Positions 1 through 64,000 of a stretch of DNA of 64,000 nucleotides are shown here, piece after piece. The position numbers were made by a program, and so were the translations under genes. Numbering within the stretch: the stretch's first letter is position 1; each line of letters starts with the position of its first letter. Source of the DNA: Candidatus Harrisonbacteria bacterium (GTDB taxonomy: Bacteria; Patescibacteriota; Minisyncoccia; UBA6257; 1-14-0-10-44-23); NCBI GenBank assembly GCA_023255625.1, contig JAHFLF010000001.1, positions 504,074-568,073 on the forward strand, read 5' to 3'. The notes below the pieces were generated by a model. The model had not been told where the DNA came from, made no database searches, and saw only the letters and a list, made by a program, of their open reading frames with translations.

Positions 1-400
1 TTATGTTTACAGAGAGCAGGAAAAAGAAAAGGTGATTAAAGAATTGCTCGCGCTCAAAGCTGCGGCAAAAGCTGAAAAGACAAAAGGTAAGAAAGGAGAG
101 GTTGGTGAAGAAGGTCAGGAAATTGAAGCGGGTTTGCCCGCAGAGGCCGCCTCGGCTAAAGAGGGCGAGGGCGAGATGAAGGGTATCAAAATTCAGCGCT
201 TTAAGGGTCTTGGAGAGATGAACGCTGATCAGCTTGGCGACACGACTATGAATCCGATTAACCGCCGATTGAAAAAAATCACTGTTGCCGATACAAAAGA
301 GGCAGATCATTTGTTTGATGTGCTGATGGGCGCCGATGTCCCGCCGCGTGCGAAATTTATTCAGTCTCACGCCCAGTATGTGAAGAATTTGGATATTTAG
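1..400 (+). CDS. gyrB: DNA gyrase subunit B, C-terminal fragment (5' part lies upstream of window)
   Basis: The open frame runs in from the window edge. The tail ...[20 protein letters not shown]...[25 protein letters not shown] is the conserved GyrB C-terminus. Confidence 0.85.
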
Positions 401-407
401 AAATGGT

Positions 408-443
408 GAGAGGGCGGCGCGACGCGTGTCACGCTGCCCTCTC
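408..443. terminator. GC hairpin (GAGAGGGC...GCCCTCTC) between convergent gyrB and 429..713(-) gene; possible bidirectional terminator
   Basis: 8-bp GC stem seen directly; no clean U-run. Confidence 0.3.
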
Positions 444-713
444 TTGCGCTGCGGCCTCTGCTTCGGCCCGTTCGTCTTCGCGCTCGTCGAACTCCTCGTC
501 GTCATCTTCCCAGTGAGGGTGGTCACATTCGATGTGTTGTTTCCAAACCTGCAGTCTACGACCGTAGATCCAGACCTCCGCCTTGTATTCCTCACCTGGG
601 CTGATTCCGTACGGACAGTTGCAACAGTGGTGTTCTTCCTGCGCGATCCTGCAATAGGATCTAAGCAGGCGCTGTCGTGGCCTGCTGCGTTTGAGCTTGA
701 GAAGCTTAGGCAT
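429..713 (-). CDS. Small Cys/His-rich, acidic-tailed hypothetical protein, encoded in a GC-rich segment
   Basis: 94-aa ORF with AGGAGG 4 nt upstream of ATG on the minus strand; CCNCPYG / C..H.HW motifs; local GC is clearly higher than the flanks. Preferred over the overlapping plus-strand ORF 426..770, which has no RBS and a low-complexity translation. Confidence 0.5.
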   Translation of the reverse strand: MPKLLKLKRSRPRQRLLRSYCRIAQEEHHCCNCPYGISPGEEYKAEVWIYGRRLQVWKQHIECDHPHWEDDDEEFDEREDERAEAEAAAQERAA

Positions 714-862
714 ACGCCTCCTTTCGGGGTCATGGTACTAGTTTTCAGGACTTTTGACAATTCTGAATAGCTCATATATAATGCTTGTAATGAGCTGCGG
801 ACGGGAACCCGCAGTTTTTTAGAACCTTTTTGATTCATTCGTATATTACATCTCTAATTCGT

Positions 863-878
863 TCCGCCAGCTGGCGGA
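863..878. promoter_or_regulatory. Perfect 16-nt palindrome TCCGCCAGCTGGCGGA 15 nt upstream of secE start
   Basis: Seen directly; a near-identical inverted copy (TCCGCCGGCTGGCGGA) lies upstream of gatB at 5126..5141. Confidence 0.4.
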
Positions 879-892
879 TTCGGGAATACTCT

Positions 893-1072
893 ATGAATAA
901 AATCGCAGCATATTTTGCCGGTGCGCAGCAGGAATTTAAACTGATTAAGTGGCCGACATTTGCCGAAACCAGAAAGTTGACTATCGTGGTTATTGCGCTT
1001 TCTGTTCTTTTGGCCGTGTTTCTGGGCATCTTTGATTATTTGTTTACTTGGGGTCTTACAAGATTGATTTAG
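893..1072 (+). CDS. secE: Preprotein translocase subunit SecE
   Basis: 59-aa product MNKIAAYFAGAQQEFKLIKWPTF...one TM; SecE signature (E..KV.WP) and position immediately upstream of nusG. Internal Met chosen over the ORF-track start at 830. Confidence 0.8.
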   Translation: MNKIAAYFAGAQQEFKLIKWPTFAETRKLTIVVIALSVLLAVFLGIFDYLFTWGLTRLI

Positions 1073-1078
1073 AATCAT

Positions 1079-1645
1079 ATGGTTGCGGCAAACGACGAAA
1101 AACAAAAAATAAAAGCAGCTCCGCGGCACTGGTATGCGGTGCACACTTACTCTGGCTACGAAGACGCTGTGGCGCGTTATTTAAAGCAGCGCGTTGATTC
1201 GCTGGAAATGAGCGACAAGATTTTTAACATTACAGTGCCGCGCGAGAAAAAGATCAAGATAACTAATGGCCGGCGTAAAGAAATCGAAGAGAAAATTTAT
1301 CCGGGATATGTACTGGTGGACATGATTCTGACCGATGATTCCTGGTATGTTGTCCGTAACACGCCGCGCGTGACCGGTTTCGTCGGAAGCGACAGCACGA
1401 CGCCTACGCCGCTTAGTCAGCCAGAGGTAGATGCGCTAACCGCAAAGATGAGCGGTGGCCAGAAAAAGTTCACTGTTGACCTTAAGATCGGTGACATGGT
1501 CAAGATTACCGACGGTCCATTTAAGGACTATGACGGCAAGGTCAGCCAGGTGGATGAAAAGAGCGGCATGATCAAGGTGATTATCGCCATCTTCGGCCGC
1601 GATACGGTCATGGAGTTAGATTCGCTACAAGTGCAGAAGATGTAG
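1079..1645 (+). CDS. nusG: Transcription termination/antitermination factor NusG
   Basis: N-terminal NGN domain (WY.V.T.SG.E..V) and C-terminal KOW motif (GD.V.I..GPF.D..G.V); secE-nusG-rplK synteny. Confidence 0.9.
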   Translation: MVAANDEKQKIKAAPRHWYAVHTYSGYEDAVARYLKQRVDSLEMSDKIFNITVPREKKIKITNGRRKEIEEKIYPGYVLVDMILTDDSWYVVRNTPRVTGFVGSDSTTPTPLSQPEVDALTAKMSGGQKKFTVDLKIGDMVKITDGPFKDYDGKVSQVDEKSGMIKVIIAIFGRDTVMELDSLQVQKM

Positions 1646-1690
1646 CGAGTCAGTTATCAAGTTGTAAAGTTCATCAAGTTTATCAAGTCA

Positions 1691-2038
1691 ATGCCAGCGA
1701 TTGTTCGATTTGAAGATATTATTGCTTGGCAACGGGCCCAAGAATTTGCAGTTGTTGTTTACGATTTATTTAGAGCTAATAAGGATTATAGTTTTAAAGA
1801 TCAGATTGATCGGGCAGTGATCAGTATCTCAAATAATATTGCCGAAGGATATGAGCGTAGAAGTAATAATGAATTTAGGCAATTTCTGTATATTGCGAAG
1901 GGTTCTTGCGGCGAGGCGCGTTCAATGCTTTATATTGCAAAACGATTAGGGTATGCGAGTCAAAGTCAATTTGATAAACTGCAAGATGAGGGTATGCAAA
2001 TTTCAAAAATGCTCTCGGGCTTGATTAAAACACTGTAA
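1691..2038 (+). CDS. Four-helix-bundle protein (TIGR02436 / '23S rRNA intervening-sequence protein' family; Avd-like fold)
   Basis: 115 aa; the pattern AWQ.A..L...VY..F....+...Q..RA.+SI..NIAEG..R.S..EF.QFL.IA.GS..E....L.IA..LGY matches that family. Confidence 0.6.
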   Translation: MPAIVRFEDIIAWQRAQEFAVVVYDLFRANKDYSFKDQIDRAVISISNNIAEGYERRSNNEFRQFLYIAKGSCGEARSMLYIAKRLGYASQSQFDKLQDEGMQISKMLSGLIKTL

Positions 2039-2090
2039 TTCTGTATGCTTGATAAACTTTAGAACTTGATAAACTTGATGAACTAAATCC

Positions 2091-2519
2091 ATGGCATCCA
2101 AACCCGTAAAAGCCGTTGTAAAATTGCAAATCGAGGCCGGTAAGGCCAACCCGGCGCCGCCAATTGGTACTGCGCTCGGCCCGCAGGGTATTAATATCAT
2201 GAATTTTTGCAAGGAGTTTAACGCCGCCACGGCCAAGATGGCTGGCGATGTTATCCCGGCCGTGATCACTATTTACGAGGATCGCAGTTTTAGCTTTATC
2301 ATGAAGACCCCGCCGGCTTCTTCGCTTTTAAAAAAGGCCGCAGGAATTGAGAAGGGGGCTGGTAACCCATTATTGAATAAAGTTGGCAAGGTAACGAAAG
2401 CCGATGTGCGTAAGATTGCCGAGCAGAAGTTGGCAGATTTGAATACGACTGACATTGAAAAGGCCATGAAGACGGTTATGGGTACGGCGCGCAACATGGG
2501 GATTGAAATTGAGGGATAA
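2091..2519 (+). CDS. rplK: 50S ribosomal protein L11
   Basis: Highly conserved L11 sequence (KLQI.AG.ANPAPP.G.ALG..G.NIM.FCK.FNA.T...G..IPV.IT.Y.DRSF.F). Confidence 0.95.
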
Positions 2520-2523
2520 GATT

Positions 2524-2580
2524 TCCGCGCCCTGCTTATTTCGCGAGAACTGGACTCACATTCTCGCGATAACAAGCAGG
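2524..2580. other. Long imperfect hairpin (arms of about 24 nt) immediately after the rplK stop; not a canonical terminator because no U-run follows
   Basis: CGCGCCCTGCTTATTTCGCGAGA ... TCTCGCGATAACAAGCAGGGCGCG seen directly. Confidence 0.4.
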
Positions 2581-2716
2581 GCGCGAAAGCACAGCAAGTT
2601 ATATGAAGATAATGATTTCAAAAATAATGGCGATGCGTATGCAAAACTCAAGATTGCTTGAGGGCATTTGTCATTGCTTGTTTCAGTAAACTTTTTACGA
2701 AATGAACACTGTCAAA

Positions 2717-2747
2717 CGACCTCAAGCGAGGTCGTTTTGATTTTATT
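2717..2747 (+). terminator. Rho-independent terminator (CGACCTCAAGCGAGGTCG + T-run)
   Basis: Perfect 7-bp stem followed by TTTTGATTTTATTT. Confidence 0.6.
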
Positions 2748-2769
2748 TGGCTAACTGAACTAAAAAATT

Positions 2770-3609
2770 ATGAAAATAAAAAATGTACACATCTCGATAG
2801 TTACTGATTGCGGCCGGTCTGATGCTTTGCGCTATGAAATAGGCGCGGCAGCATGTTTTGCTGATGCGCGGTTTAGCATGGGATTCTTTGAAACCGAGAG
2901 CTTTAATACTCTACATGCCGGGTTTGTCGCCGGATCGCATGCTTACGCACCGATTGAGTATTTTTCAGATATTGCGCCACGGATGCAGTTTGGCATTTTG
3001 GTTAATGCGGCTCCAGGCGCAGCGGAGGGGCAGAAGCTGCGCGGTTTAGATAATAAAAGCGATGGTGGGCAAATCTATGCACTGGAACTTAAAAATGGTG
3101 TCTGTGTTGTTGGACCCAATGTTGGCTATAATTTATATTTTTTTCGCGATTTGATCGCGCGCTCTTTCCTTGTAACCGTGTCAAAGAATTCAGACACGCC
3201 GTATCGTTCTCTAGAAATCATGTTGCCGGCGCTTGCGCAGGTTATGGGTGTCAGGAATTTCCCTGGTTTTACGCTCACGCCTAAGAAACTTGATTTGCCC
3301 GAGGTGCAAAATGGGATATATGTTGGCGATAGCGATAGCCACGGCAATATCTATCTGGCTTCGATTGGTCAGGAGCAGGGATTTGTGCCGCGTGTTGGCG
3401 AGGTATTTACAGTGCAAATTGGCGATAAAAGTATCAAGGCGCGGTACACTGATCAATTTTTCGCTGCTCGCGCTGGCGAGTTTACGCTGACAACTGGCAG
3501 TCTTACGCTGGCCGGTAATCCGGTATATTATCTAATACAAATGGGCGGCAGCGCTTCGAATTTTTTCGGCAATCCTGCCGTTGGAACAAAGATTTTAGTT
3601 CAAAAATAA
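2770..3609 (+). CDS. SAM hydroxide adenosyltransferase-like protein (DUF62 / SalL-FlA fold), tentative
   Basis: 279 aa with a two-domain layout; a C-terminal beta-domain pattern (GNIYLASIG...G.V.RVGEVFTV.IGD) resembles DUF62 proteins. Called from memory of the motifs only. Confidence 0.45.
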   Translation: MKIKNVHISIVTDCGRSDALRYEIGAAACFADARFSMGFFETESFNTLHAGFVAGSHAYAPIEYFSDIAPRMQFGILVNAAPGAAEGQKLRGLDNKSDGGQIYALELKNGVCVVGPNVGYNLYFFRDLIARSFLVTVSKNSDTPYRSLEIMLPALAQVMGVRNFPGFTLTPKKLDLPEVQNGIYVGDSDSHGNIYLASIGQEQGFVPRVGEVFTVQIGDKSIKARYTDQFFAARAGEFTLTTGSLTLAGNPVYYLIQMGGSASNFFGNPAVGTKILVQK

Positions 3610-3610
3610 T

Positions 3611-4285
3611 ATGAAAAATTTATCATTTAGCGTTACTAAGGAGGTGCTTGATTTGGGCGTAAAAATTATTACCGCGCGGATTACAGGAGTTAAAAATATT
3701 GAATCAGATGCTGCTTTTGATTTATACAAAAATGCAGAGTTAGAAAAAGTAAAACAGGAGTGGGCCGGCAAAACATACAAAGATGATCCGGTGCTTGGTG
3801 GTTTTCGGGATCTGCATACTAAGGTTGGCAGGAGTAATCGTGAGTATGTTGCCTCGCCGGAAGCACTGCGGCGTTCGTTCTTAGAGCGCGACCGATTTCC
3901 GCACATCAACACCGTCGTAGATATATACAATTTAGTTTCGCTAAAGACAGGGTTGGCTTTGGGCGCACACGACATTGATAAGGTACAGGGAAATATCACG
4001 CTCCGGCTTACAAAAGGTGATGAAAAGTTTATGCCGCTTGGCAAGAGTGAGCCGGTTGCAGTTTTTCCTGGAGAGTATGGATATGTTGACGACGGCAATA
4101 GTGTCATCTGTCGCCTGGAGGTTTTACAAGTCGAGCCGACAAAAATTACTCCTGCTACAAATGATATTTTTCTGATCATTGAAGGCAACGCAAATACTGC
4201 AGCAGAATATGTAAAGCAAGTTGCGGATGAAGTTTGTGAATTAATAGTAAAATTTTGCGGCGGGAAGGTATTATTCCTTATTTGA
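3611..4285 (+). CDS. B3/B4 tRNA-binding domain protein
   Basis: HINTVVDIYNLVSLKTGLALGAHDIDKV.G.ITLRL resembles the B3/B4 domain (PheT-like). Confidence 0.5.
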   Translation: MKNLSFSVTKEVLDLGVKIITARITGVKNIESDAAFDLYKNAELEKVKQEWAGKTYKDDPVLGGFRDLHTKVGRSNREYVASPEALRRSFLERDRFPHINTVVDIYNLVSLKTGLALGAHDIDKVQGNITLRLTKGDEKFMPLGKSEPVAVFPGEYGYVDDGNSVICRLEVLQVEPTKITPATNDIFLIIEGNANTAAEYVKQVADEVCELIVKFCGGKVLFLI

Positions 4286-4410
4286 TTCAGGATGAAGTTC
4301 TTTTATTTTACATCAATCTTCCTTCAGTGCTTATTCGCACGAATAAGCACTGAAGGGCAGAGATTATTTTGAATTTGGGGAATTTCATGGACATTGGTAG
4401 AATAAGAGGC

Positions 4411-5106
4411 ATGGCAAAAGGTAAATTTATTGTAATTGAGGGTACGGACGGGAGCGGCAAGGCCACACAGACGAAGATGCTTGCTGACCGACTTACTGCC
4501 GAGGGATACCCGGTTGAGATGTTTGATTTTCCGCAGTATTTCAAGAGTTCGTCGGATTTTGTAAAAGCGTATCTGCAAGGCAGGTATGGCAGTATTAAAG
4601 AGGTCAGCGCGCAGAAGGCTTCGCTGCTGTACGCGCTCGACCGCTTCGAGGCGGCGCCAGATATTCGCGCCGCTCTTAATGCGGGCAAAATTGTTTTGGC
4701 AAATCGGTATGTGGCCAGTAATATGGGGCATCAAGGCGCAAAAATTAAACTTGCTGATGACAGGATGCGTTTCTTTTTATGGGTGCAGGATCTTGAGTTT
4801 AAAATTTTAGAGATTCCAAAGCCGGATTTAAATATTGTGCTGCATGTGCCGGCAAAGATTGCGCAGCAGCTCGTTGATCAAAAGACAGGCGCCGAGCGGG
4901 TCTATACGAAAGGGAAGTCGCGGGATTTGCACGAGGATAATTTGCAGCATTTAAAACGCGCTGAGCAGGTGTATCTGGAGCTGGCACGGCTTTTCCCCCG
5001 ACAGTTTACGCTTTTAGAGTGTTCTGACGGCAAACGGCTCAAGCCAATAGATCAGGTGGCCGAGCAGATTTGGACGCTCGTCAAAAAGAAAGTAGGATTA
5101 AAGTGA
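4411..5106 (+). CDS. tmk: Thymidylate kinase
   Basis: P-loop FIVIEGTDGSGKATQ and overall dTMP-kinase length; start placed at the Met preceded by AAGAGG. Confidence 0.85.
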   Translation: MAKGKFIVIEGTDGSGKATQTKMLADRLTAEGYPVEMFDFPQYFKSSSDFVKAYLQGRYGSIKEVSAQKASLLYALDRFEAAPDIRAALNAGKIVLANRYVASNMGHQGAKIKLADDRMRFFLWVQDLEFKILEIPKPDLNIVLHVPAKIAQQLVDQKTGAERVYTKGKSRDLHEDNLQHLKRAEQVYLELARLFPRQFTLLECSDGKRLKPIDQVAEQIWTLVKKKVGLK

Positions 5107-5125
5107 GCTACGAATAACGAATCAA

Positions 5126-5141
5126 TCCGCCGGCTGGCGGA
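5126..5141. promoter_or_regulatory. Palindrome TCCGCCGGCTGGCGGA 17 nt upstream of gatB start (inverted near-copy of 863..878)
   Basis: Seen directly. Confidence 0.4.
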
Positions 5142-5158
5142 ACGAAAGTACGAATAAG

Positions 5159-6634
5159 ATGAAAACCTACATTCCAGTCATCGGATTAGAAATACATGCG
5201 GAACTGAAGACGAAGACGAAGATGTTCTGCGGGTGTCTTAATGATCCGAATGAAACTAGGCCAAATATAAATATTTGCCCGGTCTGCATGGGCCATCCGG
5301 GTACACTGCCCGTTGCCAACAAGGCGGCGATTGAGCAGATGATTAAAATCGGCATGGCGGTTGGTGGCGAGATCCCGGCGACCTCCAAGTTTGATCGCAA
5401 GAATTATTTTTATCCGGATATTCCTAAAGGGTATCAAATTACGCAGTACGATGTGCCGTTTGTGTTCGGTGGTAATTTGAAGGGGGTGCAACTAACGCGA
5501 GTGCATTTGGAAGAGGATACCGCAAGTTCAATCCATCAGAAGGATGCGACCGGTAATGAGGTCTCGCTTATTGACTTCAACCGTGCCGGCGTGCCGCTCA
5601 TGGAGCTTGTTACCGAACCCTGTATTCGTGAAGTAAAGCAGATTGGGGAGTTTGGCCGCGAGCTACAACTGCTGCTGCGCTATCTTGGTGTCTCTGACGC
5701 GGATATGGAAAAAGGCCAGATGCGCGTGGAAGTAAATTTGTCGCTTGGCACTATAGTAGACGGCGAATTAAAGTTTGGTACAAAGGTGGAGGTAAAAAAT
5801 ATTGGCTCGTTTAACATGGCGGAGCGCGCGGCGGAGTATGAGATTAAACGACAGCGGGAGATTTTAGAAAAAGGCGGGGTGATTGACCAGGAGACGCGCG
5901 GGTGGAATGACCCCGGCCAAAAAACCGTGAGCCAGCGTAAAAAAGAATCCTCACACGATTATCGATATTTTCCGGAGCCGGACATCCCGCCGATTGATCT
6001 GGCGAAATTCGATTTGCGTAAGCTCAAGGCGGAACTGCCAGAATTGCCGGCACAAAAAAGGGTGCGGTTTGCGGATGAATACGGCTTAACGGCCGGCCAG
6101 GTTGAGGTGCTTGTGTTTGACCGCCCCTTGGCAGGATATTTTGAAGAAGTGGTTTCTGAACTGAAGACAGAAGTAGACGAGTCGCGAGTGGCGAGTCGCG
6201 AGTGGAAGAAGATGGTCCAACTAGCGGTGAACTATCTGACCAGTGATTTGAAAGGACTAATGATTTCGGCTGGCATTGATGATCCGGCGAAAACTAAAGT
6301 AACCGCAGAGAACTTAGCGGATTTAATTATTCTAGCGGCGGACGATAAGATCGGTAGCCGAGTGGCCAAGGATGTGCTCAAAAAAATGTTTGAAAGCGGC
6401 GGAGATCCGAATGTGATTATTAAAGAGCAGGGGCTGGAGCAGGTTTCCGATGAGGCCTTGCTCATCCCGGTTTGCCAGCAGCTGATTGATGCTAATCCCG
6501 GTCCGGCGGCTGACTTCAAAGAGGGCAAAGAGGCGGCACTTCAATTTTTCATCGGACGGGCCATGGGTGCACTAAAAGGAAAAGGGAATCCGGCTGTTTT
6601 ACAGAAACTATTTAGAGAATTATTGACTAAATGA
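5159..6634 (+). CDS. gatB: Asp-tRNA(Asn)/Glu-tRNA(Gln) amidotransferase subunit B
   Basis: N-terminus IGLEIHAEL.T..K+FCGC.....PN.N.CPVC.G.PG.LPV.N and C-terminal GatB/YqeY domain. It also contains a 14-nt perfect tandem duplication at 6178..6205. Confidence 0.9.
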   Translation: MKTYIPVIGLEIHAELKTKTKMFCGCLNDPNETRPNINICPVCMGHPGTLPVANKAAIEQMIKIGMAVGGEIPATSKFDRKNYFYPDIPKGYQITQYDVPFVFGGNLKGVQLTRVHLEEDTASSIHQKDATGNEVSLIDFNRAGVPLMELVTEPCIREVKQIGEFGRELQLLLRYLGVSDADMEKGQMRVEVNLSLGTIVDGELKFGTKVEVKNIGSFNMAERAAEYEIKRQREILEKGGVIDQETRGWNDPGQKTVSQRKKESSHDYRYFPEPDIPPIDLAKFDLRKLKAELPELPAQKRVRFADEYGLTAGQVEVLVFDRPLAGYFEEVVSELKTEVDESRVASREWKKMVQLAVNYLTSDLKGLMISAGIDDPAKTKVTAENLADLIILAADDKIGSRVAKDVLKKMFESGGDPNVIIKEQGLEQVSDEALLIPVCQQLIDANPGPAADFKEGKEAALQFFIGRAMGALKGKGNPAVLQKLFRELLTK

Positions 6635-6635
6635 T

Positions 6636-7244
6636 ATGAAAAAAGGAATTGTGCTTATCTCCAGTCTTGGCGTTATCATCATCGCGCTCCTCTGCGTCCT
6701 TTTGTTTGTCCCAGCAAAGAATGCTGGCGCTCCCGCCCCTGTAATCGGTGAAACCTATCTTAATAACGCATTTGATTTTTCATTGGTGTATCCGAAGGAG
6801 GCAACTGTGTATGAGGGGGATCCTCATGGGTTATATCTTGAGCCGGAAACCAGTAACGCCACAACGGCGGTTGCGATCGTTTTCCCTCGCGTTGACACAT
6901 TTTCAGAGAATGGGAGCCATGGATATTATGAATTTCGTGTTCATGTAGCTATTGCACCGATGAATACCTGCGAAACAAAAGATTCCGCCAATACCGGTGA
7001 ACACTTTGTTCAATTCGAGAATCTTAATGGGATAACATTCGCTGTTTTCGCAGGCGGCGGCGCTGCTGCCGGCAACCGGGTTTTATATACTCGCTATGGA
7101 ATATGTCGAGGGCCTATTCTTTTTTCAGTCTACGACATCTTAGCATCAGGCAGCGACGGCACACCGCTGACACCAAAGTTGGAGGCCGATATTGCAGCAG
7201 GAAAGATCCGCAATGAGCAGATCGTTAGAAGTTTTCAGTTCTAG
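6636..7244 (+). CDS. Membrane-anchored secreted hypothetical protein
   Basis: N-terminal TM/signal anchor; no recognisable domain. Confidence 0.45.
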   Translation: MKKGIVLISSLGVIIIALLCVLLFVPAKNAGAPAPVIGETYLNNAFDFSLVYPKEATVYEGDPHGLYLEPETSNATTAVAIVFPRVDTFSENGSHGYYEFRVHVAIAPMNTCETKDSANTGEHFVQFENLNGITFAVFAGGGAAAGNRVLYTRYGICRGPILFSVYDILASGSDGTPLTPKLEADIAAGKIRNEQIVRSFQF

Positions 7245-7279
7245 AAGGTTTGTGCGGTCGTGTTCTCTTGCATGATTGA

Positions 7280-7483
7280 TTGAAAATGCGCTACGCTCCT
7301 TGTATGTCTGCAAGAAATACTGTCCTGGCGTATGGTATCAGCACCGCTAATTTAGGCCGTTTTTTGGTCTATCGCCGACTGTGGCTTTTAATGCCGCTTA
7401 TCGCTCTTTTACTGGTATTTTTTGTCATCATTATTCTGGGTAGCACGACGCCGCTTGGGCCATTTATTTACACTATTTTTTAG
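7280..7483 (+). CDS. DUF5989-like small membrane protein
   Basis: 67 aa, one TM, C-terminal ...PFIYTIF resembles the DUF5989 family that accompanies carbamoyltransferases. Confidence 0.45.
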   Translation: MKMRYAPCMSARNTVLAYGISTANLGRFLVYRRLWLLMPLIALLLVFFVIIILGSTTPLGPFIYTIF

Positions 7484-7489
7484 TTTGTT

Positions 7490-7708
7490 ATGTGGGCTAA
7501 GATTTCAGCGGCATTCAAAAAATTTGGGTTAGTTGTCGGCTCTATAATTTCGACTGTTTTTTTGATCGTTTTTTACTACACTATTTTTGGGATTTACGCG
7601 ATTTTGGTGGGCGGGATCCGTTCTTTTGAGAAACCGGTGCGCGGCACTATTTGGCATTCAGCCGAGGTTGCTAAATATTCATTAAAAGATTTTGTCCGCG
7701 AATTTTAG
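7490..7708 (+). CDS. SxtJ-like small membrane protein
   Basis: 72 aa, one TM, immediately upstream of the carbamoyltransferase (typical SxtJ/SxtK-like arrangement). Confidence 0.45.
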   Translation: MWAKISAAFKKFGLVVGSIISTVFLIVFYYTIFGIYAILVGGIRSFEKPVRGTIWHSAEVAKYSLKDFVREF

Positions 7709-9536
7709 TATGAATTCTTCTCGCTCGATAATTCTTGGTCTTTCATTCTTTTATCATGACGCAGCGGCTGCGTTACTTATAGATGGAGTGCCGGTGGCCA
7801 TGGCGGAAGAAGAGCGTTTTAGCCGCAAAAAGCATGATTCGGGTTTTCCGGTTCAGGCGATTGAGTTTGTTTTGCGTACCGGTGGCGTTTCGGTAGGCGA
7901 TCTGACTGCCGTAGTATTTTATGAAAAGCCCCTGCTCAAGTTTGAGCGTATTTTAAAAAATGCTGTTTCTAATTTTCCCTTCGCGCCCTTTCTATTTGCA
8001 AGAAGTTTAAAAAGTCTCCTGGAGGATAAGATTTGGATCAGACCGCTGATTAGCCGCAAGCTAAATATCAGTCCGCGCAAAATTTATTTTTCTAATCACC
8101 ATCTTTCTCATGCCGCATCGTCTTTTTATCCTTCGCCTTATAAAAAGGCCGCGGTATTAACTCTTGATGGTGTCGGCGAATGGGCAACCTGCTCGCTCGG
8201 TCTGGGCGAGGGCACTCATCTCACAATGTTTAAAGAATTACATTTTCCAAATTCGCTTGGACTTTTATATTCGGCTTTTACTGCCTTTCTTGGTTTTGAG
8301 GTTAATGAGGGGGAATATAAGGTAATGGGTATGGCTCCCTACGGTAAGCCGCAGTATAAAAAATTAGTTGAGAAATTATTGATTACACACGGAGATGGAT
8401 CATGCGGGCTTAATCTAGAGTATTTCAGCTTTCATCGTTCCGGGCGGCGAACTTTTTCCCATAAATTCGTTCAGCTTTTCGGCAAGCCCCGCGAAACGGA
8501 ATCTCATTTTTGTACTCGTCAGACCGGTTGGCCATCTTACTTCGGTAAAAAGCCGGAAGGTGCGGAATACGAGAAGCTCGTTAATGAGCAGGAATATTAT
8601 GCAGATTTGGCGGCTTCAGTGCAGGCCGTACTCGAAGATTGTGTTGTTGCGATGGCTAACCATCTTCACTCGATTACTGGCGGAGACACTCTTTGTTTGG
8701 CGGGTGGAGTGGCCCTGAACTCGGTTATGAATTGGCGGCTTGCGGAACGGACGCCATTTAAACGGATTTTTGTGCAGCCGGCGGCGGGTGACGGAGGAGG
8801 TGCGCTTGGCGCAGCACTTGCCCTGCATCATTTGGCGCTTGGAGGAGCGCGGACTGCGCCGATGCGGCACGCATTTTATGGAGAAAATTACAGTGGCAAA
8901 GAAATTGAGTCGGCGCTTGATGAGCTTAGCGTTAGTTTTGTTAAAATGTCTTCAGAAGAAATTCTTGTTGAAAAAGTCGCTGAATTTTTGAAAAATGGTT
9001 CAGTGATTGGTTGGTATCAGGGCGCATTTGAGTGGGGGCCGCGTGCGCTCGGCAATCGTTCTATAATTGCCGACCCGCGCCGAAATGAGATGAAAGAGAT
9101 CGTAAATACTAAAATTAAGTTTCGAGAGCCATACCGTCCGTTTGCTCCATCAGTACTTGCAGAGTATGCCGATGCTTATTTTAATTTTGGCGATATATCC
9201 GAGAGAGAGCCGGCACGGTTTATGCTTTATGTTGTGCCGGTTAAATCTGACAAGCAGAAAGAGGTTCCGGCGATAACTCATGTTGATGGCTCGGCTCGGC
9301 CGCAGTTGGTCTTTGCGCAGGACTGCCCGCGCTACCATAAACTAATCAGTGCGTTTTATAAAAAAACCGCCGTGCCGATGCTACTGAACACATCTTTTAA
9401 TTTGCGCGGTGAGCCGATTGTAACAACTCCCCAGAATGCGCTAGCTACATTTGCCAAAAGCGGTATGGATTATCTTATTATGGATACTTATATTATTAGC
9501 CGAAAAGACCTTGCTAATTCAAAACTTTTCGCATGA
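7692..9536 (+). CDS. Carbamoyltransferase, NodU/CmcH (HypF-like) family
   Basis: N-terminal ILGLS.FYHD.AAALL.DG....A.EEERF.R.KH and the C-terminal carbamoyltransferase domain. An alternative start at 7710 (MNSSRS...) avoids overlap with the upstream gene. Confidence 0.85.
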   Translation: MSANFSMNSSRSIILGLSFFYHDAAAALLIDGVPVAMAEEERFSRKKHDSGFPVQAIEFVLRTGGVSVGDLTAVVFYEKPLLKFERILKNAVSNFPFAPFLFARSLKSLLEDKIWIRPLISRKLNISPRKIYFSNHHLSHAASSFYPSPYKKAAVLTLDGVGEWATCSLGLGEGTHLTMFKELHFPNSLGLLYSAFTAFLGFEVNEGEYKVMGMAPYGKPQYKKLVEKLLITHGDGSCGLNLEYFSFHRSGRRTFSHKFVQLFGKPRETESHFCTRQTGWPSYFGKKPEGAEYEKLVNEQEYYADLAASVQAVLEDCVVAMANHLHSITGGDTLCLAGGVALNSVMNWRLAERTPFKRIFVQPAAGDGGGALGAALALHHLALGGARTAPMRHAFYGENYSGKEIESALDELSVSFVKMSSEEILVEKVAEFLKNGSVIGWYQGAFEWGPRALGNRSIIADPRRNEMKEIVNTKIKFREPYRPFAPSVLAEYADAYFNFGDISEREPARFMLYVVPVKSDKQKEVPAITHVDGSARPQLVFAQDCPRYHKLISAFYKKTAVPMLLNTSFNLRGEPIVTTPQNALATFAKSGMDYLIMDTYIISRKDLANSKLFA

Positions 9537-10708
9537 TCATGTACTGGTTTAAAAAAATTGCTACCGTGCTCTTGTCCGTAATCATTGTCTTTGTGGCATT
9601 TGAGATATTGCTGCATATAGAGCAGCAGTTGAGTAATGCGCATCCGATTAACCAAAATTCGCCTTGGTATGAGAAACTTAATTTGTCGGTCGAGCCCTGG
9701 ATGCCGGAGTTGTATAAAGAAGCCAGCGCTGAAGTTCCTGGCAAGAGTGGACAGTTGTTTACACCTTATCTAATGTGGCGTTTTGCCACAACCACAACGG
9801 CTAAATATTTCAATATTGTTGCTCCGGGTGAGCGCAAGACTTGGAATCCGGAAAAATTCAGCGAACCACCCACAAAAATATTTATGATGGGCGCTTCTAG
9901 CTTAATGGCTTCCAGCGCGCGCGATAACGACACCATCCCGTCTTTTATTTCACAGGAGCTTAATTCAACCGTGCCGCGTTACGAAGTCCGTAATTTTGGA
10001 GAGCCCGGTTATGTTTTTGAACAAGAAGTTTTGAAGCTCACAGCATTACTGCGTGCCGGGGAGCGGCCGGATATTGTTCTATTTTATGATGGCCATAACG
10101 ATGTTGAAAATGCATATGATTTTGGATACCCCGGCAATCTTGGCTATCCGGAGTATTTAATGCGCGAGAAACTTGAGGGTGGTTTGGCGCAGGTCATTTT
10201 GCGCAAATCTCGAGATTTTATTCGGGATAATTGCATAACCTGTCGTTTAGTGTACGCCGCAATTCAGAAAATCAATCCGCAACTTTTTTATGGATATGAT
10301 CTACAGGGCTATTCGCTGCCAGATGAAGTACGCGAAAATTTGGCGCAGGCAACCGCAGACGATTATGCGCAAACATATAGTTTGCTGGAAAAGTTGGCCG
10401 GGGCATACCATTTTCGATTCATGGTTTTTTTGCAGCCATCACTGATGACCGAGACGAAATTGGTTGGCACCGAAGAGCAGATTGCAGAGTGGAACTGGCG
10501 TGTGCGGGATGAGCGGCAGAAGGCGTTTCATCTCCGTGTACGCGAGCTCTTAGCGCAAAAAAAGATTCCATATCTGGCCGATCTTGCGAACATTTTTGCC
10601 GATCGAACCACGGCGTATTATCATGACCATGTTCATGTTTGGTATAAGCCGAACAAGATTGCTGCCGAGCAGATCACAAAAAATTTACTCACTAAGTTCG
10701 GACTTTAG
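9533..10708 (+). CDS. Membrane-anchored SGNH/GDSL-like hydrolase family protein (putative)
   Basis: N-terminal TM; IFMMGASS...DGHNDVEN block pattern; frequent neighbour of this carbamoyltransferase. Confidence 0.45.
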   Translation: MIMYWFKKIATVLLSVIIVFVAFEILLHIEQQLSNAHPINQNSPWYEKLNLSVEPWMPELYKEASAEVPGKSGQLFTPYLMWRFATTTTAKYFNIVAPGERKTWNPEKFSEPPTKIFMMGASSLMASSARDNDTIPSFISQELNSTVPRYEVRNFGEPGYVFEQEVLKLTALLRAGERPDIVLFYDGHNDVENAYDFGYPGNLGYPEYLMREKLEGGLAQVILRKSRDFIRDNCITCRLVYAAIQKINPQLFYGYDLQGYSLPDEVRENLAQATADDYAQTYSLLEKLAGAYHFRFMVFLQPSLMTETKLVGTEEQIAEWNWRVRDERQKAFHLRVRELLAQKKIPYLADLANIFADRTTAYYHDHVHVWYKPNKIAAEQITKNLLTKFGL

Positions 10709-10812
10709 AGTAATGCAAACAAAAAAGTCGTACTAAGATGAGCACAGAAGACTTGATGCTCCCTATGGTGCCGGCTTTTTGCCTGAAACAGATGCGGGGC
10801 AAGCAATGATTT

Positions 10813-11025
10813 TTATAGACCCAGATTGCCAATATTCTGATACTGGCTTAGTGTGCCCAGGAATTGCGGGATAACAAAGACGAGTCCGATCATCGGTAGA
10901 ACGATTACGGCGACGCTGACAATCAGCGTCCACTTAAAATACTTTCTAGTTTTTTCAGCCGACTTGTAAGTCGCGTCAATTTTTTGTTCTAGCGTCGCGA
11001 GTCGTTTTTCTAAATCTTGATCCAT
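10813..11025 (-). CDS. Small coiled-coil/TM protein
   Basis: ORF with a C-terminal TM helix. Confidence 0.35.
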   Translation of the reverse strand: MDQDLEKRLATLEQKIDATYKSAEKTRKYFKWTLIVSVAVIVLPMIGLVFVIPQFLGTLSQYQNIGNLGL

Positions 11026-11079
11026 AGGTAAGAAGGTTATAGGTGATAGGTTATGGTGGGAGATCGGGGGATCAAAGAA

Positions 11080-11409
11080 CTATCGTTTCTGATTTTCCTT
11101 TGCGAATTTTACCTGGCATTCTTTGGCGAGTGTAATGCATTCCTCGGGGTCGTAGCCAAGCTCGTCGCAGTGCCTGATAGTTGAGAAGATGAGGTTGCCA
11201 AGTTCTTTTTTCAGCTCTGCGTCGGTATGAGTTTTGACATCTTTAGTGGCATTTCGCTCGTAGCGGCAGATGTCGCCGAAAACTTTACCAATGCGAACAA
11301 TGATTTGCGCGAGGGGCAGCTTCTTATCGCCCCAGATTGCGCGTGATTCTTTAAGCAATCCCTTTATTTCCATAAGTTTAAGTATATCAGAATCCTGAAA
11401 GTTATTCAC
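11080..11409 (-). CDS. MazG-like nucleotide pyrophosphohydrolase (small single-domain type)
   Basis: 109 aa with the EL.KELG.++......A..LG pattern of the MazG nucleotide pyrophosphohydrolase family. Confidence 0.6.
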   Translation of the reverse strand: MNNFQDSDILKLMEIKGLLKESRAIWGDKKLPLAQIIVRIGKVFGDICRYERNATKDVKTHTDAELKKELGNLIFSTIRHCDELGYDPEECITLAKECQVKFAKENQKR

Positions 11410-11423
11410 TGGGTCAGTTTGAC

Positions 11424-11445
11424 ATATACCCCCTAGGGGGTATAT
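11424..11445. promoter_or_regulatory. Putative CsoR operator: perfect 22-bp palindrome ATATACCCCCTAGGGGGTATAT
   Basis: Seen directly, ending 6 nt before the csoR start; CsoR operators are GC-core inverted repeats of the TACCC...GGGTA type. Confidence 0.55.
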
Positions 11446-11450
11446 ACATA

Positions 11451-11732
11451 GTGTATATGAAATACAGCATCAATAAAAAAGAGCCGCGGCTTATTCAACG
11501 ATTAAAAATTATTGAAGGGCAGATTCGCGGATTGCAGCGAATGGTTGAGGAGGGGAAATACTGCATTGATGTCATTGCCCAGACCTCGGCCGTGAAACAG
11601 GGGCTCTCCAATGTTGAAGATTTGCTTATGGAGGGGCATTTGAGCGGGTGCGTTGTCCACCAGATTCAGTCCGGTCAGATAGATAAGGCGAAGCGCGAAA
11701 TTTTGAAAGTGTATAGGTTGAAGCGTAAATAA
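11451..11732 (+). CDS. csoR: CsoR/RcnR-family metal-sensing transcriptional repressor
   Basis: 93 aa; RL.RIEGQ.RGL.+M......C.D...Q..AV..+L......++E.HL..C motif; precedes copA. Confidence 0.8.
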   Translation: MYMKYSINKKEPRLIQRLKIIEGQIRGLQRMVEEGKYCIDVIAQTSAVKQGLSNVEDLLMEGHLSGCVVHQIQSGQIDKAKREILKVYRLKRK

Positions 11733-11832
11733 AAATATGGCCGTACAAACATTCAAAATCAAAAGAATGCACCCCGGTACTAGAACCTGCTGGTTCAGTA
11801 CGGGGCAGGCTGTGCTTAACTTTCCATAAAAT

Positions 11833-14082
11833 ATGGTCACTCAAATTTATAAAATTCGCGGTATGCATTGTGCATCGTGCTCGGTGATTATTGAAAAGAC
11901 TTTGAAAAAGTTGGATGGAGTTAGTTCGGCGCAGGCAAATTACGGCACTGAATCCGTTAAAGTTAATTTTGACGAGGCGAAAATAAAACCCGAGGCGTTG
12001 TCAAAAAGTATTGAACCGCTCGGTTATTCGCTTGTTATGCCAGAGCCAGCACCCATGAATCATGGCAACATGACCTCTGCAGAAATGGGAATGTCTGAAA
12101 ATGAGCACGCAGAACATCTAGGCATCAATCAATCAAAAAAAGAGAAGTTAGCTGAGCTAGCGGCTTTACGAACGAAAGTCATTTCTGTGATTCCTCTGGC
12201 AGTCATCAGTATTTTTATTATGGCTTGGGACGCGCTCGCGCAGTTCAATATTATTTCTAGCATGACGCCGGTGTGGGAGGAATTTTTCCATCACCTTCTG
12301 CCGATCATGGCTACCTATACTCTTTTTGTCGTGGGTACGCCGTACCTGTTTGGCGTCTACCGATTTTTGCGTTATCGCAAAGCTAATATGGATACGCTTA
12401 TCGGTATCGGCACGCTGGCCGCGTTTATTTACAGCTTTGTGCTAACGGCATTTGAGGAGGCGCTCGCGCCGTTTTTGAATGTTAATCAGACTTATTATGA
12501 TGTGACGATTGTGGTTGTCGCGTTTATTACCTTTGGTAAATATTTGGAGATGAAGTCGAAGATTAAAACCGGCGACGCGATTGAGAAGCTACTGAATCTA
12601 CAAGCTAAAACAGCATTGGTGATCCGTAACGGCAAGGACCTGCCTGCCGGCAGGCAGGAGATAGAAATTCCGATTAACGAGGTGGTGAAAGGGGATATTC
12701 TGATTGTGAAATCCGGCACTAAAATTCCGGTTGATGGCGTGATTACCGATGGATCTTCATATGTTGATGAGTCCATGATGACGGGCGAACCGATTCCGGT
12801 GGAGAAGAAAGTGGGCGACCCGGTTGTCGCTGGTACCATGAACACGACCGGCAGTTTTTCGTTTCGCGCCACTAAAGTCGGCTCGGAGACATTACTTGCG
12901 CACATTATTAAAATGGTGGAGGAGGCGCAGGGGAGTAAGGCGCCGATTCAGGCGCTGGCGGATAAAATTTCCGGTGTGTTTGTGCCGATCGTTCTTGGTA
13001 TCGCGGCCCTGACACTGGCCACCTGGTTACTATTTGGATACGGTTCAATGGGGCTGACTTCTTTTGTCGCAATCCTGGTTATCGCCTGTCCGTGCGCGTT
13101 AGGGCTGGCAACGCCGACGGCGATTATTGTCGGCGTCGGTAAGGGCGCGCGCGAAGGGATTTTAGTTAAAGACGCGGCGACACTCGAAAAATTGCACAAA
13201 GTGAAAGTACTCGTTGTTGATAAGACCGGCACTATAACCAAAGGCAAGCCCGAGGTTACAAGTATCAAAAATTATTCCAAGTTAACCGATGGGAAAATTA
13301 TTGCAGTCATGGCTTCACTGGAAAGTAGGTCAGAGCATCCGATCGCGCACGCAATAATTACATACGCTAAACAAAATTCAATCCAAATTCCGACCGTTTC
13401 AAATTTTGAAATGCTAAAGGGCAGGGGAGTAAGTGGAACTGTTGATGGTATTGAATATTTTCTCGGGGGTGTGCCGATAATTCTTGCGGCAAAGAACGGT
13501 GAACCGATTGCGACGGTAACAGTCGCCGATGCCATCAAGCCGGAGGCAATTCAGGCGGTCAAAGATCTGCACACGCTCAATATTAGAGTGGTGATGCTTA
13601 CCGGTGACGGCAAAGACGCGGCGCAGGCGATTGCAAAAGAGGCAGGCATTGATGATTTTGTCGCGCAGGTTTTGCCGCAGGATAAACTTATAAAAATTAA
13701 AGAATTGCAATCGCAGGGGTTGTTCGTTGCCATGGCTGGTGATGGCGTTAACGACGCACCCGCGCTCGCGCAGGCCGATGTGGGTATCGCGATGGCCACC
13801 GGTACGGATGTGGCGATTGAGTCGGCCGGCATCACGCTGCTGCACGGTGATATCTCAAAGCTGGTCAAAGCGATCCGGCTGTCAAAGCTGACCATGCGCG
13901 GCATCAAGCAGAATTTGTTCTGGGCGTTTGTCTATAATATTGTTGGCATTCCGCTGGCCGCCGGCGTTTTTTATCCGATTTTTGGCTGGCTGCTTTCGCC
14001 GGTTTTTGCCGGTGCGGCGATGGCGCTTTCTAGCGTATCAGTTGTGGGCAACTCCCTCCGATTGAAAACTAAGAAACTATAA
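11833..14082 (+). CDS. copA: Copper-translocating P1B-type ATPase
   Basis: N-terminal HMA domain (GMHCASC), the CPC motif [17 protein letters not shown], and [10 protein letters not shown]. Confidence 0.9.
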
Positions 14083-14085
14083 TTT

Positions 14086-15114
14086 TTGTATATGACTGGG
14101 AAAACCGAACATCTGTTTCATATCACCGGCATGCACTGTGCCTCCTGCGTGGTTTTGATTGAGGAGCAAGTGAAGAATCATCCCGGTGTTGCGCAGGTCA
14201 AAGTAAGTTTGGCAGAGCGTACCGCAACTATAAGCGGCGAGTTCCCACATGACCGTGAAAAACTTGCAGGATTTTTTACCGAGCTAGTGAAGGAGCATGG
14301 GTACTCATTCTCACTTTCGCAGCAGAAGCCGCCGGTTAAGTGGGGTGAGTTTATATATGCACTGCCCATTGCGGTTGTGCTCATTGCTGGCTTTATCTTG
14401 CTGCAGCGGTTTGGCCTTGTAGATCTGATTGGCGGTGATGGAGTTACTTATGGTACCGCGTTTGTTGTGGGACTTATCGCCTCGGTTTCAACCTGCCTGG
14501 CGGTTGTTGGAGGACTCTTGCTCTCGCTTTCTGCGAGTTATGCAAAGAGTGGTCGTAAATGGCGTCCGCAGATTTTTTTTCATGTTGGTCGGCTTGTCGG
14601 ATTCTTTCTGCTCGGTGGAGCAATCGGCGCGCTTGGCACATCATTCACGCTCGGCAGTACCGGCAGTTTGATTCTCGGTATTATCGTGATGCTCGTCATG
14701 ATTATTCTCGGCATCAACCTGCTTGATGTATTTCACTTCACTAAACGATTGCAGCTGCGGATGCCCGGCGGTATTTCACGAATCCTTATGCGGCGAGAGG
14801 CGACGAATATGTTTGCACCTTTGCTGATTGGTGCTGCAACATTCTTCCTGCCCTGCGGATTTACCCAGTCAATGCAGGTGTACGCACTTTCCGCGGGCGG
14901 ATTTATTGCCGGCGGACTGACGATGCTGATATTTGCACTAGGGACCTTGCCGGTGCTTGCGCTTATCTCGTCGGGTGCGGCACGGATTGCACAGCTGTCG
15001 TGGAAGGGGATATTTTTTAAAACCGCAGGACTTGTAGTGATTGCACTTGCCGTGTTTAATGGTCTGGGAACATTAGCCGCGCTTGGCATTATTGATCCGA
15101 TATTTAATTTCTAA
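14086..15114 (+). CDS. HMA (GMHCASC) domain fused to a TauE/SafE-like multi-pass permease; putative metal-related membrane protein
   Basis: N-terminal HMA fold followed by about 8 TM helices. Confidence 0.5.
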   Translation: MYMTGKTEHLFHITGMHCASCVVLIEEQVKNHPGVAQVKVSLAERTATISGEFPHDREKLAGFFTELVKEHGYSFSLSQQKPPVKWGEFIYALPIAVVLIAGFILLQRFGLVDLIGGDGVTYGTAFVVGLIASVSTCLAVVGGLLLSLSASYAKSGRKWRPQIFFHVGRLVGFFLLGGAIGALGTSFTLGSTGSLILGIIVMLVMIILGINLLDVFHFTKRLQLRMPGGISRILMRREATNMFAPLLIGAATFFLPCGFTQSMQVYALSAGGFIAGGLTMLIFALGTLPVLALISSGAARIAQLSWKGIFFKTAGLVVIALAVFNGLGTLAALGIIDPIFNF

Positions 15115-15116
15115 CT

Positions 15117-15521
15117 ATGAATAGCAGCAGTAAACACATAGCGGTCTCAATCGTCATCAGTGTTCTGATTATTGCCGGGGCGATGGTGTATGTTGGGGCC
15201 GGTCGGGACGAAGGGGGAGAGCCGGCTGCAACCAATGTTGTTTCGGTTGTTGATGGAAGGCAGATCATTGATATTGCCGCCCGCGGCGGATATTCGCCGC
15301 GCAAAATTGCCGCAAAAGCGGGCATACCAACCGTCCTGCGCGTCACGACCAAAAATACCTACGACTGCTCTGTGGCGCTGACTATTCCGAAATTGGACTA
15401 TAAAAAATTCCTGGGTAGCACGGCGGTTACCGACATCCCAGTCTCCGCCGAGCAGGCAACTGGTACACTCCGCGGCCTGTGCAGTATGGGCATGTATAGT
15501 TTTAGCGTGGATTTCCAGTAG
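15117..15521 (+). CDS. Cupredoxin-like domain protein (secreted/membrane-anchored)
   Basis: Signal anchor plus a C-terminal ...GTLRGLCSMGMYSF motif typical of cupredoxin_1-like copper-binding domains found in copper operons. Confidence 0.5.
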   Translation: MNSSSKHIAVSIVISVLIIAGAMVYVGAGRDEGGEPAATNVVSVVDGRQIIDIAARGGYSPRKIAAKAGIPTVLRVTTKNTYDCSVALTIPKLDYKKFLGSTAVTDIPVSAEQATGTLRGLCSMGMYSFSVDFQ

Positions 15522-15522
15522 T

Positions 15523-15566
15523 TTTCTTATTCTCATGTTCTTAAGAACATGAGAATAAGAATTTTT
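15523..15566 (+). terminator. Rho-independent terminator of the copper operon
   Basis: Perfect 17-bp inverted repeat TCTTATTCTCATGTTCT/AGAACATGAGAATAAGA followed by ATTTTTTG. Confidence 0.75.
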
Positions 15567-15644
15567 TGATTGGGCGGGCGTTACCAAGCTTCCTATTGAA
15601 AAAAGACCTTCATAGTAGTAGTATTTACCAACAACTTAATAACA

Positions 15645-15720
15645 TTCCGGAGTAGTTCCCGCCCCAGAAGGGGCGAGGCTCGCTCAACAGTAGTTGAGCG
15701 GCAGTGGTTCTTACCGGAAG
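15645..15720. other. Structured segment sharing a 14-nt identity (TTCCGGAGTAGTTC) with the 5' end of the downstream tRNA; not a cloverleaf
   Basis: Direct comparison with 15760..15773; contains two hairpins (CGCCCC/GGGGCG; CGCTCAAC/GTTGAGCG). Confidence 0.3.
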
Positions 15721-15760
15721 CATTAGTTGCGTGTTAGTTGTCAGTAAAACTTAATATAAT

Positions 15761-16193
15761 TCCGGAGTAGTTCAGTGGTAGAACGCCTCGCTGTAAACAG
15801 GACCTACTGTCGAATATGCTTTTGAGGGATTTGGACCCAGATTGCGTGGCGGGTCGAAGTTACAAAAATTCAGTAATACCCAAGGGGTCTAGTGAATTTT
15901 CGTGACAAGACACCGACCGCAATACGGGACAAAGCACCAAAATCATATTCGACAGTAGGTCCAATAATTGCAGCTTTCAACCGAAAGGTTGATTGAAAAA
16001 TCTTGGGATAACGGTGAAACCCCCTTGGGGCAACACCGTGGGAACTCTGACATTAAGTCGGAGGACGCCGTAGAGACTAGATACCAAGAGACCTAAAGTG
16101 AAAACTATGGTCGTGATATAGTCCACCCCTTTCAGTAATGAGAGGACACGTGTAACGAGGATGTCGTAGGTCCGATCCCTACCTCCGGAGCCA
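15761..16193 (+). tRNA. tRNA-Asn(GUU) gene interrupted in the anticodon loop by a roughly 358-nt intron (exons 15761..15794 and 16153..16193 including encoded CCA)
   Basis: The two exons fold into a canonical cloverleaf (acceptor TCCGGAG/CTCCGGA; D-arm GTTCAGTGGTAGAAC; anticodon stem CCTCG/CGAGG; variable loop ATGTC; T-arm GTAGGTCCGATCCCTAC). Discriminator G and overall similarity to bacterial tRNA-Asn. The spliced anticodon loop CTGTTAA assumes the splice junction U|...G|. An alternative junction would give Thr(UGU). Confidence 0.65.
15795..16152 (+). ncRNA. Group I-like self-splicing intron within the tRNA-Asn anticodon loop
   Basis: R-like GAGACTAGA (16073..16081) and S-like GATATAGTCC (16115..16124) give a P7-type GACTA/TAGTC pairing. 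The 5' exon ends in U and the intron ends in G. A 19-bp perfect long-range stem pairs 15800..15818 with 15944..15962. A candidate internal guide sequence GCAGC at 15968 is complementary to the exon end GCTGT, with a U.G pair. Confidence 0.5.
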
Positions 16194-17792
16194 AGTGGGA
16201 TTTGCGAAGCCAAAAGCTTCGCTTTTCCTTTTCATTGCAGGGTTTGTAGAGGTTCGAGCGGAATCAGCTACTACTCCAACATAGTCATTGTTCTTGAATA
16301 TGCTTTGGAACGCGGGACGCAGCTCTATCCTCAATTTGCCTCTTTCAAGGAGGAGGTTCGAGCCAAGACAGCCCAGAATAGCTCTTCGGGTATCTGAATC
16401 ACCATTCAGAAACCAGAGGCGCGCATAGCGTGCGAAATTAAACGTTTTCTCGGTTAGCTCAATCCATTGCTCTAGTTGTTTTCCCTGGCCTTGTAAGTCA
16501 TTCTCGAGCGATTGCTTACGTTTTAGCAGCGTGCTCTTGAGTGCCTGGTACTCACCGTCAGAGATAAGCTGGCCATTTGTATTACTGCTTGATGTGTACT
16601 TTAGTAGTAATGATGCTAATTGCTCGGTTGCACCCTCCAGCTCCCTCTGCTTATTCTGAAAGGCGACTTGCTGTGTGATTGCTTCTCCCTGCCTAATCTC
16701 GTGCAAGTGTTTGATTGCCCAGGTTTTGAATCCTTCGGAAATAGTAACTCCTTGAAGCACAGAATCTATTTGACTATGCAACTTTTTAACCTCAATAGAT
16801 TTTTCTGTACAATCAGGGTTCTTTTTCTTTGTGCAATGATAGTAAATGTAATAGTGCACATTGCCATTTTTTTGATGTTTTATTTTTTCTTCTGCTGTAA
16901 TGCTAGAGCCGCAGCTCGCACAGCGCATTAAACCTGTGAAGGCAAATAGATGGCGTTTCGGGGCGGGCTTTCCTCGTTTCCCTAAGATTACTTGAACGTG
17001 TTGATATTCTTCTTCGGTAATCATTGGTTTGTGTTTCCCCTTAACCCAATTGCCGCTTCCGACAGGAAACTCAAAATATCCATAGTAGAAAGGATTGTTG
17101 AGAATCTTATAGATGGCACTGCGCGACATTGGGCTGCCGCCCAGTCGTTTACGTTGCACGGTTCGATAGCCCCATTCCTTGGTTGCAATTTTATGAATCC
17201 GTAATGGCGTATAGTTACCTGTAAGCATTAAGTCCCACATTCTGCGCACCAAATGAAACCTCTCTGGGTCTTCAACAAGTATTTTGTATCCTTTTTCCCT
17301 GTCTGGCGTATTTAAGTAGCCAGCAGGGGCAACGCCAGGTAGCCATCCGTCATTAACTTTCTTTCGTAAGCCTCTTTTTACATTGACGGATAGGTCTCGA
17401 ACAAATTGATTTGCCTGGCCGAACTCAACACCAATCAGAATACTGTTGTCTCCAGGGGTGTATTCCTTGCCATACGTTTGAATGCTTTGCAGTACGCTCC
17501 TTTGAAGCATCCAGCTAATTTGCCCACCATCTACGGGATTGCGCGCCAATCGGTCAAGCTTCCAGCACAATATGCCATTCGCTTCACCTTTATGGATACG
17601 TTGTAACATTTCAAGAAAGATTGGTCGGCCAGGCTCCTTAGCTGATTGAGATTCCGTAAATGTGCCGACAACATCCAATTTTGATTCGCTTGCAATCTTT
17701 TTGAGCTCATCAATCTGCGCATCAATTGATGCAACCTGCCTATCTTCCGTTTCACTCGACTTGCGAGCATAGATGAAGTACTTCATATTCAA
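16179..17792 (-). CDS. Large serine recombinase (phage-integrase type)
   Basis: N-terminal resolvase domain with catalytic Ser (YARKSS), a recombinase domain, a C-terminal Cys-rich zinc-ribbon/coiled-coil region; 3' end overlaps the tRNA 3' end. Confidence 0.85.
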   Translation of the reverse strand: MNMKYFIYARKSSETEDRQVASIDAQIDELKKIASESKLDVVGTFTESQSAKEPGRPIFLEMLQRIHKGEANGILCWKLDRLARNPVDGGQISWMLQRSVLQSIQTYGKEYTPGDNSILIGVEFGQANQFVRDLSVNVKRGLRKKVNDGWLPGVAPAGYLNTPDREKGYKILVEDPERFHLVRRMWDLMLTGNYTPLRIHKIATKEWGYRTVQRKRLGGSPMSRSAIYKILNNPFYYGYFEFPVGSGNWVKGKHKPMITEEEYQHVQVILGKRGKPAPKRHLFAFTGLMRCASCGSSITAEEKIKHQKNGNVHYYIYYHCTKKKNPDCTEKSIEVKKLHSQIDSVLQGVTISEGFKTWAIKHLHEIRQGEAITQQVAFQNKQRELEGATEQLASLLLKYTSSSNTNGQLISDGEYQALKSTLLKRKQSLENDLQGQGKQLEQWIELTEKTFNFARYARLWFLNGDSDTRRAILGCLGSNLLLERGKLRIELRPAFQSIFKNNDYVGVVADSARTSTNPAMKRKSEAFGFANPTWLRR

Positions 17793-18145
17793 CTTTTATG
17801 AAGACGAATGACAATGCCTAAGCTGACTACGCATAGGGCAGCTGCATAAAAAAATCGAAGCCAATCATGAGAGCTGAATGCGTTGATTCCTAGAATGATA
17901 GAAATAAGCGTAGCTCCTCCCAAAATGTGATTTAAATAACGTTCTTGTCTTTTGCTTCTTGACTGCGCTTTGACAAAAGATTTTGCTACTTCAAATAAAA
18001 CTTCCTCCTGCGAATAGTTAGGGTTATATTCTTTAACTAGCTCAACCTCATGCCGAGCATCAAAGTCGAGGCTAACCTTATCTACAAAGGCTTTACCTTG
18101 CTCTCGGACACTTTTCGCTTCTAGATTTTGATTGTGGGTAGTCAT
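17789..18145 (-). CDS. Hypothetical protein with C-terminal TM segment
   Basis: ORF translationally coupled to the recombinase (4-nt overlap). Confidence 0.4.
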   Translation of the reverse strand: MTTHNQNLEAKSVREQGKAFVDKVSLDFDARHEVELVKEYNPNYSQEEVLFEVAKSFVKAQSRSKRQERYLNHILGGATLISIILGINAFSSHDWLRFFYAAALCVVSLGIVIRLHKS

Positions 18146-18207
18146 AGTAGTAATTATTTATTAACTACAACTTTCCCAGAAATACAAAAAGGGACAGCCG
18201 TAGCCTG

Positions 18208-18334
18208 CGTCCCACAAGATTGAATGCACGAAGGCACCCAATTGCGGAGGTCGGCTGCCCCTTTCAGCCCGCAATTGGAGCCAAAAAAAGCAGAAACCCC
18301 CGTGCTTATATTCAATCTTGTAGGACGCAAATAA
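18208..18334. ncRNA. Candidate structured RNA of unknown family inside the integrative element
   Basis: Nested perfect stems: GTCCCACAAGATTGAAT/ATTCAATCTTGTAGGAC (17 bp, one G.U) enclosing CCAATTGCGG/CCGCAATTGG (10 bp), plus an upstream GGGAC..GTCCC hairpin. Confidence 0.3.
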
Positions 18335-18343
18335 AGCATAGCA

Positions 18344-19141
18344 CTACTGATTTGCTTTTTGAAGCAGGGTCTTAATAATCCCTTGCAGATAGGCGGGCTT
18401 ATTATCAATTGTTTTACGGCCTTGTACGTCTTCACGGTAAATGCCCCAAGCGCGTTCGATAATACTAATTCCTTGAGTTCGTAGTACGGACAGAAGAGGA
18501 TTCATAAATTGCTCTCCGACTTCTTGCGCTATTTGATAACACCTCGCTTCTTCCGTAGTCCGTGGTTCGTATTCCCTCACTAACGTTCCCTTAAAGGCCT
18601 CTTTGCCTAACGTAGATTTATTATCCTTGTGGGTATCCGTATCGTTATAGTGACTTCTGAATGACGGCGGAGCTGGATTGCCAGAAAATCCTTTAATCAC
18701 CTGAAGTTTTTTCTCCTGCAACTTCTGAATAGCACCCTCTGACTTCTGAGTAACCTCTGTTTCGGTAACTGTCTTGCTACGGCCTGGGGTAATCGCAGAA
18801 TCGTTGGTGAAGTAAGCGTCAAGATGCTTAATTTGCCCATTAGGAAGCAACCAGTCGTCGAAGTGAACATCGAAGGAGCCTCTGCGTCCCTGGCGAGATA
18901 GGTAGTGTACGTAGCGCTTCTTTTTCAGTGAGAGGAGCAAGTAATTTATGTGATTAGCCTCTACGTTTTCGTAAATGTCATCTCGAATTGCGATTAATGA
19001 CGTTGTTACTTTTCCATAGGGGTCTGCGTTATCTCGCAACCACTGATAAACTCTCCACTCACTACTCGTCATTTTTCCGCTACGAACATCGGAAGTGATG
19101 TAGCGCGGCGTAGTGGTATACGGCTTCGGCTTTTCTTTCAT
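18344..19141 (-). CDS. Hypothetical protein, basic, possible winged-helix DNA-binding N-terminus (replication/regulatory protein of the element)
   Basis: 265-aa ORF; no confident family assignment. Confidence 0.4.
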   Translation of the reverse strand: MKEKPKPYTTTPRYITSDVRSGKMTSSEWRVYQWLRDNADPYGKVTTSLIAIRDDIYENVEANHINYLLLSLKKKRYVHYLSRQGRRGSFDVHFDDWLLPNGQIKHLDAYFTNDSAITPGRSKTVTETEVTQKSEGAIQKLQEKKLQVIKGFSGNPAPPSFRSHYNDTDTHKDNKSTLGKEAFKGTLVREYEPRTTEEARCYQIAQEVGEQFMNPLLSVLRTQGISIIERAWGIYREDVQGRKTIDNKPAYLQGIIKTLLQKANQ

Positions 19142-19320
19142 AACTTTGGAATATCATTAGTTGGTTCGTCGAGCCACGCTTTTTTAAGTGGGCGATAAAT
19201 TACATCGAGCGACGTAAGCAGGCTTACTGCCTGCTCCATAGCAAACTCATCGGAGATTATCTCTCCGCGTTCTTCTTCCCATATTCGTTTGAACTCACGT
19301 AACGCTTTTTCGCTCAACAT
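19138..19320 (-). CDS. Small hypothetical protein
   Basis: 60-aa ORF coupled to the downstream gene. Confidence 0.3.
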   Translation of the reverse strand: MLSEKALREFKRIWEEERGEIISDEFAMEQAVSLLTSLDVIYRPLKKAWLDEPTNDIPKL

Positions 19321-19741
19321 AAAAGCCTGCTTGTGGCTTGGCGGGTTTCCGTTGGCGCGGCGACCCGCAAAGCCATAAACAGGCTATGCGTAATTTTTGC
19401 CAACGAAATTATCGCCGAGAATTGTAATTCTCATAGTTGAGTACGCAGTAATACAAAAGGCTACCACCGCATCACACACAACTGTGAGATGAAATGGTAG
19501 CCTCTCAATGATTCCTACCCAGCGGGCTCCCAAACCCGATACGCGCGCTCCCTCTTGCGAGAGCGTAGGCTCGAAGATGTTTTACGTGCCATCGACGAGC
19601 GGGGATTTATTAAGTTTTACTAACAAGATAACTGTAGCGCATCGAAAAGACCACGGCAATGCAAAGGCAGTTAGCATCTGTTATCTATAGTTATTAAATG
19701 TATACTATTGCTAGAGCTACTTATCCACAGTTTCAACGAAT

Positions 19742-22700
19742 ATGCACGGATTACATCAGGGATACTCATATCAAGACCTTCTTGCGGCTTTTCTTATCTC
19801 AGAAAATTTACATCGAAAGGATTTTAAAATTGCCGTTGAGCTTAAAGAGTGCGCAGGAGATGTATTTGATGACATAGTTTTCATCGCAGATAGTAGAAAA
19901 ACTAAAGTTCAAGTTAAGCACTCTGCTTCAAATACAGCATTAAATAAAAATAGTTTTCAAAACACTTCTAGCGACTTGAATCTTGATGGACTAGCTAAGC
20001 CTTTCAAGGCAAAAATTGAAGCTGATTATATTATTGCAACCAATCGTAAGGTAACCCCAGACCCTTTTTTTAAGGAAATAAAAGCCCCCAAAGTCTTTCG
20101 ATTAAAGTATAAATCTTTTTTAATTACTAACTCAGCTCAGAATAAGAAGTTCTTGGAAAAACTTGTTGTTGAATCGTCTTTACCCGACGCCTCATTTGAT
20201 TTAAATAAGCCAGGAAATTTAGAAAAGGAATTGCTAGGTTCTCTGCGCTCGCATGTAGGTATTGGATATTATCCCAACAATCAAGTGTCCGAACGCGATG
20301 TGGCTGGTCGCCTTATTCTACTAGCTTCCCAACTAAGGGGTGCTAAGGAGCATAATTTTGTAACTAGAGAAGAAATTTTTAAACATATAAATTTAAATGT
20401 TGAGTTCGGTCATATCGCCCAAGATTTTCCATTTATATCAACGGAGTATCGCCTCTATAGAAGTGAGATTACAGAAAAGCTCAGGAGACTGCTCTTAAAA
20501 GATACTTATGTTGTTCTTGAAGGGCCTCCAGGTAGTGGCAAGTCTCATATATTTGACGACCTACATTCGAAAATTTTTTCAGAGAAGATTATCGCCGTAC
20601 GACATTTTTGCTATTTGGAACCGACAGACAAGTTTGCCCAAGAACGGATAGTAGCAGAAACTTTGTATGGAAATTTTCTCCATCAGCTTGAACGTGCTGA
20701 GCCAAAGATTTCTGAAGAACTTCGGCCATATTTTGCTGCTACAAAAGTAAATCTTGAGAAATTCCTTGAAAAATTATGTGCTTCAGGAAAACGATTAGTG
20801 CTAATGGTAGACGGCCTAGACCATCTCAACCGAGTAGTTGCCCAGAATAAGTTGCCGCCAAGCCTGGTCCACGATTTCGTCGCCGAATTACTTGATTTGA
20901 AATTGCCGAAAGGATGTTCTCTTTTTATTGCCTCACAACCTGGAAACGAAATAAAAGAGATTATTGAAGAAAAAGGTGTAAAAGTTGTAGAACTGCCACC
21001 TTGGAATGAGAAGATGGTTGCTGAGTTTATAAAAAAACATAATGAACGCTCGGCTGGAACAAGACAAATTCCGATGAGTGATGAGATTATAGATACTTTT
21101 ACTCAGAAAACTGAAGGAAACCCGCTATATCTTACATACGTGTTGAAAGAGATACTGGGGTCTGGAAACGAAAATGATATTATTGCTTTCCTCAAGACAC
21201 TACCTCAACTTAGTAGCGACTTAAATAATTATTATAAATATCTTACGCACGACAGTGATATAAACGATTTTGCAGTGATTCAGACATTTGCTCTACTTGA
21301 TTTCAGCGTCTCTGCTGATGAGCTGAAGGAAATGTTTCCACCTATTCAAAAACGAGCTTTACAGCAAACAATTGCGAAGATACAGCCAATTCTAAAACCA
21401 GGACTTGTTCAGGGTGGTTTGCGTATTTATCACGAAAGTTTTAGAAGATTTATTATCGAGCAGAGCCATAAAAATAAACAGAAAGACAGTGAGCTCTATA
21501 GACACATCACGCAGTGGTTAAGCAGGAATGGATTTTATGCGTCTCAGAGAGCATATAGATATTTGATTCCGTACCTTATTCGTTCTGATGAATACCAACA
21601 AGCATATGAACTGCTAGCAGCAAATTTTGTTGCCCAAAGTCTATATTTTTTCCATTCTCCAGAAAGTATTAAAAATAATTTAAACAGAATTGCTGAATTA
21701 TCTGCCAGAGGTGGGCGTTGGGATATCTACTGTAAGTGCGTAGAGCTCCATCGCGCACTCCATACATACACCTGGGAACGTCAAGAATCAATTGACGATA
21801 TATACCACCAAGCAGTCTTGGATGTTCTTGGTACAGAAATCTTTTGCGAAAGAATGGTATTCGACGGCAAGGCAGTTTTTTCGAAGACTAATGGCATCCT
21901 GCTGTGCCAAATGGCGCAGCATAAGGGGGGAAATCCGCCCTGGGACCACTACAGTGTCGCTGGCGTTTCAATGAACGTTAGAGATGACTCACAAATTCGT
22001 TATTTTCAAGAGGTTGAAAGTGCGCATTATTTGAATCTTTGCCGCAATTCATCTCTGAAGGGCGCGCTAAATACTTTGCAGATGATGATAATTAGAAACA
22101 AATATAAAGGTACAGAAATGCGCCAGATAAGGCTGCTTCTGCGCGAATTTGATTACCTATTCGGTGTTGCGAAACGTAGTAAAGAATTGACAGCTTTTTC
22201 CGTGGCAATGGTTAAGAAAGTGCCTTTGTATATTGTAGTTGCGGAGTATTTGTACAAAGAAGGAATGAAAAAAGAAGCCGCAATGTTAGCCACCTTTGCT
22301 GGTCAACAAACCAAGAATAAAAGTTATATTACTCAGGCATTGCTTTGCGGCGGGAAGCCCGCAAGTTCAACTCGCTTGCCAGATTTTAAAAAATTAACGA
22401 AACAAGTTTTTGAATTTGAGAACCTTTATGATAAAGAGCGTCCCATATTTAGTGAATGGTACAAAACCCTTCTAATACAAGCCCGTATCAATCCTGGGGT
22501 AGTACAGGATGCAAAAAAGCTAGTTGTAAGAATTGATGGTTGGTATAGAGCTTGGATAAAGTTCTTGTTTGAATTGTCTCTGCTGGAAGCTTCAGATATA
22601 AAAAATTCTGGTAAAGCAAAATGGTTGCAAGACGCCTTGTCTGACTTGAATAAATATACACATCCATTCAAAGGTAAGCCACGAGCAATGGACTTATACG

Positions 22701-24388
22701 GGATTCGAGAAGATAGTACCGATTCTTTCCGAAGAACTCTTAATCTTGCAGCCAAATTAAACAATTACCAATCAGTAATATCACTATTGGGTGAGATTAG
22801 TCGTCGCACAACTTCATATCTGCAGGGCTCAAGCTCTGGCCCATTGGAGGGGGAAACATTAAATTCTTTACTAAAAGATACTTATTCGGATTTGAACATT
22901 ACGAACCGAAAAGTGGTTTTAAAGTTGCTTAGACAGAACGTGTTAGAACGCGCAGGTACATCACAATACTATGACTCATCTGCTTTTGAGTATTTAAAGT
23001 TAGGAAGTGTTCTCGCTCTGGCGGGAAATAATACTGAAGCAAAAAAGCGTTTTTTCGAGGGTTGTGTACACGTTGCAGCGTATGGTCATCGTAAGGACGT
23101 TACAATTTACGAGATTATTGACCCCGTTCCTTTTATCGCCGAGAAGGACATTCCTTTTGCGCAACAAGCATTAAAGAAACTTTATCCATTAGTAGAGACA
23201 GTATGGAGATACACCGACGGTAAATCAACTCAATACAGTCTTACTTACTGGCTTGAAGCGCTTGTTGACTCCGACTCTGTGGTTGCAGCTCAAGCAATTA
23301 CTGAACTTGTTACGAAAGACCCCAAACGAGATTGGAGAGTAGAAAGAGGAACAAATTATTTCTGTGATAAATTACTCGGAACAAGCCTTCCAAGAGAGCT
23401 GATTGCAGAATTATACGAAACAATCAACCAGATGAGGGATGTAGATTATGATGTTACTGTAGGACTGAAGATAGTAGAGTCCCTTCTTGCAGATGGGAAA
23501 AAGGAATATGCTGAAAAGCTGTTTGGTAGTATGAGTCATAATCTATACTACGCTTTAATTTTTGATGGCTATTTTAGGGAGCGTGATAACTTTCCCAAGA
23601 TGATTGCCTTTGCTAAGAAGTTCAATCTGATTATTCCAGAAGATGAACGAATGCGATTCGAGGCTGAGATAGAAAAGAAACCTATGGAGTTGCCTGGCGG
23701 TGTTCCTACCGAAAGTAAACCAATACCCAAATTCAAACTTAAAGGTATATCTCTAGAGAAACTACGTAGGTTGATGGACGAAAATCCTTCAAGTTACTTC
23801 TTTGAAACTACCAACAGGAAAGAGTTTGCTGAAGCGTTATTTAATCTTGATAAACAACATCCAGGGAAAGTACAGGAATTAATTCTTTCAGCATTTCGAA
23901 ATGGATATTTCAGAGATGCAGACATCGAGAATCTAATTAAATTGCAAGAATTTTTTATTAAGAAAAAGAAACCTGAAATTGTCGCCTTCATAGGAGTGCT
24001 TTGTTTTGTGTATGCGCGCGGTGGAAATGGCTGGCACTCTCTCGCTGATAGTAAATACAACCACTTGCTCAAAGATGCATTTAGGCTTTCTAGGGCTACT
24101 GCGGAGGATGTTCTAGCGGTTGAGATGTCATATGTGTTCACAAAGCAAGGATACTATACTGGCCCAACGCGACATTTTATTGAGTTCTTTGCATTGAATT
24201 CTGGCGTAAAAATGGCTGAGCTAATATGGAGAGAAGCATTTGATGTAATCAAGTTTCGGTTGCCCACGCCCAAAGAGCTTGATGAAATCTTAAACGCAGA
24301 AACTCCGACTTTTAACTACAATTCATCGAAATCTCTTAATGCCTCGCTCAAAAAATTGATTATTGCTCGTAAGGCAATAACGGGTTAG
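19742..24388 (+). CDS. STAND-class P-loop NTPase, 1548 aa: putative nuclease-like effector N-domain, NTPase, long helical-repeat C-terminal region (antiviral Avs-like architecture)
   Basis: Walker A LEGPPGSGKSH (about 20521..20547) and Walker B LVLMVDGLDHL. About 230-aa N-terminal domain with a D...(Q/E)xK-like signature (FDDIVFIADSRKTKVQVKHS). About 1000 aa of C-terminal alpha-helical repeats. Very AT-rich (about 37% GC) compared with the flanks. Confidence 0.65.
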   Translation: MHGLHQGYSYQDLLAAFLISENLHRKDFKIAVELKECAGDVFDDIVFIADSRKTKVQVKHSASNTALNKNSFQNTSSDLNLDGLAKPFKAKIEADYIIATNRKVTPDPFFKEIKAPKVFRLKYKSFLITNSAQNKKFLEKLVVESSLPDASFDLNKPGNLEKELLGSLRSHVGIGYYPNNQVSERDVAGRLILLASQLRGAKEHNFVTREEIFKHINLNVEFGHIAQDFPFISTEYRLYRSEITEKLRRLLLKDTYVVLEGPPGSGKSHIFDDLHSKIFSEKIIAVRHFCYLEPTDKFAQERIVAETLYGNFLHQLERAEPKISEELRPYFAATKVNLEKFLEKLCASGKRLVLMVDGLDHLNRVVAQNKLPPSLVHDFVAELLDLKLPKGCSLFIASQPGNEIKEIIEEKGVKVVELPPWNEKMVAEFIKKHNERSAGTRQIPMSDEIIDTFTQKTEGNPLYLTYVLKEILGSGNENDIIAFLKTLPQLSSDLNNYYKYLTHDSDINDFAVIQTFALLDFSVSADELKEMFPPIQKRALQQTIAKIQPILKPGLVQGGLRIYHESFRRFIIEQSHKNKQKDSELYRHITQWLSRNGFYASQRAYRYLIPYLIRSDEYQQAYELLAANFVAQSLYFFHSPESIKNNLNRIAELSARGGRWDIYCKCVELHRALHTYTWERQESIDDIYHQAVLDVLGTEIFCERMVFDGKAVFSKTNGILLCQMAQHKGGNPPWDHYSVAGVSMNVRDDSQIRYFQEVESAHYLNLCRNSSLKGALNTLQMMIIRNKYKGTEMRQIRLLLREFDYLFGVAKRSKELTAFSVAMVKKVPLYIVVAEYLYKEGMKKEAAMLATFAGQQTKNKSYITQALLCGGKPASSTRLPDFKKLTKQVFEFENLYDKERPIFSEWYKTLLIQARINPGVVQDAKKLVVRIDGWYRAWIKFLFELSLLEASDIKNSGKAKWLQDALSDLNKYTHPFKGKPRAMDLYGIREDSTDSFRRTLNLAAKLNNYQSVISLLGEISRRTTSYLQGSSSGPLEGETLNSLLKDTYSDLNITNRKVVLKLLRQNVLERAGTSQYYDSSAFEYLKLGSVLALAGNNTEAKKRFFEGCVHVAAYGHRKDVTIYEIIDPVPFIAEKDIPFAQQALKKLYPLVETVWRYTDGKSTQYSLTYWLEALVDSDSVVAAQAITELVTKDPKRDWRVERGTNYFCDKLLGTSLPRELIAELYETINQMRDVDYDVTVGLKIVESLLADGKKEYAEKLFGSMSHNLYYALIFDGYFRERDNFPKMIAFAKKFNLIIPEDERMRFEAEIEKKPMELPGGVPTESKPIPKFKLKGISLEKLRRLMDENPSSYFFETTNRKEFAEALFNLDKQHPGKVQELILSAFRNGYFRDADIENLIKLQEFFIKKKKPEIVAFIGVLCFVYARGGNGWHSLADSKYNHLLKDAFRLSRATAEDVLAVEMSYVFTKQGYYTGPTRHFIEFFALNSGVKMAELIWREAFDVIKFRLPTPKELDEILNAETPTFNYNSSKSLNASLKKLIIARKAITG

Positions 24389-24727
24389 TTTTTCGTAAAA
24401 ATATCTCAACTTGAAGAGCCTGTCCCCGCCAAAAGCGCCAAGTTAAAAAGGGAAACTACCACCACCCGAAAATCGGAAAAAGGACAGACTATAGCTTTCT
24501 ATTGATAACTAGGGATAACTACTGCTAACATCGGATAGCTCTGGTTATGAATTGTTAGCTCATCAGTACGGGCCTGAAGAGATATGTATAGTCAGCACCT
24601 GTACGGATACGATTATATCTATATCAGTACTAATTGATTACAGCTACGTCTACTGATAGTCTTGGTATGAAGAAGTATTCGGGGTTGTTCTGGTAATAGG
24701 TTCTAACCTCGTCTACGACTCGGAGCC

Positions 24728-25429
24728 ATGGATGTACATTTTGATATTCACAAAATTTTTGATGTAATACTAAAAATAGGTTCAGTCGCAGGTTTACTAT
24801 CTTTGGTATTTAGCCTTAGAGATCAAATTAAAAAGCGTTCAAAATTTAAGTTTGATTTTCGTGGTTCTAGCGGGAAAATAGATACCAGGGACAATTTGGA
24901 TTTTTACGATATCGCATTTGATGGCTATGTAAAAAATCAAAGTAACGAGCAAAATTCAATAACTGAGATTTATTATCAGATTTGGGGTAATAAAGGCAGG
25001 ACAAAAACCTTAGCTAGCGGGATGGGCGCAGAAATTTTTGACGCTAGCGATAAGTCTAAAAAGATTTCCTTACCAATCCTTTTTGAAGCAAAAGAAGGAA
25101 AACATTTAATTATTCGATTTAGCGTTTGCCTTACCGGTACACATGTCAATGAATTAGTCCGGGCGCTCAAGCCAGTGCAGACCGGTTCTCCATTTATGCT
25201 TCCCAAGCATGAATTCTCTTTGTCATTCAAGGACGTGGATGAGGTTTTGTTCGATGATAAAGGTAAAATTAGAAGTCAAAGATTAATAGATCTTTGGTGG
25301 ACACTGCCAAACACTTTCAGCGCTTTAAAGGTTGGTAATCCATTGCCATATCTCTGGCATATGTTTAAAATATTTTTTGTATACTTTTTTTATAAGATAT
25401 TTTCAGTCATTCAACGAATTGGATTTTAA
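24728..25429 (+). CDS. Hypothetical membrane-anchored protein (AT-rich island cargo)
   Basis: 233-aa ORF with an N-terminal TM; same low GC as the STAND gene. Confidence 0.4.
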   Translation: MDVHFDIHKIFDVILKIGSVAGLLSLVFSLRDQIKKRSKFKFDFRGSSGKIDTRDNLDFYDIAFDGYVKNQSNEQNSITEIYYQIWGNKGRTKTLASGMGAEIFDASDKSKKISLPILFEAKEGKHLIIRFSVCLTGTHVNELVRALKPVQTGSPFMLPKHEFSLSFKDVDEVLFDDKGKIRSQRLIDLWWTLPNTFSALKVGNPLPYLWHMFKIFFVYFFYKIFSVIQRIGF

Positions 25430-25513
25430 ATAAGGGAGTACCAATTTTAGCTAGCATTAACCCGGGTTAATTTTGTACCTGCGGTGGGGGTGGAATTTTG
25501 CTATACTTGCGGT

Positions 25514-26086
25514 ATGAAAAAAGCAGTTCTCTTATACGGCAGATTTTCAGAAAAAATTGCCACCCTTCCTGAATGCAACCCCAACGATGAGCGTAATTGG
25601 ATGGGTTGGACCAAAAAGCAGCTTATTGAGCGTGGCTATCAAGTGGTCTGTCCGACTATCCCAAAGGTTTGGGAAGCTCCTTACGGAGAATGGAAGAAAG
25701 CCCTTGGCGACGCTGCGATTGATGCAGATACAGTTTTGGTTGGACTGAGTGCTGGCGGTGCGGCTTGTGTACGGTATCTTGCCGAAGAGAAGAGGGCTAT
25801 CAATAAGCTCATCCTTGTCGCACCAGCACGATACGCTGAGGGAGAAGAACCTCTTTCCGCTGCTGCCGACTTCTACAATTTTCAGCTTAGCGATAGCGTT
25901 AAGCAGCAAATCAAGAATGGGACAACGATTTTCGTTTCCAATGATGAACCGCTAGCTGGCATTCAAGGGTCAGTAAAAATATACGAGAAAGAGCTCGGTG
26001 CGAAAGTAATTCGTTTTGAAGATAGAGGTCATTTTTCGTTTTTGATTAAAACCTTCCCAGAATTGGTTGAGGAAGTAGCTACCTAA
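25514..26086 (+). CDS. Alpha/beta-hydrolase, YdeN/RBBP9-like serine hydrolase
   Basis: GxSxG nucleophile elbow GLSAGG, about 190 aa, start at MKKAVLLYG. Confidence 0.5.
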   Translation: MKKAVLLYGRFSEKIATLPECNPNDERNWMGWTKKQLIERGYQVVCPTIPKVWEAPYGEWKKALGDAAIDADTVLVGLSAGGAACVRYLAEEKRAINKLILVAPARYAEGEEPLSAAADFYNFQLSDSVKQQIKNGTTIFVSNDEPLAGIQGSVKIYEKELGAKVIRFEDRGHFSFLIKTFPELVEEVAT

Positions 26087-26224
26087 CACTTGCCGTTTGC
26101 CGTAGCTTCAAAATACCGCTAAACTCTAGTTCTTCACGAATATGCTTCCAATCAAGGGTTCTAAACTTGTTCAATAGAGGGAGTCAAAGTTCTAATCAGT
26201 TTCATTACGGGGTATACTTTCGAT

Positions 26225-26845
26225 ATGCTGCTTTTTCTCAATTCCAATAGCTATCTCGGCCTCTCTCTTGCTCATTGGCTCGTAGTTGTATCCGCAGTTT
26301 TAAGTCTTAGCGGAGCCTTCGCTTATATTCGCGACATGCTCCGTGGGAAATCAACGCCCAATCTCGTAACATGGGGATTATGGGCATTCGCTCCCTTAGT
26401 CGCAACAGGTGCGGCGCTCTCCGCGTATGCTGATGGATGGTCCACTGTACGTATTTTCATGACTGGTTTTGGGCCACTTCTTATAACGATCACCGCACTC
26501 TTCGTTTCCAAGCGTTATTGGAAGTTGTCATTTTTTGATTACGCCTGTGGCGCGCTTTCTATAATTGCCCTTGGCGTATGGCTTATAGCTGGTTCACCGG
26601 TGTTAGCGATACTGCTGGCAGCAACAGCGGATTTGTTTGCCACGCTTCCAACTATCATTAAGGCATGGAAATATCCAGAAACAGAGACCCTCTATACCTA
26701 CTTCGTGGGGCTATTTACTGCCAGCATTATTATTCCCGCGATACCTGTTTGGAATATAGAGAACTCCGCTTTCCAAATATATGTCCTAATAGCTAATGCA
26801 GCCCTTTTCATCGCTGTATTTCGCAAACGTGTAAAGTGGTTCTAA
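26225..26845 (+). CDS. Integral membrane protein (about 6 TM), unknown function
   Basis: Hydrophobicity pattern. Confidence 0.4.
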   Translation: MLLFLNSNSYLGLSLAHWLVVVSAVLSLSGAFAYIRDMLRGKSTPNLVTWGLWAFAPLVATGAALSAYADGWSTVRIFMTGFGPLLITITALFVSKRYWKLSFFDYACGALSIIALGVWLIAGSPVLAILLAATADLFATLPTIIKAWKYPETETLYTYFVGLFTASIIIPAIPVWNIENSAFQIYVLIANAALFIAVFRKRVKWF

Positions 26846-26901
26846 TCTTCTGCACCAGCCGGAGCTTTCAAAAACAGAAAATGCGCTATAATGCGTAGTA
26901 T

Positions 26902-27237
26902 ATGCGTATTTCCAGAACAAAATTCGTTATCATCTTCATCGTTTCTGGGTTTGTTTTTCTTTTTATCACCACTTCACTCTTGGGGTCAACGGGGCCGCGG
27001 GGCTTTCCTAAGCCGCCAGACTCTTTGTTGCTCATAGACTCACCGGTGGTCTGGAAGAGCACCGTATCCGCAATCATATCGCCCATCAAAATTGTTTTGA
27101 TAGGACCCTTACTGCTGCCTAGTATTAATTTTTTGAAAGACGATCCACCGCCGCCATTTGTTGGCATCTACTTCATTTTCTACTGGAGTATTCTCGCTTC
27201 AATTATTCATTACCTTCTCGGTAAATTAAAACGCTAA
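26902..27237 (+). CDS. Small membrane protein, unknown function
   Basis: ORF with two or three TM helices. Confidence 0.3.
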   Translation: MRISRTKFVIIFIVSGFVFLFITTSLLGSTGPRGFPKPPDSLLLIDSPVVWKSTVSAIISPIKIVLIGPLLLPSINFLKDDPPPPFVGIYFIFYWSILASIIHYLLGKLKR

Positions 27238-27245
27238 TCGGGCCA

Positions 27246-27467
27246 ATGCATACAATACCAGTGGATTTACGAGAAGTCCTTGCTTCTTCGCCCAAGGCTC
27301 TTGCAGTATGGGAGGATATTACGCCGCTCGCGCGCAATGAGTGGATCTGCTGGGTTACATCCGGAAAAAAAGCGGAAACGAGGAGTATTCGCATACAGAA
27401 GGCACTCTCTAAACTTAGCGGTGGCATGCGCCGGCCGTGCTGCTGGGCGGGTTGCACTCATCGTTAA
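27246..27467 (+). CDS. YdeI/OmpD-associated family-like small protein
   Basis: WI..AKK.ETR..RI.+....L..G pattern. Confidence 0.45.
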   Translation: MHTIPVDLREVLASSPKALAVWEDITPLARNEWICWVTSGKKAETRSIRIQKALSKLSGGMRRPCCWAGCTHR

Positions 27468-27513
27468 GTAAAAGTCGCAGAAATAATCGGGGCCGTTTGG
27501 TATACTGTGCTAT

Positions 27514-28125
27514 ATGAGAATAGCCGTACCATTTTATAGCCAGCATTGGGATTTGGATGCGTGGCAGGCGATGGGGTACAAAAATAGAGAAGAGGCGCAG
27601 TATTGGGAGCGTTCCTGCTGCGGTATTTTATGCATCAAAATGGTGATGGATGCTTTTTTGCGGCAACATGATAAGCCGCTGACGCCGACCATCAAAGAGA
27701 TTATTGATATAGGCGTTAATCAGGGTGCATATGAAGATATATCTGGTTGGAGTCATCACGGTTTAGCCGCTCTGGTTAAGAGTTTTGGATTTCGTGGAGA
27801 GGCGATACCCATGACCACGCAGGATTTGAAAAATTATTTGAACAATAACAGCTTGGCTATTGTATCAATAAAGTGGGGTTTTGATACGGCTAATAAAAGT
27901 CTCAAAGAAATGATTCTTTTTTGGAAAAAATACGGTGGTCATTTAGCTGTAGTGACCGGCTTTGAAGAGGAGAACGGGGGCATCACAGGTTTTTATGTCC
28001 ATCACACCTCAAAAATAAAAGAGCAAAATTGGCAGGATAGATTTATAGAGATAGAAAAGTTCAAGAAGGGGTATACGGGTAGAGGTATTCTTATACAGCC
28101 ATACAGATCCACGACAAGGATCTAA
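27514..28125 (+). CDS. Peptidase C39-like (papain-fold cysteine peptidase) domain protein
   Basis: VPFYSQ...SCCGILC catalytic Cys context and a downstream His. Confidence 0.55.
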   Translation: MRIAVPFYSQHWDLDAWQAMGYKNREEAQYWERSCCGILCIKMVMDAFLRQHDKPLTPTIKEIIDIGVNQGAYEDISGWSHHGLAALVKSFGFRGEAIPMTTQDLKNYLNNNSLAIVSIKWGFDTANKSLKEMILFWKKYGGHLAVVTGFEEENGGITGFYVHHTSKIKEQNWQDRFIEIEKFKKGYTGRGILIQPYRSTTRI

Positions 28126-28136
28126 CCATTACCGGT

Positions 28137-28541
28137 TTATATTCTAGATTCTTGTTTTTCCTTAAACGATTGGCAGTATTTGTCGTTTCCGAAGAGGGCG
28201 ATAGCGAGCGTAGCAAAACTCAAGCCGAAATCGCGCACACCTATAGCACTTAAGCCAAGATGCGAGGTGATGACAAAAAGGTGCAGGGCCAGGATTGCCG
28301 CGACATAGCGGACGAAAAATCCCGTACCAAGCAGCAGTGCGCCGACAATTTCTAGAATACCGTTAATGTGTACGATATTGACGGCGCTTAGCCCGAAGAT
28401 GCCGGTTGCCCAGACGGGAACTAATCCGACCCATGCGCCGGTATTAACAATTTGCGAGACTCCGAACCATGTGAAGACAGCGGTCAGTCCTAGTCGCAGC
28501 ACTATTGGTGCATAGTTTGGCCAATTTTGTGTATTGATCAT
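28137..28541 (-). CDS. DoxX family membrane protein
   Basis: 134 aa, four TM, typical DoxX pattern. Confidence 0.65.
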   Translation of the reverse strand: MINTQNWPNYAPIVLRLGLTAVFTWFGVSQIVNTGAWVGLVPVWATGIFGLSAVNIVHINGILEIVGALLLGTGFFVRYVAAILALHLFVITSHLGLSAIGVRDFGLSFATLAIALFGNDKYCQSFKEKQESRI

Positions 28542-28548
28542 TTGATTA

Positions 28549-28917
28549 TTATTGCATTACTGCGACTGCGCCGATTTTAAATCCGGCTAATTCATCTGCC
28601 GGCCGGCGCTGATTGGCGTGCTGGTCATTAAATGCAGATGATCCGTCTTTACCGCAAATGCTCAAGATAGCTTGCTCGCCGCCAGGATGCTGTGCAATCC
28701 AGCCGGTAACATCATAGACATTACCGTTAACCGCCGTCCAGCAGCTGTTCAGATCAGAATGCATGGCGACCTGGGCAAGAGTGTATCCATCTGCTGTAGG
28801 GGTTGGCGTTACCGGTGGAACATCATTTTTTCCGCGCGGTTGATTTAATGCAACTATGCCAGCGATCAGAACGACTGCAAGTCCGAGAGTGATAGAGATA
28901 ATTTTATTTTTTTGCAT
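28549..28917 (-). CDS. Secreted cytochrome b5-like heme-binding domain protein
   Basis: Signal anchor plus VYDVTGW...HPGG......CGKD.S..F. Confidence 0.65.
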   Translation of the reverse strand: MQKNKIISITLGLAVVLIAGIVALNQPRGKNDVPPVTPTPTADGYTLAQVAMHSDLNSCWTAVNGNVYDVTGWIAQHPGGEQAILSICGKDGSSAFNDQHANQRRPADELAGFKIGAVAVMQ

Positions 28918-28976
28918 AGCTGATTTTTATGTAATACTACTACAATTCGTAAGAAATTGCATTTCAGAGCGTCCTC

Positions 28977-29333
28977 ATGTATATGAGAGCTCTAACTTAC
29001 AAACAATTTCAAAAAATAGCGCTTGGCTTCGCTAGTTTTGTGCTTATTGTTGGCGGAGCGATTATACTCTGGCCAGATCACACAGGGGCAACCGCTAACT
29101 CCTGCGAGATAGGTCATTGCCCCAAAGAGATCAGGATGATTGATAACGGAGGTATTTTTTCGTACAAGTTGGGCAGTCGCTTTAATATAGTTTTAGATAA
29201 ACAAAAGTATCCCGCCAAGCAGGTAGGGTGTATTGGCGGCGAGGGATTGCTCGAAGAGAAATTAGTTTTAGCCGATCTTTTTACCCGAATTATGCAAAAA
29301 GGTTTGAGGCAAAGAATGCTGGGCGGTGCGTAG
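28977..29333 (+). CDS. Membrane-anchored hypothetical protein
   Basis: ORF with an N-terminal TM. Confidence 0.35.
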   Translation: MYMRALTYKQFQKIALGFASFVLIVGGAIILWPDHTGATANSCEIGHCPKEIRMIDNGGIFSYKLGSRFNIVLDKQKYPAKQVGCIGGEGLLEEKLVLADLFTRIMQKGLRQRMLGGA

Positions 29334-29401
29334 TTCAGCATGGGGATTTTGCAGTAACCGTAGTGGTATACTAGATATATAATTAAGATAAATTAAAAAT
29401 T

Positions 29402-29794
29402 ATGAATAGAGTTGTTCATTTTGAGATTCAGGCCGATAAGCCAGAGCGAGCTATGCAATTTTACAAAGCTGTATTTGGTTGGAGTTTCACGCAGTGGGGC
29501 GAGAAAGAATATTGGATGCTGATGACGGCGGAGAAGGAAAGTAAAGAGCCGGGGATTAACGGCGGTCTGTTGCCGCGTCCGTGTCCTGCGCCGGCGATTG
29601 GGCAGGGAACAAATGCTTTTGTCTGCACGGTACAGGTTGATAATTTCGATGAGACGGCGGTAAAGATAACGGCTGCAGGAGGAATTGTGGCGATGCCAAA
29701 GTTCGCTTTGCCGGGCATGGCCTGGCAGGGATACTTTCTTGACACTGAAGGAAATACTTTTGGCGTGCACCAGACAGACCCGAATGCAAAGTGA
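29402..29794 (+). CDS. VOC (glyoxalase/bleomycin-resistance fold) family protein
   Basis: VHFEI.......FY..VFGW..., 130 aa. Confidence 0.6.
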   Translation: MNRVVHFEIQADKPERAMQFYKAVFGWSFTQWGEKEYWMLMTAEKESKEPGINGGLLPRPCPAPAIGQGTNAFVCTVQVDNFDETAVKITAAGGIVAMPKFALPGMAWQGYFLDTEGNTFGVHQTDPNAK

Positions 29795-29806
29795 GTCGGA
29801 TAATTT

Positions 29807-30766
29807 ATGCAGAATTCGCGGCAGGGTAGAGCTAGTATTAGCTTAGTCATCGGTTGGGTGATTGTGCTTGGCGGCTTCGGCTATTATTTTCGTGCGCCGC
29901 TATCTGATATCTGGCAACGGATTCAGAGCGGGGTACTGCCATGCGTGCAGCCGATTACATATTCGATTGGTACATTTGATCCGAAGTTTAACATTAGTAA
30001 ATCTGATTTTATTGCTTCGATTAAACAGTCCGAGCAGATTTGGGAGAGCCAAGTAGATAAACAACTTTTTGAATATCAAGAAAACGGCGGTAGTTTAACA
30101 GTCAATCTGATTTATGATGAGCGTCAGGCGGCCACGCAAAAGTTGCAGAAGATTGGCGTCGTGATTAACGATAATCAAAGCACATATAATTCTCTGAAAG
30201 CGAAGTACGATTCGCTGAAAAGTCAGTATGCGCAGCAACGGGTAAAGTATGAAGCGCTTGAGAATTCATATCAGAGCGCAAAAGTGCAATACGAAAGTCA
30301 GGTTGACTATTGGCAAGCTCGCGGCGGCGCACCACGGGCCGAGTATAATAAATTAGAGCAGCAACGGGAGAGTTTAAATTCTCAAGTTTCCATTCTTAAC
30401 TCTGAACAACAGAAAATAAATGAGATGGTGGAAACTATTAATGCGCTCGCGACTAGTCTGAATCAACTGGCGGCGGAATTAAATTTGACAGTCGAAAAAT
30501 ACAATACAGTCGGTTCACAAAACGGCGGTGAGTTTCAGGAGGGCGAGTATCGCGCGGACATCCAAGGCAGGGAGATTACGGTTTATCAGTTTGATGACCG
30601 CGCAAAGTTGGTGCGCGTACTAGCGCATGAATTTGGCCATGCGCTTGGGCTAGAGCATGTTGAAGATCCAAAGGCGATTATGTATCGTTTAAATCAGGCG
30701 AGCAATGACCGGTTGAGCGCTGTAGATCTGGTTGCGCTTAAAAAGCGATGCAATATTTTGGAATAA
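29807..30766 (+). CDS. Membrane-anchored matrixin-like zinc metalloprotease with a coiled-coil insert
   Basis: HEFGHALGLEHV (HExxHxxGxxH) plus a Met-turn region. Confidence 0.65.
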   Translation: MQNSRQGRASISLVIGWVIVLGGFGYYFRAPLSDIWQRIQSGVLPCVQPITYSIGTFDPKFNISKSDFIASIKQSEQIWESQVDKQLFEYQENGGSLTVNLIYDERQAATQKLQKIGVVINDNQSTYNSLKAKYDSLKSQYAQQRVKYEALENSYQSAKVQYESQVDYWQARGGAPRAEYNKLEQQRESLNSQVSILNSEQQKINEMVETINALATSLNQLAAELNLTVEKYNTVGSQNGGEFQEGEYRADIQGREITVYQFDDRAKLVRVLAHEFGHALGLEHVEDPKAIMYRLNQASNDRLSAVDLVALKKRCNILE

Positions 30767-30911
30767 AATATATCTGGCTTTGAGCGTATTGCGCTGACTT
30801 TTTGAACTGGCGGGGCGATTTTTTGACAAACATAATATGTGTGTGTTTACATATGTGAGTGGATTTCTGTTCGGACAAGGTTGATGCCCTAGGGCATCTC
30901 GGAGGTGCAAG

Positions 30912-31346
30912 ATGCTGCTCGTGATTGGAAGTATTCTGATACTGGCCAGTCTGGTAATCGCCCAGGTGGCCGCAGTGGCGCTCAAAGACCAGAAGAAGAC
31001 CGGTGAGAAGGTTGCTGCCAATGTCATCGTTCTCTTGATGGGGTTTCTCGGGGCGCTGTTCTTCTACGGGAGCGGGTATGAAAGTGGCATTGGTGTGTGC
31101 GACACGGCGCCACTCGTGGGCACCGTGTACCAGGTGCGAGGTCTCGTTGCCAACCCCGCAGTCAAGGATAGGGCGGCGCTCCTCGTTCTGACGCCTGCAG
31201 AGGAGGAGGTCCGGGCCATCTCGGTTCAACTCCGGGCCGGACTCACTCCGGAATCCGCTGTTCCACAGTGGATTCGGGTTGGCCATGACGACGCAGGTTA
31301 CTTCGCTGTTCCTCTGGACAGCAAGGAGGCGAAGCCAGAAAAGTAG
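30912..31346 (+). CDS. GC-rich hypothetical protein with N-terminal TM
   Basis: GGAGGTG ribosome-binding site 5 nt upstream; palindrome GATGCCCTAGGGCATC just upstream; local GC well above the backbone. Confidence 0.45.
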   Translation: MLLVIGSILILASLVIAQVAAVALKDQKKTGEKVAANVIVLLMGFLGALFFYGSGYESGIGVCDTAPLVGTVYQVRGLVANPAVKDRAALLVLTPAEEEVRAISVQLRAGLTPESAVPQWIRVGHDDAGYFAVPLDSKEAKPEK

Positions 31347-31366
31347 TTGCGGTACGCGCGAGGCGG

Positions 31367-31410
31367 TAGACAGAAGCGGTGAGCTCTGTCGCCGCCTCTG
31401 TCTATTTTTA
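31367..31410 (+). terminator. Rho-independent terminator after the GC-rich gene
   Basis: TAGACAGAAGCGG/CCGCCTCTGTCTA stem followed by TTTTTA. Confidence 0.55.
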
Positions 31411-31487
31411 CGGATGATAAAATATATCTCTTTGGGCTTGTACCGAGCGGATTTGACTATTTTTCTCAAATAGTGTATTTTTAGATA

Positions 31488-32807
31488 ATGACTTCACAAC
31501 CCAGCCAGCCAATCCAGCCGGTGCAGCCCGCCACAAAAAGTTTTTATGGACTTGGGATCGCACCGAAACTTTTAGAAATTTTGACGAGCAAAAAATTTAC
31601 AATTCCAACGCCGATTCAGGAGCGGTGTATTCCGTCGGCTCTCGAAGGAAAGGATTTAGTCGGTATTGCACAGACGGGAACCGGCAAAACTTTAGCTTTT
31701 TCTATCCCGCTTGTTCAGCGGCTGGCCTCAACTCCAAATGCCCGCGGACTGATTTTGGTGCCAACGCGTGAATTAGCTCTCCAAGCTGATGAGACGCTCA
31801 AAACTATCGGCGGCCCGCTGGGAATGAAGACCGCTGTAGTTATCGGAGGGGCCTCAATGTACGCACAAGTCCAGCAGCTTCGCCGCAACCCGCATGTGAT
31901 TATCGCCACCCCAGGGCGACTGAATGATCACTTGGCGTCTAAATCGGTGAATTTGGCAGGTGTAAAAATTTTAGTTCTGGACGAGGCGGATCGTATGCTG
32001 GACATGGGCTTTGAGCCGCAGATTAGTAAAATTTTAGCGTTGATTCCAAAAGAACGCCAGACACTTTTGTTCTCGGCGACGATGCCGGATCAGATTGTGA
32101 AAATTGCCAACAAATATATGCAACTGCCGCTACGCGTTGAGGTGGCGCGGGCCGGAACTGCCGCTGAAAAAGTTGTGCAGGAATTATTTTTTGTGGCCAA
32201 ACCGGCCAAGACGCAACTGCTGGCCTCGCTGCTTGCGCAATACCGCGGCACGGTATTAGTTTTCGTGCGCACAAAACATGGCGCGCACCGTCTCTCGCGG
32301 GATTTGAAAGCTTTAAATTGTAGTGCGGCTGAAATTCACGGCGATCGCTCTTTGAGCCAGCGTAAGGAGGCGCTGGAGGGTTTTAAAACCGGCCGGTATC
32401 GCGTGCTCGTTGCAACCGATATCGCCGCCCGTGGTATTGATGTTACTGGTATCGAGCTAGTGCTGAATTTTGACCTGCCGATGAACCCAGAGGATTATGT
32501 GCACCGCATCGGCCGCACTGGCCGTGCCGGAATGGCCGGTCGGGCGATTTCATTTGCAACTCCGGATCAACGCAATGATGTGCGCGATATTGAACGACTA
32601 GTGCGTTATGCTTTGCCAATTTCTCGTCTGCCGATGAATATGCCGGTTTTGCCAGAACTTCCTAAACATACCTATATTGAGCCGACTCCGCGGCAATTCC
32701 ACCGTCGTCCGTCGTCCGGCGCACAGAGTTCCGGAGGGTTTGGCAGCCAGCGTCGTTTTGGCAGCAATCGTGGCCAGAGTCGCGGCGGATTTAGCGGCCG
32801 GCGTTAA
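31488..32807 (+). CDS. DEAD-box ATP-dependent RNA helicase with C-terminal RGG-rich tail
   Basis: Q-motif, AQTGTGKT, PTRELA, DEAD, SAT, HRIGRTGRAG. Confidence 0.9.
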   Translation: MTSQPSQPIQPVQPATKSFYGLGIAPKLLEILTSKKFTIPTPIQERCIPSALEGKDLVGIAQTGTGKTLAFSIPLVQRLASTPNARGLILVPTRELALQADETLKTIGGPLGMKTAVVIGGASMYAQVQQLRRNPHVIIATPGRLNDHLASKSVNLAGVKILVLDEADRMLDMGFEPQISKILALIPKERQTLLFSATMPDQIVKIANKYMQLPLRVEVARAGTAAEKVVQELFFVAKPAKTQLLASLLAQYRGTVLVFVRTKHGAHRLSRDLKALNCSAAEIHGDRSLSQRKEALEGFKTGRYRVLVATDIAARGIDVTGIELVLNFDLPMNPEDYVHRIGRTGRAGMAGRAISFATPDQRNDVRDIERLVRYALPISRLPMNMPVLPELPKHTYIEPTPRQFHRRPSSGAQSSGGFGSQRRFGSNRGQSRGGFSGRR

Positions 32808-32813
32808 TCTTTT

Positions 32814-33452
32814 TTATCTTTTTTTGAAATCAGCCAGCAGTTTTTTCTGTTCCTTTGCGCTAAATAAATATTCAGTCGGATTTTTTGTGCTGCGCTGCGG
32901 GCTTGCCCGCCTCTGGCGGGCAATTTCATACAAAAAAAGTGCGGCGCTGACCGAGACATTGAAACTTTCCACAAAGCCGGCCATAGGCAGGTAAAGGAGT
33001 CGGTCAGCAAGTTTGGCCACTTCCGGAGATATACCGCGGTGTTCGTTGCCAACAACAAGCGCAATTTTTTTGGCAGTTAAATCTGCTCGCGATGCGTCCT
33101 CGGCGTCTTTATTTAAAATTGTCGCGCAGATCTGATATTTTTGTTTTTTGAGTTCCGTAAAGCATTCTTTAGTTGAACTGAAAATATGAAATGTTAGCCA
33201 CTTATTAGCTGATGATGAGGTAACTTTGCCGACGCGCCGCGGGTTGTAGCGTTTCTCCTGCGCGAAAATAAAATATATTTCCTGAATGCCCAGACCCTCG
33301 CAGGTACGCAATATCGCTGCCGCGTTGTGTGGGTCGTGGATGTCTTCAAGCACCAGGGCAAGCCCGGCCTGCCGGTTTTCTGCAACATTTTTGAATCTAG
33401 CGAGGCGTTTGGTACTTATCATGTGGGGGGATTGTAGCATATTTTCTAGCAT
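32814..33452 (-). CDS. TrmH/SpoU-family RNA 2'-O-methyltransferase
   Basis: SpoU motifs (LVLE.I.DP.N.GAI.RT; VVGNE..G.S.E....D..L.IPM.G...S.NVSV). Confidence 0.8.
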   Translation of the reverse strand: MLENMLQSPHMISTKRLARFKNVAENRQAGLALVLEDIHDPHNAAAILRTCEGLGIQEIYFIFAQEKRYNPRRVGKVTSSSANKWLTFHIFSSTKECFTELKKQKYQICATILNKDAEDASRADLTAKKIALVVGNEHRGISPEVAKLADRLLYLPMAGFVESFNVSVSAALFLYEIARQRRASPQRSTKNPTEYLFSAKEQKKLLADFKKR

Positions 33453-33471
33453 AGAGAATAGACCATTTTTT

Positions 33472-33517
33472 ACGATGTTATAGTAATTCTACGGTCGTAG
33501 AATTACTATAACATCGT
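33472..33517. promoter_or_regulatory. 46-bp near-perfect palindrome (22-nt arms) in the divergent trmH/eamA promoter region
   Basis: ACGATGTTATAGTAATTCTACG-GT-CGTAGAATTACTATAACATCGT seen directly. Confidence 0.5.
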
Positions 33518-33549
33518 GTTTTGCTGGCATTTATTCGCTTTTTGATGAT

Positions 33550-34461
33550 ATGCTTACTGTAATGAAATTCTCTGGACCATTTTTGATTTTTATTGCCGCT
33601 ATTCTCTGGGGTATTGACGGCATTCTGCGCCGCTCGCTGTATAGTCTGCCGCCGATTACGATTGTATTTCTTGAACACCTGATTGGCGCAATTATTCTGT
33701 TGCCGTTTTTCCTACGAATTTTTCGCAAAGAGCACCTGACAAAAAAGGAGTGGTGGGCGCTCGCCGTTATTGCGCTGTTTAGTGGCGTGCTTGGTACTTT
33801 GTTTTTTACGACCGCACTCGCGAAAATTCATTTTATTTCCTTCTCCGTTGTTTTTCTTTTGCAAAAGCTGCAGCCGATTTTTACGGTTGCCACGGCGGCG
33901 GTCGTGCTTAAAGAACGGCCGGCAAAGCAATATTGGATTTGGGCCGGGGTTGCCGTTGTTGCGGCATATTTTGTAACTTTCCCGAGCGGAGTCGTTAACC
34001 TTGCGACTGGCTCGGGGACTATTATTGCCGCCCTATTTGCCGTTGCTGCTGCGCTGTGTTGGGGATCAACCACGGCGTTTTCGCGGTACACGCTGCTCAA
34101 CCACTCCAACACATTTATCGTGGGGATGCGGTTTTTGCTCACGACCCTCATCGCAATTCCATTTCTCTTTGCACTTGGCGGGGGAGAGTCAGCGCTAACG
34201 ATTGGCACTGGGCAGATCTGGAAGCTGGTTGCAATAGCACTGACGAGCGGGATGGTGGCGCTGTGGATTTATTACCGCGGGCTAAAATCAACACCGGCTA
34301 GTGTTTCAACCATTGTTGAGCTTGCTTTTCCGCTGACCGCCGTGATTATTGATTATTTTTTGTACGACACCGCGCTCGCTGCGAGTCAGTACGCCGCCGC
34401 AGTTGTCTTGTTGTTTGCCGTGTATAAAGTTTCGCGGCTAAGTAGAAAGATAATAAACTAG
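33550..34461 (+). CDS. EamA/DMT-superfamily transporter
   Basis: 10 TM with duplicated EamA domains. Confidence 0.8.
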   Translation: MLTVMKFSGPFLIFIAAILWGIDGILRRSLYSLPPITIVFLEHLIGAIILLPFFLRIFRKEHLTKKEWWALAVIALFSGVLGTLFFTTALAKIHFISFSVVFLLQKLQPIFTVATAAVVLKERPAKQYWIWAGVAVVAAYFVTFPSGVVNLATGSGTIIAALFAVAAALCWGSTTAFSRYTLLNHSNTFIVGMRFLLTTLIAIPFLFALGGGESALTIGTGQIWKLVAIALTSGMVALWIYYRGLKSTPASVSTIVELAFPLTAVIIDYFLYDTALAASQYAAAVVLLFAVYKVSRLSRKIIN

Positions 34462-34494
34462 AAACAATAAGCAAGGAGATGGCAGAGAGCGGAT

Positions 34495-34530
34495 TTTGCG
34501 GGTTTTGGCGAGTACGCCAAAACCCGCAAA
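34495..34530 (+). terminator. Strong hairpin (16-bp perfect stem TTTGCGGGTTTTGGCG/CGCCAAAACCCGCAAA) after the transporter gene
   Basis: Seen directly; the downstream U-tract is loose. Confidence 0.5.
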
Positions 34531-34795
34531 TGATTCTAAAGATTTTTAATATTTCTAATTTTTCTTTCGGTCATTTTCACCATGTTGCAGCGTACTAGTA
34601 CACTGTAACGATAGTCAGAATGATATTTTTTTAGTACGAGCGAGGGCTTTGCCGCATCCCGAGCGAGCGCTTGCATTCTCTCTCTCTTTGTTGCAGGGTA
34701 AAGAAGAATGTGTCCTGGTAGGGCATGTTGAGCCGGCGGTACGGGTTCCGCTGGTTTTGTGTAAATTCAACCCGAGGGAAGAGGAGTATCTTGGC

Positions 34796-35566
34796 ATGCG
34801 CGTCGTAGACATGAGCCCCGCAGAACGACTCACGGTGGCGGCTGACTTCAAGCCCGCTGACTGGGGCGGGCGCAGGGGGGTCAGAGACAAGGTGGTAAGT
34901 CTGGCGCAATCGTTGCGAGGAACCGGCGTGACATTCAAGGTCAACACGATCCTGCGCGCGATCGGCTACGGCCTGCTCGAGGAGATCTCCGAGCAGGGGC
35001 TGGTGCCGTGGGCGGATCTCAAACTCTCCGACACCAAGGACACCGACCAGAGCGACATCGATTTCCTGGCGGAGGTCCAGGTGCCGAAGCTGCTGGTCAC
35101 GGTCAAGTGTGACAGCGGAGCAGGCACGCTCAGACACCTGGTGGCGAAGCTTCCGAGGCACATCGAACTCATCGGCATCACCGTCCTCTCGGACATGACG
35201 GAGGACGACTGCCAAGTCGTGTTCGGGCGGGAGATCCACATCGCCATCGACAACTTCTTCGCCATGGCCGGCGAGTGTGGCCTGGGCGGGATCGTCTGCT
35301 CGGGCAAGGACGCAGCCAAGGTCAACGCTGGCAGGACCAGGGTCTCGGACAAGTTCACGATCAACACCCCGAACATCCGGCCCGCCTGGGCCGAGGTCAA
35401 GGGCGACGGCCAGAACGTGAAGCGAGCAGCGACCATCGCGGAGGCACTCGCATACGCCGACCGGGTCGTCATCGGCCGGCCGATCACACAGCAGGAAGAC
35501 GTGCTCGGCGCGACAAGAAGATGTCTGGAAGAAGTCTACACCTGTTGCGGCGGCCTCCCGGACTAG
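34796..35566 (+). CDS. pyrF: Orotidine-5'-phosphate decarboxylase-like protein (high-GC island)
   Basis: FKVN..L....G..LLEEI...G..+.ADLKLSDTKDT (DxKxxD active-site motif) and the C-terminal VIGRPI motif; about 64% GC. Confidence 0.55.
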   Translation: MRVVDMSPAERLTVAADFKPADWGGRRGVRDKVVSLAQSLRGTGVTFKVNTILRAIGYGLLEEISEQGLVPWADLKLSDTKDTDQSDIDFLAEVQVPKLLVTVKCDSGAGTLRHLVAKLPRHIELIGITVLSDMTEDDCQVVFGREIHIAIDNFFAMAGECGLGGIVCSGKDAAKVNAGRTRVSDKFTINTPNIRPAWAEVKGDGQNVKRAATIAEALAYADRVVIGRPITQQEDVLGATRRCLEEVYTCCGGLPD

Positions 35567-35595
35567 GCAACAGAACAAGGAAGGAGAAGGGCAAC

Positions 35596-36393
35596 ATGGA
35601 CATGCGCAAGAGTATCGCCGATCTTCACAGTCTCGGCGATCTGCTCCGGATTCCGCCGGAGCGTTGCTACGACATCGCGTACGACAGCATGGGACTCACA
35701 TCTGAAGAGTTCCGGCACCTCCTCGAGCTGTGCGGGGAATTCTGGCAGCACGACGGCTACATGAACCGGCCGCATGCGAAGCTCACGAGTGGCAAGCACA
35801 GCGACGGATTCGTGAATGTGCTGGGAGGCCTCCGCTTCCCGGTGTTCGCGCAGCTTGTCGCCTGCCATCTGTCGGCCGTGATCGCAAGGTCGTGGAAGCC
35901 ACGGCAGGAGGGCCTTGTGGTCATCGGTTCGAGTTACGCGGCGCTTTGTCTGGCTCACGATGTGGGCCGGCTGCTGCGCGCGGAGTCGACCGGCTTCACG
36001 GAGAAGGGGCCGGAAGTCGAGGAGGGCGGCAAGAAGCGCAAGACCCAGGTGTGGGATCGCTTCGCGATCCGGCCCGGCAAGGTCGTGCTCAATGTGGAAG
36101 ACCTCGTGACGACTTCCAGCACCTGTGTGGAGGTGCGGCGGGGGATTCGCGAGGGCAACGCGAACAAGTTCGGGGTGGCCGAGCCCGTGCAGTTCGCACC
36201 TCTCTTGGCGACGGTGGTGAATCGCTCGCCGGACGAGAAGTTCGAGGGCGCGCCGATCTTCTGCGTGGCGCGTTACAACATGGGCCAGTGGACGCCCGAC
36301 GAGTGTCCGCTCTGTCAGCAGGGTTCGCCGCTCATCGAGCGGCCCAAGAAGCAGTGGAAGGAGCTCACCGGCAGAGACCTTCCGATTCTCTAG
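35596..36393 (+). CDS. pyrE: Type-I phosphoribosyltransferase, orotate-PRTase-like (high-GC island)
   Basis: AAGGAG ribosome-binding site; KLTSGKHSDGFVNV (flexible-loop region) and the PRPP-binding motif VLNVEDLVTTSST; N- and C-terminal extensions including CPLCQ. Confidence 0.5.
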   Translation: MDMRKSIADLHSLGDLLRIPPERCYDIAYDSMGLTSEEFRHLLELCGEFWQHDGYMNRPHAKLTSGKHSDGFVNVLGGLRFPVFAQLVACHLSAVIARSWKPRQEGLVVIGSSYAALCLAHDVGRLLRAESTGFTEKGPEVEEGGKKRKTQVWDRFAIRPGKVVLNVEDLVTTSSTCVEVRRGIREGNANKFGVAEPVQFAPLLATVVNRSPDEKFEGAPIFCVARYNMGQWTPDECPLCQQGSPLIERPKKQWKELTGRDLPIL

Positions 36394-36431
36394 CCCGCGC
36401 CGCCTGACTAGCGACGCGGGTATCAGCAAAT

Positions 36432-36495
36432 CAGGGGTGGTGCGCATGAACCTCGAGTTCAAAAGCACCGCCCCTGACGCATTTTTATTTTTGAG
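36432..36495 (+). terminator. Rho-independent terminator closing the high-GC pyrF/pyrE-like island
   Basis: CAGGGGTGGTGC/GCACCGCCCCTG stem followed by ATTTTTATTTTT. Confidence 0.7.
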
Positions 36496-36688
36496 CTTGA
36501 TACTGCTCGTACTGCTGCTCAATCAAGGTTCTTTTTTTGATCCAAAAATGATAGCCACTCCAGCCGAGTCCAAGAATGATTAAAAATCCAATTAGAACTT
36601 TTAAAAAATGCGGATGTTCAATACTTTTTCTAAATCCATCGCCGATATGAGACATTTCTCTAGTATACTCTAATCTTCCCACAAGCAA
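36485..36688 (-). CDS. Small membrane protein (tentative)
   Basis: 67-aa ORF with one TM. Confidence 0.25.
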   Translation of the reverse strand: MLVGRLEYTREMSHIGDGFRKSIEHPHFLKVLIGFLIILGLGWSGYHFWIKKRTLIEQQYEQYQAQK

Positions 36689-36778
36689 AAATTTGTCGGT
36701 TTAATCCTCTCAAGGTTTATTCGTCTTTACTAATACAAGGTCGAATACTTGTAATAACGACATATATACATTACTGCT

Positions 36779-37732
36779 ATGCCAATTATCTTAATTGTTG
36801 CAGTTCTGCTTACCGGTGGTGTGACGGTCGCTGCAGAAAATTCAGTGCCGGGTAATCTGCTGTATCCGGTGAAGATTGAGGTGAACGAATCAGTGCGCGG
36901 TGCGCTCACTCTGACCGCGCAGGGTAAGGCGCAGTGGGAGGCGGATCAGGCGATTCGTCGTCTAGAAGAGGCGGCGGAATTAAGTGCCGAGCAGAAATTA
37001 GACGCACAGGCAAAAGTTGATTTAGAGAATGCATTTGTGGTGCATGAAAAGGCGGCCGAGGATAGAATTGTTGCATTATCAGAAGATGGCGATAATGAAG
37101 CAGCGGCGGAGGTGAGTGCGGATTTTGAGGCGCGGCTTAAGGCAAATGCCGATATCTTGAATCGGCTTGCTCAAAAAAGCCAGCCAGATGCAGCGGGTAA
37201 TGTTATTCTTCGTGTTAATGCGGCTATCGGTGCGCTAGGCCAGTTGCGGCTGGCTAGTGAAGCTGCTGTTGGCGCGCAGCCGGATGTTGATGTTGCGGCG
37301 CAGGGTGCTGCAAAGGCGGCGCGCAATAAGCTAGATGAGGCCAAATGGTTTATTGATCGGCGATCTGCACAGGTTAGCGCCGAGGTTAAGACGAAGGCGT
37401 ATGCAAAGCTAGATGCGGCCGAGCATGCTTATGTCGCAGCACAGGCGAAGTTTGATGCTAAGGCGTATGCTGATGCGTTTATCGAGTTTCGTTCAGCAAG
37501 CCGGCTGGCGCAGGAGGCCCAGGAATTTATTTCTGGCGAGCAGGAGCTTGAGGTCAAGCTGGATTTTGACGCCCGCAGCGATTTTCAGTCAGATGTTCAG
37601 GAAGACAATGCTAACGACGACGATCGCGATGACGCCCGGGTTGATCTTTCTGCTGGTGCTGATGCGAAAGCAGATGATAATGCGTTAAATGGCAGGGCTG
37701 ATGGTCAGATGAAGATTGATCTCGGGTACTAA
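36779..37732 (+). CDS. Secreted DUF5667-like protein, Ala-rich with acidic C-terminal tail
   Basis: N-terminal PGNLLYPVKI...E..R..L motif characteristic of DUF5667. Confidence 0.55.
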   Translation: MPIILIVAVLLTGGVTVAAENSVPGNLLYPVKIEVNESVRGALTLTAQGKAQWEADQAIRRLEEAAELSAEQKLDAQAKVDLENAFVVHEKAAEDRIVALSEDGDNEAAAEVSADFEARLKANADILNRLAQKSQPDAAGNVILRVNAAIGALGQLRLASEAAVGAQPDVDVAAQGAAKAARNKLDEAKWFIDRRSAQVSAEVKTKAYAKLDAAEHAYVAAQAKFDAKAYADAFIEFRSASRLAQEAQEFISGEQELEVKLDFDARSDFQSDVQEDNANDDDRDDARVDLSAGADAKADDNALNGRADGQMKIDLGY

Positions 37733-37747
37733 GTTGTATTTGACTGG

Positions 37748-37786
37748 TCAACGAGCCCGCATGGTGCGGGCTCGTTGAGTTTTCTG
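37748..37786 (+). terminator. Rho-independent terminator
   Basis: CAACGAGCCCGCA/TGCGGGCTCGTTG stem followed by AGTTTTCTG. Confidence 0.65.
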
Positions 37787-37822
37787 GTCGCTTTATGTTA
37801 TTCTGCAGCTACAAAATCAAAT

Positions 37823-38485
37823 ATGAAGAGTGTTCAAATCAAGAATTCAATTAATAAAAGAGTCGGTGTTTCGAGCGATCCTGTTCCCACTTGGCTTGCC
37901 TGTACCTGGCTGCGAACCCCCTGCGGTAAGAAGAGTTGTGCCGTCTGCGGTGTTTTAGCAGACGAGCGGGTGCGGCTTATGACCCAGGGCATGCACGAGG
38001 AGGAAATGCTTGATATTTTAGACGATCTGCGCGAGAGCGTGGCCGATGCTTTTTTGCTGCTGGCTGACAAGATTGATTTGAAAAGGAGCAGTAATCGAAT
38101 TTATTCTACCCGCAGTCCGCACCGTTTTTCAATTTTCCGTTTGCTGGACAGCTGGCACGAGCTTCTGCACGATATTTTTGATGAGGCGGAGATTAATGCC
38201 AGTTGGTGGCTAGAGAGCAGCGACGCTGCAGATGCGGATTGGTATACGCATGTGTTACTAGAATATTTGTATCGCTTGCTTTCATATCGTTGCAGTAGCA
38301 AGTTTTCAGTCAGAAGCAAGCCGACATTCGGAAATATATATGCGCAGTCAGTTGTCATTACTGCGTCAGAAATTGTTGCGAAGTGTTTGCATTCACTGGC
38401 CCTGCTCGATTCGTCAGAAAAAGGATCGCTGCTGCGAATGAGCGGACGGTTCGATGAGTTGCACTCTAAACTTTTACTTTTATGA
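37823..38485 (+). CDS. Hypothetical protein (CxxC pair near N-terminus)
   Basis: ORF; start moved downstream of the terminator hairpin. Confidence 0.4.
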   Translation: MKSVQIKNSINKRVGVSSDPVPTWLACTWLRTPCGKKSCAVCGVLADERVRLMTQGMHEEEMLDILDDLRESVADAFLLLADKIDLKRSSNRIYSTRSPHRFSIFRLLDSWHELLHDIFDEAEINASWWLESSDAADADWYTHVLLEYLYRLLSYRCSSKFSVRSKPTFGNIYAQSVVITASEIVAKCLHSLALLDSSEKGSLLRMSGRFDELHSKLLLL

Positions 38486-39210
38486 CCGCAGCGACTGTTC
38501 AGCGCAAGTTGCGCGAATTTGCTAGCCCGCGGCGAGCTAATATGGCCCGGCGGTATTTCAAGCCCGGTCTCGGAGGATATGGCGAGGGAGATAAATTTAT
38601 TGGTGTATCTCTGCCGAACTTGCGTCGAGTTGCCCATGATTACCTACTGCTTTCCCGAACAGAGCTTCGAGAATTGCTACATTCTAGAATTCACGATGAA
38701 CGGTGTCTGGCGCTGATTATTTTAACCGAGCAGTTTGCCCGCGCCGGTGAGCATGACCGAGAGGCGATTTACAATTTATATCTACTGAATACGAAATATA
38801 TTAATAATTGGGATTTGGTGGATATTTCGGCGACTAAGATTGTCGGCGAGTACCACTATGCCCTTATTCGAACGAATAAGGGCATAGTTTCGGATGTGTT
38901 TTTGCGTTTGGCCAGGTCAAAAAATATTTGGGAACGGCGCATTGCTATGCTCGCAACATTTGCCTTCATAAAGCGCAAAGAGGCAACTCAAGCCCTGGCC
39001 ATTGCCGATATTCTGCGCCACGACACGCACCATCTTATCCACAAAGCAGTTGGTTGGATGCTACGCGAGGTCGGCAAGAACTGTTCTATGGCAACCCTTG
39101 AGCGCTACCTCAAGCCCCGTTACAAGCGCATGCCCCGTACCATGCTCCGCTACGCCATCGAGCGCTTGCCATCTCGCCGCCGTGCGCAGTATTTGGAAGG
39201 TAAAGTATAA
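38482..39210 (+). CDS. DNA alkylation repair protein (AlkD/AlkC-like HEAT-repeat glycosylase family)
   Basis: 242 aa, all-helical, matching the DNA_alkylation family pattern. Confidence 0.65.
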   Translation: MTAATVQRKLREFASPRRANMARRYFKPGLGGYGEGDKFIGVSLPNLRRVAHDYLLLSRTELRELLHSRIHDERCLALIILTEQFARAGEHDREAIYNLYLLNTKYINNWDLVDISATKIVGEYHYALIRTNKGIVSDVFLRLARSKNIWERRIAMLATFAFIKRKEATQALAIADILRHDTHHLIHKAVGWMLREVGKNCSMATLERYLKPRYKRMPRTMLRYAIERLPSRRRAQYLEGKV

Positions 39211-39231
39211 ATATCAGGATTAATATCCGAC

Positions 39232-39876
39232 TTGCCATCGGTTCAGTCGTGGCGCTACAATCAATTTATGGATAATCCGCAGCAAGAAATTATAGTTGAG
39301 CCGTCGCAGCCGCGCCGAGCATCATTTTTGGTGAAAACAGTTCTTGGTATCGTTATTTTTATCGGTTTGGCCTGGGGCTTGAGCGCTCTGCGCGAGAAGC
39401 CGCCGCAGCAATTCGTAGAAAATGAATTAAGTGAAACGGCTATTTCTTCGGCGAATAGCTATAGCTTATTCCAGCCAATAGCTGCCGGCGGAGAAAAATA
39501 TACACTCGAGGGCGTTGACTGGAGTTTTGAAGATCAGGGCGCTACAGAACAAGGATTACCGATTACAAAGGTGCGGTTGCAGCTGATTGGTTTGAAACGC
39601 GGTTCAGTTGCGATTGATGTTGCTAAGTACCGCCTCGGCACATATCGAGGCAGCTGTGCCTCTGTAGATCCTGTTGTTTATTCTTCGTCGACTGCTGATC
39701 GCGGCGCGTTAGCATTCGCAGAGTGCCGGTTTGGAGGAGTCGGCAGACAACTCGGTGTTTTTCAGGGCGGGAATTTTTTGTTAGTCAAAGCCCGGGCTGA
39801 TGAAAAAGAGGGCGGAATGAATGATCAGATGACAACGATTTTGACTATAGATGTGCCGAATATTGTTGAGCGCTAG
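39232..39876 (+). CDS. Membrane-anchored hypothetical protein
   Basis: ORF with an N-terminal TM. Confidence 0.4.
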   Translation: MPSVQSWRYNQFMDNPQQEIIVEPSQPRRASFLVKTVLGIVIFIGLAWGLSALREKPPQQFVENELSETAISSANSYSLFQPIAAGGEKYTLEGVDWSFEDQGATEQGLPITKVRLQLIGLKRGSVAIDVAKYRLGTYRGSCASVDPVVYSSSTADRGALAFAECRFGGVGRQLGVFQGGNFLLVKARADEKEGGMNDQMTTILTIDVPNIVER

Positions 39877-39927
39877 CGATTATTTTATGGTATCATTCGC
39901 ATTATTAGCTATATTTGCATTTATTTT

Positions 39928-40569
39928 ATGAAAAGATACGCACTACCAATCAGCATTCTAGTTGTGATTATCATTTTGATTGGGCTCACTTTTTTGGGCG
40001 GTTCAAGCGCACCAGATTACACAAGCGGCATCGCTACAGAGCCGGAGTTATCGCAGGAGTGGGTGCGTGGCAATCCCAATGCAGCCGTGAAATTAATCGA
40101 ATATAGTGATTTTCAGTGTCCGGCCTGCCGTAGTTATTACGGACTCGTGAAACAACTCGAGACAGAATATGGAGATAGAGTCGCTTTCGTCTACCGCCAT
40201 TATCCTTTATATCAGATTCATGCTAACGCCGATTATGCCGCCAGAGTTTCCGAGGCCGCCGGAGTGCAGGGCAAGTTTTGGGAAATGCACGATCAGCTTT
40301 TTGAATCCCAGGGGGATTGGGACAAGCTGCTTGATCCAGGCAAGACATTTGCCAAGTATGCGACCGAGCTCGGTTTAGACGCGGATAAGCTGATGAGCGA
40401 TAGTGAAAGCACCGAGGTTCGCCAAGAGGTTGCAAATGATTATCAACGCGGGCAGCGAATCGGTGTTGCAGGTACGCCCACCTTTATTGTCGGCGGTGCG
40501 AAGATTTCGAATCCCGGCTCGCTCGAGGAATTTCAAGCTGTCTTGAATTTGGTTTTAGGAACCAAATAA
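39928..40569 (+). CDS. DsbA-like thioredoxin-fold thiol:disulfide oxidoreductase
   Basis: Signal anchor plus the CPAC active site (DFQCPACRSYY). Confidence 0.75.
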   Translation: MKRYALPISILVVIIILIGLTFLGGSSAPDYTSGIATEPELSQEWVRGNPNAAVKLIEYSDFQCPACRSYYGLVKQLETEYGDRVAFVYRHYPLYQIHANADYAARVSEAAGVQGKFWEMHDQLFESQGDWDKLLDPGKTFAKYATELGLDADKLMSDSESTEVRQEVANDYQRGQRIGVAGTPTFIVGGAKISNPGSLEEFQAVLNLVLGTK

Positions 40570-40585
40570 TCATTCTTATATTGCA

Positions 40586-41164
40586 ATGCAATTTAAACGA
40601 CCAGAGCCAGGGCAGAGGCGTCCGGCGGATGCGGAGCGCGTTTTTAAGGGCATTATTTTTGATGTGTATCAGTGGCGGCAGAAGATGTTTGACGGTTCGC
40701 TGGCAACTTTTGAACAATTGAGCAGGCCAGATACAACCGAGGTCATCTCTGTACTGCCAAACGGAAAAATCTTAGTAATTGAAGAGGAGCAGCCGGGCAA
40801 GCCGCCATTTTTATCGTTGCCTGGCGGTCGGCTTGAACTGGGCGAGGATCCAGCTGCTGCCGCGCTCCGCGAGCTTCACGAAGAAACCGGATATACGGCC
40901 AAGGAGATCGCGCTTTGGACCGCAGTGCAGCCAGTCGGTAAAATTGACTGGGCAATTTTTACTTTTATTGCGCGAGGAGTTGCTAAGGAGGGCCTGCCAC
41001 ATCTTGATGTGGGCGAAAAGATAACCGTGCACGAAATGAGTTTTGACGAGTTTTTGGAGGCGGCGCGTCAGGGCCGACTGTGGGATCACCTTGCTCTGCA
41101 TGCGTATCGTGCCGCCGACGACCCCGCCTACTACACCGAGCTAAAAAAGCTATTTGGAGTATAA
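40586..41164 (+). CDS. NUDIX hydrolase
   Basis: Nudix box GGRLELGEDPAAAALRELHEETG. Confidence 0.8.
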   Translation: MQFKRPEPGQRRPADAERVFKGIIFDVYQWRQKMFDGSLATFEQLSRPDTTEVISVLPNGKILVIEEEQPGKPPFLSLPGGRLELGEDPAAAALRELHEETGYTAKEIALWTAVQPVGKIDWAIFTFIARGVAKEGLPHLDVGEKITVHEMSFDEFLEAARQGRLWDHLALHAYRAADDPAYYTELKKLFGV

Positions 41165-41381
41165 TATAGATACGCTTACGAGTAGCGCACGCGAATCTTA
41201 TATGAGTTGGAAACTTGGCGTTCAGAAAAATCCGAAAATTATAGTTTTAGTAATTATTTTCGTTGCCTTGGGATTTGTGGCAACATTGCTGGCCAGCCAG
41301 TGTTCTTTTTTTGAGAAATGTATTGCGCCGAACTACGATCCAGCGCTTGTTTTGAATCAGCAGTGGCCCGCTTCTTTTTAA
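41154..41381 (+). CDS. Small membrane protein (tentative)
   Basis: ORF with one TM. Confidence 0.25.
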   Translation: MEYNIDTLTSSARESYMSWKLGVQKNPKIIVLVIIFVALGFVATLLASQCSFFEKCIAPNYDPALVLNQQWPASF

Positions 41382-41415
41382 TTACACCGGCTCGTGTTAG
41401 GGTAATTAAAGTTTT

Positions 41416-43380
41416 ATGTATTCGCATAAAAAATTTGAACTTGTATCAGATTATGTTCCATCGGGTGACCAGCCCGGGGCTATTCAGCAATTAGTAAGCG
41501 GTTTAGAAAAAGGCAAGCGTTATCAAACGCTTCTTGGGGTAACCGGCTCGGGCAAGACCTTTACCATGGCGAATGTCATTGAAAAGATTCAGAAGCCGAC
41601 GCTCGTTATCGCGCCGAACAAAACTTTAGCAGCGCAGCTGTATCAGGAGTATCAGGCATTTTTTCCGCACAACAAAGTTTGCTATTTTGTGAGCTACTAC
41701 GATTACTACCAGCCAGAGGCGTATTTGCCGGTTACTGACACCTACATTGAAAAAGAGGCGATGATCAACGAGGAGATTGACCGCTTCCGCCATGTTGCGA
41801 CCTCTTCGCTTTTAACGCGCAGCGATGTCATCGTTGTTGCCTCGGTCTCCTGTATCTATAACCTCGGCGTGCCGGAAAACTATTTTGATTCCATTATTGG
41901 GCTTGAGGTTGGGCGCGCAATCACGAGGGGAGACTTAATGAAATGGTTAATTAAAATCGGATTTACGCGCAACAACATTGGTGCCAAGCGCGGCACATTT
42001 CGTATCCGCGGGGATGTGTTTGAGGTCTATCCGGCAGCCGAAGCAGTGACTTATAAAATTACGCTTTCGCCGGAACAAGCCGTGACCGAACTCGCCGTCG
42101 TGGATACGCTCACGCGTAAAGTCAAAGAACAATTAAAAGATTTAATCATCTTCCCGCCAAAACATTTTGTTACAACGATGCCAGAGCGGGAGCGTGCCAT
42201 AAAAGATATTAAGGCCGAGTTGAAAGAACGGCTGAAATATTTAGAAAAAAATAAGTTGCTGCTGGAAGCGGAGCGGCTACAGCGGCGCACAAAATATGAT
42301 GTTGAGATGATCGGAACACTTGGCTTTTGCCACGGTATTGAAAATTATTCACGGCACTTGTCTGGCAAGCCGCCTGGATCGCCGCCCGATTCTTTGATGT
42401 CGTACTTTCCGAAAGATAAGAACGGCAAGCCGGATTTTTTGACTATTATTGATGAAAGTCATATCGCCGTGCCGCAGATTGCAGGCATGTACGCCGGCGA
42501 CCAGGCGCGTAAAAAAACGCTGGTTGAATTTGGCTGGCGTCTGCCATCCGCCATGGATAACCGCCCGCTTTCATTTAAGGAAATTTTTGGGCAGGAGTTT
42601 TCCGCCGGAGGCGGATCCGCCTCCGGCGGAGAGGAGCGCATCGGCCAGACGATTTTTACTTCCGCCACGCCGGCGCAGTATGAAAAAGAGCATGCATCAC
42701 AAGTCGTTGAGCAGATCGTCCGCCCGACTGGGCTTGTTGATCCGCCGATTGAGGTGCGCCCGGTTTATTCTCCCTTTCCTAAAGGGAGTACCGCACAAGC
42801 GGGGAGGGATTTAAATCCTCCGTCCGGAGTACCGGCCACCTCCTTTAAGAAAGGAGGAATAAAACAGTGGACCCAGATCGACGATGTCATCGCTGAAACC
42901 ACCGCGAATATTAAAAAAGGCGAGAAGACCTTAATTATCACGCTGACCAAAAAACAGTCCGAGGAGCTAGCGCAGTTTTTAACTGACAAAGGATTCCGTG
43001 CCAAATTTATGCATTCAGATACGCTTACTATGGAACGCACCGAAATTTTGAAAGGCCTACGCAGCAACGAGTTTGATGTATTGATCGGCGTGAACTTATT
43101 GCGTGAAGGGTTAGACTTGCCCGAAGTTTCGCTCGTGGCAATTTTAGACGCCGACCGCGAAGGATTTTTGCGCTCCGAAGTCTCGCTCATCCAAACCATG
43201 GGCCGTGCTGCGCGTAACCTTGGTGGCCGCGTTATTTTGTATGCTGATACCATGACCGGCTCCATGAAACGGGCGATGGACGAGTGCACCCGCCGCCGAG
43301 CAATCCAGCTGGAATACAACCGCAAACATAAGATAACACCTAAGTCTATTAAAAAAGAAATAAGAGAGTTTGGTCAGTAG
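41416..43380 (+). CDS. uvrB: Excinuclease ABC subunit B
   Basis: GVTGSGKTF, beta-hairpin region, DESH, helicase motifs and overall collinearity with UvrB; carries two in-frame palindromic insertions (42601..42630 and about 42762..42860). Confidence 0.9.
   Translation: MYSHKKFELVSDYVPSGDQPGAIQQLVSGLEKGKRYQTLLGVTGSGKTFTMANVIEKIQKPTLVIAPNKTLAAQLYQEYQAFFPHNKVCYFVSYYDYYQPEAYLPVTDTYIEKEAMINEEIDRFRHVATSSLLTRSDVIVVASVSCIYNLGVPENYFDSIIGLEVGRAITRGDLMKWLIKIGFTRNNIGAKRGTFRIRGDVFEVYPAAEAVTYKITLSPEQAVTELAVVDTLTRKVKEQLKDLIIFPPKHFVTTMPERERAIKDIKAELKERLKYLEKNKLLLEAERLQRRTKYDVEMIGTLGFCHGIENYSRHLSGKPPGSPPDSLMSYFPKDKNGKPDFLTIIDESHIAVPQIAGMYAGDQARKKTLVEFGWRLPSAMDNRPLSFKEIFGQEFSAGGGSASGGEERIGQTIFTSATPAQYEKEHASQVVEQIVRPTGLVDPPIEVRPVYSPFPKGSTAQAGRDLNPPSGVPATSFKKGGIKQWTQIDDVIAETTANIKKGEKTLIITLTKKQSEELAQFLTDKGFRAKFMHSDTLTMERTEILKGLRSNEFDVLIGVNLLREGLDLPEVSLVAILDADREGFLRSEVSLIQTMGRAARNLGGRVILYADTMTGSMKRAMDECTRRRAIQLEYNRKHKITPKSIKKEIREFGQ
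42601..42630. repeat. 30-bp perfect palindrome TCCGCCGGAGGCGGATCCGCCTCCGGCGGA, in-frame in uvrB (encodes SAGGGSASGG)
   Basis: Seen directly; identical copy in dus (60020..60049) and a near-identical copy in nfo (56058..56087). Confidence 0.85.
42762..42860. repeat. Roughly 100-nt in-frame insertion in uvrB made of three consecutive small palindromes
   Basis: Hairpins CTCCC..GGGAG, GGAGGGATTTAAATCCTCC, CCTCCTTTAAGAAAGGAGG; insertion of about 33 aa between the conserved IEVRPV and TQIDDV blocks relative to canonical UvrB. Confidence 0.4.
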
Positions 43381-43623
43381 CATAAAACCTGCCCCGTAAT
43401 GAATCAGCAGATTCTACTACCGGGGTTACCCCGCGTGGTATCACAAAGGGGATTCGGGAGTTTGGGGCGTAATTTGTTTGACAAGTTTTAACGAGGGTGT
43501 ATTATATTCTCTACATGTTTAGATCAATAATCACTACTAAGTGTACGACTACCAAGACTCTCTCCTGCGAGTGGGTGGTTATTTCTATGGTTTAACATTT
43601 TTAGAACCAACGAAATTTTTTAA

Positions 43624-43656
43624 AACCGCTCTATCGCCGAGAGCGGTTTTTGTTTG
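43624..43656 (+). terminator. Rho-independent terminator
   Basis: AAACCGCTCT/AGAGCGGTTT stem followed by a T-run. Confidence 0.6.
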
Positions 43657-43733
43657 CGTGCTGGATTCTGTCTCTCGCTGGAGCGAGAGACAAGGCGGGA
43701 GACAGAATCAGTTCGTGAAATAGGAGGTTCAGC

Positions 43734-44543
43734 ATGTCTGGTGAACGGTTTTATGTCGATCAAGATGCCGCAGCAGAGATGCTGCGCACCCGCACCCCAC
43801 TCCGGGATCGGGTGGAGTGCTGGTGGGCACAGCAGGGGTTCGCCTTCCCCGATGTCTTCGCTCGTCATCATCAGATCGGCTTCGTTTCGCGACACCTGGC
43901 CACGGCGCGGTTTGAGGACGCGGCCTTCGTCGTGATGGCGGAGCTGATGGGGCTGCGGCCCGTCTGGTCCACCTACATCGGTGATGAGTTCGTCACCTTC
44001 TCGCCGGTCAAGTGCTCGTATGTGCAGCCCCTCGTGTTCGATCGGTTCGCCGGCAAGCCCGATAAGCCAGAACCGGTTCTTCGCAAGGTTCGTCTTGCGA
44101 ATCCAGAGTGCTGTCAGGGCGAGCGACTCAACAGGATCATGGTGCAGGGCGGCAGTTCGCTCGTCGCGTGGCACCAGAACCGGCTTCTCACGATGTACCC
44201 AGGTGCGCTCGTCACGGATCCGACCGAGATCTATCGGCGTCTCGGTGGTGCGCGCAACTACTATGTCTTCCTCCTGTCGCTCGCGGCGGCGCATGGCGTC
44301 CTCTTCGAGGATTTCCATGGAGGCGAGACGGGGGAGCCACTGATGAAGTTCACGCGGGAGATCTTTGAACCCGCGTTCGACAAGGTCGCCGAGCTGTTTG
44401 GCGCACCACCGGTGGTGGTCCGGCTCCCGTGGTGGCGCGAACTCGGTTACTATGTGTCTGAAGCAGATCTCGTGAACGGATGGAGAGACAGCCCGGCGCT
44501 CAAGCATCTCGCCAGGGCGCACAGCCCTTGCGCTCGGATGTAG
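43734..44543 (+). CDS. GC-rich hypothetical protein (269 aa), unknown function
   Basis: AGGAGG ribosome-binding site; nested inverted repeats in the 5' leader; about 62% GC. Confidence 0.5.
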   Translation: MSGERFYVDQDAAAEMLRTRTPLRDRVECWWAQQGFAFPDVFARHHQIGFVSRHLATARFEDAAFVVMAELMGLRPVWSTYIGDEFVTFSPVKCSYVQPLVFDRFAGKPDKPEPVLRKVRLANPECCQGERLNRIMVQGGSSLVAWHQNRLLTMYPGALVTDPTEIYRRLGGARNYYVFLLSLAAAHGVLFEDFHGGETGEPLMKFTREIFEPAFDKVAELFGAPPVVVRLPWWRELGYYVSEADLVNGWRDSPALKHLARAHSPCARM

Positions 44544-44595
44544 CGGACTCGCACGAGGGGCGGTTACGGCCGCCCCTCAAAAAATAATTCATATT

Positions 44596-45558
44596 ATGCG
44601 GTATTATACATCTATGGCTTACACCATGATTGAATTCATAAAAAAGTTGTATGCGCTTGGGGAGCGGCAGTTTGAGAAAGAGCAACAGGCAGCTGTTTTA
44701 ATTCGAAAAGAGCTTGAGGCGTATCATGTACCATATCGGACTGAACATTTTACGATGAATCTGCCCCGTTTCAAGAAGGCAGAGTTGTCTGTTGATGGAC
44801 ATACTATTCCGTGTGTAGCCACCTCACTCGTATCTGGCAAGATCACATCGCCTAATCCGTTGATTAGTTCGCTCACCAGTTCTCAGAATTTTCTACATAA
44901 CTCAAATATTAATTTTAATCAGCTTTGCAGGTCTATATCGCGCAGCAATCATTATTTTGCGCCTTCAGTGGCCGTACATGCGCATGATGTAAAACATTTT
45001 TTGGGAGCAGAGTCTGTTCAGGGAACAGTTATAGTTCATAAAGTCAGACATACGGCTACCAACATACTGGTGGGTAATAGTAAAAATCCTCGCTATGTTG
45101 TTTTTTCGCATTTTGACTCTCTGTATGGGGGTGCGGTTGATAATGCGAGCGGTACAGCGCTGTCTTTGTATCTTGCTACGCAGCACAAAGAGCTTTTGGC
45201 GCATACACTTTTTGTTTTCAGCGGTAACGAAGAACTTTCATATGACGAACCCATTTACTGGGGGCATGGCTATCGGGTTTTTGAAGCTAAACACGGGAGC
45301 GCTCTCAAGCGGGCAAAACATATATTTGTTATCGATTGCATTGGCTTTTCCAAAACAAATTTTGTTAGAGATCAGAAGGTCGTTATATTGGGTTTCCCGG
45401 TCAAATCACTTAGCACTATTATCAATAAAACTACATTAGTGATAGGTGATTACCAAAAGATGATGACTTTTTATCACAGCGATTTAGATACGCCCGAACT
45501 GATTACGGAAGCAGAGATGCGGCGAGCGGCGCAGGCAATGATTAAAAAATTATCATAA
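44596..45558 (+). CDS. M28-like zinc peptidase family protein
   Basis: HFDS...GAVDNASGTA metal-binding block. Confidence 0.5.
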   Translation: MRYYTSMAYTMIEFIKKLYALGERQFEKEQQAAVLIRKELEAYHVPYRTEHFTMNLPRFKKAELSVDGHTIPCVATSLVSGKITSPNPLISSLTSSQNFLHNSNINFNQLCRSISRSNHYFAPSVAVHAHDVKHFLGAESVQGTVIVHKVRHTATNILVGNSKNPRYVVFSHFDSLYGGAVDNASGTALSLYLATQHKELLAHTLFVFSGNEELSYDEPIYWGHGYRVFEAKHGSALKRAKHIFVIDCIGFSKTNFVRDQKVVILGFPVKSLSTIINKTTLVIGDYQKMMTFYHSDLDTPELITEAEMRRAAQAMIKKLS

Positions 45559-45561
45559 TAT

Positions 45562-45984
45562 ATGGCACAAGATTTTTCACGGCGGTTGGCGATCGTAGTC
45601 CGCAGGGATATTGAGAGCTGGCAGACGACTAATACCATCGCGCACATTGCGGGGCGGCTAGGGCATGACATTAAAGAGTATTTGACCGGCAAAATCTTTA
45701 CCACAAAGGACGGCATGAGTGTGCCGCGCAATTCGCAGTATCCGATTATTGTGTTCCAGACAGAGGGGATTGAGAAATTACGAGTTTTCCTCGGCGAAGT
45801 GCGGGTCGCTCAACTGCCGCATCTTGCGTATATTCGAGAGATGATTGATTTTGAAGACGATGACCAGCTCCAGGCCGCGCTCGGACAAAAGAATGACGCA
45901 GAGGTTGAGTATCTTGGCGTTGGCGTATTTGGCGACAACGACACTCTCAAAAAGCTGACCAAGAAGTTTAGTTTGTGGAAATAA
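45562..45984 (+). CDS. DUF2000-like small protein (tentative)
   Basis: 140-aa ORF; weak family resemblance only. Confidence 0.35.
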   Translation: MAQDFSRRLAIVVRRDIESWQTTNTIAHIAGRLGHDIKEYLTGKIFTTKDGMSVPRNSQYPIIVFQTEGIEKLRVFLGEVRVAQLPHLAYIREMIDFEDDDQLQAALGQKNDAEVEYLGVGVFGDNDTLKKLTKKFSLWK

Positions 45985-46062
45985 ACTTTTTGTAGTAAAG
46001 TCCTATTTGTATCGTATACCCCCTTATATTCAAAAAGGCGGGCGTTCTGCATTATGAACTCT

Positions 46063-46134
46063 TTGTCATTCTGACGTACGCGGAAGAATCTCGCCGAAAG
46101 ACGGGTCGAGATCCCTCGGCTTCGGGATGACAAC
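46063..46134. repeat. MITE-like palindromic element, intergenic copy upstream of uvrA
   Basis: TGTCATTCTGACGTACGCGGAAGAATCTCGCC-GAAAGAC-GGGTCGAGATCCCTCGGCTTCGGGATGACAA; imperfect inverted repeat about 72 nt. Confidence 0.7.
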
Positions 46135-46139
46135 TAGAT

Positions 46140-48833
46140 ATGAAAAAACCAAACGAATTCATTAACAAAATTGTTATCAAGGGCGCGCGGGTTCACAACT
46201 TGAAGGATGTGAATTTGGAGTTGCCCAAAAATGAGCTGATTGTTTTTTCGGGGTTGTCGGGGAGTGGAAAAAGTTCGCTTGCATTTGATACGATTTTTGC
46301 GGAGGGGCAGCGCCGGTATGTTGAGTCTCTTTCGCCATATGCGCGGCAATTTTTGGGCCAGATGGAGAAGCCGGATGTGGACGAGATTACCGGGCTCTCA
46401 CCGGCCATTGCCATTGATCAAAAGGCGCACTCGCATAATCCGCGCTCAACCGTGGCAACGCTTACCGAAATTTATGATTACATGCGCGTATTGTTTGCCC
46501 GTGCTGGCGTGGCGTACTGCCCAACCTGTGGTCGCGCTATTCGTAAAATGGCGCCAGAAGAAATTGTAGACACTATTCGCGACGAGGCGGCGAAGCGTAA
46601 GGTGCAGCATGTCACGATCATGGCCTCAATGGTGCGTGGACGAAAAGGCGAGTACTTTCAACTGCTTCAGGATTTGTTTCGCGATGGATTTAACGAGGCG
46701 CGGATTGATGGCAAGACGGTTTCGCTGCACGAAAAAGTTGAGCTGAAGCGATATGGTGCGCACACGATTGATCTGGTTGTAGACAAGGTCATGCCCTCGG
46801 ACAAGTCTCGATTATTTGAGGCGGTGGAGACGGCGCTGACCAAAGGCAAGGGGTTAATTTCAGTTGCGTTTGGGGATCCGGCAACCGTTCGTCATTCTGA
46901 GCGCAGCGAAGAATCTCGCCGGAAAAAGGGGCGAGATCCTTCGGGCATACCTCAGGATGACAAAGGGGAGGATGTGCCGCAGTGGGAGCATGACCTTGAG
47001 GCGTCAAAAAAATTAGACAGCGAGATCCTTCGGCTTCAGGATGACAAGCAGGGAAACGAACAAATGTTTTCGGCGCACTGGAGCTGCCCGCACGACGGAT
47101 TTTCGTTTCCGGAGATTGAGCCGCGCCTGTTTTCATTCAACAGTCCATTTGGCGCGTGTGAGGAGTGCCATGGCATTGGGCATGATTTTTTTGACTCGGC
47201 AAAGGTCTGTGCAAGGTGTAATGGCGCGCGGCTGCGCCCCGAGGTACTATGCATCCGGCTCGGCGGTAAAAATATTGACGAGATTGTGTCGCTGACAATT
47301 GACGAGGCCTATGAATTTTTTGCGGACATTGAGCAACACTTGTCTACGAGCCAAAAAGTAATTGCCAAAAATGCTCTGAAAGAGATTACTGACCGTTTGG
47401 AATTTTTGCTGGAGGTTGGGCTGGATTATATAACGCTCAAGCGCGAGAGCGGCACCCTCTCTGGCGGCGAGGCGCAGCGTATTCGGCTGGCATCGCAGAT
47501 CGGCAGCAAACTTTCCGGCACGCTGTATGTTCTGGACGAACCAACGATTGGTTTGCACGAGCGCGACAATGAGCGGCTCATTAAGATTATGAAGGAGCTG
47601 CGCGACCTGGGCAATACGCTGATTGTGGTTGAGCATGACGAGCGAGTCATTCGCGAAAGCGATTATTTTGTGGATATTGGCCCGGGGCCGGGAGTGCACG
47701 GCGGGCAGATTGTGGCGGCCGGAGAGATGCCAGGAATTTTAAAAACTGCAGGCAAGGAATCTTTGACAGCGCGGTATTTGAGAGGTGAGGAGGAGATTGT
47801 AATTCCAAAAACACGGCGCGAGAAAGATAAGGGCTGGCTCAAGATTATTGGCGCAACTGCCAACAATATTCAAAATTTAAATGTAGAAATTCCGCTGGGA
47901 CGGCTGGTCTGCGTGACGGGTGTATCAGGTAGTGGGAAATCAACGCTGCTAGAGGAAGTTTTGTATCGCAACACGCAGAAGATGCTTGGCGGGTTTCAAA
48001 ATCTTGTAGGAGTGTCAAAAATACTCGGCGTTGAGTTTATCCGCCACATTATTGAGATTGACCAGTCGCCGATTGGCAAGACGCCGCGGAGCAACCCGGC
48101 AACTTACACCGGCGTGTTTGGCCCGATTCGTGATTTGTTTTCAATGCTTCCTGAAGCCCAGGAGCGGGCCTACGGCGCCGGCCGGTTTAGTTTTAATGTG
48201 CCTTCGGCGCGTGGCGGTGGGCGGTGTGAGGCCTGTGAAGGTGCTGGAGCCAAGATTATTGAGATGCACTTTTTGCCGGATGTTTTAGTAACCTGCGATG
48301 TCTGCCGCGGTAAGCGGTTTAATGCCGAGACACTGGAGGTGAAATATAAAAATAAAAGCATTTCACAGGTTTTAGACATGACGGTTGAGGAGGCGCTTAC
48401 GCACTTTGACGGCGTGTACCGCATTACCGATCACTTGCGGGTCATGAACGAAGTGGGACTTGGGTACATTAAGCTCGGCCAATCAGCGACAACGCTCTCG
48501 GGCGGTGAGGCCCAGCGCATTAAGCTGGCAAAAGAGCTCGCTCGGCCCATGGCACGCCATGATTTGTTTATTTTAGACGAGCCGACGACCGGACTGCATT
48601 TTGAAGATGTTAAGATGCTGCTGGAAGTTTTACAAAAGTTAGTTGAAAAGGGGAACACCGTGATTTTAATTGAGCACAATATGCATGTGATTAAAGTGGC
48701 GGATTATTTGATTGACATGGGGCCGGAGGCGGGCGTGCGTGGCGGCAAGGTGATTGCGGAGGGGACGCCGGAAGAAGTGGCGAGAAGTGCAAAATCAATC
48801 ACGGGGAAATATTTGAAAGAGTATTTGAGGTAG
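46140..48833 (+). CDS. uvrA: Excinuclease ABC subunit A
   Basis: Two ABC ATPase modules (GLSGSGKSSL; GVSGSGKSTL), zinc-finger Cys clusters, LSGGE signatures; contains a full and a half MITE-like element in-frame (46891..46973; 47020..47048). Confidence 0.9.
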   Translation: MKKPNEFINKIVIKGARVHNLKDVNLELPKNELIVFSGLSGSGKSSLAFDTIFAEGQRRYVESLSPYARQFLGQMEKPDVDEITGLSPAIAIDQKAHSHNPRSTVATLTEIYDYMRVLFARAGVAYCPTCGRAIRKMAPEEIVDTIRDEAAKRKVQHVTIMASMVRGRKGEYFQLLQDLFRDGFNEARIDGKTVSLHEKVELKRYGAHTIDLVVDKVMPSDKSRLFEAVETALTKGKGLISVAFGDPATVRHSERSEESRRKKGRDPSGIPQDDKGEDVPQWEHDLEASKKLDSEILRLQDDKQGNEQMFSAHWSCPHDGFSFPEIEPRLFSFNSPFGACEECHGIGHDFFDSAKVCARCNGARLRPEVLCIRLGGKNIDEIVSLTIDEAYEFFADIEQHLSTSQKVIAKNALKEITDRLEFLLEVGLDYITLKRESGTLSGGEAQRIRLASQIGSKLSGTLYVLDEPTIGLHERDNERLIKIMKELRDLGNTLIVVEHDERVIRESDYFVDIGPGPGVHGGQIVAAGEMPGILKTAGKESLTARYLRGEEEIVIPKTRREKDKGWLKIIGATANNIQNLNVEIPLGRLVCVTGVSGSGKSTLLEEVLYRNTQKMLGGFQNLVGVSKILGVEFIRHIIEIDQSPIGKTPRSNPATYTGVFGPIRDLFSMLPEAQERAYGAGRFSFNVPSARGGGRCEACEGAGAKIIEMHFLPDVLVTCDVCRGKRFNAETLEVKYKNKSISQVLDMTVEEALTHFDGVYRITDHLRVMNEVGLGYIKLGQSATTLSGGEAQRIKLAKELARPMARHDLFILDEPTTGLHFEDVKMLLEVLQKLVEKGNTVILIEHNMHVIKVADYLIDMGPEAGVRGGKVIAEGTPEEVARSAKSITGKYLKEYLR
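46891..46973. repeat. MITE-like palindromic element, full copy in-frame within uvrA (encodes ..RHSERSEESRRKKGRDPSGIPQDDK..)
   Basis: Near-identical to the uvrC copy at 51058..51130. Confidence 0.7.
47020..47048. repeat. Half-copy (right arm) of the MITE-like element in uvrA (encodes SEILRLQDDKQ)
   Basis: GCGAGATCCTTCGGCTTCAGGATGACAAG. Confidence 0.5.
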
Positions 48834-48843
48834 CGGCGGTATC

Positions 48844-48968
48844 GGTTCCTGGTTTTTGGTTTGCCCCAGACCGGCCCCGTCTATCTGCGCGCGGCTCGCG
48901 CAGCGACTCCTCTCGGCCTCCTCGGCCTGCGAGAGGGCCGCCTTGCGTCAAACCAAAAACCAGGAACC
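48844..48968. repeat. Perfect 20-bp inverted repeats (GGTTCCTGGTTTTTGGTTTG / CAAACCAAAAACCAGGAACC) flanking an 85-nt GC-rich spacer, between the uvrA stop and the GC-rich Cys-repeat gene
   Basis: Seen directly. Confidence 0.5.
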
Positions 48969-49082
48969 TCAATATTTAGTTTGATAATTTTATATAGGTG
49001 GAGTAGGGTAGAAAAATGACTGTGTGCAGAGTCCCTGCGCAGGTCAAGCCGGCTACGAGCTGGCGGAAGGAGAGAGGAAATC

Positions 49083-50210
49083 ATGGCGAGGACATTGTCT
49101 CGGTCGCACCTATCGCGATCGTCGCTCGGATCAAGGTGTTTCGGCGGGGGCGTCAGCATGCGTTTCTGCTGTACATCGGGTCGGCCCGGAGTGGTCAAGA
49201 AGGCGAAGCCGCCTGTGGAGGCCGCCCCTCCGAAGCCCACAATGACTTTCAGCCCGGAGCCTTCTGGCATTCTGTGCGGTGAGTGCGGCAAGCTGAAGGC
49301 GACTCGCCGAGTGGCGTGGGACGGCAAGTTCGTGGGTCGTATCTGCGAGCAGGTCGCCTGCGAATGGAAGGCCATCGAGGACGGCAGTTCCTGGAGGCCG
49401 CGGGTTCCGGCCCCGGCCAGGAAGCCGCAGCCGGCGGTATCCGCCCCGACGGCCAGCCGTGAAGACACGGAGCGGGCCGCTGCTGGGAGGTTCGTTCGTG
49501 AGGGCAGGAGACCCATGCGGCCGGGCAGCGTCGTTCAGCCGAGTTCCCGGGCGACGACGCCCGCACCAGCGGCTGGCATCGATTCCAGTCGGATCAAGGC
49601 GGGTGTGAGGGGATACATGGATGCGTCCAAGAGATGCGTCTGCGGAGGGCATGCGTTCTACGACATCTCTCTCGACGGCGTCCTCATCGGGCAGGCGTGC
49701 TGGGATTCCGCATGCCACAGGAAGTTGGCCACGCAGCATGAGGCAGGGAGCAGCGTGCCGACCGCTGCTGCGACGCCTGCTGTCGCTGACCGGTGGTTCA
49801 CGAAGCCGTTGTCGGCCCGCTCGAGTGGTCTCAAGTGTGCAGTCTGCGGAGCACTCGCGCACTACGAGCTTCTACGCAATGATCGGCCAGTCGGTCTTCT
49901 GTGCTGGCTGGACATCTGCGAGACGACGCTCAAGGAGAGCATCGCCTCCAACAAGCCGCAGGCGGTATCCACCGCGAGCGTCCAGCCCGCGCCCGTGGAC
50001 ATGCGGCATTCGGTGGGGACAGCCGGTTTGTGCAACTTCTGTGGCCGTAGGCACTGGCTGGATATGTCGTTCTACGCGCCTAACGGCGAACTGCTCGGTA
50101 CTAGCTGCATCGAACCTGCCTGCGTCGCCAATGCGAAGGCGAGGGCCCGTCTGGGCGAGAGCTGGACCCAGAAGCAGCCGGCGGCTTCTGGAGGAGGCGG
50201 GCCCCACTAG
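49083..50210 (+). CDS. High-GC protein with four tandem Cys-ribbon-like repeats (CxxCG-x15-19-C-x4-6-C) separated by Pro/Ala-rich linkers
   Basis: Repeats CGECGK..GRICEQVAC / CVCGGH..GQACWDSAC / CAVCGA..GLLCWLDIC / CNFCGR..GTSCIEPAC; GGAGAGAGG ribosome-binding site; about 65% GC; the exact start is uncertain. Confidence 0.5.
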   Translation: MARTLSRSHLSRSSLGSRCFGGGVSMRFCCTSGRPGVVKKAKPPVEAAPPKPTMTFSPEPSGILCGECGKLKATRRVAWDGKFVGRICEQVACEWKAIEDGSSWRPRVPAPARKPQPAVSAPTASREDTERAAAGRFVREGRRPMRPGSVVQPSSRATTPAPAAGIDSSRIKAGVRGYMDASKRCVCGGHAFYDISLDGVLIGQACWDSACHRKLATQHEAGSSVPTAAATPAVADRWFTKPLSARSSGLKCAVCGALAHYELLRNDRPVGLLCWLDICETTLKESIASNKPQAVSTASVQPAPVDMRHSVGTAGLCNFCGRRHWLDMSFYAPNGELLGTSCIEPACVANAKARARLGESWTQKQPAASGGGGPH

Positions 50211-50266
50211 GGGCTCACACTCGCTGGAGTTCCGTGGGATTCCAGCTACAACTACGGGGCGCGCTC

Positions 50267-50309
50267 GGACACCATGCCGAGCGCGCCCGCAATTTTTTTG
50301 GATTTTTTA
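50267..50309 (+). terminator. Rho-independent terminator of the Cys-repeat gene
   Basis: GGGCGCGCTCGG/CCGAGCGCGCCC stem followed by GCAATTTTTTT. Confidence 0.7.
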
Positions 50310-50327
50310 CATATTATCTATAACTGT

Positions 50328-50361
50328 ACTAGTCGCTTATTCGCGCGAATTAGAGACTAGT
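50328..50361. promoter_or_regulatory. ACTAGT-flanked palindromic motif with ATTCGCGCGAAT core in the uvrC upstream region; an inverted 24-nt copy lies inside uvrC (51265..51288)
   Basis: TCGCTTATTCGCGCGAATTAGAGA is the exact reverse complement of 51265..51288. Confidence 0.45.
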
Positions 50362-50639
50362 TGTTTTTGGGTCGGAGTATCAGCTATACTAACCGCTCAC
50401 GGGTTCTTCTGCTTTTGAAAAATTAAAGTTGTTCGGGTATGGTATAAGCGGCTCCGCAGTGCTTTGAGGGAGCACCGAAGTACAAAGATGCCAGGGTGTT
50501 GTTGATAGGATTCTGAGCCAGCGAACTCGCCGTTTTTATCTTTTCCGGCGACGGAGGCGAAAGAATTATTCAATGACCAGTTCCCTCGTTGCAGTCGTGT
50601 CCGGGCGCGGCGCACTCGTCGCGCCCGGAATATACTTGT

Positions 50640-52118
50640 ATGAACTTGGCGATTTATGAAAAATTAAAGAAAATTAGTAAAAAATTTCCGAACAAGCCAG
50701 GGGTTTATTTCTGGCGAAATAAAAAAGGTGCGCCGCTGTACATTGGCCGGGCGGGGAGTTTAAAAAAGCGGATTGCGAATTACTTCGTCACGCCGAAGCT
50801 CGGCGAAGGCGGATCTAGATTAGACCCGCGGATTCGCGAGATGACGCAGGTGGCGCATTCGCTGGATTTTGAAGAGACGGATTCTTTGCTTGAGGCGATT
50901 GTGCTTGAAGCGAATTTAATCAAGCAATACTGGCCCAAATACAATATCTTGGAAAAGGACGGCAAGTCGTTCATTTATCTAGTTATCACCGACGAAGAAT
51001 TTCCAAGACTGCTTCTTGTCCGCGGCCGTGAGTTGGATAAATATTCCGTTAGCTTACGTCATTCTGAGCGCAGCGAAGAATCTCGCCTCAAAACGGAGCG
51101 AGATCCTTCGGGCGTACCTCAGGATGACAAACAAAAAAAGAAAAGGAAGCAGTACGGTACTTTGGGCGTATTTGGACCGTACCAAAGTTATTATCTATTG
51201 CGCAAAGCTTTAGAGATTGTCCGCAAAATTTTCCCGTATTCAAATTGTCGTCCCCCTGACTATTCTCTAATTCGCGCGAATAAGCGAATAGTCAGTAAGC
51301 CCTGCTTTCACTATCAGATCGGCTTATGCCCGGGCGTGTGCGTTGGCGCGATTGATGCAAAGACATACCGTAATAATATCCGTAATTTAATATTGTTTTT
51401 CCGCGGTGAGAAAAAGCAACTGCTCAAAAAATTGCAGAAAGAAGAAGCTTTACCCTCCAAAACTTTTGGGAAAAGTTTGGGAGGGCGAGACGCTATCTTG
51501 GCGCTTAAGCAGGTTCGGGACACGGCGCTTTTGGCTGATTCTGATGTTTTGCTGCGTGGTAATCAGCTCACTGACCGACGGATTGAGGGGTATGACATCA
51601 GCCACTCCGGTGGCAAACAGCCGGTGGGGGCAATGGTGGTGTTTGAGAATGGCGAGCCGGCGCGCGATCAGTATAGGTTGTTTAATATCCGTGGCCCTGC
51701 ATCCTCTTCCGCTATCAACTATAAACTATCAACTATAAACTCCTCCGATGATTTGGCCATGTTGCAGGAAGTTTTGGGGCGGCGGCTCAAACATTCCGAG
51801 TGGCCGTTGCCGCAGATTGTGTTTGTTGACGGTGGCGTAAATCAGGTACGGCGGGTGAATGCCGTGCTTAAGCGGCATAATTTGACATTGCCGGTCGTTG
51901 GATTAGGAAAAGCTGGCCAGCATGCCGCATCGTCGGCCGGGCAGGACAAGTTGGTCGTAGCAAATGCAAAAAAAACCGGTAAAGAATTAATAATTGCGTC
52001 ACGGAATCTATTTCAGCAAGTGCGTAACGAAGCGCACCGGTTTGCAATCAGTGCGCAGCGCCGGCGCGGCAAAAATACTTTCTTGCCGCGCCGACTGCCA
52101 CCTATCTATCCGTCTTAA
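50640..52118 (+). CDS. uvrC: Excinuclease ABC subunit C (short form; ends after the RNase-H-like endonuclease domain, with no C-terminal helix-hairpin-helix (HhH) tail)
   Basis: GIY-YIG N-domain (PGVYFW...PLYIGRAG.LKKR...YF), the UvrBC-interaction region, the C-terminal endonuclease motif EAHRFAI; contains an in-frame MITE-like element (51058..51130) and a palindrome (51257..51298). Confidence 0.85.
   Translation: MNLAIYEKLKKISKKFPNKPGVYFWRNKKGAPLYIGRAGSLKKRIANYFVTPKLGEGGSRLDPRIREMTQVAHSLDFEETDSLLEAIVLEANLIKQYWPKYNILEKDGKSFIYLVITDEEFPRLLLVRGRELDKYSVSLRHSERSEESRLKTERDPSGVPQDDKQKKKRKQYGTLGVFGPYQSYYLLRKALEIVRKIFPYSNCRPPDYSLIRANKRIVSKPCFHYQIGLCPGVCVGAIDAKTYRNNIRNLILFFRGEKKQLLKKLQKEEALPSKTFGKSLGGRDAILALKQVRDTALLADSDVLLRGNQLTDRRIEGYDISHSGGKQPVGAMVVFENGEPARDQYRLFNIRGPASSSAINYKLSTINSSDDLAMLQEVLGRRLKHSEWPLPQIVFVDGGVNQVRRVNAVLKRHNLTLPVVGLGKAGQHAASSAGQDKLVVANAKKTGKELIIASRNLFQQVRNEAHRFAISAQRRRGKNTFLPRRLPPIYPS
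51058..51130. repeat. MITE-like palindromic element, full copy in-frame within uvrC (encodes ..RHSERSEESRLKTERDPSGVPQDDK..)
   Basis: GTCATTCTGAGCGCAGCGAAGAATCTCGCC-TCAAAACGGA-GCGAGATCCTTCGGGCGTACCTCAGGATGACAA. Confidence 0.7.
51257..51298. repeat. 42-bp imperfect palindrome inside uvrC (CTGACTATTC...ATTCGCGCGAAT...GAATAGTCAG)
   Basis: Seen directly; its core is shared with the promoter-region copy. Confidence 0.45.
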
Positions 52119-53205
52119 AGTTCAGAATACTGCCGCGCGCCTCGCCCAATTGGTTACTGGCAACAATGCGGTAGTAATACCGAGTATTTCTACTTAGGCC
52201 TGTGGCTTGTAAATTCACATCCAGATTATCGTAGCCATTACCGGCGGAGCCAAGCGGCGAGGTTGAGCCGATTATGGTCCCAAGTAGTGAGTCGGTGCCA
52301 TACTCAAACCGATAGGTTGTATTAGCTCCATTCGGATTAACTGTTCCGTTAAAGGTAACGGTGGAGGTGGCAATCGCCGTTGCTGGCTTTGTTTGTGCGG
52401 TTGGCTTTGCTGGTGCCGGCGGGCCATTGGTCGTGAAGTTCATGATTGCGCCATTAATCGTGCCGTACTGGTTTTGCCCATTAAGACGGAAGTAGTATTT
52501 TGTACTTGGCGCAAGATTTGAGATTGAGATTGCGACATCCTGCATGCCACTACTATTACCCGCAGACTGCACGGCGGTGATTGTGCCGAGCGATTGGCTG
52601 TCGCCATATTCAAACCAATACGAAGTTTGCACTCCGTTTGGGTTAATCTGTCCGCGCAAGTTGGCGGTGGTGCGGGAGACATCTACCGCCGTTAGAGTTT
52701 TCGTGGTCGGCGCATTGCCTTGTGGTGGCTGGCCGGTTGGCGTGGTCATAAAGCTATATGTATTGCCGTAAGTCGTGCCAAAGCCGTTCTGTGCTGCTAC
52801 ACGGAAAAAGTAGCTAGTGCTTGGCGCGAGCCCAGTGATGTATCCTGGTGCTGAAATATTGCCGAACCCTGAACCAATTGCTGCGCCGGGAGTTCGTGCG
52901 CCGAAAGATGTGTTCTGGCCATACTCATACCAATAAGTTGTCTGTGCGCCATTTGCGCTGACGATGCCCGTTACAATCGCGGTTGTATTTGTAACATGCG
53001 TTTCTGCGTCTGAAGCAGCAACCGGCAAACCGGCTTTTCGCACCGGCGGATTTTGTGTAACCGGTTTGGTTTGCGCAGTCGGCGAGGTGCTCGTTGCCGA
53101 CGGCGTAGTTGTATTTGTGCTGACGGCGCTCATGAGCGCTATAATGCCAGCGAGTACAGCTATTGCCACAAGTCCGGCGGTAATCGCGCTTGTATTTTTT
53201 GTCAT
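52102..53205 (-). CDS. Secreted cell-surface protein with three tandem Fn3/Ig-like repeats of about 85 aa (T..NG.VNPNG..T.Y.FEYG)
   Basis: Signal anchor; Thr/Pro-rich linkers; internal triplication obvious in the translation. Confidence 0.6.
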   Translation of the reverse strand: MTKNTSAITAGLVAIAVLAGIIALMSAVSTNTTTPSATSTSPTAQTKPVTQNPPVRKAGLPVAASDAETHVTNTTAIVTGIVSANGAQTTYWYEYGQNTSFGARTPGAAIGSGFGNISAPGYITGLAPSTSYFFRVAAQNGFGTTYGNTYSFMTTPTGQPPQGNAPTTKTLTAVDVSRTTANLRGQINPNGVQTSYWFEYGDSQSLGTITAVQSAGNSSGMQDVAISISNLAPSTKYYFRLNGQNQYGTINGAIMNFTTNGPPAPAKPTAQTKPATAIATSTVTFNGTVNPNGANTTYRFEYGTDSLLGTIIGSTSPLGSAGNGYDNLDVNLQATGLSRNTRYYYRIVASNQLGEARGSILNFKTDR

Positions 53206-53303
53206 AATGTTAATGTATTAATTAATAATGCGTATACAAATATAGACGGTCTGCAAGACAGAATATTTCAAAGTTTGCTTGTAGGCGCTGGCTCGGGTAG
53301 TAT

Positions 53304-54260
53304 GTGGCTATGGAAATAAATCCGAAAAGTAAACAGGGAGTTGCGCCAAAGAAGCTATCTCACAAGGGCCGGGCCGGGTTTTTACTGCGTAAAAAATGGT
53401 CGGAGGAGGCGGGGAGGCAAAGCGCAAAGCGAACGATGCCAAATCCGACTGTAGGCAAAGAACTACCTTCAAGGCGCGAGACAGGTTGGGGCGGTGTTGC
53501 GCAGTGGTATCACGAGACCGTAGAGGATAGCGCCAGCTATCAGTCAAGTTTAATTTTGCCGAACATCATTCGTTTGCTAGATATTAAAAAAGGCGAGATG
53601 ATTTTGGATTTGGCCTGCGGCGAGGGATTTTTTGCGCGACGGTTTGCCAAAAATGGCGCCAAAGTTATCGGCGTAGATATAGCGAAGGAGCTAATTGAAA
53701 TCGCCCAGAAGCAGTCGCCAGAGATTAAATATCATGCTGCGGCTGCAGATAAAATTCCTTTTATTGCCAGTCAGAGCATTGATAAGCTGACAATTATTTT
53801 AGCATTACAGAATATTGAAAATGTCGCTGGAGTTTTTCAGGAATGCGCTCGCGTATTAAAGCCGGCAGGGAAGATGTTGATTGTTTTAAATCATCCGGCT
53901 TTTCGGATTCCGAAAGTCAGCAGTTGGGGTTGGGAGACGAGTACGAGTAACGAGTCACGAGTAGCGAATGGGGAGCCAGTACAATACCGACGGATTGATA
54001 AATATATGTCGGAGTTGCGGGAGAAGATTGATATGGCTCCCGGGAGTAAGATGAGCGAACATACAATTTCCTTCCACCGGCCGCTGCAATATTTTATTAA
54101 AGCGATCGGTAAGCAAGGATTAGTAGTTGCGAATATGGAGGAATGGGTGAGTAACAAAAAAAGCCAGCCTGGGCCGCGGGCTTTGGCTGAAGATGTTGCC
54201 CGCGGAGAGATTCCGCTTTTTATGATGTTAGAGTGCCGTAGATCTGAAGCTAAGCTCTAA
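53304..54260 (+). CDS. Class I SAM-dependent methyltransferase
   Basis: Motif I ILDLACGEGFF, post-I D, LKPAGKMLI. Contains a run of CGAGT-type short repeats (53937..53972); the start could instead be an internal Met. Confidence 0.65.
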   Translation: MAMEINPKSKQGVAPKKLSHKGRAGFLLRKKWSEEAGRQSAKRTMPNPTVGKELPSRRETGWGGVAQWYHETVEDSASYQSSLILPNIIRLLDIKKGEMILDLACGEGFFARRFAKNGAKVIGVDIAKELIEIAQKQSPEIKYHAAAADKIPFIASQSIDKLTIILALQNIENVAGVFQECARVLKPAGKMLIVLNHPAFRIPKVSSWGWETSTSNESRVANGEPVQYRRIDKYMSELREKIDMAPGSKMSEHTISFHRPLQYFIKAIGKQGLVVANMEEWVSNKKSQPGPRALAEDVARGEIPLFMMLECRRSEAKL

Positions 54261-54272
54261 TTGATGAGCGGT

Positions 54273-54821
54273 CTACCCTTTTTTTTCCCCGCCTTCAGAA
54301 ACAAGGTTGACTTTGAACATCTGCGATACAACATTGCCGCTATTGTCTAACAAAGCTGGGTCTTGCTGTGGGTTGGTAAAAATTCCGTTACCGTCATCGC
54401 CGTGGAGCATGGCGTGATAGCTAGCTCCGGGAGTCAGCGTCATGATTAGCGAGGTGTTTGCGTACTCGCCTGGTTGATACAATTTGCTGGTGGCTACAAT
54501 TGGCCCCAGCTGCCCGCTATTATCTGCGTGGATTTCTACAAAACAGGAGACACGACAGGAAAATTTTTTGATGAGCACTGCGACACTATCCGGGTCCTGA
54601 TTATCGAGTGCTATGCTGTTGTCGATATTAGTGAGCGCGGTTGCTGGTGTCGGCGGTGTGCTTGCCGGCCAGAAGATGACTGCACCGAGAATCAGCAAAA
54701 TGATTGCTATGGCAATGCCGATAGCTATAGCTTTTTTGCTTTTGGCAGGTTCGACTTGGCTCGGCGAGACAGGCATACCGGAGTTTCCGGGAGTCCACGG
54801 GCTATTTTTTGTTTCGTCCAT
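54273..54821 (-). CDS. Membrane-anchored hypothetical protein
   Basis: ORF with a TM near the N-terminus. Confidence 0.4.
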   Translation of the reverse strand: MDETKNSPWTPGNSGMPVSPSQVEPAKSKKAIAIGIAIAIILLILGAVIFWPASTPPTPATALTNIDNSIALDNQDPDSVAVLIKKFSCRVSCFVEIHADNSGQLGPIVATSKLYQPGEYANTSLIMTLTPGASYHAMLHGDDGNGIFTNPQQDPALLDNSGNVVSQMFKVNLVSEGGEKKG

Positions 54822-54840
54822 ATTTTTGTTTTAATTTTTT

Positions 54841-55176
54841 TTAGGAGAGCGCTTTTTTTGCTGCTCTGGTTTTCTTACGATTTTTTTCCTGTCCCGCCAG
54901 AAGATTTGCTATTTTTTGATCCAGCAGGTCGTATGCCGCCTGCCTTATTGTATCGCGTGGAACATTTGCGAACTTTGAATCCGGCTGGCGGTCAACAGTT
55001 CTATCGATGGCGCTTTTGGCATTTTCTGTCCGTTCGTGGACCGTTCCTATGCCGTATGTTTCTGTAAATACAGTGAAACAGGTTTCTGCTATGTCGCCAG
55101 CCAGCCGCCTTAATTCGGCACTTTCATCACGGGCGCTCACTTCTTGTTTTGCAGGGTCAATTCCTTCGGATGTCAT
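54841..55176 (-). CDS. Hypothetical protein
   Basis: 111-aa ORF. Confidence 0.3.
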   Translation of the reverse strand: MTSEGIDPAKQEVSARDESAELRRLAGDIAETCFTVFTETYGIGTVHERTENAKSAIDRTVDRQPDSKFANVPRDTIRQAAYDLLDQKIANLLAGQEKNRKKTRAAKKALS

Positions 55177-55235
55177 GCTGCTATTATGACAGCAGTAGTA
55201 ATCTCAAAGCAAGCCCGCTATTATATACAGACGAT

Positions 55236-56150
55236 ATGGCTAAGTCCTTATTACATAGGCCGCTGCTTGGTGCCCATGTGTCTGCCGCGGGCGGACTGTG
55301 GAATGCAATTGATAACGGCGAGAAGCTTGGCGCGGAGTGCATTCAAATTTTTGGCGCCAGTCCGCGGAGTTATACAGCTAAACTCCCGACAGCTGAAACA
55401 ATCGTGCGTTTTCAGCAGCGGCTCAAAGAGAGTCCAATCAAAAAAGTGTATCAGCACGGGGCGTATCTGGTGAATCTTGGGAGCGCTGATACGGCGACCC
55501 TGAAGCGGTCAATTGGAAATCTAGCAGCACATCTAGAAATCGCAAACTTGATTGGTTCTGAAGGAGTTATTTTTCATGTGGGTTCGCCTAACGGCGGTGA
55601 TCGTCCGGCGGCGCTTGCAAGCGCCGCCGGAGCAATGAAAGAAATTTTGGGAAAAATAAAAGGCCCGGCGCAGCTCATTATGGAAAATTCCGGCAGCGTG
55701 AAAAAGATCGGCGGGAGTATCGCAGATCTAGAATGGATTTTCAAAAAAGTAAATGATCCGCGGCTCAAAATTTGCATTGATACCGCGCACGCGTTTGAAG
55801 CGGGCTTAATCGAGGCATACACACCGGCGAATATAAAAAAGTTTTTTGGCGCATGGGATGAAGCGGTCGGGTTAGAGAATGTAGTTGCGCTGCATGCGAA
55901 TGATTCAAAGACGCTCTATAATTCGCAAAACGATAAGCATGAGAATATCGGGCAGGGGTATATTGGTATTGCCGGGTTTCGGGCTTTGGCCGGTTTTGCG
56001 GCGAAGCCGCAAAACCGGCTGACCCACACCAGCTGGTTTTTAGAAGTTCCCGGGTTTCCCGCCGGAGGCGGGTCCGCCTCCGGCGGAGACGGGAAACAAA
56101 ACGGTCCGGATAAGCAGAATATGGATTTGCTGAAGAGCTGTTTTGGCTGA
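55236..56150 (+). CDS. nfo: Endonuclease IV (AP endonuclease family 2) with C-terminal in-frame palindromic insertion
   Basis: LLGAHVS..GG, the characteristic His/Glu/Asp metal ligands (HG.YL.NL; H.NDSK), start at MAKSLL. Confidence 0.85.
   Translation: MAKSLLHRPLLGAHVSAAGGLWNAIDNGEKLGAECIQIFGASPRSYTAKLPTAETIVRFQQRLKESPIKKVYQHGAYLVNLGSADTATLKRSIGNLAAHLEIANLIGSEGVIFHVGSPNGGDRPAALASAAGAMKEILGKIKGPAQLIMENSGSVKKIGGSIADLEWIFKKVNDPRLKICIDTAHAFEAGLIEAYTPANIKKFFGAWDEAVGLENVVALHANDSKTLYNSQNDKHENIGQGYIGIAGFRALAGFAAKPQNRLTHTSWFLEVPGFPAGGGSASGGDGKQNGPDKQNMDLLKSCFG
56058..56087. repeat. 30-bp palindrome CCCGCCGGAGGCGGGTCCGCCTCCGGCGGA, in-frame in nfo (encodes PAGGGSASGG)
   Basis: Differs from the uvrB/dus copies only at the outer positions of the left arm. 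Confidence 0.8.
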
Positions 56151-56164
56151 TAAACTAACGGTGT

Positions 56165-56980
56165 ATGAAAAAATATTTTTATTTTATCGGAATAGCCGTA
56201 ATTTTATTTTTTGCTGCACTTCTAATCTCGCGGCAGCCGAGTCGAGGGCTGATTGTAGATGAAATTAATAATATCCGCATTTATGAACCGCAGCCGGGTG
56301 ACACAGTCGGCCAGCCGCTTATTATTGTTGGTAAGGTGCGCGAGCCGGAAAATAATTTTAACTATCGTTTGTTGGATTCCGAAGGGCATCAGCTGGCTGG
56401 TAGTTTTGCTACCGCGGTCGCTATTGATGTCGGGAAATTTGGAGCATTCAGCGTAGTTTTAAATTACGGCGAGCCAGCCGGTAGCTCCGGTACTGTAGAA
56501 GTTTTTTCTCATTCTGCAAAAGATGGTGCCGTGATTGATCTGGTCCGGATACCGGTGAAATTAAAAAAAGAAGCGCGAACAGTCATCAAAGCATATTTTG
56601 ATTTACCGGCGACAAAAATTTCCAGCAATCCAAGTTTAATTATCGAGCAATGCGAGGGCGTCTATCCGGTGATGCGAGTTGTGCCAAAAACAACTGCAGT
56701 GGCCAGGGCCGCCCTGGAAGAGCTTTTCCAGGGTCCAAATTTGGCGGAACAGCGAGCCGGTTATACGACTCTGATTAATAAGGGGGTAAAGGTGAAAAGT
56801 TTAAATATTGAGAGTGGACTAGCAACAGTTGATTTGAGTAGCGATCTAATGTATCAAGTTGGTGGATCCTGCCGGGTCGGCATGATGATAGACCAAATCG
56901 AGTCAACGCTTCGGCAGTTCTCGAGTGTGCAGTCAGTTAAGATTTTAGTTGATGGGAATGCCGATGCCTTGCAGCCCTAA
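56165..56980 (+). CDS. Membrane-anchored Gmad2 Ig-like plus GerMN domain protein
   Basis: C-terminal GerMN-type pattern (...A.LEELF.GP...E...G..T.I..G..V.S..I..G.A.VDLS). Confidence 0.55.
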   Translation: MKKYFYFIGIAVILFFAALLISRQPSRGLIVDEINNIRIYEPQPGDTVGQPLIIVGKVREPENNFNYRLLDSEGHQLAGSFATAVAIDVGKFGAFSVVLNYGEPAGSSGTVEVFSHSAKDGAVIDLVRIPVKLKKEARTVIKAYFDLPATKISSNPSLIIEQCEGVYPVMRVVPKTTAVARAALEELFQGPNLAEQRAGYTTLINKGVKVKSLNIESGLATVDLSSDLMYQVGGSCRVGMMIDQIESTLRQFSSVQSVKILVDGNADALQP

Positions 56981-57060
56981 TTTGCAATTGTCAGTTTTGA
57001 CATGGCGGATTGAGATGTTATGCTGAATAGAACATTATTCAATATAAGTTTATAGTTTTT

Positions 57061-58287
57061 ATGTTTAAAAAAATATTGTTGGCGGTCGGGATACTGGCCG
57101 TAGCGTTTCCGGTCGCTGTTTTTGCGCAGGAAGTCGAAACACCAAAAGCGCAACTGCAACTGCAGATGGAAAATCTTAAGGCGCAGGTTGAAGCGATGAA
57201 TAAAGCAAAACTGGAGAAACAGGTAGAAGAGTTAAATGCTCGATTGAAGGCGACTCCTCCTACGGCTAGGCCAGATACGAATAAAGTACCACCACCTCCG
57301 AACATTGGTGTAAATGCAACTGTCGGTGTTGGCGCGGACGCTGTTTTACAGAACGGAACTGTTTCGAAGCCCCCGGCTATTCGTGGCGAAGTTCGTAAGG
57401 AGGTTCAGCAAGAGCGTCAAGAAATTAAAGATGTTCGTCAGGACGCGCGTCAGGAGATTAAAGAAATTCGAACTGAAAATCGCGGCGAAATAAAGGAACT
57501 TCGGCAGGGCGTAATGCAGGAGGTGAAAGAAAATCGCCAGGAGTTTCGTGAAGAGCAAAAAAATAATAAGCAGGAGTTACAACAGGATCGCAAAGATGGT
57601 CGCGTTGAGGTTCAGGTAGAGGTTCAGAAAATTCGCGCTGACGCATCTTTGACCGCAGAGCAGAAAGAAGAAAAATTACAGGAATTGCGGCGGCAGTTTG
57701 ATGAGCAGCGAAAGGCGGAAATGGAAAAGTTTCAAGAGGAGCGCAAGCAAGAGATGGATAAATTTCAAGCTGCGCAAAAGATAGCGCGGCAGCAGTTTGA
57801 AGTTAAGCGGGTGGCTGCACAGCAGGAATTTCAGGCCAGCTTGAAGGTGGTCAAAGATGAGCGGAAGAAAGAAGTTGCCGGTCGGGTTGTCGAAAACTTT
57901 AATGCAATTAATGCGAAGTTGACCGGGCAGATGGCTGAAACTGTTGGGAAGATTGATGCCGTTCTTGCCAAAATTGTTGCCCGCGCTGATGAGTTGGGCG
58001 GAGCGGGGAGAGATGTAGCCGCGGCCCGTACTGCAATCGAAAATGCCCAGTTAGCGATCAGTGCGGCGCGTACCGCAATTACTACGCAGACTGCCCGTTC
58101 ATATACGGTTGAGGTTACAACTGAAGCGAATCTAAAAACTGATTTTGGCGCAGTTCGAGTTCGACTGGAAGCCGACTTGAAGATTGTTCGCGTGGCTGTT
58201 GACGCCGCCCGCGATGCGGTCAAACTTGCCGGGGCGGCATTGCCCGGCGTAACCATAACTGCAACGACGAACGCGGTAGTTCAGTAA
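57061..58287 (+). CDS. Secreted coiled-coil protein with EIKE/RQE-rich repeats
   Basis: Signal peptide; low-complexity charged heptads. Confidence 0.5.
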   Translation: MFKKILLAVGILAVAFPVAVFAQEVETPKAQLQLQMENLKAQVEAMNKAKLEKQVEELNARLKATPPTARPDTNKVPPPPNIGVNATVGVGADAVLQNGTVSKPPAIRGEVRKEVQQERQEIKDVRQDARQEIKEIRTENRGEIKELRQGVMQEVKENRQEFREEQKNNKQELQQDRKDGRVEVQVEVQKIRADASLTAEQKEEKLQELRRQFDEQRKAEMEKFQEERKQEMDKFQAAQKIARQQFEVKRVAAQQEFQASLKVVKDERKKEVAGRVVENFNAINAKLTGQMAETVGKIDAVLAKIVARADELGGAGRDVAAARTAIENAQLAISAARTAITTQTARSYTVEVTTEANLKTDFGAVRVRLEADLKIVRVAVDAARDAVKLAGAALPGVTITATTNAVVQ

Positions 58288-58305
58288 TAATATATAAAAT
58301 ATTTT

Positions 58306-58542
58306 ATGGATAAAAAAATACCGACTTGGATTTTAGTAGTCGTTCTCGTTGTGGCCGCGGCCCTGCTTGTCTGGTGGATTTTGATGCAAAAACAGGAAGC
58401 TGCTTCGATTGCGAATCGCAGTTCTGAAAATGTTTCCAGTAATGTTCCTCAAAATGAATACGCGCAGGAACTTGATGGGCTGAATGAAGCCGAAGTTAGC
58501 GCCGAGTTTCAGCAAGTAGACGCTGATCTGCAGACCCTATAA
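58306..58542 (+). CDS. Small membrane-anchored protein (tentative)
   Basis: ORF. Confidence 0.3.
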   Translation: MDKKIPTWILVVVLVVAAALLVWWILMQKQEAASIANRSSENVSSNVPQNEYAQELDGLNEAEVSAEFQQVDADLQTL

Positions 58543-58588
58543 CGGATATTTTTCTGGGCCACTGTAATTTTGTGGTACAGTAAATTAT

Positions 58589-59068
58589 ATGTCTGTAAAA
58601 ATGTCGATCGCTGTTCTTGCAGTATTTGTTGTTCTTTCAGCAAACAATTTATACGCCAAGGAGACTGCTTCAATTTCTGATTCCGCACCGGTGCGGCTGG
58701 CGACGGCCGTGCTTACCGCCATCAACTCTTTTGCTAAAGGACAGGCGGAAAATTTGTCAAAAATCAAACAGAAAGTTGATGCAGAGGTAGCAGTCTTAAT
58801 CGCGCAAGAAAACGCCAGCACGACCAAGCCATTTGCTGCGGGTCAGCACATTGATAACCTCAATGATGCCGGCGGTGGTAGTATTGCAACCTCATCACCT
58901 ACCGCCGCACCCTCTTTAGAGCGATTGTCCAAACAGGCCTATTCTTGGCTTTTGTATGCGCTTATTTATATTTTGAGTACACCATGGCTGCTCTATAGTG
59001 TACTAGTAATTATTCTGTATTGGATTTATCGTTTCCACAGGCGGCGGCGGTTTGAGCGCGCTGGTTAA
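58589..59068 (+). CDS. Hypothetical protein with signal peptide and C-terminal TM
   Basis: ORF. Confidence 0.4.
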   Translation: MSVKMSIAVLAVFVVLSANNLYAKETASISDSAPVRLATAVLTAINSFAKGQAENLSKIKQKVDAEVAVLIAQENASTTKPFAAGQHIDNLNDAGGGSIATSSPTAAPSLERLSKQAYSWLLYALIYILSTPWLLYSVLVIILYWIYRFHRRRRFERAG

Positions 59069-59077
59069 ATCTAACTT

Positions 59078-60145
59078 ATGCAGCAAGGATTTTGGGCAAA
59101 GTTACAAAAGCCAATTTTTGCGCTTGCGCCGATGGCCAATGTTACGGACGCGGCTTTTCGGCGCATCATCGCGAAGTACAGCCGGCCGGCTGGGCCAGCG
59201 GTTTTTTGGACAGAGTTTGTCTCGGTAGAAGGATTATTATCACGCGGGCGCGAAAAGTTGCTGCCGGATTTTTGGTTCACGGAAGCCGAAAGGCCAATCG
59301 TGGCGCAGATTTTTGGCGGTAAGCCGGAGCAATTTTATGAAGTTGCCAAACTGATTGTTTCTCTTGGCTTTGATGGGATTGATATTAATATGGGTTGTCC
59401 AGACAAAGGCGTAGAAAAATCCGGCGGCGGAGCGGCATTAATAAAAAATCCGAAGCTCGCGCAAAAAGTTATTTTAGAAACTAAGCGGGGAATAGCTGAT
59501 GCGTCCGCCAGTGGACGGAGTTCAATTCCGGTTTCAGTAAAAACGCGTCTCGGATATAATAAAGATGAAATAGAAACCTGGTTGCCAGCGCTGTTTGAAA
59601 CTGGTTTGGCGGCGCTCACAATTCACCTGCGCACGCGCAAGGAGATGAGTTTGGTGCCCGCGCACTGGGAATGGGCGAGCCGGGCCGTCGCACTACGCGA
59701 TAAATATGGTCCGGAAACTTTGCTACTCGGAAACGGCGATATTCCGAATCTTACTGTCGGCCGTCAACTGTCCGCTGACCACGGACTTGATGGCGTCATG
59801 CTCGGCCGCGCTATTTTTGGCAATCCGTGGTTGTTTGCCGAAAAAATTCCAACCACCGAAGAAAAATTGAGCGTCTGCGTAGAGCATACAAAATTATTTG
59901 AGGAATTGTATGGTGCAGGCACCGTCCAGTCCGTCATCCCGAAGCCGAGGGATCTCACCCCTCGCATCAAGCCCTTTGACTTGATGAAAAAGCATTTTAA
60001 GGCCTATGTCAGCGGTTTTTCCGCCGGAGGCGGATCCGCCTCCGGCGGAGATGGTGGAGCATTAAAGGTACTGCGCATGAAAATGATGGAAGCGGAGACC
60101 GCGCAAGAGATTGAAAAGATTGTTGCGAATTTTTTTAAAAAATGA
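59078..60145 (+). CDS. dus: tRNA-dihydrouridine synthase
   Basis: N-terminal LAPMA..TD..FR, the catalytic-Cys region, the FMN-binding TIM-barrel pattern; carries a half MITE-like element (59933..59958) and the 30-bp palindrome (60020..60049) in-frame near the C-terminus. Confidence 0.8.
   Translation: MQQGFWAKLQKPIFALAPMANVTDAAFRRIIAKYSRPAGPAVFWTEFVSVEGLLSRGREKLLPDFWFTEAERPIVAQIFGGKPEQFYEVAKLIVSLGFDGIDINMGCPDKGVEKSGGGAALIKNPKLAQKVILETKRGIADASASGRSSIPVSVKTRLGYNKDEIETWLPALFETGLAALTIHLRTRKEMSLVPAHWEWASRAVALRDKYGPETLLLGNGDIPNLTVGRQLSADHGLDGVMLGRAIFGNPWLFAEKIPTTEEKLSVCVEHTKLFEELYGAGTVQSVIPKPRDLTPRIKPFDLMKKHFKAYVSGFSAGGGSASGGDGGALKVLRMKMMEAETAQEIEKIVANFFKK
59933..59958. repeat. Half-copy of the MITE-like element, inverted orientation, in-frame in dus (encodes SVIPKPRDLTPR)
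   Basis: GTCATCCCGAAGCCGAGGGATCTCAC. Confidence 0.55.
60020..60049. repeat. 30-bp perfect palindrome TCCGCCGGAGGCGGATCCGCCTCCGGCGGA, in-frame in dus (encodes SAGGGSASGG)
   Basis: Identical to the uvrB copy. Confidence 0.85.
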
Positions 60146-60166
60146 GCCCACGCGCCGCCACAGGGG

Positions 60167-60637
60167 CTAGCAGATGGGCTCAACGATTTCGTAGATCGCC
60201 CAGACGATCCAGAAAATGATTCCGAACAAGACGACCGCAGACCAGAACAGCGTGTAGCCGTTCAGATGATCGGACCAGGTCACCTTTTCGGGAGACTGCG
60301 CGTCCTCGTCCCCAGGGTCTTCCTCCTCTGATTCGTCGGGATCAGAGGCGAAGTCGTCCTCGCCATCGTCCTCGCAGTCCTGCGGATCACAGAACGATGC
60401 GTGCCTCATGTGCTCTATGAAGAGGTCTAGTTGGCTGGACGAGAGGGGAAGGTTCTCGCCAGGTTTTAGTCTCGCGGCATGCATCCAGAGGAATTCTATC
60501 CTCAGCTCGGCGGTACTTCTTGAGTCTCCGTTGCTCGTGAAGTAGCCGAGGACCAGATTGTAAGTCTCCTCGGCAGCGTCTCTGCCAAGGCCGCAATCCG
60601 GACACGCGTCCGGATCATCGTCCACATCATGCGACAT
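60167..60637 (-). CDS. High-GC acidic protein (CPDC pair near N-terminus, poly-acidic stretch, C-terminal TM)
   Basis: 156-aa ORF; about 60% GC. Confidence 0.45.
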   Translation of the reverse strand: MSHDVDDDPDACPDCGLGRDAAEETYNLVLGYFTSNGDSRSTAELRIEFLWMHAARLKPGENLPLSSSQLDLFIEHMRHASFCDPQDCEDDGEDDFASDPDESEEEDPGDEDAQSPEKVTWSDHLNGYTLFWSAVVLFGIIFWIVWAIYEIVEPIC

Positions 60638-60771
60638 GGGATTCTCCTTCTGCGTGAGGGGTTTAGGGTCAATAAGACAATATCAAAATTGCATTTTCCC
60701 GTCCGTTCGTCAAATGTGACTCGGGCCGCCGACAGGGTGTGTCGGCGGCCCGAAGCGGGTGCGCGATGGCT

Positions 60772-60915
60772 TCATCGCGCGTCCGAATCATCTTCCACTC
60801 GTTGCGGAAATTGATCCGGTTGATCGCTGTCGCGTCCGTAGGAACGCGTTGGCGGTGGATATTGCGGTTCCCGGTCTTCGTCGCGCCAGACCGGCAGCTC
60901 GAACGGTTCGGCCAT
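60772..60915 (-). CDS. 47-aa acidic, proline-rich small protein (tentative)
   Basis: GGAGGG ribosome-binding site 5 nt upstream; 1 nt after the stop of the upstream small ORF (translational coupling). Confidence 0.3.
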   Translation of the reverse strand: MAEPFELPVWRDEDREPQYPPPTRSYGRDSDQPDQFPQRVEDDSDAR

Positions 60916-60916
60916 C

Positions 60917-61015
60917 TCACCCTCCGTTCATGTGGACGCCTTCGCATCCGGTGAAGCATGCGACGATGATCAGGGCGATGGTCCAGATGATCGCGAAAAT
61001 GTCTCGTTTGCTCAT
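60917..61015 (-). CDS. 32-aa membrane peptide MSKRDIFAIIWTIALIIVACFTGCEGVHMNGG (tentative)
   Basis: AGGAG ribosome-binding site; single TM helix. Confidence 0.3.
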   Translation of the reverse strand: MSKRDIFAIIWTIALIIVACFTGCEGVHMNGG

Positions 61016-61025
61016 TCTGAAACTC

Positions 61026-61415
61026 CTACCTGGTCTGACTTCCGATTCGTTGCGCCCGCAGCTCCATGCGGATTGCGTAGACCCGTTCGAGCAGAGCGAG
61101 GCGTGAGAGGGGGCGACCCTTCTCGTCGCAGAGAAGCAGGCGTCGCGCCGACATCTCTTGCTGATAGAAGCGCTTGAATGAACTATTCCGGGCTTGGTGT
61201 TGCAGCATCTCCTTGATGCCGATCCACGCCCAGAATGCATTCAGGCCGACGAATACCCATGTTCTGCTAAGCGTAGCGCTGATGGATAGGAGGAGTGCCC
61301 CCATTCCGTTCATGCTCGCGAGCAGGAGTTGTCGCTTGTCGCCCCGACTTGCCAGCCAGTAGGCGACCAAGAGCATGGTTGCGCCGCAAATGCCGGCAAG
61401 ATCTCCTATCCCCAT
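61026..61415 (-). CDS. High-GC membrane protein (3-4 TM), unknown function
   Basis: AAGGAGG ribosome-binding site 8 nt upstream. Confidence 0.45.
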   Translation of the reverse strand: MGIGDLAGICGATMLLVAYWLASRGDKRQLLLASMNGMGALLLSISATLSRTWVFVGLNAFWAWIGIKEMLQHQARNSSFKRFYQQEMSARRLLLCDEKGRPLSRLALLERVYAIRMELRAQRIGSQTR

Positions 61416-61566
61416 GTGTGCCGCCTCCTTGTTGCGGTACTTTCTTTATATTCTCTTGTTATGATTTGGTCAAATGTCTTAGCTTGGTCTATTCTGTAAG
61501 CATGAACCGGGCAGTGAAAATGCGAGTAGTGCCCGGAAATATTAACACTCGCATTTCTACTGCCCG

Positions 61567-64000
61567 GTGAACTTTGCCCAAGAACTAAAAAAATTAAACC
61601 CCAAGCAGCGGCAGGCCGTTCTAGCCATTGAGGGGCCGGTGATGGTTGTGGCGGGACCGGGCACGGGCAAGACGCAGATTTTGACGCTGCGGATTGCTAA
61701 CATTTTAAAGACGGCTCAAGTCGAGCCGGAGAATATTCTGGCGATCACTTTCACCGAGTCGGGCGTTGCAGCGATGCGCAAGCGGCTGGCCGAGCTCATT
61801 GGCAGCGAGGCGTATGGTGTAACGATCACAACCTTTCACGCATTCTGCAATAACATCATCCGTGAGCACCCCGAGAGCTTTCCGCGGATTATCGGCTCTA
61901 CGCCGATGACGGAGGTGGATCAAATGAAGGTGTTAGAAGCGCAAATCGCAAAGCGCAAAGCGCCAATTTTGAAACCGTTTGGTGAGCCATTGTTCTACGT
62001 AAAGGACATTGCTAAGGCGATTGACGAGTTAAAGCGCGAAAATATTTCGCCGGAGCAGTTTGCAAAAATTGCTAAGCAGGAACTAAAAGATGCCGAGAAT
62101 GATCCCGAGGCGTATCACGCAAAAGGCAAATTTAAGGGGCGGCTCAAGGGCGAGTACGCGCGAGCAATAAAGCACGCGCAGAAGAATATTGAACTTGCGC
62201 AGATTTACGAGGCATATCAGCAGGCGCTTACTAAACAGAAACGGTATGACTACACTGACATGATCATGGAGGCGGTTAAGGTTCTGGGAAGTAAGGAGGG
62301 GGTGCGTTTTGGCTTATTATTTGAGTTGCAGGAAAAGTATCAATATGTGCTAGTTGACGAGCATCAGGACACCAACAACGCGCAGAATAAGTTGCTGGAG
62401 CTCATCATGAGTTTTCACAAAGACCCGAATTTGTTTGTGGTCGGTGATGCCAAGCAGGCGATTTACCGTTTCCAGGGTGCCTCACTGGAAAACTTTTTGT
62501 ACTTTAAGAAATTGTATCCGCGCGCGAAGTTGATTGAGCTAACCGACAACTATCGCAGCACACAACATATCCTGGACGCCGCACATTCCATTACGAGAGT
62601 GGACGAAATCAAGCTGATCGCCCGCGCAGACCATCCGAAGCGAGAGATTTTGACCGCTGCGCTTTCCAGTGATGTCGCCGAACAATATTTCGTCGCTAAA
62701 CATGTTAGCGAGAGGTTGGCCTCTGGCGTGAGCCCGCACGAGATTGCAGTGCTGTATCGCAATAACAAAGATGTGCTGCCTATCGCCATGATGCTGGAGC
62801 GGTTGAATATTCCGTTTACCATTGAATCTGCGCAAAACATTTTTGATGATCCGGAGATAAAAAAATTGCGCACACTTTTGACTGCAATCGCCAAGTTTGG
62901 CAATCACGAGTTTTTGGCCGTCTTACTCTATGCTGATTTTCTGGGAATTGATGCTCTCGACGCCCACCGAGTGATTGCGTATGCGCGCCGCCCTCGGCCC
63001 CAGTCTGTCATTGCGAGTACTCGAAGCAATCCATCTCCGCATCCCACCCGCCCACTTTCCATTTATGATGTCCTAAAATCCCCGCAACTCCTGAAAGCAG
63101 CCGGAGTAGAAAATCCGCAGCCATTCCTAAAACTCTACGAAAATCTTTCCCGCTGGCGAAGTGCGGCGCAGTATCACGGCGCTGGCGAGGTCTTTGAGAT
63201 TGCGGTGCAAGAGAGCGGTTTTTTGGCGCATATTCTTTCAAAACAAAACGGCGTAGATATTTTGCATAAATTAAATGTATTTTTTGACGAGCTTAAGGAT
63301 TTAACCGAACAAAGAGGATCGCTTGTGCTCCAGGAATTTGTTGAGTACTTAGATATGCTGGATGAGCACGAGTTACTAATTAAACGAGTACCCGCCGCCC
63401 ATCGCCAGATTGGCCGCGTTCGGCTCATGACCGCGCACGCCAGCAAAGGGCAGGAGTTTGATTATGTCTATATTATCGGGGCGGTAGATGGCCATTGGGG
63501 GAATAAGCGGAAAGTGGAGATGCTCAAGCTGCCTCGTAGTATCTACTCTCCCTCCGTCATCCCGAAGCCGAGGGATCTCGCCCCATCCGACTCCGACGAC
63601 GATCGCAACCTTTTCTATGTTGCTTTGACCCGTGCCCGCAAAGAGGTAGTGATTAGTTATGCCGAGGCAGCAGCAAGTGGTAAGGAGCAGCTGCCAAGCG
63701 AGTTTGTGGCTGACATTAAATCAGAACTTATTGAACAGGTGAGCGTTGAGTCGTATGAGGGAGATTTAGTAACTATGCCGCAGCTTATTTACCAAAAGCC
63801 AACTGCCGGGCAGCATAGGATCAAAGAAAAAGAGTTTGTCAGTGAGCTATTCCTGGAGCGCGGTCTTTCGGTTACGCATCTTAACAATTATTTAGACTGC
63901 CCGTGGAAATATTTCTTTGTTAATTTATTGCGTATTCCGGAGCATAAGAATAAGCACATGATGTATGGAAGCGCCGTGCACGAGGCGCTTGAAGTGTTTT
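61567..64000 (+). CDS. UvrD/PcrA/Rep-family ATP-dependent DNA helicase, N-terminal about 810 aa (runs off window end); probable GTG start
   Basis: LNPKQRQAV......P.MVVAGPGTGKTQ.LT.RIA, AITFTE.....M+.RL, TFHAFC, VDEHQDTN, GD..Q.IY.FQGA; absent from the ORF track because it is unterminated; contains MITE-like fragments at 63006..63032 and 63556..63582. Confidence 0.8.
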   Translation, partial: MNFAQELKKLNPKQRQAVLAIEGPVMVVAGPGTGKTQILTLRIANILKTAQVEPENILAITFTESGVAAMRKRLAELIGSEAYGVTITTFHAFCNNIIREHPESFPRIIGSTPMTEVDQMKVLEAQIAKRKAPILKPFGEPLFYVKDIAKAIDELKRENISPEQFAKIAKQELKDAENDPEAYHAKGKFKGRLKGEYARAIKHAQKNIELAQIYEAYQQALTKQKRYDYTDMIMEAVKVLGSKEGVRFGLLFELQEKYQYVLVDEHQDTNNAQNKLLELIMSFHKDPNLFVVGDAKQAIYRFQGASLENFLYFKKLYPRAKLIELTDNYRSTQHILDAAHSITRVDEIKLIARADHPKREILTAALSSDVAEQYFVAKHVSERLASGVSPHEIAVLYRNNKDVLPIAMMLERLNIPFTIESAQNIFDDPEIKKLRTLLTAIAKFGNHEFLAVLLYADFLGIDALDAHRVIAYARRPRPQSVIASTRSNPSPHPTRPLSIYDVLKSPQLLKAAGVENPQPFLKLYENLSRWRSAAQYHGAGEVFEIAVQESGFLAHILSKQNGVDILHKLNVFFDELKDLTEQRGSLVLQEFVEYLDMLDEHELLIKRVPAAHRQIGRVRLMTAHASKGQEFDYVYIIGAVDGHWGNKRKVEMLKLPRSIYSPSVIPKPRDLAPSDSDDDRNLFYVALTRARKEVVISYAEAAASGKEQLPSEFVADIKSELIEQVSVESYEGDLVTMPQLIYQKPTAGQHRIKEKEFVSELFLERGLSVTHLNNYLDCPWKYFFVNLLRIPEHKNKHMMYGSAVHEALEVF
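63006..63032. repeat. Variant palindromic fragment TGTCATTGCGAGTACTCGAAGCAATCC in-frame in the helicase gene
   Basis: Related to the GTCATTCTGAGCG...GAAGAATC arm of the MITE-like family. Confidence 0.35.
63556..63582. repeat. Half-copy of the MITE-like element, inverted orientation, in-frame in the helicase gene (encodes SVIPKPRDLAP)
   Basis: GTCATCCCGAAGCCGAGGGATCTCGCC. Confidence 0.55.

Follow-up and report, generated by a model that had tools for sequence, protein, structure and literature searches.

A 30-nt double hairpin that occurs three times in frame within a 64,000-nt stretch of Candidatus Harrisonbacteria DNA (hereafter, the window) is read here, with a probability of roughly 0.6, as a non-autonomous selfish double-hairpin element (DHE) that spreads by means of a hairpin-recognising enzyme together with homologous recombination. 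It would thus be a tiny, GC-rich mobile DNA, with hundreds of nearly unaltered copies in unrelated genes of ultra-small (CPR) bacteria and of several other phyla, where it stays in frame and encodes a floppy Gly/Ser loop. In the proposed mechanism, a trans-acting protein would recognise the hairpins in single-stranded DNA and thereby colonise new sites, the likeliest enzyme being an HUH/Y1-type transposase of the IS200/RAYT kind that leaves no duplication; DNA uptake and short-patch homologous recombination would aid the spread across lineages and phyla, and the host would tolerate the element rather than use it. No published description was found in the literature searched, and the element is apparently undescribed so far.

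The exact 30-mer, TCCGCCGGAGGCGGATCCGCCTCCGGCGGA, stands at two positions of the window, 42601-42630 and 60020-60049, and a copy with two changes, CCCGCCGGAGGCGGGTCCGCCTCCGGCGGA, is found at 56058-56087; by comparison, 100 shuffles gave no match with up to three mismatches allowed. All three copies lie on the plus strand in phase 0 of long ORFs (3 of 3), within the peptides EFSAGGGSASGGEE, GFPAGGGSASGGDG and GFSAGGGSASGGDG, which confirms the coordinates, sequences and in-frame positions given in the initial annotation. The A-form copy at 42601..42630 is a perfect palindrome, TCCGCC-GGA-GGCGGA followed by TCCGCC-TCC-GGCGGA, and encodes SAGGGSASGG as residues 396-405 of UvrB (uvrB, 41416..43380, plus strand, 654 aa; PDB UvrB matches at E = 2e-219, and Pfam domains). 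The G-form copy at 56058..56087, CCCGCC-GGA-GGCGGG followed by TCCGCC-TCC-GGCGGA, encodes PAGGGSASGG near the C-terminus of endonuclease IV (nfo, 55236..56150, plus strand, 304 aa; identical to P0121), and the second A-form copy, at 60020..60049, encodes SAGGGSASGG in tRNA-dihydrouridine synthase (dus, 59078..60145, plus strand, 355 aa).

Each half of the element forms a stem of 6 bp and a loop of 3 nt (GGA, then TCC), and the two hairpins are an inverted pair rather than the tandem dimer of TCCGCC-N4-GGCGGA that had been described; in the commonest form they are reverse complements, which makes the whole a perfect palindrome. Two perfect 6+3+6 hairpins are retained by 19 sequence types, in which the stems covary (TCGGCC with GGCCGA, TCAGCC with GGCTGA, TCTGCC with GGCAGA, TCCTCC with GGAGGA, CCAGCC with GGCTGG) and the loops vary (GGA, AGA, GAA, CAA, CGA or AAA on one side; TCC, TTC, TTG, TCG or CTT on the other). 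For instance, the changes T1>C and A15>G of the nfo copy are a compensatory pair within hairpin 1. Compensatory changes thus maintain the two hairpins in diverged copies, which makes the unit a double hairpin and not merely a palindrome, and the structure conserved is that of two separate hairpins; upon folding, a diverged variant gives two hairpins and the canonical form one long hairpin. Sub-families (the A form, the G form and a form with CAA/TCG loops) each occur at several sites and in several genomes. No reading frame of the element contains a stop codon, and the peptide added by in-frame copies is S/P-A-G-G-G-S-A-S-G-G. The element also holds a central BamHI site and looks like a designed Gly/Ser linker.

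Alignments indicate that all three window copies are lineage-specific insertions. The element is absent from 116 of 120 UvrB homologs and from 118 of 120 Nfo homologs, whose empty sites read LEVPGF·DGxGPDK (the centred dot marks the point of insertion), and both Dus orthologs compared (L056 and L044) are empty, L056 reading YVNGF·DGA; empty orthologs were found for 10 further sites. The segment is therefore not ancestral in these proteins, and its DNA is more conserved than the adjoining codons, the opposite of what an ancestral Gly/Ser segment with divergent DNA would have left: in orthologous filled pairs, 349 of 960 flank nucleotides differ as against 4 of 240 element nucleotides (P about 1e-40). 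One empty dus ortholog reads GGT TTC·GAC GGG; flanks of the TTT and GAN type thus pre-exist at empty sites, and the insertion comprises 30 nt and not the approximately 42 nt proposed earlier. At uvrB the insertion relative to empty orthologs amounts to 45 nt, comprising the 30-mer and 15 extra nt at 42583..42597 on the plus strand (ATT TTT GGG CAG GAG, peptide IFGQE); empty orthologs read KEF·EE, filled alleles read KE-IFGxEF-element-E, and the extra IFGxE block, which may be flank transferred along with the element, recurs in three other filled UvrB alleles (P0077, P0079 and P0080; 64-67% identity to the window UvrB when gapped columns and the insertion region are left out). A difference of exactly 30 nt was seen in just 3 of about 13 filled/empty comparisons, and the remainder carry extra indels of 3-15 nt on one side; hence, a clean paste was not caught between near-identical genomes. 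In the AlphaFold2 model of UvrB, the one host protein modelled, residues 396-406 are coil with pLDDT <50, and the insert is predicted to be a disordered loop.

These comparisons also bear on whether the 30-mer is an adapter, linker, assembler or contamination sequence in metagenome assemblies. Full-length copies come nearly all from metagenome-assembled genomes, the BamHI site and the likeness to a designed linker are what such a sequence might display, and assemblers fold back at the element (L024 and L043 have one flank in common, inverted). However, copies were recovered with IDBA-UD, SPAdes, MEGAHIT and long-read assemblers by many laboratories, their flanks are collinear with orthologs and keep the reading frame, and copies that share an orthologous site differ from one another by compensatory mutations, an evolutionary signal that an artefact cannot yield. 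Three independent assemblies of the organism agree at 100%; the ENA and Logan assemblies are identical to the window over their overlap, with the nfo copy present in both L122 and L123 and the dus copy in L122. An artefact is accordingly extremely improbable.

Far beyond the window, scans of two public collections found at least 118 and at least 120 loci. The same 30-mer is present in over 240 loci spread across many phyla, a recurrence that does not suit chance alone. Among the matches listed, about 70% of copies are identical, with 77 A-form and 27 G-form copies in 122 sites (84 and 21 in the replicate). Record titles indicate at least eight phylum-level groups with Patescibacteria in the majority, and the identical 30-mer (30/30 nt) crosses Patescibacteria, Omnitrophota, Kiritimatiellia, Verrucomicrobiota, Elusimicrobia and others. 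The element occupies more than 100 non-homologous sites with sharp 30-nt ends and a consistent target motif; 67 host ORFs matched 112 different Pfam families, and at any given site only 2-5 of 120 orthologs are occupied. ORFs of at least 120 aa span 84 of 111 copies (67 in phase 0) and, in the replicate, 86 of 110 (75 in phase 0); some copies are intergenic. A known structured RNA family was rejected, as Rfam 15 gave no match at E <= 1 for the three window copies and nothing overlapping the copies at gathering score in 12 PVC/Omnitrophota loci.

Insertion takes place at TTY·RAN-like sites. On either side alike, about 80% of copies have T at position -2 and none has G there; the TT preference is equal on the two sides, which are statistically independent (45 copies with both, 57 with one and 9 with neither), and such a symmetric target fits better with a dimer acting on duplex DNA than with a one-sided, IS200-type reading of the target. 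Neither a target-site duplication nor direct repeats at the junctions were seen in filled/empty comparisons; a MITE (class II) was rejected on this ground, although the element is an inverted repeat over its entire length. An intrinsic terminator, in which a T run follows the GC-rich hairpin on the transcribed strand, was rejected as well, since on either strand the sequence is rich in T 5' of the element and rich in A 3' of it, and copies lie within reading frames. Most copies fall between codons (80-87% of those spanned by long ORFs in the two scans) because TTY·RAN in coding DNA is mostly Phe·Lys/Glu/Asp/Asn; the phase-0 fractions, 67/84 and 75/86, compare with 59% of available TTY·RA sites. 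The reading frame also speaks to a 30-nt mini-intron that would be removed from RNA through its two stem-loops, by IRE1/HAC1-type or bulge-helix-bulge splicing, so that the peptide never appears in protein. A double stem-loop identical in both orientations, a length divisible by three and covariation that preserves structure would suit an intron, but the phase-0 bias and the lack of stops in every frame are the expectation for a translated segment, no tRNA gene was restored when the element was deleted in silico, no Rfam family matched and many copies are intergenic, which leaves splicing very improbable.

Turnover of the element is evident among close relatives, which differ in the sites that they have occupied; RecG of L013 and RecG of L092 (76% identity over the whole BLASTP alignment and 83-88% around the sites) are each filled where the other is empty. 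Together with the empty orthologs, the UvrB coil and the more than 240 loci, this differing occupancy supports the original idea of a small mobile palindrome whose in-frame copies are tolerated as flexible loops, and which is akin to Rickettsia palindromic elements (RPEs) but far smaller. In YchF, filled alleles are polyphyletic yet have a common downstream tract: P0247 agrees with the filled P0246 at all informative sites between the 5' edge of the element and +71, and outside the tract it matches the empty neighbour P0254 (95% identical) at most informative sites, which, from the sequences compared, is a mosaic signature with a co-transferred flank. In conserved genes, filled alleles transfer between lineages with 15-40 nt of neighbouring flank.

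The YchF mosaic tract and the extra flank common to filled UvrB alleles would also suit an origin without dedicated transposition, in which foreign-DNA uptake and homologous recombination at conserved genes are joined by template switching during replication or by repair primed from hairpins at TT·AA steps. It accords with this that the loci examined yielded no transposase with a link to the element, that 2.9 million viral contigs and the PLSDB plasmids held no match to the element, and that yeast mitochondrial GC clusters show similar recombination-mediated exchange with co-conversion tracts (PMC4478555). Homologous recombination alone nevertheless cannot account for insertion, with sharp ends and a consistent target motif, at over 100 sites that are not homologous, and the sub-family structure looks like amplification from master copies; this origin is considered quite unlikely. 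As for the enzyme that the selfish-element reading calls for, CPR loci hold RAYT-like Y1 genes with hairpins of their own on the flanks, and some of these hairpins lie in frame within genes. Seven RAYT-like genes (in L121, L069, L076, L141, L176/L243 and L235) were located in about 1.7 Mb of element-bearing loci, and each is flanked by a different hairpin, with the element beside none of them (0/7); no linked trans-acting gene was found in these loci, nor a recurrent gene family near copies, nor a split-end 'master' copy.

The strong conservation of the element could instead denote a host function, and the motif might be a cis-acting DNA or RNA signal under selection that is forced into the coding regions of gene-dense CPR genomes, such as a DNA-uptake-type signal, a site of chromosome organisation or a site to which a conserved protein binds. 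The element is extremely conserved by comparison with neighbouring synonymous sites, compensatory change preserves the hairpins, and proteins of DNA replication or repair are numerous among the hosts (of the 67 host ORFs, Toprim 5, RecG 3, UvrB, UvrD 2, DnaE 2, DnaG 2 and TatD 2). Uptake sequences of Neisseria are biased toward genome-maintenance genes, which the repair-gene hosts recall, and natural competence in Patescibacteria counts in the same direction. Against this, the host tally consists of raw counts, and repair genes are of great length and make up much of a small genome; moreover, occupancy is patchy among close relatives and confined to a few orthologs per site, density is low at three copies per 64 kb window, sub-families differing in stems and loops coexist, and unrelated phyla with the same sequence would not share a specific recognition protein. 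A selected signal is thus unlikely; the DUS/USS type in particular, lineage-specific and present at about one copy per kb, was rejected on the density and on the crossing of phyla.

Two solo 16-nt hairpins in the window, against 0.14 expected by chance, had been linked to the element in the initial annotation. The first, TCCGCC-AGCT-GGCGGA, is located at 863..878 in the 5' leader of secE, with 14 nt between it and the ATG (893), and an identical 16-mer occurs in L101 and L121; the second, TCCGCC-GGCT-GGCGGA, is located at 5126..5141, 17 nt before the gatB ATG (5159), and is flanked by direct repeats of ACGAATAA at 5110 and 5150. Both are present; the first has the stem of the element, but the loops are 4 nt in length, so that kinship to the 30-mer is possible rather than established.

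Among known systems, RPEs are palindromic repeats that lie in frame in numerous unrelated genes, whose products tolerate them as additional peptide segments (PMC10969869). They have in-frame insertion in common with the element; however, RPEs are about 100-150 bp, add about 30-50 residues and are restricted to Rickettsia, whereas the element has 30 bp and 10 residues and occurs in several phyla, and membership was rejected on size and taxon. REP/REPIN sequences are short palindromes of high copy number whose replicative unit is an inverted hairpin doublet, with predicted folding as ssDNA or RNA and with sub-families (PMC3116915); the element is likewise two inverted 15-nt hairpins, and RAYT-like genes with hairpins exist in CPR loci. 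Yet REPs are extragenic by definition, only 14 of 1,067 16-mers overlapping genes in SBW25 (PMC3116915), while most copies of the element lie within genes; REPINs include a spacer and span about 70-110 bp, in contrast to 30 bp without a spacer; and REP families are lineage-specific, vertical and adjacent to their own RAYT, unlike a sequence identical across phyla. Membership was thus rejected on location, on the lack of a cognate RAYT in the element-bearing loci examined and on lineage specificity, the inverted doublet notwithstanding. In the IS200/IS605 family, the Y1 transposase recognises hairpin ends in single-stranded DNA (PMC6006769), and the derived PATEs resemble the element in their hairpins and in the lack of a target-site duplication; they are mobilised in trans by Y1 transposase, exceed 100 bp, have two distinct ends and insert 3' of a one-sided 4-5-nt target, whereas the target of the element is symmetric and no partner transposase was found.

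The GC clusters and DHEs of mitochondria, compared here as yeast GC42 and related clusters, Allomyces DHEs, Neurospora PstI palindromes and sponge repetitive hairpin-forming elements, are similarly short (18-80 nt), GC-rich, palindromic or double-hairpin, and dispersed in AT-richer DNA, with stems more conserved than loops, fast turnover and, as for the element, no known mobilising enzyme. In-frame copies of the GC-cluster type in protein genes were reportedly noted by Paquin et al. in 2000. The var1/rps3 GC cluster is an occasional in-frame copy of this kind, and lineages exchange GC clusters through homologous recombination, with co-conversion tracts, their hairpin modules merging and shuffling (PMC4478555). 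Differences remain, since GC clusters are organellar and mostly intergenic, and in yeast are bounded by AG/ACT direct repeats (PMC4478555), whereas the element shows no duplication and resides in the chromosomes of free-living or episymbiotic bacteria of several phyla, mostly within genes in CPR; the hairpins and conserved stems are thus found without organelle residence or AG/ACT repeats. There is no sequence similarity, and the likeness is one of form and behaviour, which does not imply common descent. On these analogies, the best reading is that the element would be a bacterial analogue of mitochondrial GC clusters, REP/REPIN sequences and RPEs.

The 30-nt palindrome that the initial annotation placed in three housekeeping genes is present in the window as described: the exact sequence TCCGCCGGAGGCGGATCCGCCTCCGGCGGA lies at 42601–42630 in uvrB and at 60020–60049 in dus (dihydrouridine synthase), and a two-base variant, CCCGCCGGAGGCGGGTCCGCCTCCGGCGGA, lies at 56058–56087 in the endonuclease IV gene (nfo), all in phase 0 of long open reading frames (the UvrB frame matches PDB entries at E = 2e-219). 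None of 100 dinucleotide-preserving shuffles of the window matched the 30-mer at three or fewer mismatches, and a looser scan added no match between 2 and 10 mismatches, so that all three copies in the window are pristine and none is decayed. The host is a member of the Patescibacteria (CPR), and the closest relatives of its UvrB are annotated as Harrisonbacteria or Paceibacteria. Contigs of other assemblies, one from ENA and one from Logan, match the window at 100% identity over 18.8 kb and 6.3 kb, with the nfo and dus copies present in L122 and the nfo copy in L123, and the window Nfo protein is also found on a 601,890-bp NCBI contig; beyond these identical assemblies, the nearest relatives are at most 87% identical.

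Ortholog alignments bear out the proposal that these segments are lineage-specific insertions. In UvrB, 116 of 120 homologs read FKEF|EERIGQ without an insert, where the window protein reads FKE-IFGQEF-SAGGGSASGG-EERIGQ; similarly, 118 of 120 Nfo homologs read LEVPGF|DGxGPDK, to which the window protein adds PAGGGSASGG after GF, and the Dus orthologs at loci L056 and L044 run uninterrupted through YVNGF|DGA and YSKGF|AG. An ancestral or convergent protein linker is rejected, because orthologs lack the segment and conservation of its DNA far exceeds that of the flanking codons. When the window UvrB is modelled with AlphaFold2 (pTM 0.80), pLDDT falls below 50 only at the termini, at residues 396–406, which are the inserted peptide, and at 452–476, a further insertion; both internal segments are coil, in agreement with the flexible loop first envisaged.

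The 30-mer had been taken as a dimer of the hairpin TCCGCC-N4-GGCGGA; each 15-nt half is instead a 6-bp stem with a 3-nt loop, TCCGCC-GGA-GGCGGA followed by TCCGCC-TCC-GGCGGA, which together make an exact palindrome (the A-form). In the G-form, represented by the nfo copy, positions 1 and 15 are changed together (T-A to C-G), which keeps hairpin 1 intact and breaks the 30-nt palindrome. Diverged copies carry other paired stems (TCGGCC/GGCCGA, TCAGCC/GGCTGA, TCTGCC/GGCAGA, TCCTCC/GGAGGA, CCAGCC/GGCTGG) and varying loop sequences; two perfect adjacent hairpins are kept by 19 sequence types, and such double-hairpin structures number 0–1 in 20 shuffles of the window. Some variants turn up repeatedly, at separate sites and in separate genomes, and thus constitute sub-families, not random decay; TCCGCC-CAA-GGCGGA|TCGGCC-TCG-GGCCGA, for instance, is found at L067, twice at L121, and at L127. 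Folded as single-stranded DNA, the canonical 30-mer favours a single long hairpin (−19.2 kcal/mol, z = −6.9), and one variant forms two hairpins (−12.8 kcal/mol). Module chimeras are also present, such as CAAGGT-TCG-ACCTTG joined to one half-element. No Rfam family was matched by any of the three window copies. A split master copy was rejected, as no half-element with the exact loop stands alone among the loci; the apparent solo halves are decayed doublets or 4-nt-loop hairpins.

The motif recurs widely: with a single genome scanned from each GTDB species, the 24-nt core was found in at least 118 loci, and JGI/ENA metagenome contigs yielded at least 120 loci with the element, many of them from the Hainich groundwater wells. 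By record title, the matches listed are mostly Patescibacteria, including Saccharibacteria, Kaiser-, Doudna-, Pacei-, Adler-, Nomura-, Uhr-, Falkow-, and Yanofskybacteria, among others; the remaining titles comprise Omnitrophota, Kiritimatiellia, Verrucomicrobiota, Lentisphaeria, Planctomycetia, and Elusimicrobia, and single MAGs labelled Delta- or Gammaproteobacteria, Bacteroidetes, or Dehalococcoidia. A few cultured actinobacterial matches lack the element's ends and are read as probable chance matches in Gly/Ala-rich coding DNA. Among the 122 sites listed (genome loci and window), 77 are A-form and 27 G-form, and among the matches listed in the metagenome replicate, 84 and 21, respectively; several genomes contribute four to six of the listed loci apiece. 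Carriage by viruses or plasmids found no support, with 0 matches in the 2.9 million viral contigs of IMG/VR and 0 in PLSDB, the latter being a weak negative because BLAST there is low-complexity-filtered.

Several loci show distinctive surroundings. In one Omnitrophota MAG (L004 2424, L033 4543, L045 2152 and 6726, L079 1657), the element occupies the centre of a longer inverted hexamer array, (CAGGTT)n TT [element] AA (AACCTG)n, and direct tandem repeats surround it at L028, L080, and L023. Two Kiritimatiellia MAGs have the same 5' leader occupied, in the order TTGACA-type promoter, element, AGGAGG ribosome-binding site, and lipoprotein-like gene, and a Verrucomicrobiota locus shares with this leader only the 20 nt left of the element, AATTCAACGYATAGKAATTT (L059 1699, L109 7608, and L108 2582 for the leader and this comparison). 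A tRNA gene lies within 50 nt of 9 of about 125 double-hairpin copies; at L100 (5968–6034) and L025 (about 1410), the 5' half of a tRNA-Lys ends at the anticodon loop (TTTT|AA, CTT|AA) exactly at the element, with an intact tRNA-Lys nearby. No interrupted intact tRNA was found at element copies, and a tRNA-intron origin was rejected, since in-silico removal restores no tRNA and the cases are truncated halves or neighbours. The palindrome causes assembly fold-backs or breaks: in one Doudnabacteria MAG, the contigs L024 (1–30) and L043 (112–141) have the same sequence adjoining the element, reversed in one relative to the other, and one of the two contigs begins within the element.

Flanking bases show a symmetric profile: T occupies position −2 in ~80% of copies, where G never occurs, and positions −1 and −3 in ~50–60%, and the 3' side mirrors this; the metagenome replicate gives the same flank triplets (TTT, CTT, TTC, TTG). 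Because empty orthologous sites, those without the element, already carry these bases (TTT|AAA, TTC|GAG, TTC|GAC), the flanks represent a target preference outside the unit, and the inserted unit is 30 nt, not the ~42 nt proposed with shared flanks included. In the window copies, the triplet before TTT recurs after GAN (GAG, GGG, GGT), as a 3-nt target duplication would have it; other sites and empty-site comparisons differ, and filled and empty orthologous sites reveal no direct repeat created upon insertion. The comparisons thus establish secondary insertion of a sharp 30-nt unit, without duplication, at a symmetric TT|AA-type target.

Reading phase was counted wherever an ORF of 120 aa or longer spans a copy. 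Among 84 such copies in genome loci and window, 67 are in phase 0 (SAGGGSASGG), 10 in the PPEADPPPA phase, and 7 in the RRRRIRLRR phase; the metagenome replicate (n = 86) gives 75, 5, and 6. In the host ORFs, 59% of available TTY|RA steps fall in phase 0 because the TAA stop is forbidden in one phase, and therefore much of the bias comes from target preference; the excess over this background is significant (p = 8e-5). Read directly, the element is stop-free in every frame of both strands. The claim of in-frame insertion into unrelated housekeeping genes extends far beyond the window, as the 67 phase-0 hosts span 112 Pfam families, many being replication or repair proteins by raw tally. In PVC and Omnitrophota loci, copies are mostly intergenic.

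Turnover is evident in RecG. The proteins of L013 and L092 are 76% identical over the whole BLASTP alignment (83–88% around the sites), and each carries one copy at a site empty in the other, while in a third RecG (L041) a copy sits at yet another site. Only four indel regions interrupt the L013/L092 alignment, of which two are the element sites and one coincides with the position of the L041 copy. Across eight orthologous filled pairs, the element differs at only 4 of 240 nt, against 349 of 960 nt in the flanks (P about 1e-40), where roughly half the third positions differ; the copies would be either much younger than the genes or actively kept uniform. Of 120 YchF homologs, five carry the element at the RIF|ED site. 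Once this region is masked, their nearest neighbours are empty and filled-to-filled matches rank 83rd–119th, yet the tract EDI(I/L)HxYGD..P.RD downstream is common to all five. At the DNA level, no informative site distinguishes the filled ychF genes P0247 and P0246 between the 5' edge of the element and +71, and outside this tract P0247 agrees at most informative sites with P0254, an empty neighbour 95% identical. The pattern is a recombination mosaic, in which the filled state moved, or was erased, along with about 40 nt of flank. The UvrB picture appears to be the same, judging from the alignments: the window protein and three distant alleles (64–67% identical) share an extra IFGxE block beside the element, and all near relatives of the window protein lack both. 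A difference of exactly 30 nt is seen in only 3 of about 13 filled/empty comparisons, and the rest have an additional indel of 3–15 nt, at most a few codons away on one side, which may be co-converted donor sequence or may reflect survival only in indel-tolerant loops. Flank carried from a previous host site was rejected, as all-against-all flank comparison returned orthologous sites and local repeats only. Hairpin constraint, sub-families, turnover, and recombinational transfer are likewise established.

Other hairpin insertions accompany the element, and all three uvr genes in the window carry them in frame. A second family, a 75-nt near-perfect hairpin, lies at 46890–46964 (uvrA) and 51057–51131 (a uvrC-like ORF); the two copies are 93% identical, fold as RNA at −39 kcal/mol, and encode RHSERSEESR.K..RDPSG.PQDDK, a peptide type also present at the UvrB hot spot of other CPR bacteria. 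A further in-frame uvrB insertion at 42766–42870 (residues about 451–486, pLDDT <50) consists of three hairpin modules, CTCCCTTT/AAAGGGAG, GGAGGGATTT/AAATCCTCC, and CCTCCTTT/AAAGGAGG; this loop is a CPR-wide hot spot for many hairpin-derived peptides (VIPAKAGIQ..., RHSERSEES..., SPFSKGSTAK...), and the UvrB protein P0082 has a decayed 30-mer copy there (SAKGGSASGG). At 59930–59986, the window Dus has an extra 17–19-residue segment, GTVQSVIPKPRDLTPRIKP, whose DNA has a GAGGG...CCCTC hairpin; exactly that position in the Dus of L056 has a G-form 30-mer, which suggests an insertion hot spot shared by different elements. Perfect or near-perfect palindromes on the core CTTATTCG/CGAATAAG lie at 4321–4356, 38855–38888, 50328–50361, and 51256–51295, and the core occurs 9 times in the window versus 1–4 times in shuffles. 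The sequence ACGAATAA (5110, 5150) directly flanks the solo 16-nt hairpin upstream of gatB and abuts the gatB start codon. At 19742–24388, a low-GC stretch (39% versus about 47%) encodes a 1,548-aa NACHT-domain protein that may be a horizontally acquired defence-type gene.

As to movement, a trans-acting protein would recognise the hairpins. Hairpin-dependent elements without duplication are typically moved by HUH/Y1 enzymes (IS200/IS605, RAYT; PMC6006769, PMC3116915), and CPR loci encode RAYT-like proteins whose own flanking hairpins occur even in frame inside genes. A tblastn search of ~1.7 Mb of element-bearing loci with a CPR Y1 protein found seven such genes; none has the element beside it and each is bracketed by a different hairpin, so that a RAYT link was rejected. 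These genes include L121 1350–2270, L069 5925–6720, and those at L076, L141, L176/L243, and L235; the L121 repeat, GCGGAGGTCGTACCTCCGC, is also found in frame inside the RAYT gene itself and at the C-terminus of the neighbouring 5,406-aa protein. All-against-all clustering of 1,924 locus ORFs for a recurrent neighbour gave housekeeping families only, and the two-sided target looks more like duplex recognition. Because of the differing RAYT hairpins, the lack of a recurrent neighbour, and the two-sided target, an HUH/Y1-type enzyme, favoured by analogy, is held only loosely as the mover. Patescibacteria are naturally competent, and given this competence, the cross-phylum identity, and the YchF and UvrB mosaics, DNA uptake with short-patch recombination is the likely route between lineages. 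A bolder and rather improbable reading is that of an oligonucleotide-sized 30-nt replicator without its own enzyme, which would enter with scavenged environmental DNA, be pasted at TT|AA by ubiquitous replication or repair machinery, be carried across phyla by natural transformation, and be selected as harmless in all six frames; if true, no smaller genetic element would be known to spread horizontally, and proteins of ultra-small bacteria would have in it a general source of loop insertions.

The family is real, widespread, and apparently undescribed, a kind of miniature hairpin mobile DNA; no paper was found with the sequence or peptide in this context, or on palindromic elements in CPR. Together with at least two other hairpin families, the element, abundant in Patescibacteria, visibly remodels essential proteins there, with consequences for gene calling, for protein-family alignments and structure prediction, and for the assembly of such genomes, whose contigs fold back at the palindrome. 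Identity over 30 of 30 nt across phyla sharply marks recent exchange of DNA between uncultured lineages, and sub-families with compensatory changes give phylogenetic profiling a direct handle on the enzyme. Among known systems, REP/REPIN sequences do not fit in extragenic location, adjacent cognate RAYT gene, or lineage specificity, MITEs do not fit since target-site duplication is lacking, and Rickettsia palindromic elements differ in size and taxon. The closest match in form and behaviour is the mitochondrial GC-cluster and double-hairpin class, whose mechanism has, to our knowledge, remained unknown for decades. In yeast, GC42 is a palindromic unit with constrained stems and rapid turnover, exchanged between species via homologous recombination with co-conversion tracts and merging hairpin modules (PMC4478555), to which the module chimeras at the element loci are alike. 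Unlike mitochondrial GC clusters, the element resides in a different host, is mostly intragenic, and lacks AG/ACT flanking repeats. If confirmed, it would be smaller than any dispersed mobile element so far described from bacteria, and mitochondrial GC-cluster and double-hairpin elements would gain their first bacterial counterpart.

Follow-up and report, generated by a model that had tools for sequence, protein, structure and literature searches.

GTAG REPs are the sole REP class for which an enzyme has been demonstrated, this being an HUH tyrosine transposase (RAYT) that cuts folded single strands. Rickettsia palindromic elements (RPEs), of which RPE-1 is a longer palindrome, have been described within Rickettsia, and Neisseria dRS3, which the literature places in CGTC-1, forms clusters in intergenic mosaic arrays and acts as a target for prophage or IS insertion. 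The CGTC-tagged REP superfamily was described by Di Nocera, De Gregorio and Rocco in 2013 (BMC Genomics 14:522; PMC3733652), its units being composed of a CGTC or TGTC tag, a stem of 8-9 bp starting with AT, a loop of 4-5 nt and a 3-bp tail with consensus CCA. These units mostly form head-to-head dimers (often heterodimers) with spacers of 20-100 nt, tail-to-tail dimers being rare, and are without an associated transposase; a portion of them is intragenic, notably in uvrABCD, helicases, tRNA synthetases and tRNA-modifying enzymes (PMC3733652). Since 2013 the class has posed the questions of what copies the hairpins and why they are so often located in genes for DNA repair and tRNA enzymes.

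In the current work, 10 hairpin units were identified at 7 places between positions 46,065 and 63,579 of a 64,000-nucleotide stretch of Candidatus Harrisonbacteria DNA (hereafter the window), where they are arranged as three head-to-head pairs and four single units (Table 1). These copies are regarded, with a probability of roughly 0.75, as REP-type hairpins of the (C/T)GTC-tagged superfamily, representing non-autonomous selfish DNA that is tolerated in protein loops, and they appear to be the first case noted of a CGTC-class REP in CPR. The preliminary description of this DNA had proposed a dispersed palindromic insertion element carried in frame, and tolerated, in coding genes, and this view was upheld by our analysis: copies are present where they had been placed, either exactly or within a few bases (the uvrA dimer ends at 46964 instead of 46973), the reading frames are preserved, and the peptides RHSERSEESR..RDPSG.PQDDK and SVIPKPRDL were correctly read. 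The likeness to RPEs, which had also been pointed out, is apt, RPE-4 and RPE-6 having been placed in the same superfamily (PMC3733652). The earlier count of seven copies or fragments is correct for the number of places, but the units total 10 and none is a fragment, each presumed half-copy being a complete single unit and each presumed full copy of one element being a dimer of units.

Table 1 Host genes and hairpin copies in the window. Scores are those of covariance model R1, given per unit.
Feature	Position	Strand	Units and coding content	Score (bits)
uvrA	46140..48833	+	897 aa, intact	
uvrC	50640..52118	+	492 aa as called (open frame from 50589), intact	
dus (tRNA-dihydrouridine synthase)	59078..60145	+	355 aa, intact	
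UvrD-type helicase with PD-(D/E)XK nuclease domain	61567..64000, continuing past the window to 64629	+	1020 aa	
Head-to-head dimer, intergenic	46063..46134		46065-46092 (+, stem ATTCT); 46108-46131 (-, stem ATCCC)	27.1 + 25.2
Head-to-head dimer, in frame in uvrA	46890..46964		46891-46917 (+, stem ATTCT, core GCGCAGC); 46933-46961 (-, stem ATCCT); residues 251-275, RHSERSEESRRKKGRDPSGIPQDDK	46.3 + 31
Single unit, in frame in uvrA	47020..47048	-	47022-47045 (stem ATCCT, short core AGCC); residues 294-303, SEILRLQDDK	28.2
Head-to-head dimer, in frame in uvrC	51057..51131		51058-51084 (+); 51100-51128 (-); RHSERSEESRLKTERDPSGVPQDDK	
Single unit, in frame in dus	59930..59961	+	59933-59956; GTCATCCCGAAGCCGAGGGATCTC; peptide SVIPKPRDL	
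Variant single unit, in frame in UvrD-like helicase-nuclease	63004..63033	+	63007-63033; GTCATTGCGAGTACTCGAAGCAATCC; SVIASTRSNP	7.9 (R1 built from another core type)
Single unit, in frame in UvrD-like helicase-nuclease	63553..63584	+	63556-63579; SVIPKPRDL	

All 10 units fall within 17.5 kb of the approximately 86 kb read from this genome, and no unit was detected in the approximately 68 kb of other sequence read from it. Within the window, a strict hairpin-unit pattern retrieved 9 units (null mean 0.04), and the exact arms occur twice each where none is expected by chance. The same 9 units were recovered at E <= 3e-4 by a covariance model (R1), a check that had been suggested beforehand, which was trained solely on units from other genomes and which retrieved nothing further in the window below E = 0.5; R1 has specificity for the GA-GCGNAGC-GA core and does not pick up the variants found in relatives, for which a looser pattern was used. 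The diverged variant noted earlier near position 63006 is indeed a unit, starting at 63007, with the architecture of the other units (GTCATTGCGAG variant) and a CCA-type tail, and units nearly identical to it are present in uvrA, uvrB and uvrC of a relative (L125). Copies also resemble one another within the window, the uvrA and uvrC dimers being 93% identical over 75 nt and the dus copy matching the 63553 copy of the helicase gene at 31 of 32 bases. A stretch of uvrB (~42790-42850) displays weak similarity to a dimer and might represent a decayed remnant, but is not claimed here as a copy.

Each unit is 24-29 nt in length and consists of an unpaired (C/T)GTC tag, a 5-bp Watson-Crick stem beginning with AT, a tandem G·A, a small inner hairpin (most commonly of the form GC-GNA-GC) and a 3-nt tail. 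The GTC of the tag is invariant and is preceded by C or T in all 10 window units, while the commonest flanks elsewhere end in T. The complete stem, ATNNN + GA + GC, encompasses 9 positions (7 Watson-Crick pairs plus the tandem G·A), with A-U found at pair 4-24 in 40 of 40 units and, at pair 5-23, U-A or a compensatory C-G; other pairs of the 5-bp stem likewise vary by compensatory changes. The loop is a 3-nt GNA in the main variant (5 nt if the closing pair is counted), a 4-nt AGCC in the short variant and 5 nt in relatives. The tail reads CTC in 182 of 219 units, and CCA in the 63007 variant and in the units of relatives, which are canonical, with 9 uninterrupted pairs (ATTGTCCGA with TCGGACAAT).

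The family is by no means restricted to this lineage. When loci from many phyla, amounting to 870 kb, were searched with the strict pattern, 219 units were retrieved, compared to 2 in reversed-sequence controls. One exact 27-mer is carried by 92 viral contigs and by at least 120 genome loci, the latter spanning many phyla; a Patescibacteria-like metagenome population contributed 127 units in 515 kb. Pairs are predominantly head-to-head as opposed to tail-to-tail, both in the multi-phylum loci (58 vs 10) and in the metagenome population (18 vs 2), and all three window dimers are head-to-head with their tags pointing outward. Spacer length varies between 6 and 84 nt in the multi-phylum loci, where roughly half of the units are solitary. 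Across bacterial phyla and viral contigs the family is mostly located between genes; the visible copies in the compact CPR (Parcubacteria-like) genome of the window lie mostly inside genes. BLAST searches with a consensus dimer returned only eight plasmids (of Cyanobacteria, Bacteroidota and Sphingomonas) and one uncultured phage, and no Agrobacterium or Sinorhizobium megaplasmid was matched, which sets this sequence family apart from the CGTC repeats of alpha-proteobacteria.

Among close relatives the insertion sites are subject to turnover. In four related genomes, an orthologous site may be empty, contain a decayed copy or be occupied by the genome's own variant, each genome having a variant that is shared among its uvr genes, and the positions of inserts within host genes differ. 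The UvrA loop is empty in many orthologs and contains different variants in different frames in others, the uvrC site is filled, half-decayed (L124) or empty (L125) across three syntenic genomes, and the region of the dus insert is variable in the L124 ortholog.

The preliminary description had considered that the insert-containing genes could be pseudogenes, yet the host genes proved to be intact. UvrA could be aligned over its entire length with solved UvrA structures (E = 1e-288), and full Pfam domains are present in UvrC, Dus and the 1020-aa helicase-nuclease. All in-gene inserts of the window are stop-free and in frame, and these intact frames suggest that the inserts would be translated as short protein loops. 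A placement in loops, as had been anticipated, is consistent with the structural comparisons: the uvrA dimer forms part of an insertion of 61 residues that solved UvrA lacks, and the helicase units at 63004 and 63553 correspond to gaps of 16 and approximately 20 residues, respectively, in the alignment with PcrA. In the predicted model of UvrA, the sole host protein modelled, confidence falls below 50 at residues 248-279 and 291-304, compared to a mean of 79 for the model. Fourteen other genes within the same 23 kb are without an insert, a distribution which simple tolerance does not obviously explain.

The preliminary description had interpreted the copies as a MITE of about 72 bp with terminal inverted repeats, which would be moved by a DDE-type transposase encoded elsewhere and whose halves would be deletion products. 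IS ends matching GTCATTCTGAG are what such a model would call for. As imperfect inverted repeats, the full copies fold into one long hairpin, far more strongly than single units (RNA, -30 to -39 kcal/mol, z = -3.4 to -7.3; -30 kcal/mol and z = -3.8 for the intergenic dimer), and the above-mentioned identity of the uvrA and uvrC dimers would also suit a single element. Nevertheless, each arm is itself a hairpin, and a 72-bp inverted-repeat transposon is not supported. When units were anchored on the core, with no pattern selection, all five stem positions were complementary in 47 of 67 units, involving six different stem sequences, and the inner 2-bp helix, which was imposed by no filter, also covaries (GC to AU in four units). 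Moreover, 35 of 58 dimers are heterodimers whose two arms have different stems, and in these 338 of 350 stem positions (97%) are complementary within units as against 248 of 350 matches (71%) between arms, a result that largely refutes the transposon model, with which the variable spacers and the many solitary units are also at odds. As DNA, single units have weak fold energies (-1.9 to -2.8 kcal/mol) that do not surpass those of shuffled sequences, even if the predicted fold matches the one proposed here; the unit hairpin is therefore supported by covariation, and energy was dropped as evidence. No target-site duplication was recognized by eye at the flanks of the three window dimers, and all-against-all clustering of ORFs around 120 genome and 92 viral loci revealed no recurrent transposase-like family beside the copies, the clusters corresponding to common families only (histidine kinases, ABC ATPases and phage structural proteins). 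Neither a related IS (among the ORFs around sampled copies and in the window) nor a mobilising gene (in annotated tables around the window, which omit its 27.8-36.1 kb portion) was found, and the window encodes no recombinase other than a large serine recombinase that belongs to an unrelated island. Taken together, a 72-bp MITE is very improbable. It is scarcely credible that the inserts are removed prior to function as intron-like RNA or intein-like peptide, for which the interruption of conserved proteins is the only argument: the units measure just 24-75 nt, no catalytic RNA family was matched, the peptides of orthologs differ in sequence and frame, and translated RPEs are reported among the other members of the class (PMC3733652).

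A different possibility is that the hairpin, as RNA or extruded DNA, is selected by the host as a functional element with dispersal being secondary, for example as a site of binding or processing through which transcripts are stabilised or attenuated, or as a shared tag for co-regulation of DNA-repair genes. To our knowledge, CPR bacteria are without a classical SOS regulon. The near-identity of the 27-mer across phyla is unusual for selfish repeats and could instead reflect a conserved host function. One dimer ends 5 nt before the start codon of uvrA (ATG at 46140), and one phage group has single units just upstream of ribosome-binding sites, with downstream gene starts on the same strand in 33 cases and on the opposite strand in 17. 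Most published REPs lie on the downstream side of genes and are believed to be transcribed (PMC3733652). However, intragenic units occur in both orientations relative to the transcript, stems are nearly always perfect Watson-Crick helices in which neither strand shows a surplus of G·U pairs (as assessed from G·T vs A·C mismatches), and single units in bacterial genomes display no orientation bias towards downstream genes (11 vs 15). The described turnover of sites among close relatives also argues against this explanation, as does the absence of an Rfam family match; host selection is deemed unlikely. A scan for promoters and terminators around the intergenic dimer found neither. A mechanical coupling of insertion to DNA repair, whereby hairpins are captured into or targeted to genes opened or undergoing transcription during the damage response, or whereby inserts that modulate excision repair aid the element's survival, would address the concentration in repair genes to which the preliminary description had drawn attention, the bias then stemming from how insertion works and not from tolerance. 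This concentration is real in the lineage, in that all units within approximately 10 kb of uvrA lie in uvrA, uvrB or uvrC in five syntenic genomes, with the window adding copies in dus, the helicase gene and the uvrA leader; furthermore, two unrelated palindrome families in the window have similar hosts (uvrB, an AP endonuclease, dus, an alkylation-repair gene and uvrC). The bias is not new, having been reported in 2013 for other REP families in other phyla (PMC3733652), and it was not reproduced in a sample that was not chosen around repair genes. Here, 88 of 110 units lie outside long ORFs, and uvrA, uvrB and uvrC are absent from the 21 host ORFs, which mainly encode class I tRNA synthetases, TGT, QueA and TruB, further hosts being an alcohol dehydrogenase family, SHMT, AcrB, a glycosyltransferase and one UvrD-type helicase. 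The numbers involved are low, and insertions at orthologous positions do not represent independent events. Such coupling is considered quite improbable. The broader notion that some real mechanistic link draws or keeps hairpins in genes for DNA and tRNA enzymes, be it by insertion into or conversion of damage-exposed single-stranded DNA or by a cis-tag on CPR repair genes, is given a slim chance.

In the preferred reading, that of tolerated selfish REP-type hairpins, the units would be non-autonomous and would be copied within the genome by an enzyme that acts in trans and recognises the single strand in its folded form, for which the HUH tyrosine transposase of GTAG REPs may serve as a model; gene conversion between copies would be an alternative route. 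Selection would then remove every insertion that breaks a frame or a fold, leaving survivors only in permissive loops of large modular nucleic-acid enzymes, where they would be translated as hydrophilic linkers of 8-25 residues. The copying step is one that we infer, since no mobilising enzyme was found and we know of none that copies the CGTC class.

The window extends the CGTC class to CPR/Patescibacteria, and such bacteria are suggested to be a useful test bed for the two questions raised since 2013, as close relatives have filled, decayed and empty sites at the same codons and each genome has a variant that is copied among its uvr genes. The contigs on which this locus and its close relatives are found measure only approximately 0.36-0.63 Mb (these being contigs rather than whole genomes), so that the list of candidate enzymes should be short. 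If the repair-gene bias were mechanistic, it would represent a new link between hairpin DNA and repair, and the similar hosts of three unrelated palindrome families in one window together with the homogenisation among uvrA, uvrB and uvrC would be due to an undescribed process and not to loop tolerance; if tolerance is all that is involved, the locus is an ordinary though clean example of selfish DNA in protein loops. For annotation purposes, the occurrence of RHSERSEES, VIPKPRDL, VIASTRSNP or PQDDK in predicted proteins should be taken as a sign of translated repeats and not of conserved domains.

Searches for a previously named equivalent yielded no match: Rfam 15 gave none in the window at gathering thresholds and only chance-level hits (E > 5) in a permissive scan around the copies, the literature search by DNA arm sequence retrieved unrelated primers only, the one by translated insert peptides retrieved nothing, and a protein search with a doubled 54-aa insert-peptide query produced 54 word-sharing candidates, none of which scored. 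GTAG REPs and REPINs of Enterobacteria and Pseudomonas share with the element a hairpin, an unpaired 5' tag and the occurrence as singletons and inverted doublets, and the AAGCGNAGCGC loop is common to the element and some enterobacterial REPs; the tag, however, is GTC and not GTAG, a RAYT-like gene accompanies no copy sampled, and the sequence of a GTAG REP is confined to one species or genus, in contrast to the 27-mer, which is shared across phyla. The dRS3 repeat, with a context of approximately CGTC-ATTCCC-N8-GGGAAT-C, agrees with the element in its tag, in the AT at the start of its stem and in the C that opens its tail, but has neither a tandem G·A step nor an inner hairpin of the GNA type. 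RPE-4 and RPE-6 (and also RPE-1) are similarly palindromic and in frame in functional genes of a reduced genome, and Rickettsia palindromic elements are translated as extra surface segments, as the inserts described here would be, although this link rests on the shared class definition and not on RPE consensus sequences. The closest agreement is with the CGTC superfamily, with which the element shares the tag, the AT-start stem, the 3-nt tail, the head-to-head dimers, the intragenic units and, among the copies sampled, the lack of a linked transposase; the loop is short in both, having the published 4-5 nt in the short variant and in relatives but 3 nt (or 5 with its closing pair) in the main variant, the latter being distinguished by its tandem G·A in the stem, its GNA triloop and its CTC tail. 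This fit applies at the level of the superfamily rather than to any one of its families CGTC-1 to CGTC-4, and it places the class in CPR/Patescibacteria, which, like most phyla containing the exact 27-mer, lie outside the five phyla listed for it in 2013 (PMC3733652).

The hairpin feature of the window is real and well-delimited. All copies of the palindromic repeat listed in a preliminary description, in which the element had been interpreted as a MITE of about 72 bp with full and half copies, were found by direct reading of the sequence, as were the frames assigned to them (RHSERSEESR..RDPSG.PQDDK for the full copies of uvrA and uvrC, and SVIPKPRDL in dus and the helicase gene). The exact left arm and the exact right arm are each present twice in the window, with none expected by chance, and the shorter arm cores occur seven to nine times as compared to an expectation of 0.4-1. 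A strict pattern for the repeat unit retrieved nine units versus a null mean of 0.04, a covariance model derived from the units of other genomes recovered the same nine and no others in the window, and a looser pattern added the 63007 variant, a single unit of another core type in the helicase gene. The ten visible units all fall within 17.5 kb of the sequence covered (the window, the 6 kb after it and the 8 kb before it), with no unit in either flank. Pseudogene status of the host genes was checked and ruled out: UvrA aligns to solved UvrA structures over its entire length (E = 1e-288), UvrC contains complete GIY-YIG and RNase H-like domains, Dus contains a complete Dus domain, and the helicase is a complete 1020-residue UvrD-type enzyme with a PD-(D/E)XK nuclease.

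The exact left arm, GTCATTCTGAGCGNAGCGAAGAATCTC, was scanned against one genome per species, yielding at least 120 loci, the alignment of which revealed conserved arms and a variable middle. In this alignment the right arm covaries internally (ATTCT/AGAAT, ATCCT/AGGAT, ACCCT/AGGGT and ATGCT/AGCAT), and since these correlated changes occur inside one arm, each arm constitutes a hairpin by itself. The unit consists of a (C/T)GTC tag, five Watson-Crick pairs starting with AT, G-A opposite A-G, a 2-pair helix closing a GNA triloop at the inner end, and a three-base tail. In 870 kb of other genomes the strict pattern identified 219 units versus 2 in reversed controls. Considering that this pattern itself demands complementarity, the pairing was retested on units anchored on the conserved core only, excluding those selected by the search pattern. 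All five stem positions are complementary in 47 of these 67 units, involving six different stems, and compensatory changes are also present in the inner helix, which was imposed by no filter. Two different units are combined in 35 of the 58 core-anchored dimers, and in such heterodimers the stem positions within a unit are 97% complementary, whereas the two arms match each other at only 71% of positions. Judged from these sequence comparisons, the conserved entity is the hairpin unit and not the 72-bp palindrome, the “full copies” being head-to-head dimers (tags outward) and the “half copies”, previously regarded as fragments, being complete single units. By nearest-neighbour calculation, the folding energies of single units are small and do not exceed those of shuffled sequence, so that the argument for the unit fold is one of covariation; the GCGNAGC mini-hairpin has a stability that standard parameters miss, as described in a review (PMC13037366).

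Occupancy of the unit sites differs between relatives. Among 70 aligned UvrA homologs, many have an empty loop between ..GLISVAFG and NEQMFSAHWSCP, and others carry differing unit variants in this loop, in differing frames (SVIPKPRDL..IPRQARNDR, SVIVRPDRTIQ..DPRVKPEDDR, SVIASARSNP..DRHGVPRDDK, LRHSERSEES..KPQDDK and VVASTRSNP). When four syntenic relatives (L124, L125, L219 and L220) were compared with the window, the uvrC site proved to hold the dimer in the window, a half-decayed remnant in L124 and nothing in L125, and in each genome the uvr genes share a variant of its own: L219 has one dimer in both uvrA and uvrC, L125 carries GTC(A/G)TTGCGAGTACNCGAAGCAAT in uvrA and uvrB and, in two copies, in uvrC, and L220 has one unit occurring twice in uvrA. 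Because units are alike within a genome and unlike between genomes at orthologous sites, the sequences indicate copying or gene conversion within genomes.

At the protein level, residues 243-303 of the UvrA encoded in the window constitute a single insertion relative to solved UvrA, located between reference residues 256 and 260, which we take to be near the end of the UvrB-binding domain. In an AlphaFold model based on 62 homologs (mean confidence 79), confidence falls below 50 exactly at residues 248-279 (the dimer) and 291-304 (the single unit), which places the UvrA inserts in a low-confidence loop. Both helicase units are situated in gaps of the PcrA alignment. Direct reading of the main unit showed that four of its six reading frames are without a stop codon, and in-frame copies could therefore survive by selection against the remainder alone; the inserts are probably translated. 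The sequence GEDVPQWEHDLEASKKLD between the UvrA units is common to a clade of relatives, even those without units, and could have been the spacer of an ancient dimer. Without the inserts, the UvrA proteins of the window and of its CPR relatives are about 830 aa long and have no counterpart of residues 305-421 of the 962-residue solved UvrA, a segment which presumably represents the class I UvrA ‘insertion domain’.

We infer that the hairpins are selfish, non-autonomous DNA, which would be copied either by conversion or by an enzyme acting in trans through a folded single strand, with insertions being filtered by selection to permissive loops. This is consistent with presence/absence variation at orthologous sites, with variants common within a genome, and with units located in loops of intact genes. 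Within the sequence sampled, the surroundings of the copies contain no recurrent transposase-like family. A host function of the hairpins is conceivable, as one dimer lies 5 nt upstream of the uvrA start codon and single units immediately precede ribosome-binding sites in one group of phage contigs, yet units are found inside genes in both orientations, strand-specific wobble pairs were not found, and bacterial genomes are without orientation bias.

A concentration of copies in repair genes, which had been considered striking, is real in the window and agrees with the literature. In the 23-kb stretch spanning uvrB to the helicase gene, palindromic inserts are present in all five DNA-repair genes and in dus, and in none of the 14 other genes; strong local hairpins, classified by hand against gene tables, number nine in repair genes (10 kb) and about five in all other genes (about 43 kb); and in five syntenic genomes every unit near uvrA is in uvrA, uvrB or uvrC. 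A comparison sample picked without reference to repair genes comprised 110 units in metagenome contigs, 88 of which are outside long ORFs. The 21 host ORFs of this sample encode ValRS, IleRS, LeuRS, TGT, QueA, TruB, SHMT, AcrB, a glycosyltransferase, an alcohol dehydrogenase family (four ORFs) and one UvrD-type helicase, the remaining seven (six of which were scanned) having no assigned domain. The common factor of the hosts is that they are large modular enzymes working on DNA or tRNA, a spectrum that tolerance of loop insertions would explain no less well than targeting. Given the small numbers and the non-independence of orthologous sites, a mechanistic link of the hairpins to repair genes is possible but unlikely.

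The window contains two further palindrome families, which add to the repair-gene bias. Family A is a perfect 30-nt palindrome, TCCGCCGGAGGCGGATCCGCCTCCGGCGGA, always in frame as (S/P)AGGGSASGG(E/D); the orthologs of uvrB and the AP endonuclease gene in L124 and L125, and that of dus in L124, lack the insert, and none of the other fetched loci contains the palindrome. Family B, with core CTTATTCGNNCGAATAAG, forms an 11-residue insertion in uvrC, DYSLIRANKRIVS, relative to two relatives, and reads ALIRTNKGIV in the alkylation-repair gene, the ortholog of which is 7 residues shorter at this site. Overall, the count of strong local hairpins, with stems of 11 bp or more, was 31 versus 2-10 in shuffled sequence, several further hairpins being inside uvrC and the AP endonuclease gene at places where relatives are shorter. 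A low-GC stretch (39-44%), assembled in ENA as a separate contig of 13.6 kb, carries genes for a large serine recombinase and a 1548-residue NACHT NTPase, looks like an integrated mobile island and contains no copy of the hairpin repeats. A 39-nt sequence present twice in inverted orientation (90% complementary) could represent a further dispersed element or a terminator common to both places.

Positions of features in the window
Feature	Position	Gene or context
uvrA	46140-48833	
Unit of another core type, CCA-type tail	63007	helicase gene
Family A	42594-42635	uvrB
Family A	56051-56092	AP endonuclease
Family A	60013-60054	dus
Family B	38855-38888	alkylation-repair gene
Family B	50328-50361	upstream of uvrC
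Family B	51259-51292	uvrC
Family B, related core	4321-4356	intergenic
Strong local hairpin	33472-33517	
Strong local hairpin	15524-15561	
Strong local hairpin	51453-51485	
Strong local hairpin	55989-56019	
Low-GC stretch	~14100-27800	
Large serine recombinase	16179-17792 (-)	low-GC stretch
NACHT NTPase, 1548 residues	19742-24388 (+)	low-GC stretch
39-nt sequence	11771-11809	before ORF starting at 11833
39-nt sequence	43388-43426	right after uvrB

Units occur in many phyla and in viral contigs. The left-arm matches listed (at least 120 loci) include Chloroflexota, Acidobacteriota, Nitrospirota, Bacteroidota, Verrucomicrobiota, Planctomycetota, Cyanobacteria, Clostridia, Helicobacter, Saccharimonadales, Omnitrophota and several proteobacterial groups; the closest named relatives of the window's UvrA are Parcubacteria, Harrisonbacteria and Paceibacterota. 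Three ENA contigs and a single NCBI contig of 601,890 bp correspond to the window. The hairpin family can be abundant in related organisms: in a metagenome population with a ValRS most similar to those of Patescibacteria, 515 kb of pattern-selected loci contain 127 units, the majority being of the short ATCCC/AGCC variant also present in dus and the helicase gene of the window. This short variant is also located in the coding sequence of four zinc alcohol dehydrogenase genes (~342 aa) on four contigs (L260, L275, L285 and L292), which may reflect one old insertion inherited by orthologs. Approximately 35 of the 92 unit-carrying viral contigs (L126-L217; e.g. L137, L157, L161 and L163) represent one group with common structural proteins, in which several single units are placed in one orientation directly upstream of a ribosome-binding site and start codon, the downstream gene starting on the same strand in 33 cases versus 17 on the opposite strand.

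The known elements that these units resemble are the CGTC-tagged REPs (Di Nocera, De Gregorio and Rocco 2013; PMC3733652), defined by an unpaired CGTC tag (often TGTC), 8-9 bp stems nearly always starting with AT, 4-5 nt loops and a 3-bp tail. In that paper dimers are described as predominantly head-to-head (tags outward) and rarely tail-to-tail, with heterodimers common and spacers of 20-100 bp; some units are intragenic, and the repeats, with no associated transposase, “apparently lack a dedicated transposase”. Genes named there as hosts of REPs include uvrA, uvrB, uvrC, uvrD, recBCD, polA and dnaE2, as well as those for tRNA synthetases and tRNA pseudouridine synthases. As far as sequence allows comparison, the anatomy of the window's element matches this class on the points compared, and head-to-head versus tail-to-tail dimers number 58 versus 10 in the 870 kb of other genomes. 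The main variant departs from the definition only in its tandem G·A within the stem, its triloop and its tail, CTC in place of CCA, whereas variants of close relatives have the fully canonical form, e.g. TGTC-ATTGTCCGA-CCTGA-TCGGACAAT-CCA. Since Rickettsia RPE-4 and RPE-6, together with Neisseria dRS3, are placed in the CGTC class in that paper, the preliminary description was sound in kind in likening the repeat to Rickettsia elements: it was correct as a description and named the nearest analogue well, but erred in the unit and mechanism proposed. No rhizobial megaplasmid was matched in a BLAST search with the consensus dimer, which points to a sequence family distinct from the alpha-proteobacterial CGTC families, and no paper found in our literature search links REPs with CPR bacteria. 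New aspects are the phylum of the host, the conservation of one 27-mer over a very wide range, a clear filled/decayed/empty series among CPR relatives, and the presence of three palindrome families together in the same repair genes.

Follow-up and report, generated by a model that had tools for sequence, protein, structure and literature searches.

ORF375, a reading frame of 375 amino acids on the forward strand of the window (positions 49083-50210), is with a probability of about 0.6 a genuine, independently transcribed gene, whose product is a four-module, fused member of an undescribed, clade-restricted Cys4 family. The window is the whole 64,000-nucleotide stretch of DNA analysed here, from a Parcubacteria (Harrisonbacteria-related) genome. 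We propose that ORF375 lies in a cassette wedged into an otherwise contiguous uvrB-uvrA-uvrC operon. The framework of this cassette, i.e., a promoter, a two-hairpin 5′ leader, a Shine-Dalgarno site with its start codon, and a terminator, appears to be clade-wide, and its coding content seems to turn over fast. In this genome, module-plus-linker units would have fused to give a single protein of 375 aa. This protein may bind nucleic acid or a partner protein multivalently and without enzymatic activity, as a regulator or an adaptor.

ORF375 is a protein-coding gene

ORF375 is a genuine protein-coding gene in the frame in which it was first stated. Its GC content, originally given as about 65%, was measured at 65.6%, compared with about 48 to 51% in the flanks. 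Third-position GC is 0.71 to 0.81 in its frame across 49150-50200 and 0.57 to 0.68 in the other two forward frames; a search for a better alternative frame found none by this measure. The stop-free stretch of 396 codons was matched by 3 of 2000 dinucleotide shuffles (p ~0.0015). The ribosome-binding site of the original prediction was recovered as well: the Shine-Dalgarno region GGAAGGAGAGAGG (49065-49077, forward strand), unpaired in the predicted fold, lies 5 nt 5′ of the ATG.

The encoded protein is identical in NCBI, ENA, and two Logan assemblies. Furthermore, the ENA (L001) and Logan (L002) sequences equal that of the window across the cassette junctions; therefore, the ORF375 region is not an assembly artefact. 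The protein is basic (pI 9.6) and has four Cys4 modules, with low-complexity linkers between them that make up a large share of its length. These linkers had been described as Pro/Ala/Ser-rich, and are in fact Pro/Ala/Ser/Gly-rich.

The cassette framework is shared with sister genomes

A putative sigma-70-like promoter (TTGATA, 17 nt, TAGGGT; 48981-49009, forward strand) precedes the gene, and aligns with the TTGACA-17-TATTTT promoter of the L003 locus column for column. A consensus scan missed it because its -10 hexamer matches the consensus at only three of six positions. The leader that follows holds two hairpins on the forward strand. Hairpin 1 has the core GUGCAG/CUGCGC (49024-49040), its stem being lengthened to 49018-49045 in the minimum free energy (MFE) fold, and hairpin 2 (GCCGGCU ACG AGCUGGC; 49048-49064) lies directly 5′ of the Shine-Dalgarno site. 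The leaders of six genomes were folded singly, since a six-sequence MAFFT alignment misplaced hairpin 1, and they are predicted to fold into the same two-hairpin shape despite different stem sequences. Five pairs are altered on both sides among five sequences. The sequence of hairpin 2 is conserved in the window, L003, L083, and L087, and other hairpins take its place in L177 and L006. Over a 25-nt leader core, the window, L003, and L083 are the same save for four free positions, and L087 is nearly identical. The Shine-Dalgarno site and ATG of ORF375 also align with those of the relatives. Downstream, an intrinsic terminator (50257-50298, forward strand; a 12-bp GC stem, an 8-nt loop, and a T-run) is similar in sequence to the cassette terminators of L003 and L087.

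The leader pattern had 88 exact matches in metagenome contigs, and for 78 of them the contig has a GC content of 58% or more. We judged these to be chance matches, as none had a close uvrA or uvrC relative or a downstream Cys4 ORF; two of the 88 contigs showed weak UvrA-like ABC similarity only (about 30% identity).

Synteny revealed relatives that sequence search had missed. Sister Parcubacteria whose UvrC is 66 to 71% identical have GC-rich cassettes in the same gap between uvrA and uvrC, with a promoter, two-hairpin leader, Shine-Dalgarno site, and terminator homologous to those of the window. These cassettes encode proteins of 65 to 147 aa, mostly very basic and with mostly Arg-rich, basic N-termini, and several of the proteins carry one Cys4 module. 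The single-module relatives are 83 to 147 aa long with pI values of 6.8 to 11.3 (four of five at 8.4 to 11.3), and the Cys-less cassette proteins reach pI values of 11.8 to 12.0. The contents vary from genome to genome: one or two single-module genes, Arg-rich Cys-less genes, or none. No direct homology was found between ORF375 and the 81-aa ORF of L003.

A profile HMM of the four ORF375 modules retrieved an 85-aa ORF of L083 (E 5.6e-5 among 15,651 six-frame segments; next match at E of at least 0.6). This is the only relative that is significant by profile; the L083-94 ORF gave an E of 0.08, and L086 and L087 are assigned by pattern and position. The regular expression C..C.{17,23}C.{4,5}C had seven matches in 1.08 million six-frame residues (the window and 85 loci), all seven in the uvrA-uvrC gap: three in the window, two in L083, and one each in L086 and L087. 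The existing relatives, which had been examined for loss of the Cys pattern, retain it. As module and position are shared with the sister cassettes, we assign ORF375 to a new family confined to this clade, as a fused member with four modules.

The 125-nt hairpin upstream of the cassette is a separate insertion

A palindromic element of 125 nt (48844-48968) starts 10 nt past the uvrA stop codon, upstream of the cassette promoter. Its perfect 20-bp inverted repeat (48844-48863 and 48949-48968, with 85 nt between the arms) is present as predicted; the window has just two occurrences of the 20-mer arm, where 0.02 would be expected. The stem is perfect over 20 bp and 85% complementary over 34 nt, and a GC-rich three-way junction lies within it. 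The MFE of the RNA is -72.5 kcal/mol for the forward and -80.2 kcal/mol for the reverse strand (z ~-6.3 and ~-6.6), and none of 200 shuffles folds as well. A second copy was looked for in the 64-kb window, in viral contigs, and in loci totalling 1.47 Mb, both related and other, and was not found; in sequence, the hairpin does not resemble any of the window's other palindromic elements. One Logan contig ends inside it, at 48914. Palindromic elements are also inserted in frame in uvrA and uvrC of the same genome; a literature search on palindromic insertions in CPR genes was unproductive.

The hairpin had been taken for the boundary of an inserted module. This did not hold up, as the cassette promoter lies downstream of it and L003 has the cassette without the hairpin, its uvrA stop and homologous promoter being 40 to 50 nt apart. 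In L083 and L176, different palindromic elements occupy the same spacer. Taken together with the conserved promoter 3′ of the hairpin, these observations indicate that the hairpin is a separate insertion. It most likely serves uvrA as a 3′ stem-loop or insulator. It may also be a structured RNA, the other initial suggestion, although it has no matching Rfam family. An intrinsic terminator was considered and rejected, since the terminator scan was negative and CTCAATATTTAG, which follows the stem, is A/U-rich and without a U-run. An integron attC site was likewise rejected: the element is single and not part of an array, and its arms, on inspection, are without the R′/R″ core (GTTRRRY).

Origin of the cassette

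It is unlikely that the 1.4-kb GC-rich segment was acquired recently from a foreign source, i.e., a high-GC donor or mobile element, with the hairpin as its left end. The GC content of the cassette, the other GC-rich islands of the window (at 34.6-36.5, 43.6-44.55, and 60.2-61.4 kb), the further insertions in the uvr operon of this genome, the patchy distribution of the cassette, and the finding of homologues inside the clade only are all consistent with such an event. However, the promoter, leader, and terminator are homologous across genomes whose UvrC is only 66 to 71% identical. A framework common to genomes about 30% diverged in UvrC implies that the cassette is old in the clade and not a recent foreign insertion. 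Moreover, the hairpin is external to the conserved promoter, and L003 lacks it; the segment is accompanied neither by an integrase or transposase nor by a target-site duplication or a hairpin partner on its right-hand side; viral contigs were negative, and no donor lineage was detectable in 15 billion proteins. Against an old, vertically inherited cassette stands the third-position GC, which stays high in a genome of about 48% GC. In L004, L005, L007, L085, and L178, uvrA and uvrC abut, and cassette-bearing and cassette-free genomes are interleaved in the UvrC tree; repeated gains would explain this patchy distribution equally well.

A bolder and rather doubtful extension of the family reading is that the gap is a clade-specific, fast-evolving locus in which a conserved promoter, covarying leader, and terminator drive changing small proteins, GC-rich in their coding and mostly very basic. 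On this reading, the Cys4 modules would form a zinc-binding domain not described before, working with or regulating nucleotide excision repair in Parcubacteria, perhaps as an adaptor for damaged DNA or Uvr proteins, with ORF375 as a multivalent version and the leader as a new cis-regulatory RNA. Any tie of the Cys4 family to nucleotide excision repair is one that we infer.

The Cys4 modules and their predicted fold

The modules, all on the forward strand, are module 1 (49275-49358; C65-X2-C68-X18-C87-X4-C92), module 2 (49635-49715; C185-X-C187-X18-C206-X4-C211), module 3 (49836-49919; C252-X2-C255-X18-C274-X4-C279), and module 4 (50031-50123; C317-X2-C320-X21-C342-X4-C347). Module 4 is followed by AKARARLGESW, which resembles the C-terminus AKERARAGETW of the L083 85-aa protein. 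The original prediction, CxxCG-x15-19-C-x4-6-C in each of four modules, was correct as to four Cys4 ribbon-like modules, with CxxCG in three of them. Module 2 departs from it in its degenerate first knuckle, which reads R-C185-V-C187-G-G, i.e., CxC. As regards spacing, the second Cys pair is X4 in all four modules and never X5-6, and the middle spacer of module 4 is X21.

The Cys pattern of ORF375 is non-random (p ~1e-5): when the residues of the protein were shuffled 200,000 times, three strict patterns arose in 4 shuffles and four relaxed ones in 1. The four Cys columns are invariant in eight aligned modules, a gap being inserted in module 2. Single-module phmmer searches hardly connect the modules of ORF375 with one another (best i-E ~0.6). 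The modules are therefore strongly divergent, and what had been called a repeat is a common Cys/Gly skeleton rather than a recent duplication.

An AF2 model of module 1 (residues 58-107), built on a four-sequence alignment and without metal, reached a mean pLDDT of 73, with strands at 74-79 and 82-88 and a helix at 90-100; the full-length single-sequence model of ORF375 had a pLDDT of 37. The predicted module fold is thus a knuckle, a beta-hairpin, and a helix. Each module would consist of a zinc knuckle followed by a beta-hairpin and then a helix, the CX4C pair coming from the N-terminus of the helix, and this arrangement predicts one structural Zn per module. The Cys4 module of this family is probably zinc-binding. 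Kinship of the modules to the zinc or iron-sulfur motifs of the neighbouring Uvr proteins was rejected, as the spacings differ by eye: neither CxxCxGxG in UvrA nor C-Xn-C-X7-C-X3-C in UvrC equals that of the ORF375 modules.

The repeat family had not been recognised at the outset, and the searches bear this out. With the whole protein as query, only the query itself came back, both from 5.8 billion proteins searched by word index and from 1.84 billion representatives searched in full with phmmer, and a profile of the four modules found no match in the word-indexed protein search. Pfam, NCBIfam, PHROGs, and PADLOC gave no match for ORF375, its modules, or its relatives; PDB sequences yielded only generic CxxCG knuckle noise. 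In Rfam, the whole window had nothing at the gathering threshold, and matches below it in 48700-50700 were noise. Viral contigs scanned with the leader pattern, the hairpin arm, and ORF375 gave no matches.

Possible affinities of the protein

Two known kinds of protein were weighed as alternatives to a new family, and both seem improbable. Firstly, ORF375 might activate transcription as a zinc-finger protein of the Ogr/Delta type, either left over or domesticated from a P2/P4-like element. The Cys spacing belongs to the same class (CX2C-X18-22-CX4C for the family, X18 in modules 1 and 3, and X21 in module 4), and the single-module relatives, at 83 to 147 aa, are like Ogr (72 aa) or somewhat larger. 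Covalently fused multi-module forms occur in both groups; P4 Delta is a fused double Ogr, and the four-module ORF375 would be its counterpart. In hhalign against seven Ogr/Delta sequences, the four Cys came into register with a probability of 32% (P 4.7e-4), but this probability is low and Cys-driven. Furthermore, ORF375, its four modules, and five relatives have no Pfam match, including PF04606 (examined up to E of 1 to 10), and there was no match among PHROGs or viral contigs. No phage genes lie near; the surroundings are a chromosomal uvr operon, with uvrB, uvrA, and uvrC, and housekeeping genes.

Secondly, with similarly poor odds, the family could be RNA-binding and ribosomal-protein-like, with a TRASH/eL24-type fold, and autoregulated via its structured leader. 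The relatives with and without Cys, both of which exist, would then parallel the C+/C- pairs of ribosomal proteins. Among the 50 best PDB matches from Foldseek, in a list that is non-significant, about 20 are eL24/RLP24 chains, and a motif resemblance (CxxCG...DG...hC...C...(R/K)...W-T) is visible directly in the sequences. The very basic character of most small cassette proteins and the two-hairpin leader immediately 5′ of the Shine-Dalgarno site also fit this reading; the second Cys pair and profile alignment, compared below, do not.

Finally, a spurious ORF in GC-rich non-coding DNA (e.g., a structured RNA) or a decaying pseudogene is very improbable: the GC-rich DNA here does hold long ORFs in several frames (243, 265, and 211 aa), whole-protein searches gave no homologues, low-complexity linkers form much of the protein, and the first knuckle of module 2 is degenerate, but the third-position GC signal is confined to the ORF375 frame, ORF length and Cys pattern depart from chance at the p values given above, the modules are conserved in relatives at the uvrA-uvrC site only, there is conservation of the Shine-Dalgarno site and the start codon too, and Rfam has no match.

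Significance

By sequence search alone, ORF375 would pass for a singleton orphan; synteny places it in a small family that no current library describes, tied to one genomic slot within the excision-repair operon of an uncultivated clade. If the modules do bind zinc and nucleic acid, they would add a new mini-domain to the zinc-ribbon/treble-clef repertoire, and ORF375 would be a clear case of single-module genes fused into a multi-module protein. With a conserved, structured leader above coding content that is hypervariable, one may ask how new small genes originate and turn over in reduced genomes, and the GC excess sustained within a mid-GC genome is a further question. The novelty is modest and well delimited, and should bring no major surprise to the specialist.

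Comparison with known systems

Like MITEs, REPs, and Rickettsia palindromic elements, the 125-nt hairpin is short, non-coding, and intergenic, with perfect terminal inverted repeats. As with MITEs and REPs, it shows presence/absence polymorphism at an otherwise conserved site. In contrast to all three, it has one copy in the sequence examined and no recognisable target-site duplication.

The Cys motif of Ogr is CX2CX22CX4C (PMC3931495). The exact spacing of ORF375 differs from it, module 2 having CXC and the relatives X18-X22 with X4-5. Moreover, the Ogr/Delta/B proteins are late-gene activators of P2-, P4-, and 186-like phages of Proteobacteria and are encoded in phage late regions, whereas the host of ORF375 is a member of the Patescibacteria.

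The TRASH signature is CX2C-X19-22-CX3C, and zf-FCS, YHS, and YacG are relatives of eL24/RLP24 in the Pfam TRASH clan. The second pair of ORF375 is CX4C in all four modules (X4-5 in the relatives), in contrast to CX3C in eL24. The hhalign probability with eL24 is 7%, for an alignment running only from the first knuckle to the DG turn, with no Pfam match, and the structural TM score with eL24/RLP24 is ~0.3. What the modules do share with eL24/RLP24 is a CxxC(G) knuckle, a beta-hairpin with a D/N-G turn, a second Cys pair at the start of the helix, and a basic stretch that ends in W(T) 10 to 14 residues on.

Results

The 375-residue protein ORF375 (ORF 49083-50210, plus strand) is encoded between uvrA (46140-48833; Pfam UvrA_inter and ABC domains) and uvrC (about 50589/50640-52118; UvrC_RNaseH and GIY-YIG), with uvrB (41416-43380) farther upstream. 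GC content reaches 64-72% at 49.0-50.3 kb against a window average of 46-50%, and several ORFs overlap there, 49083-50210 being the longest. In 300-nt windows across 49150-50200, third-position GC was always 0.71-0.81 in the frame of this ORF, against 0.57-0.68 in the two remaining plus frames; its stop-free stretch of 396 codons was matched by 3 of 2000 dinucleotide shuffles, and a Shine-Dalgarno site, GGAAGGAGAGAGG, lies 5 nt 5′ of the ATG. These features together mark it as a coding ORF with a ribosome-binding site, as the original prediction held. The sequence is identical in an independent ENA assembly (21 kb compared) and in a Logan contig (run SRR14366769; spanning 48914-51086), and the region is free of assembly chimerism.

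The query alone came back from 5.8 billion proteins searched by word index and from 1.84 billion cluster representatives searched in full with phmmer; its cluster has one member, found on NCBI, ENA and Logan contigs. The repeat, described at first as unrecognised, indeed matched nothing in Pfam, NCBIfam, PHROGs, PADLOC or PDB sequences. Among the 19 Cys residues are four groups: C65-X2-C68-X18-C87-X4-C92, C185-X-C187-X18-C206-X4-C211, C252-X2-C255-X18-C274-X4-C279 and C317-X2-C320-X21-C342-X4-C347. The proposed formula, CxxCG-x15-19-C-x4-6-C, thus has to be corrected on two points: module 2 is CxC, and the last pair is X4 throughout. Residue shuffles of ORF375 reproduced the arrangement in only 4/200,000 and 1/200,000 cases. 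The modules share just 27-34% identity and are hardly linked by single-module phmmer; therefore, they are old. The linkers, correctly foreseen as Pro/Ala/Ser-rich, consist of Pro/Ala/Ser/Gly/Thr to 47-59% and account for most of the positive charge.

Judging from UvrC relatives, the source belongs to the Parcubacteria and is related to Candidatus Harrisonbacteria, with just 66-71% UvrC identity to the nearest sampled genomes. In this group, uvrB-uvrA-uvrC is contiguous as a rule. Among the related loci, uvrA and uvrC adjoin directly in L004, L005, L007, L085 and L178, and a GC-rich insert sits exactly in the gap in L003, L006, L083, L086, L087 and L177; the L084 contig ends within the gap, where it holds at least one related small ORF and a terminator (seven cassettes known in all). 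A 25-nt leader core, GCCGGCT-N4-GCTGGCGGAAGGAG, is common to the window, L003 and L083, and nearly identical in L087. The promoters of the window (TTGATA-17-TAGGGT) and of L003 (TTGACA-17-TATTTT) align, and terminator stems are alike in the window, L003 and L087. Scanning metagenomes for the leader pattern yielded only matches that we put down to chance.

A two-hairpin 5′ leader lies at 49018-49082, with equivalents in L003, L083, L087, L177 and L006. Folded singly, all six take one shape. Hairpin 1 (6-11 bp, differing in sequence from genome to genome) is separated from hairpin 2 by 1-2 nt, or by more in L006, and the Shine-Dalgarno site and start codon that follow are unpaired. In a five-sequence alignment, hairpin 1 has five pairs in which both sides are changed; shape is conserved and stem sequences diverge among genomes, in a set too small for a statistical covariation test. 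The leader is a candidate for a new cis-regulatory or mRNA-stabilising motif.

The cassettes encode small proteins, and some from L083, L086 and L087 carry the Cys4 module, the pattern whose absence from homologs would have spoken against the repeat. They are the two L083 proteins of 94 aa (CPFC-X19-C-X4-C ... ARKRATW) and 85 aa (CELC-X22-C-X5-C ... AKERARAGETW), the L087 proteins of 113 aa (CRYC-X18-C-X4-C) and 147 aa (CICGG ... C-X4-CWERARAR, a C-terminus found again in L084), and an 83-aa protein of L086 (CLGCGK-X18-C-X4-C). An HMM of the four ORF375 modules alone retrieved the L083 85-aa ORF at E 5.6e-5 and no other segment below E 0.6 among 15,651 six-frame segments; once extended with that ORF, its best remaining match was the L083 94-aa ORF (E 0.08). 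The regular expression C..C.{17,23}C.{4,5}C matched just seven times in 1.08 million six-frame residues of the window and 85 loci, each time in the uvrA|uvrC gap. Position and C-terminal tail both make module 4 look like the last gene of the L083 cassette; ORF375 therefore looks like the product of fusion and internal expansion among single-module genes.

Other small cassette proteins are extremely basic and lack Cys: the Arg-rich products of L003 (81 aa; 5653-5898), L177 (65 aa; 3658-3855) and L006 (about 36 aa; about 1944-2054), and a protein of L086 (2653-2940). The first genes of L003 and L083 share the start MRGGRKERRAR, the L177 protein opens with a similar Arg-rich run, and NPNSTR...AAQ is common to the Cys-less proteins of L003 and L086. 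The pI was 10.9-12.0 in five of eight small cassette proteins measured (11.8-12.0 in three Cys-less ones), an exception being the L087 113-aa Cys4 protein at 6.8. The Cys-less proteins form a second undescribed family at this site. Other cargo in the gap comprises an AAA_28 plus CYTH-like protein (L087, 2644-3768) and orphans of 305 aa (L176, 1584-2501) and 149 aa (L086, 3308-3757); in sister genomes the gap acts like a hot spot for insertions.

In relatives, uvrB and uvrA adjoin or have about 600 bp between them; in the window they are parted by 2.7 kb (43381-46139), occupied by a GC-rich orphan, a gene for an M28-like peptidase and a DUF2000 gene. The uvr operon of the source genome is split at both junctions. 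GC-rich islands also occur at 34600-36520 (with an OMP-decarboxylase-like ORF), 43620-44590 and 60170-61420 (57-63% GC, third-position GC 0.71-0.80). The second encodes a 269-aa orphan with no Pfam match. With a nested inverted repeat (about 43665-43711) and AGGAGG ahead of it and a terminator (about 44558-44590) behind it, this orphan has the layout of the ORF375 unit. The recorded gene at 43620-44543 is a minus-strand ORF (4538-5425 of the ENA contig, window 43620-44507); third-position GC favours plus-strand ORF 43734-44543 (0.74 versus 0.65), and the public annotation is likely a strand error.

The predicted 20-bp perfect inverted repeat exists. Its 125-nt element (48844-48968) starts 10 nt past the uvrA stop codon and folds into a GC-rich three-way junction that a long stem closes (MFE -72.5 kcal/mol, z -6.3; no shuffle was as stable). 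It matches no Rfam family and has no second copy in the window, 1.47 Mb of fetched loci or viral contigs. Long inverted repeats at 15800-15962 and 18206-18329 share its geometry (20-25-bp arms, 84-113 nt between) and are unrelated in sequence; the latter follows the stop of minus-strand ORF 18344-19141 at a distance of 15 nt, much as the hairpin follows uvrA. Palindromes at 50328-50361, 51256-51295, 4321-4356 and 38855-38888 have a common core, CTTATTCG(CG)CGAATAAG. The stretch from the ORF375 terminator to a uvrC promoter-like site holds one of them, another is inside uvrC, where about 14 residues of the window protein (PDYSLIRANKRIVS) have no counterpart in L083 and L086, and a third overlaps ORF 38482-39210. 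They could be protein-binding sites or another in-frame palindromic insertion.

Discussion

The present study shows that ORF375 is a coding gene with a promoter-like site, leader, Shine-Dalgarno site and terminator of its own, and that its conserved Cys4 skeleton belongs to a clade-restricted, site-specific family, of which ORF375 is the fused four-module member. The initial observation was largely correct, and its interpretation right in part. Each module may bind one structural zinc. A nucleic acid or a partner protein may be bound by the basic linkers together with the modules, and with four modules such binding would be multivalent. The location may point to a link with excision repair, or may not. 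We give a probability of roughly 0.6 to the combined reading, namely a real gene of a new family, with a conserved cassette, that acts as a binder or regulator. We hold its first part, the gene, the family and the conserved framework, with considerable confidence; the binder or regulator function is tentative. The novelty is modest: a new clade-specific Cys4 small-protein family in a conserved yet fast-evolving cassette within the uvr operon.

Genomes with and without the cassette interleave in a rough UvrC neighbour-joining tree, which, considering that site and framework are shared, is consistent with a cassette that was ancestral, was lost repeatedly and turned over fast. Recurrent gain would be another possible history. 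Third-position GC is 0.76 in ORF375 and 0.67-0.91 in most relatives (0.41-0.52 in the L086 83-aa and L087 147-aa genes), in genomes of about 48-55% GC; the high values sit uneasily with an old cassette.

The hairpin had been proposed as the boundary of an inserted module; it lies outside the conserved promoter, between this and the uvrA stop, and is absent in L003, which argues against that role. L083 and L176 carry different, unrelated palindromic elements in the same spacer, and the window holds several palindromic insertions, some in frame within uvrA and uvrC. We regard the hairpin as a further, unrelated insertion of this kind. A U-run like that of canonical terminators is missing from it. 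Its probable role is that of a 3′ stem-loop or insulator for uvrA, now that an independent transcription unit parts uvrA from uvrC.

A 71-nt palindromic element, GTCATTCTGAGCGCAGCGAAGAATCTCGC ... GCGAGATCCTTCGGGC.TACCTCAGGATGAC, is in frame in both uvrA (46891-46961) and uvrC (51058-51128), with 29-mers identical between the copies and the translation HSERSEESR...RDPSG.PQDDK. UvrC of L086 lacks it, and L083 has a different element of the same style. It resembles the Rickettsia palindromic elements, in this case within a Parcubacteria genome.

The Ogr/Delta Cys motif is CX2CX22CX4C (PMC3931495). In hhalign, the Cys4 module family aligned with seven collected Ogr/Delta sequences with all four Cys in register (probability 32%, P 4.7e-4), and only partially with eL24 (7%). 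These alignments do not place the module in either group. Its sequences form a new family, broadly of the zinc-knuckle plus helix (treble-clef/zinc-ribbon) kind, with putative zinc binding.
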